Shown one piece after another: positions 1-64,000 of a DNA stretch of 64,000 nt. The translations under genes were made by a program, and so were the position numbers. The stretch comes from Abditibacterium sp. GTDB lineage: Bacteria > Armatimonadota > Abditibacteriia > Abditibacteriales > Abditibacteriaceae. The DNA lies in assembly GCA_965199495.1 (NCBI GenBank), contig CBDASK010000003.1, positions 512,001 to 576,000 on the forward strand, given 5' to 3'. Position 1 is the first letter of the stretch. Each line of letters starts with the position of its first letter. The notes under the pieces were generated by a model. That model had not been told where the DNA came from, searched no databases, and saw only the letters and a list, made by a program, of their open reading frames with translations.

Positions 1-46
1 TTCGCTCATCACGAGCGACAACTAAAATTTCAAGTGGGAATTTCAT
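1..46 (-). CDS. 5' end of a divergent gene cut by the window edge (MKFPLEILVVARDER...)
   Basis: ATG at 46-44 on the minus strand, GAGGTG RBS (complement of 51-56), frame open to the window edge. Confidence 0.45.
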   Translation of the reverse strand, partial: MKFPLEILVVARDER

Positions 47-346
47 GACACACCTCATAAAGTGGAAGTAGCGTTGATGACCAGAAATCGTCACCAACGC
101 GCTTACACTGAGGCGACATGCCGAGCAGTAACATCCGACTCAAAAGTTACTAATTTTTGATGATACTCTTTTTTGCTAAAAAAGCAAGACTCTGGGATTT
201 AAATCCAAACTATTTAAGTCAGCGGTAATGATGTAGTGACTTGAGAATACTGCTGTCTGTTCGGTGGACTCAAATTCAATCATACTGCCAAGAGCAAAAA
301 ACAGAAGGCGAATTGTCTCTCAAATTGCGTTTACAGCAGCTTCTTA

Positions 347-1243
347 TTGGTTTTTATGCCGGAGTCAACACGCATCATTTCTATCCCCAACGTGCTGGGC
401 GCAGATTACTCTTCTATCGAACGATTTTACGACAAGATTATTGCGGCACCCTCAGCGAAACAATACAAAATCGATCTCCATCACGTCTCCTTTATGGTGC
501 CTTATGGAGTAGTAGCCCTTGTTAATGGCGTCCGTTTGCTCCGCAGCCGCAGCAAAAATGGAGTCGAGTTAATCAATATTCAACCCCAAGTGCATTCGTA
601 TTTGGAGCGCGTTGACTTCTTCGCCGACGCATTCAATTCTGGCTTTTGTAAATGTGATCCTGAAAATATATGGGGGCGGAGTGGCAATAGTATGACAATT
701 TTGGAGCTTAAACTCCTTCATGATGAAGAGACTCTTGATACGGTAACCCGACGTGCCAGAACTATATTTACAAGCCATATAGGAAAAACGGCGGGTGCCC
801 TTGTTGTAATGGTTCTCAGCGAGTTATGCACCAACGTGTTGCTGCACAGCGGTGACTTGTTGGGCACGATTCTTATTCAGAAATGTTCTCTCCCACATGA
901 TCCTCATTCGATCTGTGTGCGCGTTGCTGTCGGCGATTTAGGATGTGGCATCAAAACAACACTGGAGCGCAAACATTCACACTTGAATAATCCCGCGCGG
1001 GCGATCAAAGCCGCTTTTGATGGTGTTTCCAGCCGTGATTCGGAGAGAAGTGCCCTGGGATTGAGAAGCGTCGCTCAGTTGGCTGCCGAACGCGGTGGAC
1101 ATATTTGGATCAGATCAGAAAATGCAGCTTTGTTGCACAGTTCCTATTCTCCCGAACGGATTTCCAGAGTAAGTTACGTTCCAGGAACTCAAGTTGCGGT
1201 CGAATTCCACGCCCCTGTAGACGACAAGATAGTGATTGGTTGA
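347..1243 (+). CDS. STAS-like + GHKL/HATPase (anti-sigma-factor-type Ser kinase; CapK-like)
   Basis: N-terminal IDLHHVSFMVPYG STAS-like motif; N box ELCTNVLLHS, G1 DLGCGI, G2-like ALGL, C-terminal GTQV. Confidence 0.8.
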   Translation: MVFMPESTRIISIPNVLGADYSSIERFYDKIIAAPSAKQYKIDLHHVSFMVPYGVVALVNGVRLLRSRSKNGVELINIQPQVHSYLERVDFFADAFNSGFCKCDPENIWGRSGNSMTILELKLLHDEETLDTVTRRARTIFTSHIGKTAGALVVMVLSELCTNVLLHSGDLLGTILIQKCSLPHDPHSICVRVAVGDLGCGIKTTLERKHSHLNNPARAIKAAFDGVSSRDSERSALGLRSVAQLAAERGGHIWIRSENAALLHSSYSPERISRVSYVPGTQVAVEFHAPVDDKIVIG

Positions 1244-1280
1244 CGCGCAGTGGCTCAAATTGTAACCTTCACTATCGGTC

Positions 1281-1299
1281 TTAACTTAACCTAAGTTAA
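1281..1299. promoter_or_regulatory. candidate operator, inverted repeat TTAACTTA-acc-TAAGTTAA
   Basis: perfect 8-bp arms in an AT-rich spacer 18 nt before the STAS-wHTH gene. Confidence 0.5.
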
Positions 1300-1316
1300 A
1301 TCTACTAAATTTCAAT

Positions 1317-1934
1317 ATGCAACATCGAGTAATGGCAGAGTTAGCGAAGTCTGCGGGACAAGACCCTCACCTTTTGTTAAGGCGACCACGCGGGCAAGCG
1401 ATCTATCCTCACATAAAAGCGGCACTGCGCGGCATTGACAAAGGGGAATTGTTGTTGCTCTCTTTTTCGGAAGATCAGGATTGCGATCCGTCGTTTGTAG
1501 ATGAAACTCTCGTTAAGTTAGCACAGCAGTTGATAAAGGGAGAATTTGGCGAGAGAGGTCTGGCACTCACCGGTCTTAACGAAGGTATCAGCTTAAGTCT
1601 GGCAAGCACTCTGACGTTGCGGCGCGATGACGCGCGCAAAAGTAAAGAAGATTTCAAAATTAATTTCTTCATATTTGACAACGCGCCTTCATCGGGCCAT
1701 TTGCCCGCAGAAGGTTGGAAAATCGCAGGTCAGTTAGAGCAGAGTTTGGAAGAGGTTCTGAATCTATTGTCGCGTAGAGAATCTTTGACCGCCGCTGATT
1801 TGGTCGAGGAACTTGGTTTAGAAATTAGTTCGGCCAGTATGCGCCTGAAGCGTTTACATGAGCGCCACTTGGTGCGGCGGCAGTATCAAACGCTCTCAAC
1901 TGGCAGAGAGTTTGTCTACAGCTTCTGGCTTTAA
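1317..1934 (+). CDS. STAS (DUF4325-like) + winged-helix transcriptional regulator (CapS-like)
   Basis: DPSFVDE STAS phospho-Ser-like motif; C-terminal LTAADLVEELGLEISSASMRLKRLHERHLVRR...GREFVY wHTH. Confidence 0.8.
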   Translation: MQHRVMAELAKSAGQDPHLLLRRPRGQAIYPHIKAALRGIDKGELLLLSFSEDQDCDPSFVDETLVKLAQQLIKGEFGERGLALTGLNEGISLSLASTLTLRRDDARKSKEDFKINFFIFDNAPSSGHLPAEGWKIAGQLEQSLEEVLNLLSRRESLTAADLVEELGLEISSASMRLKRLHERHLVRRQYQTLSTGREFVYSFWL

Positions 1935-2047
1935 ATTCGGCGGAACCAGACTTAACCCAATCCGTGTTAAGTGTAGATTTTAGCATAAACCTAACTAAAA
2001 CTCGCGCAGTGAAGTTACGACTGTGACACGCCCCTTCCCAATTAAAA

Positions 2048-2956
2048 ATGAAACACAAAAACGAAAAAATCGAGATTACCGTTGACGGAATCTCCTACAA
2101 AATCAGCGAAGTTGAACCGACCGGTCGAAAGATTTTCGAGACCATAGGAAAAAAGCCTGACACGTATTTGCTCTCTCTCATCGTTGCCGATGCCCCAGAC
2201 CGTTTGCATGACGCGTATGAGACGATTGACCTCAGCAATCCTGCCAATCGGCATTTCAACCTCATCGAAAAAGCGCGCCATTATGCTTTTCGGGTGGACG
2301 AGCAATCGTTGGATACGACTAACCCAAATATCACGGGCCGCGAGTTGCTGAAGATGGTGGGCAAATCTCCGCAAACGCATCAGCTTACGTTTCAGATCAT
2401 CGGCCAGTCGGATGTGTTCGTTGAGGCGGACGAATCCGCCGAATTGGAACGTTCTGGGCGCGAGCAGTTTTTCACGGTGTTGAGGAAACCGCTCACGATT
2501 ACCATTGATGGCGCCTCCTATCAACCTGGCGTCATTGAAATCAGTGGGGACAAACTGCGTCATTTGGTGACGCCGCCAATTTTCGAGACCAAGGATTTGT
2601 GGTTTGACGTGCCAGGCAAAGAAGATTTGCTGGTGAAGTCCGGTGACACCATCGCCCTCAAAGATGGCATGGCTTTTTACAGCGCAGCGCGTGCGGGACT
2701 GACGCTGACGTTCGTGGTCAACGGCGCTTCGACGGAAGTATCGGTCAAGCCCAAGGATATTCTGAGAGATGCCGCGATAGAAGCGTTAAAAGCCACCGGA
2801 AACGATCAGGGGCGCCCCATCGAAGAATGGGATTTGAAGGACAGCGACGGTGTCGTGATCGACATGAGCAGCAAAGTCGAAACGCACGGATTTACGTCCG
2901 CGACGAGGCTCTATCTCAGTCCCAAAATCGGCGCGGGAGGCAGCGATGAATTTTAA
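2048..2956 (+). CDS. bilA: multi-ubiquitin-like protein (3 Multi_ubiq-like + DUF2604-like Ubl)
   Basis: three I/F-x-V/I-D...TG/SG-x-x-L/I beta-grasp repeats, then VVNG...WDLKD...LYLSPKIGAGG with an SDEF tail; first gene of an E2-JAB-E1 operon. Confidence 0.85.
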   Translation: MKHKNEKIEITVDGISYKISEVEPTGRKIFETIGKKPDTYLLSLIVADAPDRLHDAYETIDLSNPANRHFNLIEKARHYAFRVDEQSLDTTNPNITGRELLKMVGKSPQTHQLTFQIIGQSDVFVEADESAELERSGREQFFTVLRKPLTITIDGASYQPGVIEISGDKLRHLVTPPIFETKDLWFDVPGKEDLLVKSGDTIALKDGMAFYSAARAGLTLTFVVNGASTEVSVKPKDILRDAAIEALKATGNDQGRPIEEWDLKDSDGVVIDMSSKVETHGFTSATRLYLSPKIGAGGSDEF

Positions 2957-3539
2957 AGATGCAGTTGTTGACCCCGCAGTTTCGCGCGTCAAATTCGAGC
3001 GCGAAGTCGCGTTGTATCGAGAGAACAGCGACGATTACATCGCGCGCGGATGGTGGTTGGTGAAAGCGGAATTTCCACAAGTTTTGGTGATTTTCGGAAA
3101 GCCTGGTATTTCGCCCACTGTGGCGCCTATTGGTGCTTTGATTGACTTCTCCAACTACGACGCATGGCCGCCCTCAGTTCAGTTAGTGAATCCGTTCACA
3201 CAAGTGCCATTCAAAACTAACGAAGTTCCGATTCCTCCATTGATGAAGTTTCACAAGTCAGACAATCCCAACGGCCCTCAGCATGAAAATTTGCTTCAAA
3301 CGCAAGGGCCAGAAGCGATTCCGTTTATCTGCGTTCCTGGCATCCGCGAGTATCACGAGCATCCGGCTCATTCGGGAGATTCGTGGTTTGTTCATCGCAA
3401 AAGAGGCGAAGGCACTCTTTACTTTATCCTTAATTTACTCAACACATACGGCATCGGCGCCATAACAGGCTTCAGCTTCAACTTACAAATCCAAGTGGGA
3501 CTTCAAGGCCCCAATACAGTGGACGAGATACCAAGATGA
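2946..3539 (+). CDS. bilB: E2-like conjugating enzyme (CEHH metal-binding type)
   Basis: DFSNYDAWPPSV E2-like motif and FICVPGIREYHEHPAHSGDSW; overlaps the upstream Ubl stop. Confidence 0.85.
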   Translation: MNFKDAVVDPAVSRVKFEREVALYRENSDDYIARGWWLVKAEFPQVLVIFGKPGISPTVAPIGALIDFSNYDAWPPSVQLVNPFTQVPFKTNEVPIPPLMKFHKSDNPNGPQHENLLQTQGPEAIPFICVPGIREYHEHPAHSGDSWFVHRKRGEGTLYFILNLLNTYGIGAITGFSFNLQIQVGLQGPNTVDEIPR

Positions 3540-4135
3540 CGGGACTACTTCATATTACTCGCGTGATTGTGCCGCACGACAAGGCCGAAGCCGCCCATTT
3601 GCATCTGCGTAAAATTGGGCATCAGGGTTCCGAAGCGGTGGCGCTCTGGGTTGGTGTCGTCCGCGAGAACAATTTTGAAGTGCGCGAAACCATTATTCCC
3701 AAACAGACGCCGCAACGCACGCCAACGGGCATCTTGTTCACCGTTAGCCCTCAAGAATTGCACCGCATCAATGTCTGGCTTCACGAGAACGAGATGCAAA
3801 TTATCGCGCAATTGCACAGCCATCCTCAAGAGGCTTACCACTCCGAACTGGATGATGAATTGCCGTTGGCGACGACGGTGGGCTGTTTATCTCTGGTCAT
3901 TCCAAACTTCGCCCGCGATCCTTTTTCTCTGCGCCGTTGCGCCATTTACCGGCTAATTCCCGATCAAGGCTGGACTCAACTCAGTCCCGCCGAAACCGCA
4001 CGCTTAATTACCGTAAGAGCGGAAAAGCCTGAGCAAATCTCCGATAATCAGCCTTCGTCTCGCTCCAAAACTCCGCCGCCAAAGCAACATAAAACATTAT
4101 GGGACTGGCTCCATTTTTTCAAAAAGCGGCCTTAG
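3536..4135 (+). CDS. bilC: JAB/MPN metallopeptidase (deubiquitinase)
   Basis: N-terminal Glu (SEAVALW) and HSHP-x4-HSELD JAMM motif; ATGA coupling to bilB. Confidence 0.9.
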   Translation: MTGLLHITRVIVPHDKAEAAHLHLRKIGHQGSEAVALWVGVVRENNFEVRETIIPKQTPQRTPTGILFTVSPQELHRINVWLHENEMQIIAQLHSHPQEAYHSELDDELPLATTVGCLSLVIPNFARDPFSLRRCAIYRLIPDQGWTQLSPAETARLITVRAEKPEQISDNQPSSRSKTPPPKQHKTLWDWLHFFKKRP

Positions 4136-5652
4136 CTGGCTCACACCTACTGCGCGATTTCGAGTTCGATGCGTTCTCGCGCCTGCTCCTGGCGCAGACG
4201 GTTCGCGTCGCGTTTGATGCCGAAGCTCTTCGCTCCCGCGAAGGGTTGGTAACTCTTGAACTCACCGTCAATTTGTTGGCGCGCCTCTATCCGCGCTTGG
4301 CACTAACGCCGCTTGAGTCGGTCGAATCAGAGGTTCTTAACCGATTGATGTCGCTGGCGCGTTCGATTAATCCTGCTATTGATTTCACAACGGCAAGCGA
4401 TTCGGCGACTGTTTGTATCGTTATCGGCTCTACTCGGCTTACGGGCGAGGCGCCCACGATTTACGTTGGCTCCGACAACTGGATTACCGCACTCTCGACC
4501 TCATCTCCGGTCGGAAGTGGCGATTCCGACAACCCGTTTGGCGCCGCCGCTGCCGCTTGCTTTGGCGTCGCCAAGGTATTCCGAACGACCTTTGCCGATC
4601 AGTTGGTTGGCGTGACTTGGGAAGAAAATTGGAAGATTTCACTTCTCAATATAGATGACAGAACCGAGCTTTTCAATCCGCCTACAAAAGATGTTGATAT
4701 GGGAGAATGTCATTTGGTGGGAGTAGGTGCGATTGGCAACGCTGCCGTTTGGGCGTTGGCGCGCGCGCCATTCTTGAAGGGAACACTGCACCTAATAGAC
4801 AATGAGGAAGTTGACGATACCAATCCTCAGCGATACGTTCTCACGGGCGTTGCGGATGCGGGAACAAGCAAGGTTGTTCTGGCACAACGCGCTCTAAAAG
4901 GGTCTCAATTAGAGGTTTGTCCGCACGCGCTTTCTTGGGGAGAGTATTTGAAAGAGCGGGACAATTGGCATTTAGACCGCGTGGCTGTTGCGCTGGACAC
5001 ACCGGAAGATCGCCGCCTGGTTCAAACCGCTCTGCCTCGATGGATCGTCAATGCCTGGACGCAGCCTGATGACCTGGGGATTTCGAGGCACGGATTTGCA
5101 AATGGTCAAGCCTGTTTAATGTGCCTGTATATGCCCGAAGGAACGGTGCCCGACGTGGACGATCAGATTGTAAGTTCCCTCAATCTGCCCGATGATATGG
5201 AGACGTTACAGGCGGTGCGGCGTCTTCTGGTGACGGAAGAACCAATTGGCATGGATTGGGTTAGGCGAATTGCTACGGCGAACAAAGTAGAAATCGAACG
5301 ATTGACGGATCTACAGAATTTGCCGATACGGAGCTTTTATCAAAAAACAGTTTGTGGCGGCGTCTTACTTTCGCTTGGCGCGGATGTCGGCACAGCTCCG
5401 CGCAACACCGAAGTGCCAATGGCTTTTCAATCTGCTCTGGCCGGAATTCTTCTGGCAACCGAACTCGTCGCGCACTCCGCCGGACTGAAAAGCGACTTCA
5501 ATCATGTGACCACGAAGCTTAATTTGCTGAGACCGCTGGGATGCGATTTATCTCTTCCCGCACCTCAACATCCTTCGGGCAAATGTATATGTCAGGACGA
5601 GGATTACATCAAAGTATACGAAGACAAATATGGCGAGCGGGAGCAATTCTAA
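4099..5652 (+). CDS. bilD: E1-like ThiF adenylating enzyme with N-terminal inactive/E2-like domain
   Basis: GVGAIG nucleotide loop, TNPQRY, CLMC and CIC Zn ligands, candidate catalytic Cys in TVCGG. Confidence 0.88.
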   Translation: MGLAPFFQKAALAGSHLLRDFEFDAFSRLLLAQTVRVAFDAEALRSREGLVTLELTVNLLARLYPRLALTPLESVESEVLNRLMSLARSINPAIDFTTASDSATVCIVIGSTRLTGEAPTIYVGSDNWITALSTSSPVGSGDSDNPFGAAAAACFGVAKVFRTTFADQLVGVTWEENWKISLLNIDDRTELFNPPTKDVDMGECHLVGVGAIGNAAVWALARAPFLKGTLHLIDNEEVDDTNPQRYVLTGVADAGTSKVVLAQRALKGSQLEVCPHALSWGEYLKERDNWHLDRVAVALDTPEDRRLVQTALPRWIVNAWTQPDDLGISRHGFANGQACLMCLYMPEGTVPDVDDQIVSSLNLPDDMETLQAVRRLLVTEEPIGMDWVRRIATANKVEIERLTDLQNLPIRSFYQKTVCGGVLLSLGADVGTAPRNTEVPMAFQSALAGILLATELVAHSAGLKSDFNHVTTKLNLLRPLGCDLSLPAPQHPSGKCICQDEDYIKVYEDKYGEREQF

Positions 5653-5653
5653 T

Positions 5654-6181
5654 CTACCCGATGAGGTGAAACAGCAGTAGAAATATAGCCAGCACGCCAA
5701 GTGGCGCCATAAGCACCTCTTCGGCCAATGATCCAGTGGTAAAGCGAAGCCTCTTTGGTAGTAAATAGAACCGATCTGCCTTGGGGTAAAGTAAACGAAT
5801 GCCGCTCTTGGTGGCTGAATCGCCAAGCAAATGACTGGCGTAGCCCAGTAATAAAGCAACGACAGGTGCCCATCCCACCCAAATCATGAGTGGAGCAACA
5901 AACACAGCCATCATGCCTAATCCCCAAAGCGAGTGCAACAATCCACGATGCTGGTTAGTGCTATGGACAACTTGTGCAGGCAAGAGAAATGGCTTAAACG
6001 TAGTGCCAGGAAATTTCAGATGTTTAATTTTCGATTCCGAAGCATCGAGATCAGGCAGAAGAGCACCCAAAGCAGCACAAGCAGCCAAGGTGCCCATGTC
6101 ATATCCGAGAACTTCTGGCGGCAACAATGAGAGCAACCAGAGCGTATTGACTCCGAGCAATGCGTGTGTAGGCCACGTCAT
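5654..6181 (-). CDS. YdjM-like inner-membrane metal-dependent hydrolase (copy 1)
   Basis: MTWPTH...GALLPDLD...HRGLLHS...GYASHLLGD motifs; start moved to ATG 6181 with AAGGAAG RBS. Confidence 0.85.
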   Translation of the reverse strand: MTWPTHALLGVNTLWLLSLLPPEVLGYDMGTLAACAALGALLPDLDASESKIKHLKFPGTTFKPFLLPAQVVHSTNQHRGLLHSLWGLGMMAVFVAPLMIWVGWAPVVALLLGYASHLLGDSATKSGIRLLYPKADRFYLLPKRLRFTTGSLAEEVLMAPLGVLAIFLLLFHLIG

Positions 6182-6301
6182 ATCACTTCCTTTTCGTTTT
6201 TGAACGGAAATTCTGCTCCGTTTATAGGCCAAAGCTGAATGTTTTTAGTCATGGCGATGAGTTATTTCCAAGTGCTTTACTCTTAAGAACCTGCGACGCG
6301 A

Positions 6302-6409
6302 ACGCTCGCGCTAAGAACTTGAGCTATCTCGCCAACCGCCAATTGAATGCGGTAAATTAATGGTTCGAAATTACGAGGGCGCGGCCAGAATAACCGAACA
6401 AAAACCGAA
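6302..6409 (-). repeat. conserved junction element copy 1 (att-like; orphan C-terminal peptide, stop at 6283-6285)
   Basis: ungapped alignment to 44003-44110 and 48757-48864; invariant CCAGAATAACCGAACAAA. Confidence 0.9.
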
Positions 6410-7204
6410 TATTAGTCCAATTTGCTTAATGGGATAAGTCGCGCTCGTCCTGCGTAAGTCTTATTTCTAATCTGAATAGGCGTCAAAGCCCAGTAGTCTG
6501 TGAATGGTAATCGGGCAACTCTGCAGAGTTTTTACGAAAGATTTCAGGGTATCTTTAGTGCCATCTACAGAAGGCACATTAATGCTAATATAATACGTCC
6601 GACATGACAATTGATACGGTTAAAGTTGTAAAAACCGAATCCGTAATGGAGATTAGCCTTCATCTTCTAGTTAATGGTATATTTTAGTATTATTTTCCTA
6701 AGAAGCTGTTAGCACGCTCGACTATTTTGTTGGCTTTGCGCGTGTAGGGGCGCTTTTGGCGATGCTCAATTGCGCTATTATTACATAATTGTTGAAAATC
6801 CAGACTTTTTTGCTGCCGTAGATGCCCGTGGCTTGGAGACAAACGTGAACCTTGCTTATCTCTGGCGGGGTCATTTCTGCTGAATCTAACTCGCGATTTA
6901 CTGGTGAGTATTGGGAGTGTTATCAAACCTCTTGTGGCGTGCTTTGGTAGCGTTTTGCGTGGGCAAAACAATGAATCTCAAGATGTTTTCCTTCGCAAAG
7001 CTCAGCCCTTTCTCTCTCTGGTAAGGGATTAGGGAATTCCAAATCTATGATGTTTTCCCCAATGGCTTCGCCGTTGCGCTCATTCCCGTTGTAAGCAGTG
7101 GGGGCACTCTAAGCGGTTCTTGTAGAAACTTCCTCATATAGCCGGGATTTCTGTCGAAAAGGCGGATATTTTTACAGAACTTTCACTTATTTAAACTTTT
7201 TGGT

Positions 7205-7894
7205 GTGCATTCTACATCCGAAACGGTTGCCCACTCACACTTAACGCCCGCCCAAAGACGGTTGACTATTCGCCTGATTTAAGCGCGTGAGCGAGCCGGA
7301 CTTCCGCGCTCTGGAGTGGCGGAGCGCACGGACTTTTCGCCGCAGGAAATCGAAGACGTTGAGACCGGAAGGCGCTTGCTCTATATGTGGTGCCGCGCGG
7401 TAGACGCTCCGCTTGCCGAGTTCGTTCGAGAGTTCGATGTGACCCCAAGCGCCCAGGAAGCGCAAGAGATGGCCGATTCGCAAAACACCTCATCGGGTGT
7501 TCCTAATGCACTTTGCGCCCTGCCCGAACTGCTGATGGTTGAAAACGCGCGCCAATCCATTAAGCATACCATTGAGGTGCCCTTGGGCATAACAAAGGTG
7601 CGCGCCTTTGTCACCGGCGACCCGACAACGCTTGGATTATCGGTTGCCGCCAGCACGGGGGCAATTGCGCCCGGGGCCGATAAACACGGCGAATGCACGC
7701 TGCTCTACCCGACCGCCGGGTTTATAGTGGTGGCCAGAGCGTTCGAGGGCGCTCTGGTGGCTCAGTCGGCGTTGCAACTGCAACTGGAGCTTGTCCTTGA
7801 CCGCTTTACACCCCAGCTCTCGCACGAAGCGGTCGAGAAAATCATGAGCGCGCATCCTGGTGGAGCTGCGTGGATGGCGGATTGCAACGACTAA
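7205..7894 (+). pseudogene. XRE-family HTH regulator with in-frame stop (TAA 7280-7282) and unknown C-terminal domain
   Basis: RLI*ARERAGLPRSGVAERTDFSPQEIEDVETGRR reads as a classic XRE HTH in frame with ORF 7316. Confidence 0.7.
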
Positions 7895-7933
7895 GGGTGA
7901 CAAGATGAAGGCGTAGAGCAAAGCCATGTTTCA

Positions 7934-8242
7934 TCAAATCACCTCATAGTTTTTGGTAGAGCCGTAGTGAACGTAAGTCTTTTGGACTTCACCGATCCAG
8001 AACAGTTCTTGCGCAGGCTTTCCCGTTTTTGACAACAAATTCAGTTCTTTGGCCAAGATATAAAATCTGGGGCCGGAAGCATTATCGATTTTGCTAACCA
8101 CCAAAGCGCTGGATAAGAAACCGAAGCGAGTCTGACTACAGGAGGAGATGTAATGCAAGTATTCGCCCATCAATGCCGTGAACTCTCGGCGTTGCTTCCC
8201 TGCTCTCGTGCAGCAAGGAGGCGAGCGGCCACAAACATTCAA
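7934..8242 (-). pseudogene. hypothetical protein fragment
   Basis: C-terminal half is protein-like (LSSALVVSK...FYILAKEL...FWIGEVQK); the 5' part is doubtful. Confidence 0.35.
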
Positions 8243-8606
8243 TCAGAATTGAACGATAAACGCCGGTTTTGCCGCCGCGCCCCTCTTCGGGCGGCGAAAG
8301 CGTAATCCCAGATGATCGAGATATTTTGGCATGAATGGCCCGATTTTTAATCAGATTGAGCGGCCCGTGACTCGCGGTCCAGATAAATACCGGCTAAAAC
8401 ACCAAGATTGTCGATAACATTGAGTTCCTGATACACGAAACCGATGCTCAGCGCAATGGAATCTTTCACATCGGCGATCTTTACCGGCGTTTAGTCCACC
8501 CAAATCTGGCCAAGCAAGAGTTGAAAGGTTTTATTGAATTTGAGATTAAAAGAGAAATTTCTGCCATTCGGGAGAGCGAGGCAGTTCAACGAGTCAGCAA
8601 ACATCT

Positions 8607-9716
8607 CTATGGGCGCGATTTCCAAGGGATGAGCTTGCCGCTTTTATCCAAAATTTTGCCCAGAACGGAAACGTTTTTCAGACCAATGTCCATTGTCGTC
8701 ATATCGCCCATCCATTGTAGCGTGCCCTGCGGGCCGATAATAAGCGAAGACTGGCCCTCGCCCCCAACAATTTCGCTCGCCCGCAGGATGCCACCGATGA
8801 CCGTCACTACTCCCTCGCCGCTCGCTCCGGCACCGATGATTAATTTTCGACATCCTACGGTGCCGCCCAGTATATTCAGTGTGCCCTTGCCGCCACGTCC
8901 GACAATCAAATCTTCCATGAACGTGGCTCGTCCACCACTTGTCGTCCAAGTTCCGGTCGCTTTTTCGCCGTCGCCGATGACGCTCGAATTATCGGCGTTT
9001 CCCACCGCGCGGCGCGCCGCGCCCGCAGCAAAGGTGCCGCCGCTCTGCATAACTTCGCCCGTCACTGCGCCATACTCGCGCCATTGCCCGACGATCATCG
9101 GGCCGGTTTCCAGAGTTCCGCTGTGCAATTCCAGGCTGGCTTGCGCGCCGTCGTTGTTGCCCACGATGAAGGCGCGGCGATTATTGTTGTGCTGCACCAG
9201 ACCGCCGTTGATTTGAAAGTCAGTGCCTTTGCCGGCCAGCGAAACCGTTTCGCTGTTGATGATAAACGACGCTTTATCGGCGACGCTCATCTTCATCGCG
9301 CCGCCATAGGAGCCGAAGTTGATACCGCCGTTGGCCACCAAAACGCCGTTGTCGCGCAACGCCAACTCGCCCTGAGAACCGGCTTGCTGTCCGCCCGAAA
9401 GCCAGTCCCACACCCACAACCGCGCGTCCCGCCCGATGACGACGCGCCCCGCGCCCACGCGGTCGCCCTCACCTGAACCGATGTCGAGATATTTGACCGA
9501 TTCGCCTTGTAAGCGATTGTCCACCAAAGATACTGTGCCGCCGCGCACGACTTTGGCGGCGTCCTCTTTGCCGGGCAACTTGTCACCCCAGTTAGCGGCA
9601 CTGTTCCAGTCACCCGCGCCGCCCGTCCAAAATCGGTCGGCGGCCCGCGCCGCTGAAATTGTCGCAGTTAAAGTCAGGGCTACGATGCCCGCGAAAATCG
9701 AATTTTTCATCCCCAC
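8607..9716 (-). CDS. secreted Gly-rich beta-helix (autotransporter-passenger-like repeat) protein
   Basis: signal peptide, WTGGAGDWNSAANW, repeated L-x-V/I-G...G-x-L-x-x-x-GG. Confidence 0.7.
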   Translation of the reverse strand: MGMKNSIFAGIVALTLTATISAARAADRFWTGGAGDWNSAANWGDKLPGKEDAAKVVRGGTVSLVDNRLQGESVKYLDIGSGEGDRVGAGRVVIGRDARLWVWDWLSGGQQAGSQGELALRDNGVLVANGGINFGSYGGAMKMSVADKASFIINSETVSLAGKGTDFQINGGLVQHNNNRRAFIVGNNDGAQASLELHSGTLETGPMIVGQWREYGAVTGEVMQSGGTFAAGAARRAVGNADNSSVIGDGEKATGTWTTSGGRATFMEDLIVGRGGKGTLNILGGTVGCRKLIIGAGASGEGVVTVIGGILRASEIVGGEGQSSLIIGPQGTLQWMGDMTTMDIGLKNVSVLGKILDKSGKLIPWKSRP

Positions 9717-11182
9717 TCCGCCCCGGCTTGCGCTTTCATTAACTGCGCTCGGTCACCCGTCGTGACCCACCACTGCACCTTTTCTGTGGGCTTGTTCCAC
9801 ACCAACGTTGCCACGCTGCGCGCTGGCAACGTGACGCGCGCAGTTTGGCCGCTCCATTGGAGCGCCAGTGGTTTGGGAGCGACGTTTTCGTTGAGCGCGA
9901 TCAACACGTTCGAGCCATCTGGGTTCTGAAAGGCGACGGTATTCTGGTCGTCCGAAGCGATGCGGCGAGCGCCCACGCGCAGCCATTTGGCGGCATGACC
10001 CAGCGCGTAAAACTCCGAGTTGCCCTCAATATCACCGCTTTGCGCGCTCACCGTCACCACGCCGCGACAGTTGGCGCAGCCGCCGTCGAGCTTGGGGCCG
10101 AAGCCTTCGTCTAAAGCCATATTCCACTTGGCCACGGTTTTAGCCCAATTGCGCGTGGCGCCGATCACCAGATTTTTGGTGCTCCATATCAAATTATCGT
10201 CGAAGTCAGGTGCCCACGCGCCGCTCGAACATTCGGTGAAATAGATGTTTTTGTCTGGAAAGACATCGTGGACTTTCGACTGCGCGCTTACATCGCCGCC
10301 GTAGCAGTGAAACGCCGAGCCGTCCACATACTTGCGAGCCTCGTCGTTTTTCAGGACGTTGATCGCGTAACCAGGAGCGTCCCAGTTGTGATCCCAGGCG
10401 ATGATGCGCGTTTTAATGCCGTCGCGCTCGAACGCTTTGCCGACTTCGATGGCGAGTTTGGCCTCCTGCCAGTCGGGAAGTCCCATCGTCGGATAGCTGG
10501 CGTTTTCGTTCCACGGCTCATTTTGCAAGGTGACAGCACCAATTGGCACGCCTTCCGCCGCGTAAGCTTTGGCGAAACGCGCGAAATACAAACCCGCCGC
10601 TTTATAAACGGCGTCTTCGTCCCGCAGAATGCCACCAAAAAGATGGCGTCCGCGCTTTTTGAGTTTGGGATTGTCGGTCTTGATCGGGTTCTTCATCCAC
10701 GCGGGCAGACTCCACGGCGAAGCCATGATAAAAATAGTGGGATTAATGGTCAGCGACTCTTTCAAAACCGGCAAAATCGTGGCGCGATCTTTATCAATCG
10801 AGAAGTGCTTCATCTCGAAATCCTCTTCGCCCGGCGGCACATCATCGTAGGTATAATCGGACAAACGGAAATCGCTCGAACCCATCGGCTGCCGCAGAAA
10901 ACTCAGGCCCATGCCGCTTTGCGGATCGAAGAGACGCTTGAGATTATCGCGCCGCTGCGAGGGAGTCATACGGCGCATGAATAGTTCGGCGCTCGAATCG
11001 GTGAATGACGCGCCGAACCCATCCATACGCTGAAATTTCTGGCTCGAATCCACGTTAATTATCCAGACCGCGTCCTGCGCGACGGCGCGCTGAGACAGGT
11101 AAAAACCCGCGCCTACCGCGCCACACATCGCCACACAAATGCCGATTGTGGCAATGGGCGCAGTTGCAAATTTGAATTTCAT
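9707..11182 (-). CDS. glycoside hydrolase family 30
   Basis: GFGASFTDS, PMGSSDF, ASPWS, QNEP acid/base, FTEC nucleophile. Confidence 0.9.
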   Translation of the reverse strand: MKFKFATAPIATIGICVAMCGAVGAGFYLSQRAVAQDAVWIINVDSSQKFQRMDGFGASFTDSSAELFMRRMTPSQRRDNLKRLFDPQSGMGLSFLRQPMGSSDFRLSDYTYDDVPPGEEDFEMKHFSIDKDRATILPVLKESLTINPTIFIMASPWSLPAWMKNPIKTDNPKLKKRGRHLFGGILRDEDAVYKAAGLYFARFAKAYAAEGVPIGAVTLQNEPWNENASYPTMGLPDWQEAKLAIEVGKAFERDGIKTRIIAWDHNWDAPGYAINVLKNDEARKYVDGSAFHCYGGDVSAQSKVHDVFPDKNIYFTECSSGAWAPDFDDNLIWSTKNLVIGATRNWAKTVAKWNMALDEGFGPKLDGGCANCRGVVTVSAQSGDIEGNSEFYALGHAAKWLRVGARRIASDDQNTVAFQNPDGSNVLIALNENVAPKPLALQWSGQTARVTLPARSVATLVWNKPTEKVQWWVTTGDRAQLMKAQAGAEWG

Positions 11183-11219
11183 GTTGATTGAAAAGCCACC
11201 GTTTTTAATCTAAAATGCT

Positions 11220-12272
11220 TCAGTTCCTCTGCGGCGGCGCTTGCGCGGCTGCGAAAGCATCGAGCGCTGGGAGCGCGCGTCCGGCGCGGTCAAAAAGCGC
11301 GCGCCCTTCCCACGAGGAGGCGTGCCCGGCGATTGCGATCCATTCGGGCGCCCACCAAATCACGCCGCGCCCCAAATCATCAGGCAAGGCGCGCATGATG
11401 CGTATCACGGCTTCCAGATAGCGAAGTTGCCCGGCGGGCGAGGCTTCAAACTCCAGCGATTTGGCGTCGGCACCGTCCCACACGCCGCGTTGCGCCGAGG
11501 CGCCTACTTCAACCAGAACAATCGGTTTGCCGAAGGTTTCCGCCGTTCGCTTCATGTTGTCCTCGAACAGTTCGAGCACGCCGTGAAAAAAGGGATAATA
11601 ACTCTGGCCGATCAGATCGTAGGTTAGCCCGTGCGACTCGACCGCTTCGAAGAACCAACGAGTGGTTTTCCCGTCGGCGCCGCGATCGATGTGAATCATG
11701 ATTTGCGGCGAATACTCGCCCGCACCTTCGCAGACGCCGCGCGTGCCCGCTTCGATAAGCGCCGCCAAATTAGCAAAGTCGCCGTTCTGGTTCTGGGCGC
11801 CATCGGGCCACATCATGCCGTTGGTGATCTCGTTGCCGATCTGCACGATGTCGGGCATCGCGCCCTGGACGCACATCGCTTCGATGGTTTCGCGCGAATA
11901 GCGGCGCACGGTTTCGCATAACGTGGCGCCGTGCAAATTGTCCCACGCTCGCGGTTTAGGCTGATGGCCCGGATCGGCCCAGGTGTCAGAGTAGTGAATA
12001 TCGAGAATCAAAAGCATTCCCGCCGCTTTGATGCGCCGTCCCAACGTGATGGTTTGCGCCAGATCGGAAGTAAAAATATCTTCACCCGACGGATTGCACC
12101 ATAATCGTAGACGCATACAGTTGCAGCCGCGCGCGCCGAAAATCTCCAGCAGATCGCGCTTCTGGTCGCCATCGAAATAACGTTGGCCCAGGCGCTCCAT
12201 GCTCGCTAAAAGCGAGATGTCACCGCCAGTTAAAAAAGGGAGATGAGACATAAAATATGAGGGAAGTCTCAA
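11220..12272 (-). CDS. GH53 endo-1,4-beta-galactanase
   Basis: GGDIS, RLRLW, DIHYSDTWADPG, QIGNE, WWAPEW. Confidence 0.92.
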   Translation of the reverse strand: MRLPSYFMSHLPFLTGGDISLLASMERLGQRYFDGDQKRDLLEIFGARGCNCMRLRLWCNPSGEDIFTSDLAQTITLGRRIKAAGMLLILDIHYSDTWADPGHQPKPRAWDNLHGATLCETVRRYSRETIEAMCVQGAMPDIVQIGNEITNGMMWPDGAQNQNGDFANLAALIEAGTRGVCEGAGEYSPQIMIHIDRGADGKTTRWFFEAVESHGLTYDLIGQSYYPFFHGVLELFEDNMKRTAETFGKPIVLVEVGASAQRGVWDGADAKSLEFEASPAGQLRYLEAVIRIMRALPDDLGRGVIWWAPEWIAIAGHASSWEGRALFDRAGRALPALDAFAAAQAPPQRN

Positions 12273-12274
12273 TC

Positions 12275-14551
12275 CTATTTCGCGGCGGCGATGCCCACAT
12301 CAATGCCCTGTCCGCCCACCGTTTGGTGAACGTGAATCGCCCAGACATTTGCACCCGGCTTGAGCGCGGCGCGTGCCGCGTCGCTCATCGGCACAGCTCT
12401 ATAATCGCCGTCGTAATTCGGCACCGTCGCCGCCAAAACACCGTTGATGTAGATGTCGGCGTCCTCGTCGTGCTTGACCAGCAAATTCAATTTGGCGGGA
12501 ATCTCGTTGGGCAAAGTGAACTGGCGGCGCATCCAAATATCGCTGGTTTCCCACGGCGTGCGCACACCGTTCATGTTGTTACCAAAGGGCGCGTCGCCGG
12601 TTTTCCAAGCCGCATCGTTGAAATCGGTCCGGAACCAGTCGTCGGCGGGTTTATCGGTCGTGTAGTGCCACGAGAGCGGTTCGTCGTCTGATGTCGGCAC
12701 GAAATCGGGATTGGGATTAGGCGGCAACGGCAAAAATTCGCCTTTGTTGGCGGCAGCCATAATTTTGGGATCGAGCTTTGTTACCGAACGATCATAAGTC
12801 AAAGCACCGTTAATTTCCTGTTCGACATCGGTCAGTTGGGTATAAACAAAGGCGCTGGTGCCGCGATCGGCGTGCAATTTATAGGCGGTTTTCATCAGGT
12901 TTTGAAACCGTTTGGTCGCCAGCCAACTCGAACCCAGAGTCGAGCCGTAGCCCATCACGTTCGCCTCGTTTTTCCAGCGATGCCCTAAATCCGCCGTGAT
13001 ACCGCCGAATTCGCCGTTGACTGCCGCGCGCGTGGCTTCGGGTTCGTTCGACCATGGGCCGGGATAAGCGTGAGTGTCGTGAATATCGCCGACGTTTCTG
13101 TCCACCCAGCCGCTGGCGTTGTTGACCAAACGCGTCGAATCCCACTGCTTTGTCTCGGCGACCACGCGTTCGGTGTCGTGCTGGCCCCAACCTTCGTTGA
13201 ACGTCGTCCACACCACAATCGAAGGAGAGTTATAATGTTCGCGAATGATTTCTTTCCACTCGGTATCGAACTGAGTTTTGGCAGCGTCAGAAAGCGCGCC
13301 GTTTGGGCCACCGAACATCGAGGGCATATCCTGCCAGACCAACATTCCCAATTTGTCCGTCCAATAATACCAGCGATCCGGTTCGACTTTGGCGTGTTTG
13401 CGCAGCAGATTCCAACCCATATTTTTGGCAGCCACGATGTCATACTTCAGTGCATCATCGGTGGGAGCGGTGTAAATTCCGTCGGGCCAGTAGCCCTGAT
13501 CGAGCGCGCCGACCTGAAGATAAGGCTTGTTGTTCAACCCCAAAACTGTGCGGCCCTGCGCGTCTTTGACCATCGAAATTTTGCGCATCGCCGCGTAAGA
13601 ACTTACGCTGTCGGTGCCCATCTGCACCTTCACACCATATAAATGCGGCGTTTCGGGCGACCACAAAACCGAATTACTGATGGGAATCGTCAGTTCGGTA
13701 TTGGCGGTGCCTTTCTTAGTAGCGACGACTTTTGCGCCGTCGGAAACCGTGACTGTAACCGGCGCGTTAAGCGGCGCGGCGCCTTCCGAAATCACAGTGA
13801 CTCGCAGGCTGGACGCATCCACATCGGGCGCGATTTTCAGGCTTTCGATGCGCGCGGCGGGCACCGGTTCAAGCCACACGCTCTGCCAGATGCCAGTCGC
13901 GGCGGTGTAGAAGATGCCGCCTGGATGCAGACGCTGTTTGCCCAACGGCTGCGCATCAGCCACGTCGGCTTTGACCGGATTCACCACGCCGACGATTAAT
14001 TCGTTTTGTCCGGGCTTGAGTTGCGGTGTGATGTCGAACGAAAACGCGTCGTAGCCGCCGGTGTGTGCGCCAATGGATTGACCGTTGAGCATGACGCTCG
14101 CGTCGTAGTTGACGGCGCCGAAGTGCAGCAAAACGCGTTGGCCCTTCCATGCGGCGGGGACGGTAAAGCTGCGTTTATACCACAATTTCTGCGTGGGAAT
14201 CGAAGGTTTGCCCACGCCCGAAAGAGCTGATTCGTAGACAAACGGCACCAGAATCTGATCGCTCATGGCGGCGGGCGCGCTCGCCGTGGCTGCATCGGTC
14301 AATCCGTAACTCCACAAACCGTTGAGGCTTTGCCAGTTGGCGCGCGTCATTTGCGGGCGCGGATATTCGGGCAGCGCGTTTTGGGGCGAAACCTGTTTGG
14401 CCCACTGCGTTGAAAGCGAAACTGGAGCCATTTTCCACGGCGTTTGAGCATGGGCACCAAGGGCAAGAAAGCCGACGCAAAGCGGAACGGCGAGAAATGA
14501 GGTTCGAGTTGAATGCATGATTTTCATTGGATGTAAAGTGGATTCGGACAA
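12275..14551 (-). CDS. GH2 glycoside hydrolase, secreted, with C-terminal beta-sandwich
   Basis: EYPRPQ, LHFGAV, LDQGYWPDG, FNEGWG, GEFGG. Confidence 0.9.
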   Translation of the reverse strand: MSESTLHPMKIMHSTRTSFLAVPLCVGFLALGAHAQTPWKMAPVSLSTQWAKQVSPQNALPEYPRPQMTRANWQSLNGLWSYGLTDAATASAPAAMSDQILVPFVYESALSGVGKPSIPTQKLWYKRSFTVPAAWKGQRVLLHFGAVNYDASVMLNGQSIGAHTGGYDAFSFDITPQLKPGQNELIVGVVNPVKADVADAQPLGKQRLHPGGIFYTAATGIWQSVWLEPVPAARIESLKIAPDVDASSLRVTVISEGAAPLNAPVTVTVSDGAKVVATKKGTANTELTIPISNSVLWSPETPHLYGVKVQMGTDSVSSYAAMRKISMVKDAQGRTVLGLNNKPYLQVGALDQGYWPDGIYTAPTDDALKYDIVAAKNMGWNLLRKHAKVEPDRWYYWTDKLGMLVWQDMPSMFGGPNGALSDAAKTQFDTEWKEIIREHYNSPSIVVWTTFNEGWGQHDTERVVAETKQWDSTRLVNNASGWVDRNVGDIHDTHAYPGPWSNEPEATRAAVNGEFGGITADLGHRWKNEANVMGYGSTLGSSWLATKRFQNLMKTAYKLHADRGTSAFVYTQLTDVEQEINGALTYDRSVTKLDPKIMAAANKGEFLPLPPNPNPDFVPTSDDEPLSWHYTTDKPADDWFRTDFNDAAWKTGDAPFGNNMNGVRTPWETSDIWMRRQFTLPNEIPAKLNLLVKHDEDADIYINGVLAATVPNYDGDYRAVPMSDAARAALKPGANVWAIHVHQTVGGQGIDVGIAAAK

Positions 14552-14636
14552 ATTTTAGCGGACAAATGGTTTGCTGCGTTAGTGTGTGGACCAAATTGGT
14601 AAGTCAACTGAAGAGTTTGACTGACCAAAAGAACTA

Positions 14637-14652
14637 AGTTTAACGTAAAACT
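14637..14652. promoter_or_regulatory. candidate LacI-type operator AGTTTAACGTAAAACT
   Basis: CG-centred palindrome; related sites at 17210-17225, 21495-21508, 14953-14966. Confidence 0.5.
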
Positions 14653-14947
14653 AAGGGTGCATCATATAGCTGACTTTCTCTTCCAACGTCATCTGTGCGA
14701 GTAGTTCCCACGCCGTGGCCGTCTCGCGGACGTAAACGGCTTGGCCGGGATTGACCGGCGCGGCAAGAGCGCCGTTTGCCGTTAAAGTCGCCGCCCTCAG
14801 TAACAGGGTCAAGCCGCCAGCGCGAACGGCGGTTGCCGTTGGTGTTTTCCAGATCGAGCGTCGAACAATAGATTTCATGGGAAATATGAGTGAGATTTCG
14901 TGTCGTGTTTGATTCCGGTCTTTTCGGGATGATTGGGTCAGTTCCAT
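14651..14947 (-). pseudogene. truncated N-terminus of a GH3-like glycosidase
   Basis: signal-like segment, then LLAQMTLEEKV, then an early stop. Confidence 0.55.
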
Positions 14948-14978
14948 AAATTTCGCGCGTTAAAGTTAGAACGCCGCA

Positions 14979-16400
14979 TTATTGCTTCGCGTAGGAACCC
15001 CAGGTTTGTAGCCACGGCACCGGCTTAAGTTGCGCCCACGTATGAGTTTTCTCCTCGAAAACCGTGCGCCGAAAAAGTGACCCCTGCGAGCCATACCAGT
15101 TGTTGCTGCCGTAAGTCGGCTCCCACCACAGCGTACCCATCATCCAATCGTAGGGCGACATTGCCGCGAAGAATGGCGGCACAATCGCGCCGTTTTTGGC
15201 CGCGGACTCAACCACCAACGCCTGCTTTTTCGGTTGGCCTTTAAACGGCCCACTTTCGTAGCGTCCGAATCTGGGAATGCGCTCGTTGAAGTAAGTCAGA
15301 TCGTCTGTGAATTGCTTCAAGGACGCATCAATGGACGCGGGTGAATCGTCCTTGAATTCGGGCGGATAATAAGAAAAGCCCAGAATATCAACTAAATCAG
15401 ACAGTTTCACATCGCGAACGGCGACGGGCACGGCGGTGTTGAGACCCAACGTATGCCCTTTGTCGTCGTAATTCATGCGGTCGGCGTCGGGTTTATTTTC
15501 AAAGGTGCGTTCCCACGCCGAGCGATTGCGAAAGGGATTGGTCGTGCTGTGAAATGCAAAGCGCGTTTTGGCCGGATCGAAACCCACCTTTTTGATTTCG
15601 TCGCGGGCACTCAAGATTTCGCGCTTGAAGTAACCCGCATATTTGGGAAAGTTCTGGTAATGCCCGCCCGCTGTGTCGTCGTTGGGATTGGTTTTGGTAT
15701 CGCGGATGTGCATCTTACCATCGTCGCCCAGATATTGAAACAACATTCCGCTGTCGGCCTCGTTCTCCACGATAATCACATCCGGCTGCACGCCCGCCTC
15801 AAGATAAGACCGCAGCATTGCGCGTGTCGCGCCATCAATTTTATCGAGCGTTTGCACGTAATTCAAGCCCAACCAACTTTTGGGAATGTATTCGTGCCAG
15901 TTATCAACCGACCCGTCCTGCCCGAACTGCAATGTCAGCAGAATTTTAGCGCCGTCAACGTGAACTCGTTTGGCCAGCGCAAGCCGCGAAGAAGGCCTAT
16001 CGAAGTCCAGAGCGAAATTCTCTTCGCGTCCGTTCAAGTCGCGCCCATCCTTGGCGATGTTATCAGCGATTAAAGGCGCGCCGCTTTCGGGCGTTTCGTG
16101 ATAGCTGGAAAACAGGCGCCACGCGTTGAAACCATTGCGTTGCATCAGCACAATGGGATCGGTTGGTTGCCCCGCGAAATCGAGGTAAACGCGCCCCGGA
16201 ATCGCTTCCAAACGCGGAGCTGTGCTGATACACGCGCCCACATAATCAAACTTACGCGTCGGAGCATCGGGAACGGCAGCGTTTTGCGCGAAGCACGCAC
16301 CAACACTCATCAGCCACGCTGCGGTCGAGACCAAAACCAAAGAGCGAAAATTTGATTTTTGACGGGAGAACATGCGATTTTTCCAGTGGCGGCGATACAA
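14979..16400 (-). CDS. divergent GH53-like (clan GH-A) secreted hydrolase
   Basis: GFNAWRL, PDVIIVENE in place of QIGNE, DILGFSYYP, VVES, WWEP. Confidence 0.65.
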   Translation of the reverse strand: MYRRHWKNRMFSRQKSNFRSLVLVSTAAWLMSVGACFAQNAAVPDAPTRKFDYVGACISTAPRLEAIPGRVYLDFAGQPTDPIVLMQRNGFNAWRLFSSYHETPESGAPLIADNIAKDGRDLNGREENFALDFDRPSSRLALAKRVHVDGAKILLTLQFGQDGSVDNWHEYIPKSWLGLNYVQTLDKIDGATRAMLRSYLEAGVQPDVIIVENEADSGMLFQYLGDDGKMHIRDTKTNPNDDTAGGHYQNFPKYAGYFKREILSARDEIKKVGFDPAKTRFAFHSTTNPFRNRSAWERTFENKPDADRMNYDDKGHTLGLNTAVPVAVRDVKLSDLVDILGFSYYPPEFKDDSPASIDASLKQFTDDLTYFNERIPRFGRYESGPFKGQPKKQALVVESAAKNGAIVPPFFAAMSPYDWMMGTLWWEPTYGSNNWYGSQGSLFRRTVFEEKTHTWAQLKPVPWLQTWGSYAKQ

Positions 16401-16402
16401 CT

Positions 16403-17191
16403 TTACTGATACTTCGCTTCCAACTGCGCCAGGCCATCAATCAATCCGGTGCTTGGAACGTCACAATTTATATTGTTAAGTCCGTAAGTGCTGGAGCTTG
16501 AACCACACGGATCGGAGCCTTGGAGATTGCGTCCCCACATATTCATCGGAATGGTGGCGCTGACTGTGCGCGAGGGACGAAGCGCTTTGACATGTCCATC
16601 ACAAAATAAGAGGTTCATGGTTCCCAGATGAAGATCGGAGAGGGAATCTTTGATCGAGGGCGCATCCCAGTTAGTGGCCATCGCCGATCTTTGGGCCGGA
16701 TAATTACCATTGTTAATCTCACACACCCAAACTTTTTCCGATGGTTTTTGTATCACGGCGATAGATTTGGGCGCGTTGCCATAGTCATAGCTCGTGTCGG
16801 AAACACTGGCGACTTGCAGATAAGAGACGGGAATCTGCGGCTCTGGTGCTGAAGCACCCGCTTGAGTGTTTTTATTGTTGGAGTTGGAAGGACACGCAAA
16901 CACCTGAGTGCTTTTGGTGTAGGGTTGAATTTTCTGGCCGAAAGAGAGATCGCTGTTACTGTTGCTCACGGCTGGATATTGCTCGTCGTAGTCTTGCACG
17001 TATTGCAAAGCCCCCAAACCAATCTGTTTGAGATTGGACTGACACGAAGCGCGACGAGCGTTTTCGCGGGCGCGGGCGAAGACGGGAAACAGAATCGCCG
17101 CAAGAATGGCGATGATGGCAATCACAACGAGAAGTTCGATCAACGTGAATGCAGCCCTTTCAGTATGGAATGTTTTTTCGTGAAATGACAT
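16403..17191 (-). CDS. prepilin-type N-terminal cleavage/methylation + H-X9-DG (DUF1559-like) protein
   Basis: [58 protein letters not shown]. Confidence 0.93.
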
Positions 17192-17209
17192 GAAAGTAAA
17201 TCTCCTCCA

Positions 17210-17225
17210 AGTTTATCGCTAAAGT
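17210..17225. promoter_or_regulatory. candidate LacI-type operator AGTTTATCGCTAAAGT
   Basis: CG-centred palindrome about 20 nt upstream of the prepilin gene start. Confidence 0.5.
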
Positions 17226-17390
17226 AGCGAACTGAATTTATTATACCCAGATTGCGACATTTTCAAACATTTCTGGGAAATTTTTTCGATTTTTAGAATT
17301 CGCCGTCAGCGAAAGCCATCCTTAACTGCGAACCGTAAGCGAGCAGCCACGTTCACGCCATTGAGCTTGGACGTGACAGCTCGCTCGTAC

Positions 17391-19889
17391 TCACAGCGCG
17401 CAGTTGAGGCGATTTGCGTGGTGCGATTGCAAAACTGAGCTTTTGTCCACGCCCGCCGTCAATTCGAGAGCGCCGCTTTTCAATTGCGGGGCGCTGGCGT
17501 GCACGACGATTTTTCCATGCGCGCCTTTTTGGGCGCGCACGATGACCAGCGCCAAACCATTAAACGCGCGGCGAGAGTGCGAGTGAAACGCCGTCAAATC
17601 GGTCGCGTCGCCGTTATCGGTCGCCACGATCTCGCCCGCGCCTTCGACCGAAAAACTCAATTCGTCATGCGAGCGCGGCACTATCAATCCCTGCGCATCG
17701 GCGATTTTTATCGTGATAAACGACAAATCGTCGCCATCGCTTTTAATCGTAGCACGGTCGGCGATCATCTCGATGCGCGTGGCTGCGCCGGTCGTTTTCA
17801 CCGTTTCGCTCGCCCACTTCGCGCCGTTTTTGTAAGCCACGACACGCAATTCACCGGGATCATAAATAACGTTGTCCCAGCGCAAACGATATTCAAATTC
17901 GCCCTTTTTGCGACGGCCCAGACTTTGGCCGTTGAGGAACAGTTCGGCTTCGTCGCCCGACGTGTAAACGTGAACCGGCGTGATTTGCCCGACGCGTTCG
18001 GGCCAGTTCCAGTGCGGCAGAATGTGCGCCATCGGAAAGTCGGGACGCCAGCGCGCCTGATAAAGATAAAAGCGATCTTTGGGGAAACCGGCCAAATCAA
18101 CGATGCCAAAATACGAACTGCGCGCCGGACTTTTGATGCGGCCCAGTTCGGCCAACTGCTTTTCGGCGCGCGCTCGCTCGGCGGGATCGGAATAGTTGAG
18201 CAGATTGGTCGGGTCGTCGTTGTAAGGCGTCGGCTCGCCTAGATAATCGAAGCCCGTCCACACGAACTCGCCCGCCATCGCCGGATTTTGGTCTTGCCCG
18301 GCGAATTCTACATCGGGCGTTTGCGCCCAATCAGGAAAAAACAGATCGTAGGAACTGACCTGAAAATTGGCTTGATTCGCGGCGACTTCGCCCGAAACCG
18401 GAAAGAAATACTCGCCGCGCGACGAAAGCGTCGAAGCGGTTTCGCTGCCGTAAAGCGGAATTTGCGGGTTGGTTTTGCCAAAGCGCGCGTAAAGATGCGG
18501 CTTGTAATTGTAGCCGAAAACATCCATCGTTGTCTCGAAACCGTTGAACGCTGCTTCGGGCAGGTTACTGCCGCTGGTTACGGGCCGTGTCGCGTCGTGT
18601 TTGCGCACGATTTCAGTGAGAAAGCGCGAGATTTGATGGCCGTCTTCGCCCCACTGCTCGCCGACTTCGTTGCCCGAACTCCACGCGATAACGCACGGAT
18701 GATTACGGTCGCGCCGCACCATGGCGGCGATATCTTTTTCGGCCCATTCATCGAAAAGACGCGCGTAACCGTTGGGTTTTTTAGCGTCTTTCCAAGTATC
18801 GGAAAACTCATCGATCACCAGAAAGCCCATTTCGTCGCACAAATCCAACCATTCGGGCGCGGGTGGATTGTGGCTGCACCGGATCGCGTTAACGCCCATC
18901 TTTTGCAAAATTTCCAGTTGCCGCTGTGCCGCGCGCGCGTTCCAGGCCGCGCCCAGAGCACCCAAGTCGTGGTGCAGACAAACACCCCTGAGTGGCACGA
19001 CCTCGCCGTTAAGCAAAAAGCCGCGCTCGGCATTCCACTCGATTTCGCGGATGCCAAAACGTGTTTGGTAACGGTCGAGAGTCTGCTCGCCCAGCTTGAT
19101 CTGCGAAACCAGCGTATAGAGATGCCGCTCCTCAAGCGTCCACTGGCGCGCATTGGCAATGACGAGCGTCGCGTCCACGGTTTGCCCGGCACCCGCCGCC
19201 AGTTCGAGGCGCGTTTGGTTGGTCGCCACGGTATTGAAGTCGGCGTCCAGCACCGTCGAAACCAACGTCACCTCGCGCGCGCCATTGTCCTCGTTGCACA
19301 GCTCAATTTTAGCGCTCACACGCGCGCCGGTGCCCTCGATTTGAGTCGAAATTTGCGTGCCCCAGTGCGCGACGTGAACGCGCTCAGTCGTCAGCAAAAA
19401 GACGTTGCGATAGAGGCCGCCACCTGGATACCAGCGCGACGAATCGGGTGGATTGTCCAACCGAATCGCCAGCACGTTGGGCGCGTCGGGTTGAAGAAAT
19501 GGCATCAAATCGAGTGCCCACGACGTGTAGCCGTAAGGCCAGCCACCGACATAATGCCCGTTGCACCAGACTTTGGAAAAAGACATCGCGCCCTCGATTT
19601 CCAGCGTAAAATTCTTGTTCCGTTCATGCTGGGCGACTACGAACGTTTTGCGATACCAACCCACGCCCGCCCAAGGCAGTTTGCCAGTCTCGCCGGGCAA
19701 ATTGATGTCGAAGTCACCTTCAACTCCCCAGTCATGCGGTAAGTCCAAGGCGCGCCAACTCGTATCGTCGTAATCCACGCGTTGCGGCAAAACGTCACTC
19801 AAATCGCCCCGATAAAAGCGCCAGCCGGCATTAAAAAGAGCGCGCTCACGCGTCACGGATTCGGCAAATTGGAAGAGCATATAAAGCAA
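17391..19889 (-). CDS. GH2 beta-galactosidase (DUF4982-type C-terminus)
   Basis: LPHDW, SRWYPGGGLYR, HHDLGALG, RCSHNPP, WSSGNE, WTGFDYLGEPTP. Confidence 0.93.
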   Translation of the reverse strand: MLYMLFQFAESVTRERALFNAGWRFYRGDLSDVLPQRVDYDDTSWRALDLPHDWGVEGDFDINLPGETGKLPWAGVGWYRKTFVVAQHERNKNFTLEIEGAMSFSKVWCNGHYVGGWPYGYTSWALDLMPFLQPDAPNVLAIRLDNPPDSSRWYPGGGLYRNVFLLTTERVHVAHWGTQISTQIEGTGARVSAKIELCNEDNGAREVTLVSTVLDADFNTVATNQTRLELAAGAGQTVDATLVIANARQWTLEERHLYTLVSQIKLGEQTLDRYQTRFGIREIEWNAERGFLLNGEVVPLRGVCLHHDLGALGAAWNARAAQRQLEILQKMGVNAIRCSHNPPAPEWLDLCDEMGFLVIDEFSDTWKDAKKPNGYARLFDEWAEKDIAAMVRRDRNHPCVIAWSSGNEVGEQWGEDGHQISRFLTEIVRKHDATRPVTSGSNLPEAAFNGFETTMDVFGYNYKPHLYARFGKTNPQIPLYGSETASTLSSRGEYFFPVSGEVAANQANFQVSSYDLFFPDWAQTPDVEFAGQDQNPAMAGEFVWTGFDYLGEPTPYNDDPTNLLNYSDPAERARAEKQLAELGRIKSPARSSYFGIVDLAGFPKDRFYLYQARWRPDFPMAHILPHWNWPERVGQITPVHVYTSGDEAELFLNGQSLGRRKKGEFEYRLRWDNVIYDPGELRVVAYKNGAKWASETVKTTGAATRIEMIADRATIKSDGDDLSFITIKIADAQGLIVPRSHDELSFSVEGAGEIVATDNGDATDLTAFHSHSRRAFNGLALVIVRAQKGAHGKIVVHASAPQLKSGALELTAGVDKSSVLQSHHANRLNCAL

Positions 19890-20128
19890 AGTTATAGCAT
19901 ATAAACCCGATAAAAATTGCGGTTCAACGCCGCAAAGACCGGCAGAATTTTCTAATCACGTCACAAAACGTTTGCTTCGCTCTGCGGATTAGAAATTTAA
20001 GAATGCAACCGTCGAGCAAGCTGAGACTTTATTAAACCTCTTGTATAAGTCTTCATTTCAACGAGCAGTGAGCGCCTTACGTTGTAATATTCCAGTTCAT
20101 CGTGGCTCTTCTGACAAAGCGAAGCTGA

Positions 20129-20312
20129 CTTACATAATTCACTTTACGCGGTTGGGTTATGGTAGGGCACATCTAAGGCGTTTTGAGCGTGAGAAGGGAT
20201 CGAATTCTCTCACGTTTATTTTCGATTGAGGCACTTTCATTTTTCTGGAAGCCCATATCTACGCGCGGACAGATACTACGATAACCCGACCGCGTAAAGT
20301 GAGTTATGTAAG
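20129..20312. repeat. MITE-like element, 37-bp inverted arms (20129-20165 / 20276-20312)
   Basis: 3 mismatches between the arms; arms related to the outer arms of 61863-62068. Confidence 0.8.
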
Positions 20313-20354
20313 AGGTCTATTTATTTGCGCGGTCTTGCGAAATTTCGCTTCCAA

Positions 20355-21545
20355 TTATTGGTTGGAACGTGGGGTTTGCGCGCTCAACGCGTCGAGCGCC
20401 GGAAGCGCCTCAAACTTATCGTTAAACAGCATTTTAGGGCCGAGATAATGCCCTAGACCTTCAATCGGCACCCATTCGGGCGCCCACCAAATTAGGCCGC
20501 GCCCCAATCCATTGGGCACTTCGCTCATAGTTTGGGTCAGGCTTTGCAGCCACGCCTTCTGACCTGCGGGCGTGGGCGGGAACTCCCACTGCGCGCGTTT
20601 GGCGCTATCGTTTTCGGCAAAGGGATAATTGGTCTCGGCCAAAATGATTGGCTTTTTGTAAGTCTGCGCCAACTCTTCCAAAGACGATTTCAATTGCGCC
20701 ATGCGCGTGTCAGGGCCAGGATAGTAGCTTAAGCCGATCACGTCGAAATCGATTCCGCCGCTTTTTTTGTCCAACTCGCTAAAAAACCATTTCCACAGAT
20801 CGGTATCGGCGTTGACGATGTGAATCATGATGAGCGGCATTTTCGCGCCGACTGCGCCACGCCTGACGCCCGCAACTCCGGCGCGAAACAGCGTCGCGTA
20901 GCGCGCCCAACCGCCCGCTTCGAGCGTTTTGCCGTCGGGCCATAACATTCCGTTGGGCGTTTCATTGCCGATCTGCACCATATCGGGCATCGCGCCATTT
21001 TCTCGAAATTGGGTGACGGCATCGCAACTGTAATCTGCGACTTTGCGCGTCAATTCCTCGAAATCCAACGCTTTCCAGGCCGCCGGTTTGGTTTGATGAC
21101 CTGGATCGGCCCAGGTGTCAGAGTAGTGAATATCGAGCAAAAACAGCAGGCCCGCCGCCTTAACGCGTTTGGCGAGCGCGAGCGTATAAGGCAAATCGTT
21201 GACGTTCATATTTTTACCATCGGGCGCCACCCACAATCGCAAACGCACGATGTTAGCGCCACGCGCCTTCATCATCTCCAGCACGTCTCCCTCTTCCTCA
21301 TTGCGGGAATAACGCCCGCCTAATTCTTCGATACGCGCCAGAAATGAAAGGTCGCCACCTACCACAAAAGGCACTGCTGCGGGTGAAACGCGCCCAAACG
21401 GTGGCGCCTTCTCGTCGGCGCGCGCAGCAACGCTGAGCGTTAGCCAAATGCCAAGCGCCATTAGTGCCCACGCACGCGCGAATTTCGAACTTGATATAAC
21501 GTTAAACTTCGGGTTGAATGGAAGAGTGTTTAAAGTAATTTTCAT
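20355..21545 (-). CDS. GH53 endo-1,4-beta-galactanase, secreted
   Basis: GGDLS, DIHYSDTWADPG, QIGNE, AETNYP; start position uncertain. Confidence 0.92.
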   Translation of the reverse strand: MKITLNTLPFNPKFNVISSSKFARAWALMALGIWLTLSVAARADEKAPPFGRVSPAAVPFVVGGDLSFLARIEELGGRYSRNEEEGDVLEMMKARGANIVRLRLWVAPDGKNMNVNDLPYTLALAKRVKAAGLLFLLDIHYSDTWADPGHQTKPAAWKALDFEELTRKVADYSCDAVTQFRENGAMPDMVQIGNETPNGMLWPDGKTLEAGGWARYATLFRAGVAGVRRGAVGAKMPLIMIHIVNADTDLWKWFFSELDKKSGGIDFDVIGLSYYPGPDTRMAQLKSSLEELAQTYKKPIILAETNYPFAENDSAKRAQWEFPPTPAGQKAWLQSLTQTMSEVPNGLGRGLIWWAPEWVPIEGLGHYLGPKMLFNDKFEALPALDALSAQTPRSNQ

Positions 21546-21656
21546 AAGTTTTTCAGTCGCAGTTAGAGAATGTCGGAGCGTCCAGGTTGCGCTGGGGGCG
21601 ATAGTCATTGGGGGCGGGCCGTCGAACTCGCTGGAGTTTTGCGGTAAAATAGAGCT

Positions 21657-22664
21657 ATGGTCAAGCCAAATCGAGCTAAAATGAAGGATGTCGCTGAGCG
21701 CGCGGGCGTGAGCTTGATGGCGGTTTCGCTGGCGCTTCGCGATGACCAGTCGTCCGCGCGCATCGGCGCCGAAACACGCGAGCGCATTTTGCAGATAGCA
21801 CGCGAGTTGTCTTATTCGCCCAGCGCGCGCGCACGCGATTTACGATCGGGCGTGACCAACGTCATCGGGCTTTACGCGGGGCATGGATTTGTCAACGTGC
21901 GCCTCCCGTTTTTTACCGAAATCGTGGCAGGTTTGCAGGCCGGGTGCGAAGAGTTCGGCAAAGATTTACTGATTCACGGCACGTTTCGCAACCGTTCCAA
22001 AGACGCGATTTGGAACGAACTGCGCGATGGCCGCATTGATGGGTTAATCGTCAATATGCCGCACAGCGATCCTTTGGCGCGGCTGTTGGCGCAGTCGCAC
22101 TTGCCGGTCGTGGCTATCGCCGACGCCCTGCCCCAAATTCCTTCGGTTGTGGTAGATGACGCTACCGGCGCGCAACTCATTGCCCGGCATCTGGCAGCAC
22201 GTGGCTACAGTAGTTGTCTCTATGTGGACAGCGGAGTTCATGCGATTTCCGCGTTACGGCGGCGCCACGCGTTCATCGAGAGTGCACTGCAACTGGGGCT
22301 TTCCACTGAAGAAGTTCCGCTGCAATCGGGCGCGCCAGCAGGCTTGGAGTTGCTGGAGAACTGGCGCGCGCGTCCCGTCAGCAGTCGTCCACGCGCCATC
22401 GTGTGCTGGAACGATGGTTTCGCCTACGACTTACTGGCCCAGTGTCGGACGCTTCAAATCGAGGTGCCGGGCGAAGTCGCCATCGTCGGATTTGATGGGT
22501 GCCCCACGCCTTACCAGGAGTTTTGGGCGCTCTCGACGGTGAGCGCGCCGTGGGCAAAAGCCGCACAAAACGCTGTCGAATTGCTCAATAATTTGATCGC
22601 GGGCCAAGAAATTCCTCAAGAAACGGTTCTTCCCGTCGAGATGATCGAAGGACAGACTTCATGA
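21657..22664 (+). CDS. LacI-family transcriptional regulator
   Basis: MKDVAERAGVSLMAVS HTH, periplasmic-binding-protein-like C-terminus (IVGFDG). Confidence 0.95.
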   Translation: MVKPNRAKMKDVAERAGVSLMAVSLALRDDQSSARIGAETRERILQIARELSYSPSARARDLRSGVTNVIGLYAGHGFVNVRLPFFTEIVAGLQAGCEEFGKDLLIHGTFRNRSKDAIWNELRDGRIDGLIVNMPHSDPLARLLAQSHLPVVAIADALPQIPSVVVDDATGAQLIARHLAARGYSSCLYVDSGVHAISALRRRHAFIESALQLGLSTEEVPLQSGAPAGLELLENWRARPVSSRPRAIVCWNDGFAYDLLAQCRTLQIEVPGEVAIVGFDGCPTPYQEFWALSTVSAPWAKAAQNAVELLNNLIAGQEIPQETVLPVEMIEGQTS

Positions 22665-22887
22665 TTTTGGTGCAGGCCAAAATCGGATAGATAGCACATT
22701 TGGGGAGTGGCGCGCGGAAACACGGAAAACGAATATGTCGCTTTCTCACACCTAAACATCACTAATTATGATTAAACGTCAACTCCGGTTTTGACTTTCC
22801 ACTTGATGAGCAGACATCCTATCATCGGCACTTCTGACAACCCAATACTTGCGCTCTATTATTTTCGCTTATTTTACTTTTTGGTGT

Positions 22888-23444
22888 ATGAACACCAACA
22901 TTTCACCCGATAACTTTTCGCGCGAACCCAACTCATCCAACACCGACACCAATGACTCAGCTAATATTTCTCGTTGCTCGCAGTGGGACGAAGACGAGAT
23001 ATTCGACGGTCGTCCTAAACCTACTACCATCCACGTTCTCGTCGTCTCGCCCGGCGAAGCGCCCTATTCGCACGAACTCGACAACACCCTCGAAGCCATG
23101 CAAGAATTCATCGGTGGCACCTTAACTTCGTTCGACACTGGCGTGTTCGATACGGTCGGTATCGCCCACGACGAGGGCCTCTTGCTCCGTCTGCCGCTCA
23201 ACCGCTTAATTCCCACGACCGGCGCCGCATCTTTGGCACCTTCTTCGTGGCGGGCAACGGCATCAACCTACACTCGCTCAACCCGGAGCAGATGGCCGTA
23301 GCCGCCAAAGTTTTCCAACATTCGTTGCGGCTCCAGCAACTCGCCCAACTGCTGCAACGCAAACGCGCTAATTTCGACAACGCGGACGATTATTGCGTCT
23401 TCACAGGAGTTTCTGTTCGATGTTTCACAGATGGTGTAATCTGA
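22888..23444 (+). pseudogene. DUF3846-like protein, frameshifted near 23225
   Basis: VLVVSPG...NTLEAMQEFIGG...DEGLL..LPLNR, continuing in another frame. Confidence 0.55.
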
Positions 23445-23734
23445 AATGGTGAAAGCCTCTCTTTACGTTCGGCCAACTCACAGCAAAACTGGGTGGTAGG
23501 TCATCAAGATGAAATGTGGTTTTCTCGTTACGCCACACCTCATCTTCACGCTTGGACTGCGGCTAAAGCCATGCCTTTAGAACTCAAAACGCCTCCTCGA
23601 ACTCAAACTCCAGACCAAACCTCGGCCAAAGCACTGACTTGCTATGTTCTTTTACGCGAAAATAACGGAGGGATGCTCTTACGTTTTGTGGCTACCCTCG
23701 TCGAAGCCGAATTGCGCGTGCCGCAACTAACGTC

Positions 23735-25135
23735 ATGAGAAAAATTCTTTCGCTCTTAGCGCTGCTTTGTGTTTTCATCGCGCGCGCCCACGCCGACGAG
23801 CCGGAGGACGGGAAACTTTGGGTTCACGATCCCTCGCGTGCCCTCGAATGCGACGGCAAATTTTACCTTTATACCACCGGCGAGTTCATTCCTTCACGCG
23901 TTTTGAGCGATTTGATTCGTTGGGAAAAAGGCCCGAACGTTTTAGAAAAAGTGCCCGATTGGATGAAAAAATTGGTTCCTAAAGCCGACGGCAAATTCGT
24001 GTGGGCGCCCGACGTGATCAAGAGCAAGGACGAATACTGGCTCTTCTATTCTTATTCAACTTTCGGCAGTCAGACCTCGGCGATTGGTCTGCTTTCCAAT
24101 TCAACTTTAGACCCGTCCAAGCCCGATTATAAATGGGAGGACAAAGGTTTAGTGCTCGCCACCAACGGCACGCAAAAGGCCAACGCTATCGATCCGGCGC
24201 CAGTTTTCGACGGCCAGAAATTGTGGCTGAGTTACGGTTCGTGGGACAAAGGCGGCATTCACCTGGTGCAACTCGACGCTCAAACCGGCAAGCCGCTGGG
24301 CGCGCCGTTTTCGATTGCCAGCGGCCAACCGACCGGCCCGGAGGCGCCTTATCTTACTTTTCACGACGGCTATTTTTATTTGTTCGAGAACGAAGGTTTG
24401 TGCTGCAAAGGTTTGAACAGTACTTACCGCGTAATGATGGGCCGCGCCCGCGACGTGGCTGGGCCTTACCTCGACAAAAATGGGAAGGAATTAGACAAAG
24501 GCGGCGGCAGCGTGTTTCTGGAAACCGAGGGAGAAATCGTCGGGCTGGGGCATATCGGCATCGTTGTGCGCGCTGGTCTGGAGCGCGTGACCTTTCATTA
24601 TTACGGCGGCCAAACCAATGGCGTGCCGACTCTGGGCACGCGCGATTTGGTGTGCGACGCGCAGGGCTGGCCCGTAGCCACGCCGCCTTTGGCCGGCGGG
24701 CGTTACGTCCTTATCAACCGCGAGAGCGGTCTGGCGTTGGGCGTTCACAACCGCAGTTTGAACGCGGGTGCGCCACTCGATCAGTTCGCGTTTAATGGCG
24801 ACACCCTACAAAGCTGGAACGTCGTGCCGCTGGGCGATGGGTTCTATGGAATCGCGTCGCTGGGCAGCGGTCAATGGCTCGATCTGTTCGAGTGCAGTTC
24901 GACGAACGGCGCCAAGATCAGCCAATTTCCTTGGCAGAACAACGATTGCCAACGCTGGCGCATCGAAGCCGTCGATCCGGACGTTTATCGGTTGATTTGC
25001 AAAGGTGGCGGCACTGCCTTGACTTTGCCGGGCGGCGACAAAACGTCTCGCGCGCTCATGCAAGCGCAGAAATGGACGGGTGCGCGCGCCAGCAGTGGAT
25101 TTTCCGAGCATTGCCTTAGCGTTGCACTGGTTTGA
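23735..25135 (+). CDS. GH43 arabinanase-like enzyme with C-terminal ricin/CBM13 domain
   Basis: HDPS, WAPD, NAIDP, EAP; QxW repeats; the extreme C-terminus may be frameshifted. Confidence 0.9.
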   Translation: MRKILSLLALLCVFIARAHADEPEDGKLWVHDPSRALECDGKFYLYTTGEFIPSRVLSDLIRWEKGPNVLEKVPDWMKKLVPKADGKFVWAPDVIKSKDEYWLFYSYSTFGSQTSAIGLLSNSTLDPSKPDYKWEDKGLVLATNGTQKANAIDPAPVFDGQKLWLSYGSWDKGGIHLVQLDAQTGKPLGAPFSIASGQPTGPEAPYLTFHDGYFYLFENEGLCCKGLNSTYRVMMGRARDVAGPYLDKNGKELDKGGGSVFLETEGEIVGLGHIGIVVRAGLERVTFHYYGGQTNGVPTLGTRDLVCDAQGWPVATPPLAGGRYVLINRESGLALGVHNRSLNAGAPLDQFAFNGDTLQSWNVVPLGDGFYGIASLGSGQWLDLFECSSTNGAKISQFPWQNNDCQRWRIEAVDPDVYRLICKGGGTALTLPGGDKTSRALMQAQKWTGARASSGFSEHCLSVALV

Positions 25136-25146
25136 AGGGAAACTTA

Positions 25147-25214
25147 TAATCACTCAAGTGGCCCTCGCCCTGTATGAAGTGGCGGGTAGGCTTTTAGGGC
25201 CACCTGAGTAGTTA
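25147..25214. repeat. imperfect 19-bp inverted repeat
   Basis: TAATCACTCAAGTGGCCCT / AGGGCCACCTGAGTAGTTA. Confidence 0.55.
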
Positions 25215-25229
25215 CGCAAATTCTTTTTT

Positions 25230-27269
25230 ATGTCACTCTCTTCCGTCTCCGCGCCGACATCCGCACCCACCGCCGAAAATACCACACACCAACGCGGCGT
25301 CACACCGCGCGTTGTCGTTTTGTCGTTGCTCATTGCCGTGTTTTTGGCCTACGTCATTCCGGTTATTGACTACAAGTTCTTCAACACCTTTCTGGGCGCG
25401 ACTCACTTGCCTCCAGGCGCTGTCGGCGCGTTAATCTTGTTGATTTTGGTCGTCAATCCATTGCTACGATTGTTGTCGAAACGATTAACTCTGTCGCGCA
25501 ACGAAGTATTGACGGTTTACCTGACTTGTCTATTTTCAACTTTGACGGTTGGTATCGGCGGCAACAACTATTTTGTATCGTTTATTATCGGCTCGTTCTA
25601 TTACTCAACGCGCGAGAATCGTTGGTTCGATGCGCTCAAAGGTTTGCCTTCGTGGTTCACTCCGGCGTTGGGGCCGCAGGGCAGTTACAATCGAGTTTTG
25701 GTGGAGAATTGGTATACCGGCATCGGCGCCAACCAAGCCGTTCCGTGGGCGGCGTGGCTGGTGCCACTATGCGCGTGGGGTTTGTTTTTCGCGGCGGCGT
25801 TTTGGATGATGGCTTGTCTGAGCGTGATGCTACGCGCGCAGTGGGGCGACCACGAAGTTCTGTCGTTTCCGCTTTTGCGCTTGCCGCTCGAAATGACGCG
25901 CGACATGGACGAGACGCGCCAAGTGCCGCCGTTTTTCCGCGACGCGTTGATGTGGAGCGGCTTCGCCATCGTCGTTTTTATTCAGGGCATGAACGGGCTA
26001 AACCTCTACTTTCCAGACGTGCCCGCGTTTCCGCTGAGCATCAACACGGCGCCGCTTCTAACCGAAGCTCCGTGGAATCAGGTGCCGTGGCTGCCGCTGC
26101 AAATCTTCCCGATTGCCGTCGGCATTTCCTATCTGCTGACCGCCGAAATCGCGTTCTCATTGTGGGCGTTTTTCCTGCTCTTCAAGATGCAATATATCTT
26201 GGCCTACACGCTGGGATGGGCGCCCAATTCGCTGCCTAACGTGCCGCAGTCGGGCACCAAAGTTTTCATCGGCTATCAGGAAGTTGGCGCGTATCTGGCC
26301 TATGCGGTTCTGATTTTTTGGAGCGCGCGGCGTCATTTCGCCCATATCTGGCGCCGCGCGACGGGTCGCGAACGCGCCGGAGAAGTCGAACGCTCGGAAG
26401 CTCTGCCCTACCCGGTCGCGTTATGGGGCTTTGTGATCGGCTTTGCCGTTATGGTCGTCTGGGGCATGGCGGCGGGCATGAGTCTGACGCTTTCGCTATT
26501 GTTGTGGATTTCTTATGTCGTGATTGCCGTCGTTTTATCGCGTGTGGTGGCCGAGGGCGGACTGTTGTTTGTGCATCACACCTGGATGCCGCTGGGCAGT
26601 CTGGCGGGATTGTTCGGTCAGGGCGCCGGAACGCTGCTATCGCCCGCCGCCGGAGCCGCGCCCGCCGCGTTCATCGAAGTGGCGACAATTCAGGATTTCC
26701 GCGCCAGTCTGATGCCGTCTTTCGTGCAGTCGTTCAAGTTGGCGCACGACCGAGGCATCGCCGCGCGTCCGCTACTCTGGTTGATAGGCGCGGTGATCCT
26801 GGTCGGCATGGTCGTCGGTTTTGTGATGAACGTGCAGATGGGTTATCGCGGCGGCGGTTTGGGTTTGCAGGGTTGGCTCCAATTTTCCGGCCCGCGCATG
26901 GCGGCCAGCAGCGCTTATGGCATGAACACCACCACCGTCAATCCCGACGCAACGGCGTGGATTTTTACCGTCGTGGGCATCGCCGTTATCGCCATGACAG
27001 TGCTGTTGCGCGCGCGTTTCGCGTGGTTTCCGTTTCACCCACTGGGTTATCTGATGGCGACGAGCTATCCGGCCCACGCGTTCTGGTTCTCGATCTTCCT
27101 GGGCTGGCTCGCCAAAACGCTGATCGGACGCTACGGCGGCACCGACAGCGCGCGCCGCGCGCTACCGTTTTTCTTGGGCCTGGCGCTGGGCGATGTCTGT
27201 ATGATGCTGTTTTGGATCGGCGTGGACGGTTATTTTGGCCGCACCGGACACCAATTGATGCCGGGCTAA
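25230..27269 (+). CDS. DUF6785/DUF6784-like polytopic membrane protein (putative transporter)
   Basis: many TM helices; QW...E.L.FPL, RVVAEGG, WFPFHPLGY, PFFLGL. Confidence 0.8.
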   Translation: MSLSSVSAPTSAPTAENTTHQRGVTPRVVVLSLLIAVFLAYVIPVIDYKFFNTFLGATHLPPGAVGALILLILVVNPLLRLLSKRLTLSRNEVLTVYLTCLFSTLTVGIGGNNYFVSFIIGSFYYSTRENRWFDALKGLPSWFTPALGPQGSYNRVLVENWYTGIGANQAVPWAAWLVPLCAWGLFFAAAFWMMACLSVMLRAQWGDHEVLSFPLLRLPLEMTRDMDETRQVPPFFRDALMWSGFAIVVFIQGMNGLNLYFPDVPAFPLSINTAPLLTEAPWNQVPWLPLQIFPIAVGISYLLTAEIAFSLWAFFLLFKMQYILAYTLGWAPNSLPNVPQSGTKVFIGYQEVGAYLAYAVLIFWSARRHFAHIWRRATGRERAGEVERSEALPYPVALWGFVIGFAVMVVWGMAAGMSLTLSLLLWISYVVIAVVLSRVVAEGGLLFVHHTWMPLGSLAGLFGQGAGTLLSPAAGAAPAAFIEVATIQDFRASLMPSFVQSFKLAHDRGIAARPLLWLIGAVILVGMVVGFVMNVQMGYRGGGLGLQGWLQFSGPRMAASSAYGMNTTTVNPDATAWIFTVVGIAVIAMTVLLRARFAWFPFHPLGYLMATSYPAHAFWFSIFLGWLAKTLIGRYGGTDSARRALPFFLGLALGDVCMMLFWIGVDGYFGRTGHQLMPG

Positions 27270-27271
27270 GT

Positions 27272-28260
27272 TCAGCCAGTCGGAGTCTCGCCCAACGCAG
27301 CCACGCCGGGCAGAGCATTGCCCTTTTCGCCGAAGGGTGACTGCCAGTTGAGCGTATCTGGCTCCCACAACAAAACGCCGCGCCCCAAATTGTGGGGCAC
27401 TTCGCGCACCGTTTGAATCAACGCTCGATAGAACTGCACCTGACCGTCGGGCGAAAACGGAAATTCGGGCGCGCCCGGCACATCGGGCAACACTTCGCCC
27501 GCGTGCGGATAGTTGGTTTCCACGACGAATATCGGTTTGTGATAGGTTTGCGCCAGATGTTCCATCGTCGCTACCAAATGCGACAGGTGCCACGCGTCGT
27601 AGCCTTTCTTTTGTCCCAGGGTTCGCCCGGATAATAGCTTAAACCGATGATGTCGAAATCGGATGGTTGCTCCAACTCGGCGTTGGTCTGTTGCACGCGC
27701 CCGAAAAACCAGCGGACGAATTCGGTGTCTTGCCCATCGGGAATGTGCAGCATGATTTGCGGCGGCGATTCGGGCGAACCCTCGCGCGCACCACGAGCGC
27801 CCGCCGCCATCAGACGTAACGCGCGCTCGAATCCGCCTTTGATATTTTCCCAAAAACCGCCGCCCGCTTGCGGGCCGGAGTCGTGCAAACCGCTGCCAAA
27901 GAGCAAACCGTTTTAACTTCGTTGCCGATTTGCACCATGTCGGGCGCGGCTTTGTTTTCGACCAGATGCGCTACGACTTCGCGGCTGTAAGAACGCACTT
28001 GCTGTTCTAATTCGGGAAACGGCAAATCGCGCCAGACCGCCGGTTTGCGTTGCTGGCCCGGATCGGCCCACGAATCGGAATAGTGCAAATCGAGCAGAAA
28101 TCGAAAGCTCGCCGCTTTGATGCGCTTGCCCAATTGGGCGACGTGGCTGATGTCCGAGACCTGATATTGCGGCTTATTTTCGGGATTAACCCACAAACGC
28201 ACGCGAATGGTGTTCCAACCATTGCGCTTAGCGATGGCCAAAAGATCAACTGGCCCCGCA
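27272..28260 (-). pseudogene. GH53 galactanase pseudogene (frameshifts; 5' end lost at the IS)
   Basis: RVRLW, DLHYSDSWADPG, QIGNE, DIIGLSYYP and VETNYP are spread over three frames. Confidence 0.85.
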
Positions 28261-28270
28261 GCATCGGAGT

Positions 28271-28852
28271 AAAGAATCCCCGCAGCAAGCTACGGGGTAT
28301 TTTAAGGGAGTGTAACTTTTCGGGCTAAATGAGAGTTATTCTCGACTCACCTTCTGCTTGTGCAACTGCTGATACTGATACTGTCCCTGTTCCTTAACGT
28401 AGTTGCGCACGGCTTCTTCGCTCTGATTGGCTCCAACAGTGGCCACAAAGTAGCCGTCTGACCAGAACTCACCACCCCACAACTTCTTTTTGACCTGAGG
28501 ACACAGAGAGAAAACTTGGCGCGCGCTTACGCTCTTGAGCAAACTGACAATCTTCATCGGACTGTAAGTGGGAACGCTTTGAATCAGAAAGTGGACGTGG
28601 TCACCATCCACGCCAATCTCGATGAACTCAACCTCGTAGCGTAAGGCAAATCTCTAAGCACACTTCACGCAACGCCTCTTCGACGCTGGCATCAAATACC
28701 ACACGACGATACTTGGCCACGCACACCATGTGGTAGAGCAATGTGGTAGAGCAAAATACTGACATTATGGCTCTTGTGGATCAAACGACTCATCCTTCCA
28801 GTTCAACATAAGGCTCCTCACGCAGCCTTTCTCGCCGCAAGCGGCGGGGCAT
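28271..28852 (-). mobile_element. IS200/IS605-family element, degraded
   Basis: subterminal hairpins CCCCGCAGCAAGCTACGGGG and CTCGCCGCAAGCGGCGGG flank tnpA. Confidence 0.8.
28336..28793 (-). pseudogene. tnpA: Y1 HUH transposase, frameshifted
   Basis: DHVHFL HUH motif, LWGGEFWSDGYF, YVKEQ; 5' part out of frame. Confidence 0.85.
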
Positions 28853-28947
28853 TAAACCCAAACTGAAGTAAAACGTCCAACTCGACTTTGGCTTTGGGGA
28901 CTGGCTTCGTGTTCTTGGCGGTGGACATAATTTTTCGAGCCAATGGT

Positions 28948-29499
28948 TTAGCGGTTTTGAAGTTCTCCCGCCATTTTGAGTAGGGTGCCGTAAAAACGTG
29001 TCGTCGTGGTGCTCGCTTTTACGCCGAAAGTGCGCTTCAAAAACGCGGCGACATCGGGCGGTTTGCCGTTGGTCAGGCGATAAACAACGAACGTTTCGCC
29101 CGGCCTCGTTTGGAGAATTTCGAGGGCGCCAGTGGGCGAGCGAATTGGTAGCGGTTGTTCGCATGACAAAGGCTGCGCCGAAAATACGACAAGTAGCCGC
29201 GTGTCAGGTGTGACTTCGATTGCTTCAAATGGATTGGGCACGAGAACTCCATTCAACTGAGCCGGAGTTCGCAGGAATACGGGCACCTGGTAACCCAACT
29301 TCGCCATCAGGTGCGCTTCGATTCGAGACGCGAGCGCGACGGGATCCACTTCGCTCGTGTCGAAGAAGATGTTGCCGCTCTGGATGAACGAGCGGATATT
29401 GGCAAATCCCAACTCACCGAACAGAGCGCGCAGTTGCTCCATCTTGACGCGGTGGCCGCCAACGTTGATGCCGCGTAGAAGAGCGATGAAAGTCGTCAT
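28948..29499 (-). CDS. DUF1697 family protein
   Basis: ALLRGINVGG...IQSGNIFF. Confidence 0.88.
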   Translation of the reverse strand: MTTFIALLRGINVGGHRVKMEQLRALFGELGFANIRSFIQSGNIFFDTSEVDPVALASRIEAHLMAKLGYQVPVFLRTPAQLNGVLVPNPFEAIEVTPDTRLLVVFSAQPLSCEQPLPIRSPTGALEILQTRPGETFVVYRLTNGKPPDVAAFLKRTFGVKASTTTTRFYGTLLKMAGELQNR

Positions 29500-29587
29500 A
29501 TCAGTTGTCCCTGAAACGCAAGCATTGCGGCGTTGAATGGGTCGGGCCTTTGGAGCGGTGCGAAATGACTGACACCCTCTAAAACGG

Positions 29588-30064
29588 TTAATTCCGCGTT
29601 GGTTCGGCGCGAACAACGAGGCGTTTGCGAAAGACGTAACTCGTCTTTTCGTAATTCAGATGGTCTTCGTAAAAACGATGAGCCTCGGTTCGTTGCAAAC
29701 CAGAAGAGAGGGCGATTATCTCACAACCTTCACGACGCGCAAATTCCTCAATGAATTCCAGCAGGCGGCGACCGTAGCCCTGGGAGCGAGCGTCGCTCAC
29801 CGTGATTAAATCATAAACCCAAACGTGGCGTCCATAAGAGAGATTGGTGAGAACCCCGATACCAGCGAGAGAAACGATGCGGCCCCCAGCGCGCAAAGCA
29901 AAAAGGCGGTAGCCTTCTGGGGCCATGCTTTGAAGCAAGTCGAGATATTGCTGCTCCTTCAAATGGGTTCGCAGCTCGTGCATCACCGGGAATGCTTCTC
30001 GCCAATCTTCCTGAGATTGAAGTTCTTGAATCTGAAGTTCTTGGATCATTAGTTTTTTCTTCAT
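29588..30064 (-). CDS. GNAT acetyltransferase
   Basis: ARSQGYGRRLL, AHRFYE. Confidence 0.9.
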   Translation of the reverse strand: MKKKLMIQELQIQELQSQEDWREAFPVMHELRTHLKEQQYLDLLQSMAPEGYRLFALRAGGRIVSLAGIGVLTNLSYGRHVWVYDLITVSDARSQGYGRRLLEFIEEFARREGCEIIALSSGLQRTEAHRFYEDHLNYEKTSYVFRKRLVVRAEPTRN

Positions 30065-30253
30065 TGCAAAACTCTCCCGTTTTTAGGCGTGACTTGCGAA
30101 TGGTCAGACGCGCAGGTGCGAGCGAAAAATGAGAAGATTCATTGGTATCAATCCGGAGTCGCACGTTTTCGCGCGCGGCGATTTGCGCCAGCTTGCGCGC
30201 GCTCGCTCTTGTCAGGGTTTCGTCCATGTCGGGGCCCGGCATCGGGCAGCAGA

Positions 30254-30754
30254 TCACTGCCCTCCAAAACGCGCTTCGAAAGTCTGTCGCCACTGCGCCA
30301 CTTGCTGGGCATGATAAGTGTCGTGTAACGGAATCAGCACCAGCAGACATTCCAGCGTCAGCCGTCCGGCTCGTTCGTGCGAGCAGCAGCGTTGTCCATC
30401 CTGAGGCGCCAGCGCGCGGGCGAATTCAACGATTTGCCGCCGTCGCTCGCCAAACAAACGCCACTGCTCCTGCGGGTGAGTGCGCGCGTAATCATGATCG
30501 AAGACAAGCTGCTCTTCGTCGATGTCGGGCAGCAACGGTTCGTGTTCATCGCGCGTTCGTTGCAGACGCTCCAGAAAGATGGCGTCCCAGTCCGCGAGGT
30601 GCGCCATAACTTCTCGGATGGAAAAACGCGCAGCATCAGGCCGAAAGTCGGCTTCCTCTTCGCTTAAATCGCGCAGCAATCGCTCGAAAATCTCCGGCGC
30701 GGCTTCCAGCGCGTTTATTAAATACGTGTTGAGACCGGGGTGTTCAATCAGCAT
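30254..30754 (-). CDS. DinB-family protein
   Basis: SIREVMAHL...HDTYH. Confidence 0.85.
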   Translation of the reverse strand: MLIEHPGLNTYLINALEAAPEIFERLLRDLSEEEADFRPDAARFSIREVMAHLADWDAIFLERLQRTRDEHEPLLPDIDEEQLVFDHDYARTHPQEQWRLFGERRRQIVEFARALAPQDGQRCCSHERAGRLTLECLLVLIPLHDTYHAQQVAQWRQTFEARFGGQ

Positions 30755-30845
30755 CAGTTTTCTCCTTAGTCCAATTCCGCTTGTTCTATCAAAGTCGTGA
30801 TCTACCCACGAGGGTGCGGTTAGTCACTTGCGTAGTCGCAATGGA

Positions 30846-31385
30846 TCAGGCGGGCGAGGTCGGACGATAAATCAGCGCGACGGCGCCAGAATCGAAGGTT
30901 CGCGTTTCGATGAGTTGCAAAGTCGCGGGCGTGCTGCTGTGAAAAAGGCGCTTGCCCGCGCCCAGCACGACCGGAAAAATCATCAGGCGGAACTCGTCGA
31001 TTAGGTTGTGCGGCAAAAGCGCAGCGATCAAATCGGCGCTGCCGTAAATCAGAATATCGCCGCCGTCCTGCGCCTTGATGCGCGCGACTTCGGCGGCGAT
31101 GTCGCCCCGGATGATCTGCGCGTTCCAGGTCGCCTCGCTCAGGGTGTTGGAAGCCACGAACTTGGGTAGAGCATTCATGCGCGGCGCCCACCTTTCATCG
31201 GTTGATGTGGGCCAATACTCCGCGAACTCCTCGTAAGTCACGCGTCCCAACAGCAGCGCATCGGCGCTTTGCAGCTCGTCGCGTTTGAAACGCCCGCCCG
31301 CTTCGTCCCGATAGGGCATCATCCACGACGGCTCTTCCATCACGCCGTCCAACGATAAAAATGTGCTGACAATTAATTTTCTCAT
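30846..31385 (-). CDS. dihydrofolate reductase/RibD C-terminal family protein
   Basis: SLDGV, LLGRVTY, IYGS, PVVLGAGKRLF. Confidence 0.9.
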   Translation of the reverse strand: MRKLIVSTFLSLDGVMEEPSWMMPYRDEAGGRFKRDELQSADALLLGRVTYEEFAEYWPTSTDERWAPRMNALPKFVASNTLSEATWNAQIIRGDIAAEVARIKAQDGGDILIYGSADLIAALLPHNLIDEFRLMIFPVVLGAGKRLFHSSTPATLQLIETRTFDSGAVALIYRPTSPA

Positions 31386-31428
31386 TTTGATTCCCCTGAG
31401 CGTAAATTATGGAACGAACGCTCTTTTA

Positions 31429-31917
31429 TCACAACATCGCGGCGATATCCGTCACGCCGCAATCCAAACCGGCCTGCTCTATCAAAGCCGTGATCTGTCC
31501 GCGATGGTGCGTCTGATGATTGAAAAAATGCTGCACCGCGATCCACAAAGGCAATTGACGTGGCTGCGGATTCGACACCGAAATAAAGCGCAGCATTGAA
31601 TGCAGTTTTTCGGCAGTCAAAGTCTCTACGAAAGCATCAATCGCGTCGTCGGTGAGCGCGCGTTCGGCTTGCAAATCGTTCCAGTCGGCGCAGATTTCGT
31701 AGTCGAGCGTATTGTAAGGCAAAGACGAGGACTCGAAACGCGCCAGCCACAAGCGGTCGCACAGCAGAAGATGGTTCCACAAACCGTGAATCGAGCCGAA
31801 AGGCGCGCGACGTGGCTGCTTGCGCTCTTTATCAGAAAGTTGCGAACAGGTCGCCATCAGTTTCTCGTTCATCCAGCGGTTGTATTGCGCCATGCGGCGC
31901 AGCATTTCGATTTTCAT
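31429..31917 (-). CDS. DinB-family protein
   Basis: YNRWMN, GSIHGLWNH, HFFNHQTHHRGQ. Confidence 0.9.
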   Translation of the reverse strand: MKIEMLRRMAQYNRWMNEKLMATCSQLSDKERKQPRRAPFGSIHGLWNHLLLCDRLWLARFESSSLPYNTLDYEICADWNDLQAERALTDDAIDAFVETLTAEKLHSMLRFISVSNPQPRQLPLWIAVQHFFNHQTHHRGQITALIEQAGLDCGVTDIAAML

Positions 31918-31946
31918 TGATTTTCTCCAAGGTTTTGAAGCCGGTT

Positions 31947-33393
31947 TTAGAGTTGCTTTTTCGCCAGACTCCCCAGTGTTTGCACGGCGCGCTCGATTTC
32001 GCTGCTCCAGGCTAAACCGGCGCTCAGGCGCAGACAGTGATTGTATTTGTCGCGCGCGGAAAACAAGCGTCCCGGCGCGATAGAAATCCCGTGTTCCAGC
32101 GCTTTGAAAAACAACGCCAGCGTGTCGATTTGCGGCGGCAGTTCGGCCCACAGCAAAAAGCCGCCGCCGGGCCGCGTCAAGCGCGTGCCGTCGGGAAAAG
32201 AGTGCGCAACGATTTCGGTTAACGCGCCCAGTTGAGAGGCGTAGCGCTTGCGAGTGCGGCGCAGATAGTGATCGTAGCCGCCCGCGTGCAGAAACTCAGC
32301 GACCGCCAACAGGCGGCAGGCTCGCCGTCGCCATGCTGCTGGTCATCTTGAGCCATTCGACTTCTTTCCAAAATCGTCCCGGCGCGACCCAACCCACGCG
32401 CAGTCCCGGCCCCAACGTTTTGGAAAAGGTGGAGCAAAGCAGCACATTGCCCGCGTCATCGAACGATTTGGCCACCCGCGCCCGCGCCGGAGCGAAGCTC
32501 AAATCGCCGTAAGTGTCGTCTTCGATCAAGGGAATCTGACGCGCGGCGAGCATTTCCACCAAAAGCTGTTTGCGCGCATCCGGGATCGTTGAGCCGAGCG
32601 GATTGCTCAGGTTCGGCATCAGCAAACAGGCGGCGATGGACTGATGATCGAGCGCGTGTTCCAACGCTTCGAGCGACACGCCTTCGCGCGGATGGGTCGG
32701 CAGTTCCAAAGCGCGTAGTCCCAAAGATTCCAGCACTTGCAGCGAACCAAAATACGTCGGCGATTCCAATGCGACCGTATCGCCCGCTTTGGTAACGGCG
32801 CGCAGGCACAGGCTGATCGCTTCAGTCGCGCCGCTTGTCACCAGCACATCGTCGGGCGACAGGGCGCAGCCCGATTCGACGCTGCGCCGCGCGATTTCCA
32901 TGCGCAACGCTTCGCAGCCGGGCGGCATATCGTAACCGGCGCTGTGTCCGGGATGGTTACGGTGCGCCGTGGTTAATGCTCGCTCGATGGCGCGGGTGGG
33001 CAGCAGGTCGCGCCCCGGCACAGCCACGCTGAGGTTGAGCAATTTCGGGTCGTTGGTGGCGCGCAGCACTTTTCCAACCAGCTCGCTCATGCTGATGTCG
33101 GTCGCGTCTGCGGGTGCTTGCACTGGCGGCACGGCGGGTTCAGGCAAAGCCGCCGCACGGTGGCGCACGAAATAGCCCGATTGTGGGCGCGCTTCGACCC
33201 AACCGCCGTCTTCGAGCGTGCGGTAGGCTTGCAAAACGGTCGAAATGCTCACGCCCTTTTGCGCCGCCATGTGCCGCACCGACGGCACCTTTTGGCCGAC
33301 GCCCAGCGCACCGCACTCGATGGCATCGGTGAGACCGCGCGCGATTTCCTGATACAGATGTTCGTCGGTCTCCTCGAAAACGGGGGCTTGCAT
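31947..33393 (-). pseudogene. MocR/GntR PLP-dependent regulator with a single frameshift near 32310
   Basis: GntR HTH, IEDD, TFSKTLGPGLRVGW; C-terminus lies in ORF 31947-32309. Confidence 0.85.
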
Positions 33394-33438
33394 TTTTAAA
33401 CTCCTCACATCAAGGTTACTGCTCCTCGAAACGCAAGT

Positions 33439-33603
33439 TAAGACACAGAACTGCGAGCAAAACACCAGAACAGCGCGCTAAATTCCCAACTGTTACGGTT
33501 ACAAAATAGGTGATTTATCTCTGTTATGGCTCGCGCAAATGTCGCTAACTTGGGGGACATGAGTTCCTCAATGCTGCTGCCAATGCCCGCCGATGTTCGC
33601 GCG
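33439..33603 (+). repeat. diverged direct duplication of the MocR-divergent promoter plus DUF2917 start (copy 1)
   Basis: aligns to 34375-34542. Confidence 0.8.
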
Positions 33604-33634
33604 CTGCGAACCGGAGGAGCGGCGCGTGCAAAAC

Positions 33635-34339
33635 TTACTTGATGCCGCCGAAAGCTGCAAAACAATTGTTCTTGTGAAGCACTTCCACTTGTTTGAAACC
33701 AACTTCGCGCAGCAAGTCAATTTGATACATCAATGATCGAGGCGTATCTTCTTCCTGGATATACGAAAAAACGTGGTCGCGGTATTTTTCGTCCTTGAGT
33801 TGGGTTAGATATTGCCCGAATCGCTGCCACATCATGTCCTGAACTTGTGGTAGGGAGTGGGTAATGAAATCCACAATCCAGAGCGAGCCGCCGGGCTTGA
33901 GCCATTGATAGAAATTGCCGAAGACTTGCTGCCATTCTGCATCTTCTCGCAGATGGTGCAGAGTGGCTCCAGCCAAAATAACGTCAAATTGAGAGGGAGC
34001 AAGTTTCAGTTCCCGCATATCGGACTGAATGGAAACAACGCGCCCCGTAGTTGCCGCTGTGACACGCTCGACGGCACGCTCCAGCATCGGTTGGCTCAAA
34101 TCCACCAGCGTCGCATTAAGGTCGGGTAAAGATTGGAGCAACTTGAGGGTATAATTGCCTGCGCCACAGCCTATATCTAAAACATGAGATGCGGCTGGGT
34201 TGGTGGCCGTGGCTGCTTGAACGACTAACTCCAGCGAAAGCGGCGCGTCCATCGTCGCAGATTGCCCAGTCTCAAGATTAGAAAACCGCTCGACATCATT
34301 ATCGAAACGTTGACGGATTTGTTCGACGGTAGATTTCAT
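33635..34339 (-). CDS. class I SAM-dependent methyltransferase (CmoA-like)
   Basis: VLDIGCGAG, LKPGG. Confidence 0.9.
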   Translation of the reverse strand: MKSTVEQIRQRFDNDVERFSNLETGQSATMDAPLSLELVVQAATATNPAASHVLDIGCGAGNYTLKLLQSLPDLNATLVDLSQPMLERAVERVTAATTGRVVSIQSDMRELKLAPSQFDVILAGATLHHLREDAEWQQVFGNFYQWLKPGGSLWIVDFITHSLPQVQDMMWQRFGQYLTQLKDEKYRDHVFSYIQEEDTPRSLMYQIDLLREVGFKQVEVLHKNNCFAAFGGIK

Positions 34340-34374
34340 GGGTGTTGAGTGTAATCTGCTCTCAAACTCCAGGA

Positions 34375-34542
34375 TAAGATACAGAACTGCGATTAAACGA
34401 CCGGAACAGCACGCGAAATTTCTTACTGTTGCGGTTACAAAACAAGCGAATTGTCTCTGTTATGCTTCGCGCATCTGTCGCTAACTTGGGTTGTGCCATG
34501 AATTCCCCGATGTTGCTCCCGATGCCCGCCGATGTTTGCGCG
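34375..34542 (+). repeat. duplication copy 2
   Basis: aligns to 33439-33603. Confidence 0.8.
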
Positions 34543-34782
34543 TCCGAGCGTTGCGAAATCACGCTCGAAGCGGGCCAAATTTGGAGCGCAGTTTTGCCTC
34601 AGCGCGCTCTCGTTCATTGCGTGCGCGGCGTCATTTGGCTAACGCAAAGCGACGATGCAACGGATTTCGTTTTGTTGGCGGGCCAAAGTTTCGTCGCGCC
34701 TCAAGAGAGCAGCCACGTCGTCGTGCAAGCGATCAATTCGGCGGACGCGAGCTTGGTGGTGGAAGGAATGGAAACTCACTAA
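34498..34782 (+). CDS. DUF2917 family protein
   Basis: CVRGVIWLTQ...DFVLLAGQ. Confidence 0.8.
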   Translation: MNSPMLLPMPADVCASERCEITLEAGQIWSAVLPQRALVHCVRGVIWLTQSDDATDFVLLAGQSFVAPQESSHVVVQAINSADASLVVEGMETH

Positions 34783-34797
34783 AGACGGAAAACAAAA

Positions 34798-35274
34798 ATG
34801 CTTAACAAAGAAACTTTACTCACGCTATTCGAGAGCAATCTCAAAAATCTGGTCTTCAATTTCGGTCTGTTGCCCGCCGACAAACTCAGTTGGAAACCCG
34901 CGCCTGAAGCGAAATCGGCGCTGGAAATCGCCAATCATCTGGCGGAGTTTGCCAACGGAGTCTGCGGCAGTTTGAGCGGAGAAAAGCCGCCGTTCCAGCC
35001 CGCGACAAACGGCGACGAAGCAACTCAGAATTTAACCGCCATCGGCGCGCGCTTCACGGGCGCGTTGCGCGCGGCTTCGGGCGCAACGTTGGAAGAGATT
35101 TTCTCGCCCGAATTCGGAGTTTCCAATGAGTTCGTTGCGACAGGTGTTGTCGTTGACGTGATTCATCACGGCGGGCAGATTGCGTATTTGCAAACGTTGC
35201 TGGGCGACGAGCAAGTCCACTTCGATCCAGCAGCAATGGCGACAGTGGCGCAGCAATGGAAAATAGAACCATGA
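34798..35274 (+). CDS. DinB-family protein
   Basis: WKP...SALEIANH...HHGGQIAY. Confidence 0.8.
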   Translation: MLNKETLLTLFESNLKNLVFNFGLLPADKLSWKPAPEAKSALEIANHLAEFANGVCGSLSGEKPPFQPATNGDEATQNLTAIGARFTGALRAASGATLEEIFSPEFGVSNEFVATGVVVDVIHHGGQIAYLQTLLGDEQVHFDPAAMATVAQQWKIEP

Positions 35275-35648
35275 TGACACAAGATGACGCGCAAAAGTGG
35301 GCGCAGGAGTGGGTGGGGGCGTGGAATGCGCATGACGTTGATCGCGTTTTGGCGCATTACGCCGAAGATTTCGAGATGGGCAGTCCGTATATCGTGACGA
35401 TTGCGGGCGAGCCATCGGGCGTTTTGCGTGGCAAAGGCGCCGTGGCTGCTTACTGGCGCGCGGCGTTGGAGCGCAGGCCGGACTTGCACTTCGAGTTGCT
35501 GCGCGTCTTGCGCGGCGTGGATAGCCTCGCGCTGTTTTATCAGAGCGCGCCCGGTGTTGTGGGAACCGAAGTTTTCTTTTTCGATGCGAGCGGCGCGATT
35601 TGTAAAGCCTACGCGCACTACGCGGCGACATCTGCCACGACGCGATGA
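35271..35648 (+). CDS. SnoaL/NTF2-like protein
   Basis: WVGAWNAHDVDRVLAHY. Confidence 0.88.
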   Translation: MMTQDDAQKWAQEWVGAWNAHDVDRVLAHYAEDFEMGSPYIVTIAGEPSGVLRGKGAVAAYWRAALERRPDLHFELLRVLRGVDSLALFYQSAPGVVGTEVFFFDASGAICKAYAHYAATSATTR

Positions 35649-35741
35649 ATCTGGAACAATCGCTGCTTTTTTGCGACGACCATTGTGCCGGTGCGCGCCA
35701 GTTGGCTGCATGCTGTAATATTTTCAATCAAGGAATGACTA

Positions 35742-36530
35742 ATGCAGAACAAACCGAAGTTTGGGTTCGTTGTTGAACACGAAGTTACAGCGAACCGAGT
35801 TACCTACGATGCAGACGGCCTGCGCATGGTCGGCCACCTGGCGCGGCCACACGGCGATGGCCCTTGGCCAGCAGTGCTTATCGGACACGACGGCGTTGGT
35901 CTTGACGATTACCAACGGGGCCGCGCTGATGATCTCGCCGCGCACGGCTATGTCGCGCTCGCAATGGACTATCATGGTGGACAGTCCTTCTTCGGCAGGC
36001 CCGAAGCGATGTTGGCTCGGACGCTACCCTTGATGGCCGACACTGAACGGATGCGGGCTATCGGTCACACAGCGCTCGACATTCTACTCGCGACACCTGG
36101 TGTTGACTCGAACCGGCTTTCGGCTCTCGGCTATGGCGCTGGCGGCCTTATCGTCCTTGAGCTGGCGAAGACAGGCGTGCCCTTCAGAGCCGTTGCGGTT
36201 GTTCATCCCGGCCTGCCGGAGCCCAATGCTCAGGACTGGAGCGATGTAAACAGCACTTTCCTGCTATGCACTGGCTCAGAAGACCCCCTTTGCACTCCAG
36301 ACCAACTGCTTACATTTGCTCAAGCGCTACAGGAGGCCGGGATTGATTGGCGCGTAAATATCTATGGTGGAGCCAAGCACGCCTTCTGGGCTCGCCCAAC
36401 TAATCCCGACGGATCACCGACCGAAGGTTTTACTCACGCTCAGGAGACGGTGCCCGGCGTTGGCTATCACCCGAAACACACAGGGCGCGCATGGCAAGCC
36501 ATACTCGATCTGTTTGGCGAAACACCGTAA
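35742..36530 (+). CDS. dienelactone hydrolase family protein
   Basis: GYVALAMD, GSEDP, YGGAKHAF; the nucleophile elbow reads GYGAGG. Confidence 0.85.
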   Translation: MQNKPKFGFVVEHEVTANRVTYDADGLRMVGHLARPHGDGPWPAVLIGHDGVGLDDYQRGRADDLAAHGYVALAMDYHGGQSFFGRPEAMLARTLPLMADTERMRAIGHTALDILLATPGVDSNRLSALGYGAGGLIVLELAKTGVPFRAVAVVHPGLPEPNAQDWSDVNSTFLLCTGSEDPLCTPDQLLTFAQALQEAGIDWRVNIYGGAKHAFWARPTNPDGSPTEGFTHAQETVPGVGYHPKHTGRAWQAILDLFGETP

Positions 36531-36568
36531 ATGGACGAGCAAAAAGCGCTTGAGATAGGGCAAACGAA

Positions 36569-36931
36569 ATGATAATTCAATCAGTAGCGATGCAGTTCGC
36601 GCGCGAGTGAATCGAGGCGTGGAACGCCCGCGATCTGGAGCGGGTTCTGTCGCACTACACCGAAGATTTTAGGATGAGCAGTCCGCTCATCGTGACGCTG
36701 TTCGGCGAACCATCCGGCACGCTCAAAGGCCGCGAGCAGATCGGCGCCTACTGGAAAATAGCGTTAGAACGTCTGCCCGACCTGCGCTTTGAACTGCTGG
36801 AAGTCTTTGCGGGCGTGGATAGCCTCGTCATCATCTTCCAGGCCATGTCGGGTAAACGGAGCGTCGAAGTGCTTTTCTTCAACGAAAGCGGCCAGGTTTA
36901 TCAAGCGATGGCGCATCACGAACAATCCTGA
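36569..36931 (+). pseudogene. SnoaL/NTF2-like paralogue with TGG>TGA nonsense
   Basis: FARE*IEAWNARDLERVLSHY in frame with ORF 36674. Confidence 0.75.
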
Positions 36932-37029
36932 CAGCGCCGTCAAAGGCGCCTCATCGCTCACGCAGGCACGTTGCGGTTTTTGCCTTGACTTGTCCTAACC
37001 GCGCCCGAAAAAATTCCCTGTTCTGACTC

Positions 37030-37092
37030 TTGACGCCCCAAAAACAAAGGATTATAATTAACCTTGTAGTTAATTAACAAGGAGGTTAATTA
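37030..37092 (+). promoter_or_regulatory. sigma70 promoter with two overlapping operators
   Basis: TTGACG-17nt-TATAAT; TAATTAAC-N6-GTTAATTA at 37055-37076 and 37071-37092. Confidence 0.8.
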
Positions 37093-37448
37093 TGTCGCCA
37101 GAGCGTTTAGATGCGGTGTTTGGGGCGTTGTCGGATGCGACGCGCCGCGCGATTCTGGAACGCCTTGCGTCTGGCGAGGCTTCGGTGAAAGAGCTATCGG
37201 AGCCGTTTGCGATGAGCGCACCGGCCATCACCAAACATTTGAAGGTGTTGGAGAGCGCGGGTTTGATTGTGCGCAGTCGAGACGGGCAGTGGCGGCCCTG
37301 CCGTCTGAATGCCGAGCCGCTGCGCGAAGCCTGCGCGTGGGTGGAGCAATACCGCCGCTTCTGGGACGAAAGCTTCGACCGTTTGGAGGCTTATCTCAAG
37401 GAGTTACAAAACGAAGACAAGGAGAAAACAGATGACAACAACCAGTGA
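37092..37448 (+). CDS. ArsR/SmtB-family regulator
   Basis: FGALSDATRRAIL...KHLKVLESAGL. Confidence 0.92.
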   Translation: MSPERLDAVFGALSDATRRAILERLASGEASVKELSEPFAMSAPAITKHLKVLESAGLIVRSRDGQWRPCRLNAEPLREACAWVEQYRRFWDESFDRLEAYLKELQNEDKEKTDDNNQ

Positions 37449-37923
37449 AAATGCCGTCCAGACAGCGGCTCCTGAACTCGTGATCACGCGCGTTTTCGAG
37501 GCGCCGCGCGCATTGGTCTGGCGGGCGTGGACGGAAGACGAGCATATGAGCCACTGGGGCGCGCCGCACGGCTTTATCGTCACGCACTGCGAAGGCGTGT
37601 TGAGGGTGGGCGGAACTTGGCGCTCGTGCATGAAGTCGCCCGATGGACAAGAGTTATGGCTGGGCGGCGAATACCGCGAAGTCGTTCCCATCGAGAAGTT
37701 GGTTTTTACTCATATTTGGGACGACGAAAACGGGCAACCCGGCCCCGAAACGGTTGTTACCATTACGCTGGCCGATGAAGGACGCAGCACAAAAATGGTG
37801 TTTCGTCAAACCGGCTTTACCTCGGCCTCGTCGCGGGATGGACACGAAGGCGGCTGGAACGAGAGCTTCGACCGCCTGCGGGAGTATTTGCCGGGAATGC
37901 ACACAGAGGGACGCGATAAATAG
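37432..37923 (+). CDS. SRPBCC/AHA1 domain protein
   Basis: ITRVFEAPRALVWRAWT...GWNESFDRL. Confidence 0.9.
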   Translation: MTTTSENAVQTAAPELVITRVFEAPRALVWRAWTEDEHMSHWGAPHGFIVTHCEGVLRVGGTWRSCMKSPDGQELWLGGEYREVVPIEKLVFTHIWDDENGQPGPETVVTITLADEGRSTKMVFRQTGFTSASSRDGHEGGWNESFDRLREYLPGMHTEGRDK

Positions 37924-38422
37924 CAGCGCTCAAAGTGCGGTGGAGCGCCTTAAAAACGCGTTGACGGCTTCGCAAGCGAACGCGAGATCGTGGTCACGCG
38001 CATTTTTGGGGCACCGCGCGCACTGGTCTGGCGAGCATGGACGAATCCGCAGCACGTCGCCCAATGATGGGGGCCGCACGGTTTCACCACTACGGTTCAC
38101 GAAATGGTGGTGAAGCCGGGCGGCGTCTGGCGCTACACCATGCGCAGCCCGGACGGCACCGATTATCAGCCCCGTCGAGTTCATCGAAATCGTTGAACCG
38201 GAGCGATTGGTGTATTGGCATAGCGACGATTCCAGCGCCCACCAACCGTTTCACGTCACGGTGAGCTTTAACGAACAGAATGAACAAACGAATCTGGTCA
38301 TGCGGTTGTTGTTCCACACCGAAGCCGAACGCGTTCAAATGGTCGATGAGTTCAACGCGATTGAAGGTCTTAACTCGACTCTGGATTGTCTCGCCGAACA
38401 CTTGAAAACGAGGGCCTCATGA
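37920..38422 (+). pseudogene. SRPBCC/AHA1 paralogue (nonsense plus frameshift)
   Basis: TRIFGAPRALVWRAWTNPQHVAQ*WGP; C-terminus in ORF 38207. Confidence 0.75.
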
Positions 38423-38463
38423 GCGATCATGTGCGGCCAAACCAAAATTTAAAAGGAAACACA

Positions 38464-38937
38464 ATGTCAAAAATCACGCCATTTTTATGGTTCGACAATC
38501 AGGCGGAAGAAGCAATGAATTTCTATTGCTCGATCTTCCCCAACTCCAAAGCCGACCCGGTTTCGCGCACAGGCGAAGGCGCGCCGCTTCCTGCGGGCGC
38601 CATCGTGTCGGTCAATTTTGAACTCGATGGGCAGCCGTTCATCGCGTTCAACGGTGGCCCGATGCACACGTTCACGCCCGCGATTTCCCTCTTCGTTTCG
38701 TGCCAGACGCAGGACGAAGTGGACGACTTATGGAACAAGCTATCGCAGGGCGGCGAAGCCGGGCCATGCGGTTGGCTGCGCGACAGGTTCGGCGTATCGT
38801 GGCAAATCATTCCCACCGCACTGGGCGAACTGTTGGGCGATCCCGACAAAAAGAAATCGAGCAACGTTTTGAGCGCGATGTTGCAAATGCAGAAAATCGA
38901 CATCGCCGGGTTGCAGGAAGCGCATAACCGCGAATAG
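38464..38937 (+). CDS. VOC/PhnB-like protein
   Basis: KITPFLWF...CGWLRDRFGVSWQ. Confidence 0.92.
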   Translation: MSKITPFLWFDNQAEEAMNFYCSIFPNSKADPVSRTGEGAPLPAGAIVSVNFELDGQPFIAFNGGPMHTFTPAISLFVSCQTQDEVDDLWNKLSQGGEAGPCGWLRDRFGVSWQIIPTALGELLGDPDKKKSSNVLSAMLQMQKIDIAGLQEAHNRE

Positions 38938-39028
38938 CGGTCGCCATTCAACAATTAAGTTTCAGTCTCTTTGCCTTGTAAAAAGCGGCTGACACCCAAA
39001 TTTACGCACATTCAAACGACATTCAACC

Positions 39029-39919
39029 ATGCAAATACAACCTTACCTCCAATTCAATGGCCGTTGCGAAGAAGCGGTCAACTTTTACCAGAGTGCGCTT
39101 GGCGCGCAAGTTCTCACGCTGTTGCATTTCAAAGATATGCCCGACAACAGCGAAATCACCATGCCCGGCGACCAGGTAATGCACGTCGGCCTTCGTATCG
39201 GCGATAGCACGCTGATGGCGACGGATGGCGGCTTCCAACCCGGCGAGGGCTTCAAAGGCTTCTCGCTCACGCTCGACGTGGCTGATGCAACCGAAGCACA
39301 CCAAAAGTTCGCGGCGCTTGCGGATGGCGGGCAAGTGCAAATGCCGTTGTCCGCTCATTTCTTCTCGTCCTGCTTTGGCGTTGTCACCGACCGCTTCGGC
39401 ATCGCGTGGAACATCAATGTGCCGCTGGAAAACCATCTATTCCTCACGCGCGTTTTCGATGCACCGCGCGAGCTGGTGTGGAAAGCGTGGAGCGACGCGA
39501 AAGCTCTGGCGCAATGGTGGGGGCCAAAAGACTTCTCCACGCGCGTCGAAACACTCGATTTTCGTCCGGGCGGTATTTTTCACTACGCGATGCAAACGCC
39601 CGACGGCGGGCAGATGTGGGGCAAGTTCGTTTACCGCGAGATCGAGCCGCCGGAGCGATTGGTCTTCATGTTGTCGTTCGCCGATGCAGCAGGCAACACC
39701 GTTCGCGCGCCGTTCAGCGACACCCATCCGCTGGAAATTCTCAGCGACGTGACGTTCACCGAACAAGACGGCAAAACCACGATCACGATGCGAAGCGGCC
39801 CCTTCAACGCGACTCAGCAAGAACGCGAAAGCTACGCCGCCATTCTGACCGATATGCGGGAAGGCACCCATGCCACGCTGGACAATCTGGCCGCCTACCT
39901 GGCGAAGGCACGGGCCTAA
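39029..39919 (+). CDS. VOC(PhnB)-SRPBCC fusion protein
   Basis: PYLQFNGRCEEA...DRFGIAW followed by TRVFDAPRELVWKAW. Confidence 0.88.
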   Translation: MQIQPYLQFNGRCEEAVNFYQSALGAQVLTLLHFKDMPDNSEITMPGDQVMHVGLRIGDSTLMATDGGFQPGEGFKGFSLTLDVADATEAHQKFAALADGGQVQMPLSAHFFSSCFGVVTDRFGIAWNINVPLENHLFLTRVFDAPRELVWKAWSDAKALAQWWGPKDFSTRVETLDFRPGGIFHYAMQTPDGGQMWGKFVYREIEPPERLVFMLSFADAAGNTVRAPFSDTHPLEILSDVTFTEQDGKTTITMRSGPFNATQQERESYAAILTDMREGTHATLDNLAAYLAKARA

Positions 39920-39983
39920 ACCGACGATTCGATCCGGCGGCGGACAGCAGCCACGCCGCCGGACGATGGGAGAATCACAGAAT

Positions 39984-40403
39984 ATGACGACCGAACCCAC
40001 CTTGCCGATGAGCGCCCGCCGAGGACGACAAAAGAACCGCGTTACCAGCGCACTGCCCGGCGTCGCGCGCGTGTTGCTGGGATTGTTCCTGCTGGCCAGT
40101 GGCATGGCGGGTCTGTTCCATCTGACGCCACCGCCGCCACCGAATATGCCCGAAGCCGCCGCCGCGTTCGACGCGGGACTGATGCAAGCGGGCTATATGA
40201 TGCCGCTCATCTTCGCAACCCAGGCCGTTGTCGGCGCGCTACTGCTGCTCAACCGTTTCGTGCCACTGGCTCTGGCGCTACTCGCGCCGTTTTTGGTCAA
40301 TGCGTTCGCCTTTCACCTTTTCCTGATGCCACAGGGCTTGTCGTCAAGCGTTTCTGCCGATGCTTTCGATGCGAGTGAACCCCAATGCGCAAAATTTAGA
40401 TGA
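39984..40403 (+). CDS. DoxX-like membrane protein, probably 3'-truncated
   Basis: ARVLLGL...RFVPLAL..LAP..VN...FH. Confidence 0.65.
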   Translation: MTTEPTLPMSARRGRQKNRVTSALPGVARVLLGLFLLASGMAGLFHLTPPPPPNMPEAAAAFDAGLMQAGYMMPLIFATQAVVGALLLLNRFVPLALALLAPFLVNAFAFHLFLMPQGLSSSVSADAFDASEPQCAKFR

Positions 40404-40475
40404 CGTAACTTTCCGTTCTAATTGATTTCGGGAGTTCAGTCGTAACATCTTTATATCATTTAGGAGATATGCCAA

Positions 40476-40898
40476 ATGAAACCAAGAATTTCTGTAATTA
40501 CACTCGGCGTTGAAGATTTGGAGCGTGCTGTTCAGTTCTACCGCGATGGTCTTGGTCTGCCAACCGACGGCATCGTTGGTCAAGAGTTTGAATATGGCGC
40601 CGTCGCGTTTTTTGATTTGCAGACTGGACTGAAACTCGCCGTTTGGCCGCGCAAAAGTATTTCTCACGACTCCGGCCTTCCGTGTGGCGCCCCAAATCCC
40701 ACAGAACTTACCCTTGGACACAATGTTTCGTCGTCTGCCGAAGTTGATGAGGTTATGCAGCAGGCCAAGGACGCGGGGGCAGTTATCGTGAAACCAGCGC
40801 ACGACACATTTTGGGGCGGTTACGCCGGTTATTTTCAAGACCTGGATGGCCATTTATGGGAAGTAGTCTGGAACCCACAGATGCTACCGATGGATTAA
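40476..40898 (+). CDS. VOC/glyoxalase family protein
   Basis: ITLGVEDL...FWGGY.GYF.D.DGHLWE. Confidence 0.92.
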   Translation: MKPRISVITLGVEDLERAVQFYRDGLGLPTDGIVGQEFEYGAVAFFDLQTGLKLAVWPRKSISHDSGLPCGAPNPTELTLGHNVSSSAEVDEVMQQAKDAGAVIVKPAHDTFWGGYAGYFQDLDGHLWEVVWNPQMLPMD

Positions 40899-41007
40899 GG
40901 CAGGGGCAGACGCATAGTAGTTGTCTCGTTTGCGCGCGGCGTTGCTGAAAGCCGTGACATTTGTAGTGGGAAGACGATTGTATAAAGGAGACAGAAGAAA
41001 ACAAAGA

Positions 41008-41565
41008 ATGACAAATAACCATCACACCAAAGTCATTCCCAACAGAACGGCGGAATCAGCCGCTATGGCGGCAAGCGTCACACGAGCTATGGCTATCACC
41101 GCTCATCTCAACCGTTTGACGTTCAGCGATGCGGATGAAATACGAGCCTTGTTCAGCGAACTCATCGGCACGCAAGTGGACGACAGCTTTTTGTTGATTC
41201 CACCGTTCTATACAACCGGCGGCGCTGATATCCGTGTAGGACGTAATGTTTTCGTCAATCAGAACTGCACTTTTTATGACCTTGGCGGACTCGATATTGC
41301 TGACAATGTGATGATCGGGCCAAATGTAAGCCTCATCACGTCTGGTCATCCCATTGAACCCTCTGAGCGCTTCGCTTCCGTAATCGCAAAGCCTATCGTG
41401 ATCGAAAGCAACGTATGGATTGCAGCCGGTGTAATTATCATCGGTGGCGTGACAGTGGGCGAAAACTCGGTGGTCGCGGCTGGCTCAGTTGTCACCAAGG
41501 ATGTGCCCGCAAACACGCTCGTCGGAGGAAATCCAGCGCGAGTCATTCGCTCGATTGGAGATTGA
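41008..41565 (+). CDS. maltose/galactoside O-acetyltransferase (hexapeptide repeat)
   Basis: IGPNV, VAAGSVVTKDVP, GNPARV. Confidence 0.9.
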   Translation: MTNNHHTKVIPNRTAESAAMAASVTRAMAITAHLNRLTFSDADEIRALFSELIGTQVDDSFLLIPPFYTTGGADIRVGRNVFVNQNCTFYDLGGLDIADNVMIGPNVSLITSGHPIEPSERFASVIAKPIVIESNVWIAAGVIIIGGVTVGENSVVAAGSVVTKDVPANTLVGGNPARVIRSIGD

Positions 41566-41801
41566 GGAAACGGAGCCGCTTAAGATACGATTCATCACGC
41601 GGGGCAAATCGCCTATATTCAAACTTTGCTTGGCGATAACGAAATCCACTTTGACGAATCGGCGCTCCCTGACTGGGCTGTGGGGTGACTTTTTCGACGA
41701 TGCGTCGTGTTAGGATGCACAGACGAACCAACACACACGACAAGCTCACGCGCTACGTGCAGAGTTGTTGACGGCACAGATGTGAAACACGTAAAACAAA
41801 T

Positions 41802-42509
41802 ATGATCAATTCCGCCAAAAAATTCGACCCGGCGCGTGCGGGCGAGTATGAACAGCAAAGCCGCATTGCGTTAGCAGGCTATGAAGCGTGCCACGAACTG
41901 ACAGCCTGTATGCTGGCGGCGTCACTCGGAAGCGGTGGCACCGCGAAGATATTAGTTGTGGGCGCTGGCGGCACGGCACGAGAGATTCTTACCGCCGGAA
42001 GGTTGGAACTCGGTTGGCAATTCACAGCGGTCGATCCTTCGCAGCCCATGCTCGACTTGGCCGTTTCCAAATTGCAAGAGCATGGTCTCGACGCGCGCAC
42101 GCACGTTCATTTGGGCACTGTGGACGATCTTCCTCCCGACGAGCGTTTCGATGCAGCCACGTTGATCGGCGTGTTGCATCACTTGCCGGGCGACGAGGCA
42201 AAGCAGGCCATTTTACGTTCTATCGCAGCCAAGCTCAAACCCAATGCGCCGCTCATTTTGGCCTGTAATCATTACGCCTATGCCAGCCAGCCGCTTTTGC
42301 TAACGGCTTGGGGCGAGCGTTGGCGGATGAATGGCGCAGCTCCCGATGAAGTCAAAAGCAAACTCGCCAAGATTCTTCAGGGAGCCGACCCGCCGCATTC
42401 GGAAGAAGCTGTCGCCCTATTGCTCAAAAACGCGGGCTTTGAGCCGCCGCTGCGGTTCTTTTCCAGCCTGTTTTGGGGCGCGTGGCTGTCACTGCACGCG
42501 GCAACGTAA
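41802..42509 (+). CDS. class I SAM-dependent methyltransferase
   Basis: ILVVGAGG, VDPSQPML. Confidence 0.88.
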   Translation: MINSAKKFDPARAGEYEQQSRIALAGYEACHELTACMLAASLGSGGTAKILVVGAGGTAREILTAGRLELGWQFTAVDPSQPMLDLAVSKLQEHGLDARTHVHLGTVDDLPPDERFDAATLIGVLHHLPGDEAKQAILRSIAAKLKPNAPLILACNHYAYASQPLLLTAWGERWRMNGAAPDEVKSKLAKILQGADPPHSEEAVALLLKNAGFEPPLRFFSSLFWGAWLSLHAAT

Positions 42510-42518
42510 ACAACGTTC

Positions 42519-43068
42519 TCAGATGTTTTTGACTACATCGGGGCCGGTAACGATTTCAGAACTTTCGCAGTCCCATCCCAACCAAAGATCGAGCTTGCCC
42601 ACGGCACGAACTTTAGTCAACTTGATGTCGGGATTTATGTTCGCGCCGAGAATTATTTTTGCGCCCAAGTGCCCGCAGAAATCCCGGAAGTTCGCAAAAT
42701 TCCTGTGCTTACTGCTACCGACTGGCTCTCCAAAGTTTTGCACCAGCATTAGAGCCCTTCCTATGACTCAGGCTACACCTGCGGGGCTAATGCCCTCTTC
42801 CAATCGGCGAAGTTCCTCGAAAGCGCGCCGATTGGAAGAGGGCGTTAGCCCCGCCGAGCATTGTAGCTCTCAAGTTAGGAAAGGCTATACCACCGAAGTC
42901 GCGTAGAAACGCCGCGCTTCTAATAGATAGAGCAGCGGCAGTGTGGTAAAACAGTTGGCAACGCAAATTGCTCAAGTCCGCGAAGTCGTCATGGGGCTTT
43001 AGACCAAGCGAGTCGCATAAACCCCGCAAAAGTGTCTGGCGCTCTGTGACACGCCAAGCGCCAGACAC
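42519..43068 (-). pseudogene. DUF6946-like gene fragment interrupted by a MITE
   Basis: LRCQLFYHTAAAL-LEARRF...VMLVQNF...LWLGW after removing the insertion. Confidence 0.6.
42752..42887. mobile_element. 136-bp composite MITE with TA target duplication
   Basis: outer imperfect TIR, inner 29-bp inverted repeat (42781-42809 / 42826-42854), TA at 42750-51 and 42888-89. Confidence 0.8.
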
Positions 43069-43116
43069 GCCTGAGGCGCCGTAATGGCTGATGATGGCGC
43101 TGATTTAATCAGAGCT

Positions 43117-43352
43117 TCGATCATCTCGAACTTCCGATTGGGTTGTCTGCCGAGAAGAGTGAAATAGCCTTTTTTAAATGTTGCGCTGGCGCGCCAACGC
43201 TTCGATCTTGCGGCGCAAACGGCCCTTCTCTATAGCCAGTCCCAAGGCGTTGAGTTCATCGGGAGCGGTCAATAGGTCCGCGTTTTGACTTTCTAACTCT
43301 TTGCGCCAGCGATTCAGGCTCCAGTCACTCACGTTCAGCTCGGCAGCCACGC
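43117..43352 (-). mobile_element. IS3-family OrfA transposase fragment
   Basis: VAAELNVSDWSLNRWRK...LRRKIEALARQRNI.KKAI. Confidence 0.7.
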
Positions 43353-43457
43353 CTAAGGAACTCTATGGAAGCCGCCTCTGCTCGAATAATTCGCCGAATT
43401 TTGGTCACAGATTTGGCACCTCAAAAATTGCCAGTAGAAATAGCCTTTAGCTGCGGA

Positions 43458-43978
43458 TTAACAACTGTTGATCAGCAGTGTGGTAGCAGCTATGGCAAGA
43501 AGCACCATCAAAGTATCTTCGGCACTCGATCCAGTAGTAATGCGCCATTTCTGCTTCAGCAGGTAAAACCTTTTGGTATCTGGATAAAACAGCCGAATCC
43601 CGCTTTTGGTCGCCGCATCACCAAGCAGGGAACTGGCGTAACCAAGAACCAAAGCCATAACTGGCGCCCAGCCAATCCAAAGTAATAAAGGCGCCGACAC
43701 GAACGTAATCATGCCTATCCCCCGGACTGAATGAAGCAATCCGCGATGTTGATCCGTGCGATGCACGACCTGAGCGGGTAACAAGAACGGTTTAAAGTTG
43801 GTGCCGAGGATTTTGAGATGCTTAATTTTAGACTCCGAGGCGTCGAGGTCAGGCAGCAACGCGCCTAAAACAGCACACGCAGCCAACGTCCCCATATCGG
43901 ATCCAACGTATTCTGCGGGAATGAGCGCAAAACCCAAAGCGAGTTGATACCCAAAAAAGAGTGTGTTGGCCAGGTCAT
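43458..43978 (-). pseudogene. YdjM-like hydrolase copy 2, 1-nt frameshift near 43930
   Basis: MTWPTHSFLGINSLW then ALIPAEY...GALLPDLDASESKIKHLK; close paralogue of 5654-6181. Confidence 0.85.
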
Positions 43979-44002
43979 ATCGCCTCCTTTCCGGCGACTC
44001 TC

Positions 44003-44110
44003 ACGCTTGCGCTGAGAACTTGAGCGACCGCGCCGACTGCCAATTGGAACCGGTAAATCAATGGTTCGCAATTATGGGGGCGAGGCCAGAATAACCGAAC
44101 AAAACCCGAA
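44003..44110 (-). repeat. conserved junction element copy 2
   Basis: ungapped alignment to copies 1 and 3; the peptide stop overlaps the YdjM-like ATG. Confidence 0.9.
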
Positions 44111-44143
44111 CTTCTCGAATTGAGAAGTTCGGGTTTTGTTTTT
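44098..44143. terminator. intrinsic terminator-like hairpin
   Basis: AACAAAACCCGAACTTCTC-gaatt-GAGAAGTTCGGGTTTTGTT plus T run. Confidence 0.75.
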
Positions 44144-44597
44144 GGTCACATAAACTCAATTTGTTGATAGCAACCATTTAATAATTATTAAAATTCGCAT
44201 TCTAATTGTCATGCTTTAAATGATAGTTACTGCCATTGCGCGCGGTTTAGCTATCTGTCAAAATGGTTGATTGAAGTAAAAATTTATCGTTTAGAATTTC
44301 GCTGACCCGCAGTTCGCCCGACTGAAATCGGCGTTGCCCGATTTGAAAAATAACGGTCGAATTCGACGATTCAACCCGACAATTAAAGCCGAGGGCTTTA
44401 TAATCAAGCGTTTTTGTTATTGTCGTGAGCAATGAACTTCTGCGATTTCGTCTTTCTAATCTTTATTTTCCATTACTCTTTGCGTTGCGTTTTCGCATTT
44501 ACAAAAGGAGCCGGATGTAAGATACGCATACTTCGTTTACCTCTAATTAAGGTTGATGATTTTGCTCGCTGGCGCCACTTCAGGCTTTGATCACGCC

Positions 44598-47405
44598 ATG
44601 AATCTCTCTTCTTCTCACGATTCTTCCCGTTTTGGTTTAATAGCGGCCTGGCAATGGTGCCTGAAGATTTTATTGACGCGCACGATTTGGGTGCTGACGC
44701 TTTTGTTTTGCTTCAGCGCCGGTTTGGTGTTCTGGCATTTTTCTCGGCTTTCGTCGGAACTCATGCGTTTGTCGGCGCTGCAAAGTGCGCCCGAATACTC
44801 CAAAATTCTGACCGAAACGCGCGCTTTTTACACCTCCGACGTGGCGGGCCGCGCGCGCGGTCATGGCGTTGATGTCACTCCCAATTACAAGAAGAAAGCG
44901 GGTTCGATCCCGATTCCCACGACCTTCACGTTAGAACTTGGCGAACGATTGAGCGCCAATGAAAAAGGCGTCAAGGTGCGGCTTTATTCGCAGTATCCGT
45001 GGCCGCAACGCCGCAAGACGGGCGGGCCGCGCGACCAATACGAAACCGAAGCTCTGCGTTATTTAATAGGAAATCCCGACAAGGAATTCGTAAGTTTCGA
45101 GAATTATAAAGGCCGTCCCTCAATTCGCTACTCGACCGCCGACATCATGCGACCCGCTTGCGTTTCCTGCCATAACACGCGAGCCGACAGCCCCAAAAAA
45201 AATTGGAAAGTTGGCGATGTGCGCGGCGTGCTCGAAGTCGTGCGGCCTCTGGATAAAGTCGTCGCGCAGACCAACGACGGGTTGCGCGGCACTTTTATGC
45301 TGATGTTTTTGCTGGGCGCTATCAGTCTGGCTTCCATGTCGCTGGTGTTTGGCAACCTGCGGCGCAACGCGCGCGAACTCGAAGGCCGCGTTGCGGAGCG
45401 CACGCAGGATTTGAGTCATGCCAACGCCGAACTGGCGCTCGCCAAGGAAGCCGCCGAAGACGCCAACCGTTCCAAAAGCGCGTTTCTGGCGACGATGAGC
45501 CACGAAATTCGCACCCCGATGAACGCCGTCATCGGCATGAGCGGTTTGTTGCTCGATACGCCACTCAGCACCGACCAGCGCGAGTTTGCCGGTCTAATTC
45601 AGCACAGCGGCGATGCACTTTTAGGCATTATCAACGACGTTTTAGACTTTTCCAAAATCGAGGCCGGGCACATGGAACTCGAATCTCAGGCGCTCGATTT
45701 GTGCGACTGCATCGAATCGGCGTTCGATATGGTCGCCATGCGCGCGGGCGAAAAAGGTCTGGAATTGGTCTACGATTCCGGCCCGTGCACCGACGGCGGC
45801 TCGGATGTTCCGCAGGCCATCATGGGCGACGTAACGCGGTTGCGCCAGATTCTGATTAATCTGCTGGCCAACGCGGTCAAGTTCACTCCGGCGGGCGAAA
45901 TCGCGCTCACCGTAGCGGCGCGCAAATTGGCGGAGCGTGAATACGAATTGAATTTTGCCGTGCGCGATACCGGCATCGGCATCGCGCCCGACCGCATGAA
46001 CCGTTTGTTCAAATCGTTCAGCCAGGTTGATGCCTCGATTACGCGCCAATACGGAGGCAGCGGTTTGGGCCTCACCATTTCCAAAAGGTTGTGCGAAATG
46101 ATGGGCGGCACGATGTGGGCAGAAAGCGACGGCGAAGGCCGGGGTTCGACATTTCATTTTTCGATTCGAGCCGAAGCCGTCGAAGCGCCGCCACGCCGTC
46201 ACCGCCAAATCGGTGCGGCCTCATCATTGGAAGCCCGACGCGTTTTGATCGTGGATGATAACGCCGCCAACCGCCGCATTTTGTCGCTGCAAGTGCAATC
46301 GTGGGGCATGAGGGCGCGCGCGACCGCGTTGCCGAGCGAGGCGCTGCAATGGCTGCGCGCGGGCGACCCGTTCGACATCGCCATTCTCGACTTTCAAATG
46401 CCCGGCATGGACGGATTGATGCTCGCCCACGAAATTCGTCATCTGCGCGACGCCGAAACGTTGCCGCTGGTGATGTGCACCTCCATCGGACGGCGCCTGA
46501 CCGATGCCGACAGCTTCGATTGGGCCGCATTTTTGACCAAACCCATCAAAGCCTCGCAACTCTTCGACGCCCTGGTGAACGCGTTGGAAGAGGAAACGGA
46601 TTCGGCGCCGCTCGAAGTCGCGGCGCCCGAAACTTCGGCGCCGCGAGTTGCCACCGTGCCGCTGCAAATTTTGTTGGCCGAAGATAACGCGGTCAACCAA
46701 AAAGTCGCGCTGCGCCTGTTGGATCGGTTGGGCTACGGCGCCGATGTCGCGGGCAACGGCGTGGAGGCACTGCAAGCGTTGGAGCGGCAAACTTACGACG
46801 TGGTGTTGATGGACGTGCAGATGCCGGAAATGGACGGCTTGGAAGCCTCGCGCCGCATCTGCCAAACTTATGCGCGCAACCGGCGACCGCGCCTTATCGC
46901 CATGACTGCCAACGCCATGCAGGGCGACCGCGAGATGTGTCTGCAAGCGGGCATGGACGATTATCTGAGCAAACCGGTGCGCAGCGAAGAACTCGCCGCC
47001 GCACTGTCGCGTTGCCAGCCGCTCGCCGCCGCGCTGCAAACTCCGGCACAAACCGAGGCGGCGCCCGTGGCTACTTCCCAGGACGAAGAGGTTTTGGACG
47101 CCGAAATTCTAAGCCAATTTCGGGAAGCGATGGGCGAAGATTTCATGCCCGAACTGATCGAGGCTTACGTGCAGGATTCGCAAGCGCTAACCGAGGCGAT
47201 GCAAAACGCGCTCGCCGGTGGCGACGACGAAGCGCTACGCCGCGCCGCGCATACTTTGAAATCGAACAGCGCCAGCGTGGGCGCGACTCGACTGGCGGCG
47301 CTGTGCCGCGAACTGGAACAATCGGGCCTCACGGACGAAGCCGCAGACCGCGTGCAACACGTCGCCATCGAGCGCGATAAAGTGCGGCGGGCGCTGGAAA
47401 ACTAA
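44598..47405 (+). CDS. hybrid sensor kinase: haem-c (DUF3365/Tll0287-like) sensor, HisKA, HATPase, 2x REC, Hpt
   Basis: CVSCH between two TM helices; [15 protein letters not shown]; two receiver domains; AHTLKS. Confidence 0.93.
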
Positions 47406-47408
47406 AAA

Positions 47409-48566
47409 ATGGCGGCTACAATCCCGCCCTTTTTACCTCTTATGAACACTCACCCCGGCACACTTTTGGTCGTGGACGATGACCGGATGCAACGCATGAT
47501 TTTATCGCGTTGCCTGAGTCAACAAGGCCACACCGTCGAGGCCGTCGAAAACGGTGCGCAGGCCTTATCGCGGCTGCTCGATCAGAAATTCGACGCGGTT
47601 TTACTCGACGTCAAAATGCCCGAAATGGACGGTTTTGAAGTGCTGGAACGCATTATGAACCACCAGACTTTAAAGCAAATTCCCGTTATCATGGTATCGG
47701 GCGTCGAAGAGATGGGCGGCGTGGTTGCGTGCATCGAGATGGGCGCAGCGGACTATTTGTATAAACCGTTCGATCCTTCGCTGCTACGCGCGCGCATCCA
47801 AAATTGTCTGGAAAAGAAGCGCTCCCACGACCAGGAAATCTCGCTGCGCGCTCAACTTCAGGACAAATATAATCAGTTGAGCGAACTGGAAAAGTTGCGC
47901 GACAGCCTGACCAGCATGATCGTCCATGACCTGCGCACGCCGCTGACTTCGCTGCTGACGGGACTGCAAACTGTCGAAATGGTTGGCGAACTCAACGACG
48001 ACCAGAAAGAAATTTTTCAGTTGTCCATAGACGGCGGCGAGCAGTTGTTGTCCATGATCAACGATTTACTCGACGTTTCCAAAATGGAAGACGGCTCGAT
48101 GACGCTCGACCGACAACCCGTCGAAATTCCCGAATTAGTGAGCGGCGCGTTGCGCCAAGTCGCTCCGTTGGCGCAGGAAAAACGCATCGCGCTCACGACT
48201 CAACTCGCGCCCGATTTGCCGTCGCTCGCCCTCGACGAAAACAAACTGACGCGCACCATTGTGAATCTGCTGGGCAACGCTCTCAAATTCACGCCCGTGG
48301 ATGGCGCGGTCACCGTCACGGCGAAACACGAGAACGATGAATGCGTTTTAAGCGTGCGCGATAACGGCGAAGGCATTCCACGCGAGGCGTTCGAGCGCGT
48401 TTTCGAGAAATTTGGCCAAGTGGAGACGCGCAAGGCGGGCCGCAAAATGTCCACCGGACTGGGCCTGACGTTTTGCAAACTCGTCGTCGAAGCCCACGAC
48501 GGACGCATCTGGGTCGAAAGCGAAATCGGTCAGGGCAGCACGTTCTCTTTCGCCCTGCCCTGTTGA
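47409..48566 (+). CDS. REC-HisKA-HATPase hybrid kinase
   Basis: LVVDDD, LLDVKMP, HDLRTPL, GLGL. Confidence 0.93.
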   Translation: MAATIPPFLPLMNTHPGTLLVVDDDRMQRMILSRCLSQQGHTVEAVENGAQALSRLLDQKFDAVLLDVKMPEMDGFEVLERIMNHQTLKQIPVIMVSGVEEMGGVVACIEMGAADYLYKPFDPSLLRARIQNCLEKKRSHDQEISLRAQLQDKYNQLSELEKLRDSLTSMIVHDLRTPLTSLLTGLQTVEMVGELNDDQKEIFQLSIDGGEQLLSMINDLLDVSKMEDGSMTLDRQPVEIPELVSGALRQVAPLAQEKRIALTTQLAPDLPSLALDENKLTRTIVNLLGNALKFTPVDGAVTVTAKHENDECVLSVRDNGEGIPREAFERVFEKFGQVETRKAGRKMSTGLGLTFCKLVVEAHDGRIWVESEIGQGSTFSFALPC

Positions 48567-48756
48567 AGTTCATTCACAAAACATACGCTAAGTTTGAACC
48601 AATTTTCGTATTTTGAGAGCGTAAAGACCGAGGAACACGCTGCACCACCCGACCATCATCGAGAAATAGTAATAATTGGAAATCTGGTTGAGTTCCACAT
48701 CTCAGCTTTGCAGCGATTTTCTTGAAATATCGCTTTACAGAGAAACAGAGCCCTTT

Positions 48757-48864
48757 ACACTCGCACTTAAAACTTGAGCAACCGCGCCAACGGCCAATTG
48801 GAGGCGGTAAATCAGTGGTTCGCAATTGCGAGGGCGCGGCCAGAATAACCGAACAAAGACCAAA
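48757..48864 (-). repeat. conserved junction element copy 3
   Basis: ungapped alignment to copies 1 and 2; contains the TCGCAATTGCGA palindrome. Confidence 0.9.
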
Positions 48865-48893
48865 CAGAAATTAATTTCTGTTTGGTCTTTTTT
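48855..48893. terminator. terminator-like perfect 36-bp palindrome plus T run
   Basis: AAAGACCAAACAGAAATTAATTTCTGTTTGGTCTTT. Confidence 0.75.
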
Positions 48894-49335
48894 GTTTTGC
48901 CCAGCTCTGGCTGTATCACTAAGGGGTCTGAGCGTTTGCCACGAGTTCGCCGGAAGAAAAGATTTCGTTTCCTGATATTTTGCAACGACTTCCTGCACGG
49001 AATATAAGTTCTAAACGGAAATTTGTACCAGTCTCTCCCTGAATACTTTCTCCATAACAACAGATACAAATAACAATGTCAATATAATACTGCAAAATAA
49101 CTAAAATATCTCAAACAAACGGACTTTATTTTTGTATAATTATTTTTACGCGGTATTTTTACCGCGATTTTTGCTAAGTCAATACAATTAAAATCATTAA
49201 TTGTAAGGAGCGGACATCCTGAAATTTGAGCATTGGACGACTAAAGTCGGAGACGGGGCGCGCCTACTCTTGGGAGGCATTCGGTTATTGAACGGGGCTT
49301 TGTAACTGTTTTATCCGACGTTCATTCAGCGTCAG

Positions 49336-49617
49336 ATGGGGCGAGATAAACCCGATCCCGCTACGGATTACGCGTTACGCCTGTTCGGTGTGCGGACGAT
49401 TCTCATCGCGTTGGATTTTCTTATTCCCAACAAATCGGAGCGCGACCATGCGATTCGTGTGGCGCCTTTGATCCACGCATCCGATACGGTTGCGGCCTAT
49501 CTTACGGCTCGTTCGGGCGTGTTGCCGCAGCGCGCGGGCACGATGTTGGTGGCGATTTCGGCTTTTAACACGTTGTTATCTTTGTTGATGCAATTGTCGC
49601 GCGACCGTCAAAATTGA
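49336..49617 (+). CDS. small membrane protein (possibly 5'-truncated)
   Basis: LRLFGVRT...IHASD; hydrophobic segments. Confidence 0.55.
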   Translation: MGRDKPDPATDYALRLFGVRTILIALDFLIPNKSERDHAIRVAPLIHASDTVAAYLTARSGVLPQRAGTMLVAISAFNTLLSLLMQLSRDRQN

Positions 49618-49689
49618 CGGAATCGGGCAGAGATGGAAACGGCTACTTTTCAGGCAACGCAGTGTTGCTGGAACCAAAAGGAGTTTCTC

Positions 49690-51576
49690 ATGGGAAAATC
49701 ATCGGTCGGGTCGTGGATAAAAATTGTGGGGGGAACGGTCGCCGTGGCTTATGTCGGGACGAAGCTGCTGTCGGAGTTGCTAAGGCCCAGCCGCAGGCCG
49801 GGCGAAACAACGCTGTTCGATCAAGTCACCTCAATTGTTGATCGCAAAGTCGGTTGGGACAAGTTGCCGCTCCCGTTGGGGTTGGCCGTTTTGGTGGGTT
49901 TGCGCCGCGTGTTAAGGCGTCAAAATTTATACGATTCCACGACGCCGCAAGCCACGCCCAACCGCCCCAAACCCGTGTGGGACGAGAAATATCAGAAGCA
50001 GCGCACCATTGACGGAACGTTTAACGATCTGTCGCAACCGATGATGGGCGCCGCAGAAACCCGTTTTGGGCGCAACGTGCCGTTGGAAAAGGCGCATCCT
50101 AAAAACGTGCTTGCGCCCTCGCCACGCCGGGTTTCGCTCGAACTGCTGACGCGTCACCAATTCATTCCGGCGACGACGATCAATTTGCTGACCGCCGCGT
50201 GGATTCAGTTCATGGTACGCGACTGGCTGAGTCATGGCGTCAGCGAAAAAAACGATCCGTGGGAAATTCGTCTGGACGCGGGCGATAACTGGCACGAAAA
50301 CCCGATGCGTATTTTGCGCACGCCTTCCGATCCGACGCGTTCGCCCGCAGAAGACGCCGCCGGATTGCCGCCGACTCACATCAACACCGAAACGCACTGG
50401 TGGGATGGTTCGCAAATTTACGGCAGCACGCCCGAAGCACAAAAACTGGTGCGCACCAACGAACGCGGCAAATTGCACGTCGGGCGCGATAATCTCGTTG
50501 TTGTTGATAACGAGTTTTTCACACAAGCGGCAAGCATGGCGGGTTGGTGGGTCGGGATGTCAATGTTGTTCACGCTGTTCACCCTCGAACACAACTTCAT
50601 TTGCGACCGATTGCACGCGGCCTATCCCGATTGGACGGACGAAGATTTGTTCCAGCACGCGCGGCTCATCAACGCGGCGATGCTGGCCAAAATTCACACC
50701 GTCGAGTGGACGCCCGCCATTATTTCGCATCCCACGACGGCTCAGGCGCTGCGTGTCAACTGGTTCGGACTGGCGGGCGAAAAGTTGTATAAATTGTTCG
50801 GGCGCATCAGTTCAAGCGAGGTTATCAGCGGCATTCCCGGTTCGGAAACGCAGCACTTCGATATTCCCTATTCGCTGACCGAAGAATTCGTCGCGGTTTA
50901 TCGTCTGCACCCGCTGATTCCCGATGATTTAGAAATACGCTCCGCGCGCGACAATGCGTTGTTAGAGCCGCTCATCTTTCCTCAGGTGACGGGCAGCCAC
51001 GCCTTCGACTTGGTGCAACGCCAAACGATGACCGATCTGTTTTATTCGTTTGGGCGCATGAATTCGGGCGCCGTGCGGCTGCACAATTATCCGAAGTTTT
51101 TGCAGACCTTCGAGCGGCCCGACGGCGTTGTGATCGATCTCGCCTCGCACGATATTTTGCGAATGCGCGAACTCGGCGTGCCGCGTTATAACGAGTTCCG
51201 GCGACTGCTTCATCTCAAGGCGCCCGCGACATTCGAGGAACTCACCGATGTGCCCGCATGGGCCGCCGAGATGCGCCGCGTTTACGAAGACGATATCGAA
51301 GCCGTTGATGTGATGGTCGGAATGTTCGCCGAGCCTTTGCCGCAGGGATTTGGCTTTAGCGACACGGCCTTTCGCATTTTCATTCTCATGGCGTCGCGCC
51401 GCTTAAACAGCGACCGCTTCTTCACCGAATCGTTTACGCCGGAAGTTTATTCGCCCGTGGGCATGGATTACATTCGTGATAACGATATGAAATCCATTCT
51501 GTTACGCCATTATCCCGACCTCGCCGCGTCGCTGCAAGGCGTCAAAAATCCGTTCGCCCCTTGGACGCAAGTCTGA
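49690..51576 (+). CDS. animal-type haem peroxidase, alpha-dioxygenase-like
   Basis: RTIDGTFNDL, WIQFMVRDW, THWWDGSQIYG, KIHTVEWTPA, EFVAVYRLHPL, SRRLNSDRFFT. Confidence 0.9.
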   Translation: MGKSSVGSWIKIVGGTVAVAYVGTKLLSELLRPSRRPGETTLFDQVTSIVDRKVGWDKLPLPLGLAVLVGLRRVLRRQNLYDSTTPQATPNRPKPVWDEKYQKQRTIDGTFNDLSQPMMGAAETRFGRNVPLEKAHPKNVLAPSPRRVSLELLTRHQFIPATTINLLTAAWIQFMVRDWLSHGVSEKNDPWEIRLDAGDNWHENPMRILRTPSDPTRSPAEDAAGLPPTHINTETHWWDGSQIYGSTPEAQKLVRTNERGKLHVGRDNLVVVDNEFFTQAASMAGWWVGMSMLFTLFTLEHNFICDRLHAAYPDWTDEDLFQHARLINAAMLAKIHTVEWTPAIISHPTTAQALRVNWFGLAGEKLYKLFGRISSSEVISGIPGSETQHFDIPYSLTEEFVAVYRLHPLIPDDLEIRSARDNALLEPLIFPQVTGSHAFDLVQRQTMTDLFYSFGRMNSGAVRLHNYPKFLQTFERPDGVVIDLASHDILRMRELGVPRYNEFRRLLHLKAPATFEELTDVPAWAAEMRRVYEDDIEAVDVMVGMFAEPLPQGFGFSDTAFRIFILMASRRLNSDRFFTESFTPEVYSPVGMDYIRDNDMKSILLRHYPDLAASLQGVKNPFAPWTQV

Positions 51577-51618
51577 GTAGTAACTTTCTGTTTCTCGAAT
51601 TGAAAATTGGAGATGGCT

Positions 51619-51810
51619 ATGAAATCAATTCAAAACCGCTATTTGCGCGGTGAACTCGCCCCAGTGCAGGGCGGCGTGGCTGGTGTTGGCGCTGGGGCGC
51701 TGGCGATAGATGCGGGTTTGCGAGGGTTGACATTTCACGGCGGCGCGACCGAGAACCACGAAACGCGCGGGGATTATTTCGGGCGCCATTATGCCGAAGA
51801 AGAACACTAA
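51619..51810 (+). pseudogene. possible carotenoid-cleavage-oxygenase remnant
   Basis: NRYLRGELAPV N-terminal-like and TFHG C-terminal-like motifs in 63 aa. Confidence 0.35.
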
Positions 51811-51897
51811 AAACGCGACACCAAGTTAAGGCGACCGATTCGATTTTCGCCGACGCGCAACGACATCCCCAAACGGGGGCAGGAGTCTGCTAATAAC

Positions 51898-53466
51898 ATG
51901 ATCACTCTCAAACGAAACACCAGCCACGATGGATTGAGGAACAACATCGAATTTTTTGTGCTCACCCATTTCAAAAGTTTCTGGCATTTGGCGCAACGCC
52001 AGCCCGCATTGCGGCGCCCGATCAACGCGTTCCTCATCAACAACGCTGTTGCAAAAACCAAAAGACGACCTTACCCGTTGTCCACGATGAATAACTATAC
52101 CTCGTGGGATTCGCTGGTTGACCGCACTTATCATGGGCGCCATTTGCCACCTCACCCGCGCGCGGAAAACGAACTGCCCGACATTGAACGTGTCATCAAA
52201 CTCTTCGAGCGCAAAAACGGTTTCATCGCTTCGCCCAAATCAACGCTGCTGTTCGCCTATTTCGCCCAGTGGTTCACCGACGGCTTTTTGCGTACCGACC
52301 GCAGCAATGCACTGAAAACCACTTCCAATCACGAAATTGATCTGAGTCCACTTTACGGCCTGAATCCAAAATTCACTCAACTTATTCGCAGCCACGGCGA
52401 CGGCAAACTCAAAAGTCAATTCATCAACGGCGAAGAATATGCGCCCTTTTACTTCGACGAAAATGGCCAAGTCAAAGAGGAATTTCAGGATTTACCGATT
52501 CTCTTGCCGGACGATTTAGACCCGGCGCTCAAGCCCAATTTGTTCGCAATGGGCGGCGACCGCGCCAACAATCAAGTTGGTTATGTGATGCTCAATACCT
52601 TGTTTTTGCGCGAGCATAATCGCCTCTGCGAAGTGTTGAAAAGCCAGAACGCCGATTGGGATGACGAACGCCTGTTTCAGACCGCACGCAATATCATGGT
52701 CGTGCTGCTGATTAAAATCGTGATTGAGGAATATATCAATCACATCGCGCCGCTTTACTTCAAATTTTTTGCCGATCCGTTGGCGTTTTCCAGCGCGCCC
52801 TGGTATCGCCAGAACTGGATCGCTATCGAGTTCGATCTGCTCTATCGCTGGCATTCGCTTATTCCCGACACAGTGCGCCTTGGCGGAGCGCAACACCCGG
52901 TTCAGGCGACGTTCTGGAACAGTTCTTACCTGATCGACAACGGTTTGGGAAGTTGCATGGAAGAGGCTTCGTCGCAAGCCGCAGGCGTCATCGGCCCTTT
53001 CAACACTGCGCCCGAATTGATGGACGTGGAGCGCGCCAGCGTTCGGCTCGACCGTCTGGCGCAACTCGCTTCCTACAACGATTACCGCGAAGTCGTGGGC
53101 TACGGGCGCGTCACAGCGTTCGATCAAATTTCGGGCGATGTCGAAGTTCAGAAAATGTTGAGCGAACTTTATGAGGGCGACGTGGATAAAGTCGAGTATT
53201 ACGTCGGTTTGTTCGCCGAAGAAACCGACGTAAACGCCGTCAACGCGCCGCTCATCGGACGATTGGTGGCTCTTGATGCGTTCTCGCAGGCGTTGACCAA
53301 TCCGTTACTGGCCGAAAACATTTACAACGAAACCACTTTTTCCGCCGAAGGTTTGCAGATTATCGAGCGCACCCACAACTTATCGGACATCGTTCATCGC
53401 AACCTCGCGCCCGACAAACGCCGTTTTTGGGTTTCCATGACGCGCAAAGGCTGGCGCCCCACCTGA
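51898..53466 (+). CDS. cyclooxygenase-like haem peroxidase / fatty-acid dioxygenase
   Basis: FAQWFTDGF, IDLSPLYG, FLREHNRLC, DDERLFQTAR, EFDLLYRWHSL. Confidence 0.9.
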   Translation: MITLKRNTSHDGLRNNIEFFVLTHFKSFWHLAQRQPALRRPINAFLINNAVAKTKRRPYPLSTMNNYTSWDSLVDRTYHGRHLPPHPRAENELPDIERVIKLFERKNGFIASPKSTLLFAYFAQWFTDGFLRTDRSNALKTTSNHEIDLSPLYGLNPKFTQLIRSHGDGKLKSQFINGEEYAPFYFDENGQVKEEFQDLPILLPDDLDPALKPNLFAMGGDRANNQVGYVMLNTLFLREHNRLCEVLKSQNADWDDERLFQTARNIMVVLLIKIVIEEYINHIAPLYFKFFADPLAFSSAPWYRQNWIAIEFDLLYRWHSLIPDTVRLGGAQHPVQATFWNSSYLIDNGLGSCMEEASSQAAGVIGPFNTAPELMDVERASVRLDRLAQLASYNDYREVVGYGRVTAFDQISGDVEVQKMLSELYEGDVDKVEYYVGLFAEETDVNAVNAPLIGRLVALDAFSQALTNPLLAENIYNETTFSAEGLQIIERTHNLSDIVHRNLAPDKRRFWVSMTRKGWRPT

Positions 53467-53621
53467 CAATGGCGAGTTTTGCTCGCCTCGACCAACGCGC
53501 AATAACGCGAAACACACGGAGATATTCACATGGGCAAGCCATCTGGTTCCGGTCGCCGCCAATCCGAATCTGCAAAAATAGGGTTTCTATCGACGGCTCA
53601 GGTTCACCACGCAGGGCCGAT

Positions 53622-54038
53622 TCAACGCCGCTTTTTCAAAAATGTAGTCCGTCGCTTCCAGCACGCAGCGCGAGTTGCCAAACGAATCTTCGTCCGCGTA
53701 ATTTTGACCCCGCCAGCAGCCACGCCGCCCCAGTCCACGACTTCGTAGCGCATAACTCCCTCGTGTGCGAAGGTCAGTCGCGCCGTAATTTGTGCGGCGC
53801 CCAGAAATTGAACAACATCGATTCCGTTATCGAGCGGCAGTGACGAGAGGACACCGCCGATGGTTAAATCGGGGCCGGGAACGAATACCGACGGCGGCTC
53901 GAAAGTAATGACATTCGCCAGAGGCTTGCCCGCCAAATCCGGCCCCGCGAGTTCGATGTGCCCGGAGTTTTGGTAAATCCGCGCCTGCAAGTGGCCGGAA
54001 TCGAACGACAGAAAGTGGCCTGTGGGTGGTAAGAGCAT
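53622..54038 (-). pseudogene. truncated 5' fragment of a larger, possibly glycosidase, gene
   Basis: protein-like beta-rich sequence that deteriorates after YEVVDWGG. Confidence 0.35.
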
Positions 54039-54061
54039 GAGAATTTATCCTGCTGCGTTGT

Positions 54062-56674
54062 TCAGGCTTCAAACAAACGGACAGATAATTGATAACTTGC
54101 CTCTGTCTGCATGAGCGGGCCGGTTACGGTGACTTGTTCATCTCCACTTTGCCTTAATCTGTCGTAAGCGCCTGCTTCTTCCTCTTCCAGTGGTTTAAGA
54201 CTGCGGGCTGTATGATCCCACTGAATCCTATCCTCCGCTCTCAGAGGTCTGAGCTGGACATCTGGCCTTTCCGTGTTGACCAGATAAAGTGTTTCCTCGC
54301 GTGCTTCGATGCGCCCCCGCAAAGTGACTTCGACGCCACGCAGCACATACGTCCCGTTGACCATGCTGCGGAACTGGCTGTCCCACGCGTTCAACTGCGG
54401 CAAACGTTCGTCCTGCAAAAATACTTTCGCCGTTGAATCGTTCGTATCTGGAACCGGATTTACCATTTCCACGCCTTGCAAATTGCGCAACGCCTCGTAG
54501 GCGCCGCCCCAGCAGGAGCCGATTCCATAAGGACAAGTTCCGGTGATGCCAACCACAACGGCGGTGCCTTTGGCGGTTGCGGCTACTTCGGTTTCGCGGC
54601 TGGAAATCCGCGAATGGGCGCCCGTTTGCGCAACCACCGGGCTGAGCCTTAGCAACTCATTCATTGCAACTGGCGCTGCCAGCAGAGCAGGAGCCACGTC
54701 CAACTGAATTCGGATGATTTTGGCAACCGAAGGCACGCCATCTTTGAGGATGAACAGCAGGTAATATCCGGGCGGACAAAGATTCGGCGAATCTGGGGCG
54801 GTCACCGTAAGTTTGTCCGCGTTCACCTTAAAATCCAGAAAATTAATGCGTTGGCTTTGATCGAAAGCGTGCGTTACCGACGCCAAGCGAATCCAACTCA
54901 CTTGGCTGATTTCATCCGCCTGAGCGGTATCAACCGCGAAACTTTCGCCGTAATCAACCGAAGCTGGAGCCGATGTAATCAGGGGACGCGGGCCTTGGAA
55001 AAGATAGGGCGGAGAAAAAACTTGGGCCTCGCGGTGGCTATCCAAAGGATCGTTGGTATTGACGTTGTCGGGCCGATACTCGCCGCCGCCCGCGCTCAGC
55101 ACGCGTCCATCGGGCAACAGCACGGCTGTCGAATGATAACCGCGATCAACCTCTTCCGCCGCCAGTTCCGTCCACCTTTGGGTCGCCGGATTCCACAATT
55201 CGGCGGTGTGAACAGGTTGGCCCGCAGCCAAATCGTTGAACCCATCGTTGAAGCCACCGCCGCCGCGCGTGCCGCCGGTTACTAAAACCGTGCCATCGGG
55301 CAAAATGACCGCGTTATGCTGGCGCCGAGGAAATTGCATCGGGTTGGTCGCCTGCCACTGGCGCGGATTCTGAGCGAGATCAATCACTTCGGCTGCCGCA
55401 GTGGGCGCGCGCGAACCCGCGTTATTGCCGCCACCAATGTAGATGACTTTATCGGCATCATACATCACCGAGGGACAATAATCGCGCTGTCCATTGGCTC
55501 GAAGCCCCACTTCCGTCCACCCGCCGGGTTGCGAAGTTTGCAACAAGGAGGTTTGAGCCAAAGCGCCGGACATGAAAACCCGGCCATCGGTGGCGACGTG
55601 CATACGCGGATAAAGCGACAAACCGAAAAAATTCAGATCATCGCCATTGGGTTTCTTGATCGTTTTCCAAGTGCCGTTTTCCCATATCTGTAACAGAGCA
55701 ACAACAACGGTTTGTTGGCCCTGCGGGCGGTTGGGGTCAATGTAGCTGCCGGAAAGCACCAGCACATTGCCGTTGGGTAAAGTCGTCGCCGTCGGATACC
55801 AGCGCCGCAACGTCTCTCCGCCCATCGGAGCGGTGGGTGCCCAGGTGCCGGGAGCGTTGCTCTCGGCAGGAGCCGGGGAATAGATAATCGCTTGGTCGAG
55901 GCCGTCGCCGTCGAAGTTATGGCCACCAACCACCAGCAGACGCCCATCCGGCAGAAAGGCGTGGCCCGAACAAAACAGGTTGACGGTCGTTCCATCTGCG
56001 CGCTTCGGCGGAAGTGTGTTGACCGTTTTTGCGGTTGTGGAATCCATCGGGTCAAGCGGGTCAAGTGGATCCCAGACAAAAGGCGTGCAGCGATGCACGT
56101 CTAAATTGTCGGGGTCTGAAGCGTCGCGTCTGCCCCACATCAGAACGCGACCATTGCGTAGCACATGAGTGTGAATAGCCACGTTGGGAAGCAGAAAAAC
56201 AGGCGACCATAGTCCTTTCTCGGCGCTGCTTTCAATGCTGAATCGGAACGGCGCATTTTGCGCGGCAACCTCATTATCCGCTCGCACCGAATCATTGCCA
56301 CCAGCGTCGGCGTGCAGAAAAGTTAAATCGCGGTCGCTGTAAGCGAGCTGGAGATAGTATTGAATTTCATCGCCAGTCTGGAAAGCCTTTGAAGTTTCTG
56401 CGGAAATGGTGGCCGTAAAATACTTGTTGTTCTCCACTTCTCTGAAAAACTTCATCGGCAATTCTGTCCAAGGCCCGGCGTTGCCATTTCTGAAAAAGAC
56501 ACTGCTGCCGTCCTGCAACTGGTTGCCCTGCCCGGCGCCGCCCTGAAATTGGTTGCCACTGATAATCGTGATGGCCATTCCCGGAACGAGTGCGCCGTTG
56601 GGATCGCGCATGGCTCCGCGCCCACGAGGTTCGGGATGGTTAGGAATGTGCCATGCGTTGCCGAAATTTGCCAT
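54062..56674 (-). CDS. galactose-oxidase-like copper radical oxidase (AA5) with extra N- and C-terminal domains
   Basis: LFCSGH, RWYPT, RGYHST, VTHAFD ligand motifs; kelch repeats; PPGYYLLF (DUF1929). Confidence 0.9.
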   Translation of the reverse strand: MANFGNAWHIPNHPEPRGRGAMRDPNGALVPGMAITIISGNQFQGGAGQGNQLQDGSSVFFRNGNAGPWTELPMKFFREVENNKYFTATISAETSKAFQTGDEIQYYLQLAYSDRDLTFLHADAGGNDSVRADNEVAAQNAPFRFSIESSAEKGLWSPVFLLPNVAIHTHVLRNGRVLMWGRRDASDPDNLDVHRCTPFVWDPLDPLDPMDSTTAKTVNTLPPKRADGTTVNLFCSGHAFLPDGRLLVVGGHNFDGDGLDQAIIYSPAPAESNAPGTWAPTAPMGGETLRRWYPTATTLPNGNVLVLSGSYIDPNRPQGQQTVVVALLQIWENGTWKTIKKPNGDDLNFFGLSLYPRMHVATDGRVFMSGALAQTSLLQTSQPGGWTEVGLRANGQRDYCPSVMYDADKVIYIGGGNNAGSRAPTAAAEVIDLAQNPRQWQATNPMQFPRRQHNAVILPDGTVLVTGGTRGGGGFNDGFNDLAAGQPVHTAELWNPATQRWTELAAEEVDRGYHSTAVLLPDGRVLSAGGGEYRPDNVNTNDPLDSHREAQVFSPPYLFQGPRPLITSAPASVDYGESFAVDTAQADEISQVSWIRLASVTHAFDQSQRINFLDFKVNADKLTVTAPDSPNLCPPGYYLLFILKDGVPSVAKIIRIQLDVAPALLAAPVAMNELLRLSPVVAQTGAHSRISSRETEVAATAKGTAVVVGITGTCPYGIGSCWGGAYEALRNLQGVEMVNPVPDTNDSTAKVFLQDERLPQLNAWDSQFRSMVNGTYVLRGVEVTLRGRIEAREETLYLVNTERPDVQLRPLRAEDRIQWDHTARSLKPLEEEEAGAYDRLRQSGDEQVTVTGPLMQTEASYQLSVRLFEA

Positions 56675-56843
56675 TGTTTTTCTCCTTAATCAGAGGTTGT
56701 ATCTCACCAAAACACGCAGTGCGGGCGACGTGGCTACAACATGAGCCACGTCGCCCGCGCTCTGGGGTTTTGGTGAGATGGAATGCCATCTTTTCACTTT
56801 TTATACGCCGGTTCAGCGTGTATTCGCGCGGCGCGGTTCTCGC

Positions 56844-58103
56844 TTACCCGGCCATTCGCGGGTCTGGGGCCGGGGCCGTCATGGCTACGGGCATCGGTTC
56901 GGCCACAACGCCGCCTTTTGGATCGTAGACCGCCACGCCAACCAGAGAATCAGCACACCCGTAATAGAGGAACCATTTTTTGTTGAAACGCACTAAACCC
57001 TCGGTGAAAGTCGTGCCGCCGATGTATTGGCCCCTCATCTCGAAAGGCAATTGCGGTTTGTAGAAGGGTTCGTCCAGTCGGCCCAAAAGTTTCGCGGGAT
57101 TGCTGGCGTCGAAGAGAGCCTGACCCGCAGCATAGGCATCGCGCCCCAGACCCGGCGCACCATTGCTATCGCTATTTTTGCCGTTGTAAATCAACAGAAT
57201 ACCCTGCTCTGTCACCACCGGCGGCGGCCCCACTTCGGCCAGATTGCTATCGAACTTGCCCCGCCGAGGACTGAGGAGATCGAGCAATTTTCCCTGCTCA
57301 TCCTCGACGGGTTGCCAGTTGATCAGATCGTCCGAAGTCGCCAGATGGATGCTGCCTTCGCCCCAATACATCCAATATTTTCCGTTGATTTTAGCGGCGA
57401 TTAAGCGTCCTTTGGCCGGGCGGGCGAGAATCCCCGCCGATTTGTAACGTAGATCGCTGTATTTGCCGCCGTAAGCCTTGGCGAAGGCTTGGCCGTGTTT
57501 AGTCCAATGCACCAAATCTTTGGAAGTCGCCACGCCCACGCGAAATGTCGAGCGATTCCACTGGGTGTAGGTCAAGATGTAAGTGCCATCTTCGCTTTCC
57601 GTGATGCGCGGGTCTTCGCAGCCACCGGGCCATTCGTTATCTTTCTGAACGTCGTTATCCGGGTAAAATACCGGAGTTGGCGCCTCGGTAAAATGCAATC
57701 CATCGCTGCTTTGCGCCAGCCCCAACCGCGAAGTATGATGGCCGATCTCCATCGTGCCGGAATCGTCCTCAGCGCGATAAAGCACGTAAATTTTACCGTC
57801 CCGCACGACAGCCGCCGGGTTAAAGGTATGCAGCGCTTCCCAATGAACCTGCTGTCCGCTAACGGGATCGAGAAAGGTGGATTTGGGATTGGGCTTGATG
57901 AGCGGGTTAATGCCCGCAGGTCGCACAAACGGTCCCAGCGCCCATTTCGGTAACGGCTGAGTCGTCGCCGTCGGGTCGGCGGAAGCACGCGAAACCATCA
58001 AAAAGCCAGCGCCCACCACGAGAGCAACTCGCAGGATTGGAAGGCAACGTGGCTGGTCGAAAGAGCGCAATAGAGGCGCGCGGAGGAAGTTTAAAAATCG
58101 CAT
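56844..58103 (-). CDS. GH130 glycosidase/phosphorylase, secreted
   Basis: FNPAA, YRAED, GCEDPR, FTEGL, YYGCADS. Confidence 0.9.
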   Translation of the reverse strand: MRFLNFLRAPLLRSFDQPRCLPILRVALVVGAGFLMVSRASADPTATTQPLPKWALGPFVRPAGINPLIKPNPKSTFLDPVSGQQVHWEALHTFNPAAVVRDGKIYVLYRAEDDSGTMEIGHHTSRLGLAQSSDGLHFTEAPTPVFYPDNDVQKDNEWPGGCEDPRITESEDGTYILTYTQWNRSTFRVGVATSKDLVHWTKHGQAFAKAYGGKYSDLRYKSAGILARPAKGRLIAAKINGKYWMYWGEGSIHLATSDDLINWQPVEDEQGKLLDLLSPRRGKFDSNLAEVGPPPVVTEQGILLIYNGKNSDSNGAPGLGRDAYAAGQALFDASNPAKLLGRLDEPFYKPQLPFEMRGQYIGGTTFTEGLVRFNKKWFLYYGCADSLVGVAVYDPKGGVVAEPMPVAMTAPAPDPRMAG

Positions 58104-58201
58104 CGAGGACTTGATTGACGTTGGATATAAATAGAGCGTAACCTAAATTTTTTGGCAATTTTGCCAACGGGACTAACGTCCTTAAAAATACAAGCGAACT
58201 T

Positions 58202-58377
58202 AGAGGTTGTGCTTGAATGGAGTCATTGGCTGTGTTTTGCGGTTTGGAGCGCGGGATTTATCCCGTTCAGAGCGTTGGATTTGCGTTCAATTCCCGGCAG
58301 TTTCTTGTTTTGACGGGCTAAAGCCCGCGCTCCAAACTAGTTCACAGTTTCTATAACTGTATTCGGGCACAGCCTCT
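58202..58377. repeat. nested palindrome: outer 17-bp IR plus inner REP-like doublet
   Basis: AGAGGTTGTGCTTGAAT/ATTCGGGCACAGCCTCT; inner arms 58242-58266 / 58313-58337. Confidence 0.8.
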
Positions 58378-58525
58378 GAACATTAAGGAACCGGCACGGA
58401 ATTCTTAATGAGCGCGGCGCGTAAATCTTGAGCTTTCGATGAGAGCAAAAGTAAAAGAGCCTACCATCGCTAAAATTATCTTTATATTTTCGGATTATCG
58501 CAACTCCGATTTGGCGATCCTTTCG

Positions 58526-61500
58526 TCAATCGCCCGCTTCGGCGAGCAGACTGGCGAACGCGGTCACGAAACTGGCGCCGTTGGAGCCGTCGGGATCGGC
58601 GATGTCGTCGGTTGCGGGCAAAATCGTGGTGTCGAGCGGGCCGGGCCACAACGGTTGAATGCGGCCCAATCCGCCTTCGCCCAGCCAGCGTTTCACCAAC
58701 TCGAAACTGGAAGCCGGGTGGCCGAGACTGATCCATTCCGCGCTCGCGGGCGTGCCGTTGGGCGCCGCGACGCCGAGTTTGGCGGCCATCAGATTGCGAC
58801 GAAAAGCGCGCACCTGCTTCGAGTAACCGCGCTCCAACTGGCGGTCGAACGAAGCGATAGCCGCCGAGCCGTCGAAGGTGAGGCCGCGCCTGCGAAAATG
58901 AGTCGCGCCACTGAGGCACCACACATCATCAACGAACACGCAGGTCGTGCGGATAAACGCGGGCCGACCGGGAAAACCGACGGGATGAAACACTACGACG
59001 CGGTCGGGCGCGGCGCTTTGCAGGTCATTGGCGGCCTGCAAACGCGCGCGGAAATGCTGGCGCGACCATCCGCGATATGGGGGCGCGAAATCGGACTCGC
59101 GCGGCGTGCAAACGATAACTTTGAGGTTGGGATGCGCGCCTAAACTGGCGATAATTTCCGCCACTAAATCAACGGTTGCGCCCGTTCCGGTGTGCGCGAA
59201 TTGCGGCGATTCAATGTAAATCAGCTCGCGCGCTTCGCGCAGTGCGCGCCGCAACGACCACATCGCATCGCGCAGACCATTGGCCGAAACCACGAATTCG
59301 CGGCGCACTTCGGCCTGCAAACGCTGTTCGTTGGGGCTGTTAAACGTCGGCGGCGTCACGCCCAAAGCATTGGCAATCGCGTTGATGCCCTGCTGCACCG
59401 TCGTTCCGGGCGCGGGCGGCGTCAGCGCGCTCAGTTCGGGCGTTTCGCAGATGGCGGCGACGGTTTCGAGCAGCACTCCAACGCCGGTTAAAGCCGAATT
59501 GGAATCAATCGGCAAGTTAAAATTATCGCCCGCCATGCCCACGATCCAGCCCGGCGTGGCTGCACCGAGAGGCACAATCGGCTGAGCGCGGCGCATCGCG
59601 TGACGCGCCAAATCGTAGGCCAGAGCGCCCGAAACGTGGATGCCCGACGCGTGAACATCCGGCCCCGCCGGGTTGCCGGGATTGCCGCTCGCATGGAGCG
59701 CCGAACGGGTTTCGCTCGCCCAGCGCCCGCCGCTCAAAACGGCTTCCCACAATATGGGCGGAGCAGGAGCCACGCCGACGGTGCCCGTCGCCAGTATCGT
59801 CTCGAAGCGCGCCATTGTGGGCAGTCGCGGCCCTTGGCGCGGCGAGGTTTCCGACGCCAGAGCGCGCACGAAGCCGATGATGCCGCCCGGCGCGACGCCC
59901 GGCGGTGCCACAGTGGTGGGAATACCAAAGAGCGGAACTGGCGCGACCGACTCGAAAATCGGCGGCATTAAACTGACTGGGTTGGTGCCCGCGAACGGGC
60001 TGACCGGCAGAGCGGCGGGGCCGGGCGCGACGGCAACGGCGACATGAGCCGTCAAGCGGCGCGTGCCGACGCGCGGCGCGACCACGATGTCCATCGTCAG
60101 ATTCGCCGGATTGGGACGCGCTTGCCCGCTCGTTAGCTGAAACGGGTTGGGCACCGTAATCAGCGTTGCGGCGCCCGCGACGGCGAGGCTGGCGCCGCCA
60201 TCGCCGCGCACGAACGACGGCTCGGCGGTGATGGCCGGAATCAACACGAACTGGCGCGGATAAATGCGAATATGCGCGCCCGGCGGCGCTTTGTCGGCGG
60301 CGATGGTGACGACGACATCGTTGCCCGCCGTCCACGCGGCGCTAATGCCGTCGGCGGGCGAAGCGGGCGGATTGGGAAGAGCGGCGCCGGAATTGGGAGT
60401 CGGAAAAGCGGGCCAGTGCGGGTTGACATCAGCGGCTGTCGGCACGCTCATCGAGAGGTCGAGGACGGGCGAAACCGCCAGAATCATGCTCTGCGCGGGC
60501 CGCGTCAACACCAAATCGGCCTGTCTCAAAACGTCCGGGCCTTCGGTTAAATAGTTGATGGCGATGTTATCGCGCACGATGGGCAGCACGTCCGCCGGAA
60601 TACCGCCATCGTCGGGGCCGATGCCCAGCACACTCGCGCCCGTGCGGTTGCCCAGCAGCGCCCAGTTCGTATCCACGACCGCGACCTGATAAAACTGGCG
60701 CGGCAAATTGGCAAGCGGCGGCGGCACCAAACGAGTCGTTCCCAAAACGCCGTTGGTGGCCCAGCCCCAGCGCAGACGCCCCCCATCGGTTCCCGCCGTG
60801 TCGATGCCATCGCCCGCCGCCAGACTCACCAAACCACTGGCGGGAACCGCGCCCGTGCCCGTGCCCGCGCCGTTTTTGGTGATGAGCGTGGCGCCGGGAA
60901 ACGCCGGTTGATAAACGCCGCCGTGCAAATCAACGCAGTGAATTAAAGTTCCCGTCGCCAGAGTTGCAATTGACGCGATGCCGCCGGGATTATTAGCCGG
61001 AGAAGTCGAGTTTTTCCACACCAGACCGCCCAGAGCGACGCGCAAATCGTCGAAAAGCGCCGCGACGTAAACCGGATCGAGAATTCTGCCGCGCGCATCG
61101 TGCCATGAGACGGCGCCACTGATGGCGGTCAGCGATTCGTCGGTTATCGCGTCGTCGGCCTCGAACCAGCGCGCCGTGGTAAAACCGGCGGCGCCGCGCA
61201 CCAACAGGGCGTGCGGAACTGGCAGAATCGTCGGATTTCCGGCTCCTGCATGGCGCGAGGCGACCAAAGTTTCGAGGCGCAAAGCCGCCTGGGGATGCAA
61301 GCGAAAAATGGTGGACGGCCCACTGAGCGGCTGTCCATCGGCGCCCGAAAACGCGTCGGTGCGCGCTCCGCTTCCCAGTCGCAAGGAAACCGCACTGCCC
61401 GCGCCGAAGGCTTGTTTGGCGGTGCCCTGCGCGCCGCGCGTGATGGTGAGCGTATCGCCACTGCGCGCGGTGCAAGCCACGACTTCTTGCTGCGCGCCGC

Positions 61501-61837
61501 CCGCACTCGAAAGGTCGAGCAGCACATCGCCGCCCCCGGTCGGAGCGGGAAAGCGACTGCCCTGCCCCGCCGCGACCTGCAAAGTCGTGGCGGAATTGCT
61601 CAGCGCGTTCGCGAGCGTCGAAGCGGCGGGCGAAAACGCGAATTCGCGGATGCCGCGAAACGGCGCGTGGAGCGCGGTGACGTTGAGCGTCAGCGCATTG
61701 GCGTCGTAGGTCGGCGCCGAGGTGTCCCAGCGCGTGGACAGCGAAACGCCGCCGAGACCGAGGGCATCGAGTCCGTTGTTTTGCAGATTCTGCTGCACCG
61801 CCGAAGGCGTCAGCGTCGTGATAGAGGTTGGTGGCAT
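58526..61837 (-). CDS. 1103-aa unknown protein with degenerate C-terminal phospholipase-D-like domain
   Basis: ARELIYIESPQF and FIRTTCVFVDDVWCLSGATHF (HxK replaced); long ORF with GC-rich third positions. Confidence 0.75.
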   Translation of the reverse strand: MPPTSITTLTPSAVQQNLQNNGLDALGLGGVSLSTRWDTSAPTYDANALTLNVTALHAPFRGIREFAFSPAASTLANALSNSATTLQVAAGQGSRFPAPTGGGDVLLDLSSAGGAQQEVVACTARSGDTLTITRGAQGTAKQAFGAGSAVSLRLGSGARTDAFSGADGQPLSGPSTIFRLHPQAALRLETLVASRHAGAGNPTILPVPHALLVRGAAGFTTARWFEADDAITDESLTAISGAVSWHDARGRILDPVYVAALFDDLRVALGGLVWKNSTSPANNPGGIASIATLATGTLIHCVDLHGGVYQPAFPGATLITKNGAGTGTGAVPASGLVSLAAGDGIDTAGTDGGRLRWGWATNGVLGTTRLVPPPLANLPRQFYQVAVVDTNWALLGNRTGASVLGIGPDDGGIPADVLPIVRDNIAINYLTEGPDVLRQADLVLTRPAQSMILAVSPVLDLSMSVPTAADVNPHWPAFPTPNSGAALPNPPASPADGISAAWTAGNDVVVTIAADKAPPGAHIRIYPRQFVLIPAITAEPSFVRGDGGASLAVAGAATLITVPNPFQLTSGQARPNPANLTMDIVVAPRVGTRRLTAHVAVAVAPGPAALPVSPFAGTNPVSLMPPIFESVAPVPLFGIPTTVAPPGVAPGGIIGFVRALASETSPRQGPRLPTMARFETILATGTVGVAPAPPILWEAVLSGGRWASETRSALHASGNPGNPAGPDVHASGIHVSGALAYDLARHAMRRAQPIVPLGAATPGWIVGMAGDNFNLPIDSNSALTGVGVLLETVAAICETPELSALTPPAPGTTVQQGINAIANALGVTPPTFNSPNEQRLQAEVRREFVVSANGLRDAMWSLRRALREARELIYIESPQFAHTGTGATVDLVAEIIASLGAHPNLKVIVCTPRESDFAPPYRGWSRQHFRARLQAANDLQSAAPDRVVVFHPVGFPGRPAFIRTTCVFVDDVWCLSGATHFRRRGLTFDGSAAIASFDRQLERGYSKQVRAFRRNLMAAKLGVAAPNGTPASAEWISLGHPASSFELVKRWLGEGGLGRIQPLWPGPLDTTILPATDDIADPDGSNGASFVTAFASLLAEAGD

Positions 61838-61862
61838 AGCGCCTTCTTTTTGGGTTACGGGA

Positions 61863-62068
61863 TCACCTTACGCGGTTGGAGTATGGTAGGCCCCTATTTT
61901 GTCATTCTGAGCGTAGAGAGGAACGAACGAAGCCGAAGAATCCATGACGTAGAACTCTCAACGAACTGAAACTCTGTCGCAAGCGGTGGATTCTTCGGCT
62001 TCGTTCGTTCCTCTCTACGCTCAGAATGACAAAATAAGGGCCTACCATACTCCAACCGCGTAAGGTGA
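61863..62068. repeat. long inverted repeat, 82-bp arms with 1 mismatch and a 42-nt spacer
   Basis: 61863-61944 / 61987-62068; inner GTCATTCTGAGCG...GAAGAATC REP-like unit. Confidence 0.92.
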
Positions 62069-62105
62069 GTTATGGACTGAAAGTTGAATCAAGTTTCCCC
62101 AGTTA

Positions 62106-64000
62106 TCAGGGAGGATTGAGCGGGGGCAAACGCGATTCGCTCACCGTTTTAATTTTCTCGACAAAGCGCCCATCGGGCGCGGTGATGCGAATGGCGAAGC
62201 GCGCGACCTGGGGCGGCGCGGCAACAATGTAGGTCGCGTCAACACCACTTCCGGGCTGGCGAAACAGGCCAAAAGTGGCGCTGTTGCGCAGCGGAGGGCG
62301 CGGCACTTCGCCCAGCGCCATTTCGATGACCGCAGGCGGGCGGCGTGGAATCGGGGCGAAACTGGCGGTAACGCGCACGCGATATTGGGCGTCGAGCGTT
62401 GCGTCGCGCGGCGAGGAACTCGAAAAACTCAGCAGCAGTCGCGCGGGCGGCGGCAGGGTAATTTTGGTCAGCGTCGGCGTGCCCAAATCGGGCGCGGGGT
62501 TGACCGCGCCGCCGTCAATGGTGGCCAAAACTTCGCCGCTACGCCCCAGCGGGTCGGTGAGGCGGACGGAAAACTGAATGGCATCGTCCAACGCCGCCCG
62601 CCGAATCAGAGCGCGATAAGTCGTCACTCCCGCCGTTGTGCCCACAATCCACACGCCCGAACCGGTCGCTGGCGGCGCGGAAGGCAGACTTTGCAGCGGC
62701 GAATCGAAGGTGAGCAGTCGGTTCACCGTATCGTTTGGGTCGAAGTGCGCCGGGGCGCCCGGCAAAGTGGCGCGGACGGACAAATTATGCGCGCCGAGCG
62801 GCGTTTTGGCGACGGGCGCACTGCTCGTCCACTGCGCGATAATGTCGGGCGGCGCCGGGCCGGTTCCCAGCAGAAGCGCCGATAACGCGGGCGGATCGGC
62901 GGGCGGAATCACGATCCAAGCGGCGGAACTGGCGGGCGAGCGGCCCGGCAAACCGCCGCGCGTCGCGTCCGGCCCCGTCCAAGCCACAGCGCGATACCAG
63001 ACGCGCCGCCACGATCCGTCGGGCGCGTCGGTGCCGGTGGCTCCTGTGATGAAGTCGGTGGCGAAGGCGTCGGAGTTTTTGGCGACGATCCAGCCGCCGC
63101 CGCTATTTTCGAGGCGCAGGAGCGGCGGCCCCATCGTGTCGAGTTCTTTGGCGGCATCGTCCACTCGAACGCGGTGCAGATCAATTTTCTTGACGCGCGG
63201 CCCCGGTCGCGTCGCAACCGAAAGGCGCGCCTTGAAACTGGGCGGCACTGTCATTTCGTCGAGAACGCGCTGCACTTCGAGCATCGGCGGCGCGGGCACC
63301 ATGATGTGCGGCGTGGCCAGCGCAATCAGAGCGTCTGGACTCGTTGGCCAGTCGCTTTCGACTTGACCGGCGCTCGATCCGATGATGATGTAGAGATGAA
63401 TCGCGGTCGAACCGCGCGGCAAAACCACGTCGTGCGAAGTGCCGGTCAGGGCGGTCGAGTTGAGCCGCGTGAAGGCGCGGCGCGGAATGGCCGCGAAATT
63501 GTCCTTGATGATTTTGAGACGGTCATCGAGGGTTTGCGAGGGCGTCGGTTCGGGGCGTCCGAGCGCGCGTAGCACCTGCGTTTCATCCGATTCGTAGATG
63601 AAATAGCCCGCCGAATTGGGTTGCGCCGTCCACGCGATGCGGGCGTGCGCTTCGCCAGCGGCATCGGGCAAGCTGGAAAATGCGACGTGTTCGATGGGCA
63701 CGACCGGCGGGCGCGGATCGGACGTGCTGACCACAATGGGATTGGCCGACCACGCGCCCAAGCGCTGCGGCGCAATCCGCTCTTGCGCCTGCGCCCACAG
63801 CGATAATCCGATGTGTCCCGTCGCGTCGAAATTGAGCGAAAAACCCGGCACGGTCAAGCGATAACGTCGCGCTTCCGTTCCTTGCGCGGGGCCAAACAGC
63901 GCCTGACCTTCGCCGTCTGCGGTGAGGCCGATAATCGTCGCGCCGGGCACCGAAGGCACATCGCCCGCAAATTTCACTTCCAGAAACGGTTCGGCGCCGC
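62106..64000 (-). CDS. large Pro/Ala-rich beta-sandwich-like unknown protein, 5' end beyond the window
   Basis: more than 620 aa open frame; Fn3/Ig-like W...Y patterns (IAWTAQPNSAGYFIY, VWYRAVAW). Confidence 0.7.
   Translation of the reverse strand, partial: GAEPFLEVKFAGDVPSVPGATIIGLTADGEGQALFGPAQGTEARRYRLTVPGFSLNFDATGHIGLSLWAQAQERIAPQRLGAWSANPIVVSTSDPRPPVVPIEHVAFSSLPDAAGEAHARIAWTAQPNSAGYFIYESDETQVLRALGRPEPTPSQTLDDRLKIIKDNFAAIPRRAFTRLNSTALTGTSHDVVLPRGSTAIHLYIIIGSSAGQVESDWPTSPDALIALATPHIMVPAPPMLEVQRVLDEMTVPPSFKARLSVATRPGPRVKKIDLHRVRVDDAAKELDTMGPPLLRLENSGGGWIVAKNSDAFATDFITGATGTDAPDGSWRRVWYRAVAWTGPDATRGGLPGRSPASSAAWIVIPPADPPALSALLLGTGPAPPDIIAQWTSSAPVAKTPLGAHNLSVRATLPGAPAHFDPNDTVNRLLTFDSPLQSLPSAPPATGSGVWIVGTTAGVTTYRALIRRAALDDAIQFSVRLTDPLGRSGEVLATIDGGAVNPAPDLGTPTLTKITLPPPARLLLSFSSSSPRDATLDAQYRVRVTASFAPIPRRPPAVIEMALGEVPRPPLRNSATFGLFRQPGSGVDATYIVAAPPQVARFAIRITAPDGRFVEKIKTVSESRLPPLNPP

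Follow-up and report, generated by a model that had tools for sequence, protein, structure and literature searches.

The window, a stretch of 64,000 nucleotides from an Abditibacterium sp., carries three copies of an orphan coding repeat, and each copy is very probably the 3′ end (34–37 codons) detached from a gene for a large serine recombinase (LSR), which has been split at its own attP. The peptide encoded by these 3′ ends, here called the tail, is under protein-level constraint. The positions of the tails, of the recombinase body and of the associated half-sites are collected in Table 1.

Table 1. Features of the window and of the recombinase end of the insertion; positions without prefix are window positions.
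Feature	Position	Strand	Remarks
LSR body, 570 aa	C3:415837-417546 (= L037:3837-5546)	- in L037	outside the window
tRNA-Asn(GTT)	L037:3822-3895	opposite to LSR	ARAGORN
Island E1	C3:415894-518387		102,494 bp, from tRNA-Asn/LSR to copy 1
Distal 6.4 kb of E1	1-6387	-	HATPase/MarR pair, Bil-like ubiquitin-type set (2048-5652), ydjM1, tail 1 (Pfam)
ydjM1	5657-6181	-	intact, 174 aa (PF04307)
Copy 1 LSR tail	6286-6387	-	34 codons (WPRPRNFEPL...VRVAGS), stop 6283-6285
Copy 1 repeat	6302-6410		ungapped alignment with copies 2 and 3
P half-site, copy 1	6362-6387
B′-type half-site beside copy 1	6388-6410	+	21/23 nt match to native tRNA-Asn 3′ flank; no terminator hairpin beyond
Block between copies 1 and 2	6411-43457		37 kb, composition mostly genome-like
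ydjM2	43458-43978	-	one frameshift near codons 17-25; 69% identical to ydjM1
Copy 2 LSR tail	43978-44088	-	37 codons, stop 43975-43977
Copy 2 repeat	44003-44111		ungapped alignment with copies 1 and 3
P half-site, copy 2	44063-44088
B′-type flank of copy 2	44089-44146	+	tRNA-type terminator hairpin, -34 kcal/mol, then T run on + strand
4.75-kb block between copies 2 and 3	44553-48566	+	hybrid histidine kinase and response-regulator kinase
Copy 3 LSR tail	48738-48842	-	35 codons, stop 48735-48737; no ydjM
Copy 3 repeat	48757-48865		ungapped alignment with copies 1 and 2
P half-site, copy 3	48817-48842
Native tRNA-Asn 3′ flank and terminator beside copy 3	48843-48899	+	outer end of the whole insertion

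A preliminary description of this DNA had reported three indel-free copies, and the ungapped alignment agrees with it, the pairwise identities being 92/109, 92/109 and 91/109. In a BLASTN comparison of copy 1 with the whole 4.8-Mb genome, 17 candidates were scored and three matched at E ≤ 0.01, all inside the window. TBLASTN of the three peptides against the genome recovered only their own three loci (next best E = 0.73), and no Pfam match was obtained for the tail peptides at E ≤ 10. The minus-strand translations given in that description were as written, and its hand count proved exact over 29 codons, with 13 invariant, 11 varying only synonymously and 5 changing the amino acid. Its account of the reading frames was likewise reproduced: upstream in-frame stops stand 8 codons from copy 1 and 19 codons from copy 2 with no ATG, GTG or TTG between, the upstream frame of copy 3 is open for 56 codons and passes through the hairpin (with TTG at −7 and GTG at −52), and the frames terminate 5, 8 and 6 codons past ...SASV in copies 1, 2 and 3, respectively. 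The ydjM gene (PF04307) that adjoins the tails of copies 1 and 2 is absent after copy 3; the repeated unit at the first two copies is therefore about 700 bp and not 108 bp. The ATG of ydjM2 overlaps the stop of tail 2 (ATATGA).

The coding signature was obtained both for the window and for a wider set of tails. Across the window's three copies pN/pS is 0.17 (Nei–Gojobori), while 21 tails together gave pS 0.54, pN 0.17, a ratio of 0.31 and no stop; the remaining five frames of these 21 tails contain 10–53 stops and have ratios of 0.5–2.1. Sorted by codon position, the variable columns among 33 amount to 30 at the third, 19 at the first and 15 at the second. Codon families for Arg (CGC/AGA/CGA) and Leu (CTC/TTA/CTG) swap in the tails with the residue unchanged. 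The divergence among tails 1–3 themselves, pS ~0.5, indicates that they came from different lineages.

The nature of the split gene was revealed by metagenome loci. The description had inferred that site-specific recombination split a gene whose 3′ end is the element, and in L050, L054, L048 and L024 an LSR C-terminus, the tail and ydjM are indeed contiguous; all four of these LSR bodies are decayed or truncated. The LSR of the genome under study is 67% identical to residues 1–191 of the tail-bearing LSR ORF of L050, and copies 1–3 align to residues 186–219 of the same ORF. Homology of the LSR body with the tail-bearing metagenome genes stops exactly at the W codon, and eight aligned LSR C-termini are alike as far as W/C-P, after which they continue in two alternative tails. 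The sequence of L050 before the junction is nearly the same as that of the tRNA-fused LSR of another genome (G003), and conservation of the tail starts exactly at the recombination junction in 21/21 copies. Full-length relatives among 5.8 billion proteins numbered five, all intact and all ending in a tRNA-antisense tail, i.e., in the integrated form; no intact full-length LSR with the conserved tail was found. Two options had been offered for the split gene. The first, a recombinase tail that becomes complete only once the circle is excised, is upheld, the tail being the C-terminus of an LSR that crosses attP. The second, a new 3′ end supplied to a target gene of the host, is unsupported, since the target tRNA lies on the other strand and stays intact.

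The AlphaFold model of the L050 C-terminal fragment is poor, with a mean pLDDT of 57.7, and contains a long helical hairpin at residues 41–100 (block-mean pLDDT ~76–84); the tail is modelled as helical but below 50. The tail has no conserved C-terminal tag-like end. In two copies of one relative (G006a and G006c) TGA is found two codons before W, the codon elsewhere being TGG or TGC; selenocysteine was considered here, but the TGA is better read as decay of an LSR 3′ end. An origin of the tail as a relic of the Mrr_cat gene preceding the third ydjM (C3:446.3–447.1 kb) was rejected, with an hhalign probability of 0.3% and no Pfam match at E ≤ 10.

The array had been called integrase-less, with the advice to look for a recombinase or a tRNA at its ends. 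Both were found, at C3:415.8–417.5 kb, and the cognate LSR lies beside the tRNA, 94.5 kb ahead of the window start. It has the domains of a serine integrase, a family with an N-terminal catalytic domain and a coiled coil inserted in the zinc ribbon, namely PF00239 (Resolvase, 1.7e-26), PF07508 (Recombinase, 8.3e-15) and PF13408 (Zn_ribbon_recom, 3.2e-08), and all recognised domains precede the junction. The LSR ORF overlaps the tRNA-Asn in antisense by 62 nt, and the chromosomal gene consists of a 551-codon body and 19 codons running antisense through the tRNA, ending ...WPGRTRTSDKSVNSRPLYH. No DsiA-like small serine recombinase was observed beside it, and the adjoining ORFs (L037:5733-6316) have no Pfam match. 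In the contigs assembled from one public sequencing run the integrated junction was observed at a depth of ~30, and no empty-site, attP or circle junction occurs among these contigs, which drop rare variants. A loose end at position 3898 in the same contigs reads like another strain's LSR 3′ end.

The half-sites were examined on both sides of the junctions. In P and P′ the distance between the junction and the end of a TTTC[G/T]AACC motif is 26 nt; in B a TCGAACC motif ends at 21 nt. Serine integrases are described as having an attP of ~50 bp with dyad symmetry and an attB whose outer zinc-ribbon motif is 5 bp closer to the centre, and for the LI integrase the outer motif of attP versus attB is likewise shifted by 5 bp (PMC3783163). 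The half-site spacing observed here fits this LSR att pattern, including the 5-bp P/B shift. The motif is only loosely conserved in B′. Serine integrases recombine conservatively at a central dinucleotide that attP and attB have in common; here the four kinds of junction share C|TGGCC, which is C|TGCCCC where the tRNA is the variant one. All three window junctions have a B′-type flank, unlike the P′-type inner junctions predicted by a simple tandem model; inner junctions are P′-type in the relatives G006 and G010. The flank of copy 3 is identical at 50/60 nt to the empty-site flank of another relative, G011, the stem showing a compensatory change, and this native terminator is now 145 kb from tRNA-Asn.

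Composition separates the block ending at copy 1 from the rest. Tetranucleotide distance rises from 0.11 to 0.24–0.34 at the tRNA and is back to 0.12 just past copy 1. This segment, E1, contains a T4 coupling protein (TrwB-type), Replic_Relax, ParB, DUF932, and metal-resistance and defence genes; its Pfam hits include no full type IV secretion set, and E1 thus looks mobilisable rather than self-transmissible. With a tRNA, a distal att, foreign composition and transfer genes, E1 is a tRNA-targeting island. Composition and the matching lineage suggest that copy 1 is attR of this 102.5-kb island and the site with which attL is paired today. Diverged elements that came earlier, and whose own recombinase has been lost, left copies 2 and 3 as older relics of attR type. 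Of the blocks of cargo that the copies had been proposed to delimit, only the one ending at copy 1, which includes the Bil-like genes and extends 102.5 kb back to the tRNA, looks like a foreign island. The 37-kb block encodes glycoside hydrolases, a LacI regulator, a DUF6785 transporter, an IS200 Y1 fragment and detoxification enzymes. For the 4.75-kb block no relative above 56% identity was present in five genus genomes, and the peroxidase gene on the right side had no relative in five genomes. A link to IS200 was dismissed, as Y1 transposase fragments near some copies bear no consistent relation to them.

The arrangement recurs in the genus. Tails point at an opposite-strand tRNA-Asn in 5/5 Abditibacterium genomes with both on one contig, at distances of 85.6 kb (G004), 74 to 250 kb (G006), 128 to 170 kb (G010) and 1.4 kb (G008), and the tail is present in 6/6 genomes with a long LSR adjoining tRNA-Asn. 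Gene order in the relatives, G004 included, is so scrambled that it is no proof of insertion from an empty site, and G011 has the upstream flank alone in common with this locus. A match of the E2 transporter gene in G004 is uninformative about E2, because this gene has a paralogue elsewhere.

Based on this organization we propose the following course. The island integrates at the 3′ end of tRNA-Asn(GTT). With an LSR reading frame that runs across its own attP, integration leaves the 551-codon body at the tRNA end (attL), the conserved tail and ydjM being carried to the far island end (attR). On excision the body would regain its tail in the correct frame, with ydjM immediately downstream of the LSR; in the circle, ydjM1 would be the first gene after it. 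Copy 3 abuts the original terminator of the tRNA. Translation of the tail probably requires the joined form, circular or tandem, in which the tail would matter for LSR function.

Several other explanations of the tail were weighed. It could be meaningless read-through of an LSR that is complete before attP, with constraint acting on the DNA through the P half-site and ydjM control signals. This is roughly the trivial case proposed for Dehalococcoides DsiB, whose C-termini were reported to be divergent (McMurdie et al. 2011, PMC3146451); the location of every recognised LSR domain before the junction, the coincidence of the first 26 nt of the tail with the P half-site and the low pLDDT of the tail helix speak for it. 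We regard it as very unlikely, because the codon-aware constraint extends well past the half-site and is evident in the third-position excess, the low pN/pS without stops in 21 copies and the residue-preserving Arg and Leu swaps. The tail might instead belong to a self-contained small protein (~39–65 aa) just upstream of ydjM, with its own start and a variable N-terminus. In-frame ATG, GTG or TTG occurs upstream in 5/10 first-examined copies, G001 has an AGAGGA-like stretch before MRYSWPRPR, such ORFs, of 64 and 65 aa, have come out of gene callers (P0001, P0003), and in copy 2 and in G004 the ydjM start directly adjoins the stop or overlaps with it. The other five of these ten copies have no start, although a small-protein gene or type I toxin would have its own in every functional copy, and two have a stop two codons before W. 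The supposed N-termini are tRNA terminator or LSR sequence, and the frame is continuous with the LSR C-terminus in the four metagenome loci. Together with the onset of conservation at the junction in every copy, this makes a small protein extremely unlikely. A structured RNA, be it an sRNA, a leader or a pseudo-tRNA on the + strand ending at the hairpin, has next to no probability: the + strand does read GGTTCGAA...GGCCA followed by a terminator, resembling a tRNA 3′ end, but the window gave no Rfam match at gathering score and no ARAGORN match, the variation has period 3, and past the 26-nt half-site six copies show no consistent similarity to tRNA-Asn (z −0.8 to 3.3).

The other alternative concerns the blocks. 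The three copies could bound an integron-like or SCC-like array of separately mobilisable cassettes moved in trans by one LSR. Tandem islands without integration modules at Dehalococcoides ssrA, possibly cis-mobilisable elements, offer a precedent (PMC3146451), and three direct-orientation attR-type sites with one attL would allow circles of 102.5, 140.2 or 144.9 kb. The different lineages of tails 1–3 also agree with it. However, the inner borders have no attL-type or P′-type site, so blocks 2 and 3 are unable to excise alone by attL × attR; moreover, the 37-kb block is genome-like in composition and ydjM2 is frameshifted. Integrons have an IntI tyrosine recombinase, attI, and attC sites that bound small cassettes without promoters. 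The integron-like character suggested earlier is not borne out by the genome: there is no tyrosine integrase, IntI or attC here, and the three PF00589 genes of the genome (C3:3.99, 4.21 and 4.34 Mb) are >3.4 Mb away. The repeats are coding tails with tRNA flanks, and the blocks measure 4.7–102 kb. An array of such cassettes is therefore judged unlikely, and the split LSR gene with relic attR sites remains our preferred reading.

Composite SCCmec islands (CcrAB) are also driven by serine recombinases and form arrays at one chromosomal site, including members without a recombinase. Their target is rlmH, unlike the tRNA-Asn here, and we know of no split recombinase gene among them. The layout of the Abditibacterium locus is already on record for Dehalococcoides DsiB and for phage Mx8. 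DsiB is a CcrB-like serine recombinase of ssrA-specific genomic islands; its full function, as its authors suggest, may depend on the circular form or on a neighbouring island that provides the 3′ fragment (McMurdie et al. 2011, PMC3146451). As described there, these are tandem, repeat-bounded islands downstream of a small-RNA gene with ParB in the module, and some are devoid of integration genes, as cis-mobilisable elements or through accretion (PMC3146451). The crossover occurs here after the tRNA-Asn acceptor stem, whereas it is reported inside the ssrA T-loop with a 20-bp repeat in Dehalococcoides. The present system also shows no DsiA-like neighbour, targets tRNA-Asn instead of ssrA, belongs to another phylum (Abditibacteriota) and has a detached tail conserved as protein, in contrast to the divergence reported for DsiB.

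In Myxococcus phage Mx8 (IntP/IntX), attP lies inside the int coding sequence and integration gives the enzyme a new 3′ end, by which it is altered but not destroyed (PMC6070905). Int is, however, described as a phage tyrosine recombinase, while a serine recombinase of a 100-kb island is concerned here. Archaeal SSV-type 'suicidal' integrases share attP in the integrase ORF, a tRNA target, gene halves at opposite element ends, and hybrid genes formed by tandem elements (Badel et al. 2020, PMC7253208). Those are tyrosine recombinases whose gene is cut into a pair of inactive pseudogenes, and that account knows them so far from archaea only (PMC7253208), whereas here the last ~35 residues alone of a serine recombinase are exchanged and the catalytic and DNA-binding domains stay in one piece before the junction. 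In mycobacteriophage BPs, attP is also inside a gene, the free and integrated C-termini differ (by 33 residues there, 34–37 here), and the difference is reported to serve as a state switch (PMC4557955). In that phage it is the repressor gene that is split, and the repressor loses an ssrA-like degradation tag, unlike the recombinase without conserved tag-like end found here. A literature search for a serine integrase gene spanning attP returned nothing direct, and the passages searched in Durrant et al. 2022 (PMC10083194) make no mention of one.

The functional role of the tail swap was left open for DsiB in the account of McMurdie et al. (PMC3146451). The present locus provides a case in which a detached integrase tail is clearly under protein-level selection, which argues that the swap is functional and not mere overlap. 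A state switch is a possible, if rather doubtful, function: the circular or tandem-joined form would make the conserved-tail LSR and co-transcribe ydjM, the LSR of the integrated form would end in the 19 tRNA-antisense residues, and these two LSR forms would not have the same activity, direction or stability. If true, the structure of the gene itself would control directionality, either in addition to a separate directionality factor or in its place. The LSR/attP/attB triplets with defined half-sites are natural ones and of practical interest for genome engineering, and in annotation start-less conserved C-terminal peptides by terminators can flag the far ends of serine-integrase islands. For this little-studied phylum, an orphan coding repeat becomes the map of a 145-kb tRNA-Asn-anchored insertion with exact att junctions, recombinase and target.

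The three repeats of the window align without gaps, with 91–92 of 109 nt identical between copies, and the gapless copies and minus-strand peptides claimed in the preliminary description were confirmed. Its hand count over 29 codons was exact (13 invariant, 11 varying only synonymously, 5 changing amino acid); in copies 1 and 2 the stretch from the upstream stop to the conserved block lacks a start codon, and the frame of copy 3 stays open across the hairpin, as described. In the whole 4.8-Mb assembly the repeat is restricted to these copies (BLASTN, 3 matches of 17 scored candidates), TBLASTN of the peptides gave nothing better than E = 0.73 elsewhere in this genome, and Rfam and ARAGORN searches of the window returned no match. 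At E ≤ 1e-6 the peptide was found in 7 of 13 Abditibacterium genomes, where a single contig often carries several copies; among 1.84 billion representative proteins, a profile search yielded only three true matches. Since the three tails differ at pS ~0.5, they are not local duplicates; they descend from lineages that separated under continued selection on the tail.

Across 21 distinct tail copies from genomes and metagenomes, the peptide frame has pS 0.54, pN 0.17 and no stops; the remaining five frames have 10–53 stops and pN/pS of 0.5–2.1. Variable columns occupy 30 of 33 third codon positions, 19 first and 15 second, and the coding signal is judged strong from these substitution patterns. 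A start codon is impossible in five of the first ten copies examined, and a stand-alone gene was therefore ruled out.

The search for a longer gene ending in the peptide led to a large serine recombinase (LSR). In three metagenome loci (L050, L054, L048) and genome G010 (L024), the peptide frame continues stop-free upstream into the C-terminal half of an LSR, which bears out the recombinase tail proposed earlier. The connection to this genome was made through the L050 ORF, whose residues 1–191 share 67% identity with the LSR beside tRNA-Asn and whose residues 186–219 are matched by copies 1–3. The LSR of this genome carries all three canonical domains; homology ends at a W codon, after which the frame runs 19 codons more, antisense through tRNA-Asn(GTT). 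This tRNA-encoded tail or a variant ends all five full-length relatives from a search of 5.8 billion proteins. Alignment (A3) displays a single LSR body with two alternative tails, and tails of the copy 1–3 type are borne by LSR 3′ ends of this genome's type (L048). The pre-junction sequences of L050 and of the tRNA-fused LSR of genome G003 are nearly identical, and thus one LSR lineage is visible in both states. An intact LSR with the conserved tail was found neither among the contiguous loci nor among the relatives from the 5.8-billion-protein search.

Features in the window and on contig CBDASK010000003.1 (C3), with loci of related genomes
Feature	Position	Strand	Remarks
Copy 1	window 6302–6410	−	peptide; ungapped alignment
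Copy 2	window 44003–44111	−	peptide; ungapped alignment
Copy 3	window 48757–48865	−	peptide; ungapped alignment
LSR	C3:417546–415837	−	beside tRNA-Asn
LSR, TrwB-type coupling protein, Replic_Relax, ParB, DUF932	tRNA-to-copy-1 interval		
Second LSR, Mrr_cat-ydjM pair, TIR genes, E2/JAB genes	tRNA-to-copy-1 interval		
Copper, mercury, arsenic, RND efflux clusters	tRNA-to-copy-1 interval		
Bil-like ubiquitin-type set	window 2048–5652 (tRNA-to-copy-1 interval)		island far end; Multi_ubiq+DUF2604, Metal_CEHH, Prok-JAB, Prok-E2_C+ThiF
Second E2-type protein	C3:441.4–443.7 kb (L036:3453–5729)		fused E2_A-ThiF-JAB
Third ydjM	C3:446.3–447.7 kb (L036:8329–9656)		translationally coupled to upstream Mrr_cat restriction-endonuclease-like gene
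Metal-resistance cargo	C3:457–510 kb (L075–L077)		densely packed; three RND/HlyD/OEP efflux sets, two P-type ATPases, multicopper oxidase, cupredoxins; MerT/MerA-like, ArsR/ArsC/Acr3-like, CsoR-like genes
GH53 gene region	window 27272–28611		split into ORFs 27272–27853 and 27810–28241
IS200-type Y1 transposase fragment, 91 aa	window 28336–28611		adjoins split GH53
Two neighbouring animal-haem-peroxidase-family genes	window 49633–53466		just outside insertion; GC 0.60–0.63, odd composition
~160-bp repeat	L034 (G004:C3:568247–568437)		at least 10 matches in this genome, both orientations, including C3:66760, 937717, 1505509, 2630241
Duplicated 53-nt flank, genome G008	C244:1250–2960 (L032/L058)		identical B′ (tRNA-Asn 3′ flank + terminator) at tRNA and at tail 1.4 kb off; encloses DUF4143/AAA_14 ATPase gene only

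In 33 junctions, the break lies directly 5′ of TGG, or of TGC where the tRNA variant ends in GCA. This position, just past the acceptor stem, leaves the tRNA intact; the tail belongs to the recombinase, and the alternative of a replacement 3′ end for a host gene was abandoned. Nor did the proposed integrase-less, integron-like array hold: an LSR is present at tRNA-Asn and the copies are tails of split LSR genes. The attP half-sites P and P′ carry TTTC(G/T)AACC ending at nt 26 counted outward from the junction, forming a 52-bp dyad; B, the tRNA arm of attB, carries TCGAACC ending at nt 21, and the far-side B′ shows only loose similarity. The same 5-bp inward shift of the attB motif relative to attP is described for LI integrase in the relevant passages of Rutherford et al. 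(PMC3783163). The hairpins pointed out earlier are tRNA terminators, some native to the tRNA and others substitutes (−25 kcal/mol, with a T run) that lie in the coding sequence of the LSR 3′ end and serve in its place when the island is located behind the tRNA. In the G006 loci, TGA stands two codons ahead of W in two copies, at a place where copies elsewhere have TGG or TGC.

In all five genomes having both on one contig, the tails are directed towards a tRNA-Asn on the other strand, at distances of 1.4 kb (G008), 85.6 kb (G004), 74, 114 and 250 kb (G006), 128 and 170 kb (G010) and, in this genome, 102.5, 140.2 and 144.9 kb. At least one tail occurs in each of the six genomes with a long LSR adjoining tRNA-Asn. 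The flank of copy 3 is identical to that of the G011 empty site at 50 of 60 nt, compensatory stem change included, and is therefore the 3′ flank that originally belonged to the tRNA, from which it is today separated by 145 kb; the tRNA's upstream neighbour is also common with G011 (93% amino-acid identity). The copy 2 flank agrees with that of copy 3 for its first ~23 nt before a different terminator, and copy 1 keeps these ~23 nt and no more. Tetranucleotide composition rises at the tRNA from 0.11 to 0.24–0.34 (genome 95th percentile 0.166), returns to 0.12 directly past copy 1 and is mostly genome-like between copies 1 and 2. From composition, gene content of the interval and the L048 tails, we infer that a 102.5-kb mobilisable island has copy 1 as its attR and that copies 2 and 3 are relics. 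A simple tandem model predicts P′/P inner junctions, the type found in G006, G010, L048, L050 and L054; it does not account for the window's junctions, all three of which are B′/P. No excision product was present among assembled contigs from one sequencing run. The duplicated flank in G008 may be a clue to regeneration of the attB half.

A ydjM gene (PF04307, Pfam annotation) follows each of copies 1 and 2 on the same strand, intact after copy 1 and with one frameshift after copy 2; nothing resembling it lies downstream of copy 3. The peptide stop of copy 2 overlaps the ydjM start, a joint typical of operon genes. In G006 (L027, L029, L028), a second ydjM gene or fragment, divergently oriented, precedes tails a and b by 220–775 nt. 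The Mrr_cat-ydjM pair of this genome neighbours the second LSR, a Phage_rep_O-like gene and a pentapeptide-TIR gene, and the region may be an element nested within the 102-kb island. Elsewhere, a peroxidase query found no relative in the five Abditibacterium genomes searched, and the ~160-bp repeat resembles a family of miniature inverted-repeat elements.

Dehalococcoides ssrA islands occur in tandem and some lack integration genes, and the gene of their CcrB-like serine recombinase DsiB was suggested by the authors to be perhaps complete on the circle only (passages of McMurdie et al. 2011, PMC3146451). The principle is also common, with other proteins, to Mx8 IntP/IntX (review PMC6070905), archaeal SSV-type integrases (PMC7253208) and the mycobacteriophage BPs repressor (PMC4557955). 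Given these precedents, the Abditibacterium split LSR belongs to an already known kind of system. Our literature searches found no serine case beyond DsiB, and the passages of Durrant et al. (PMC10083194) matched by the search terms do not mention a serine integrase gene spanning attP. What this case adds to the known split-tail integrases is a detached tail plainly under protein-level constraint.
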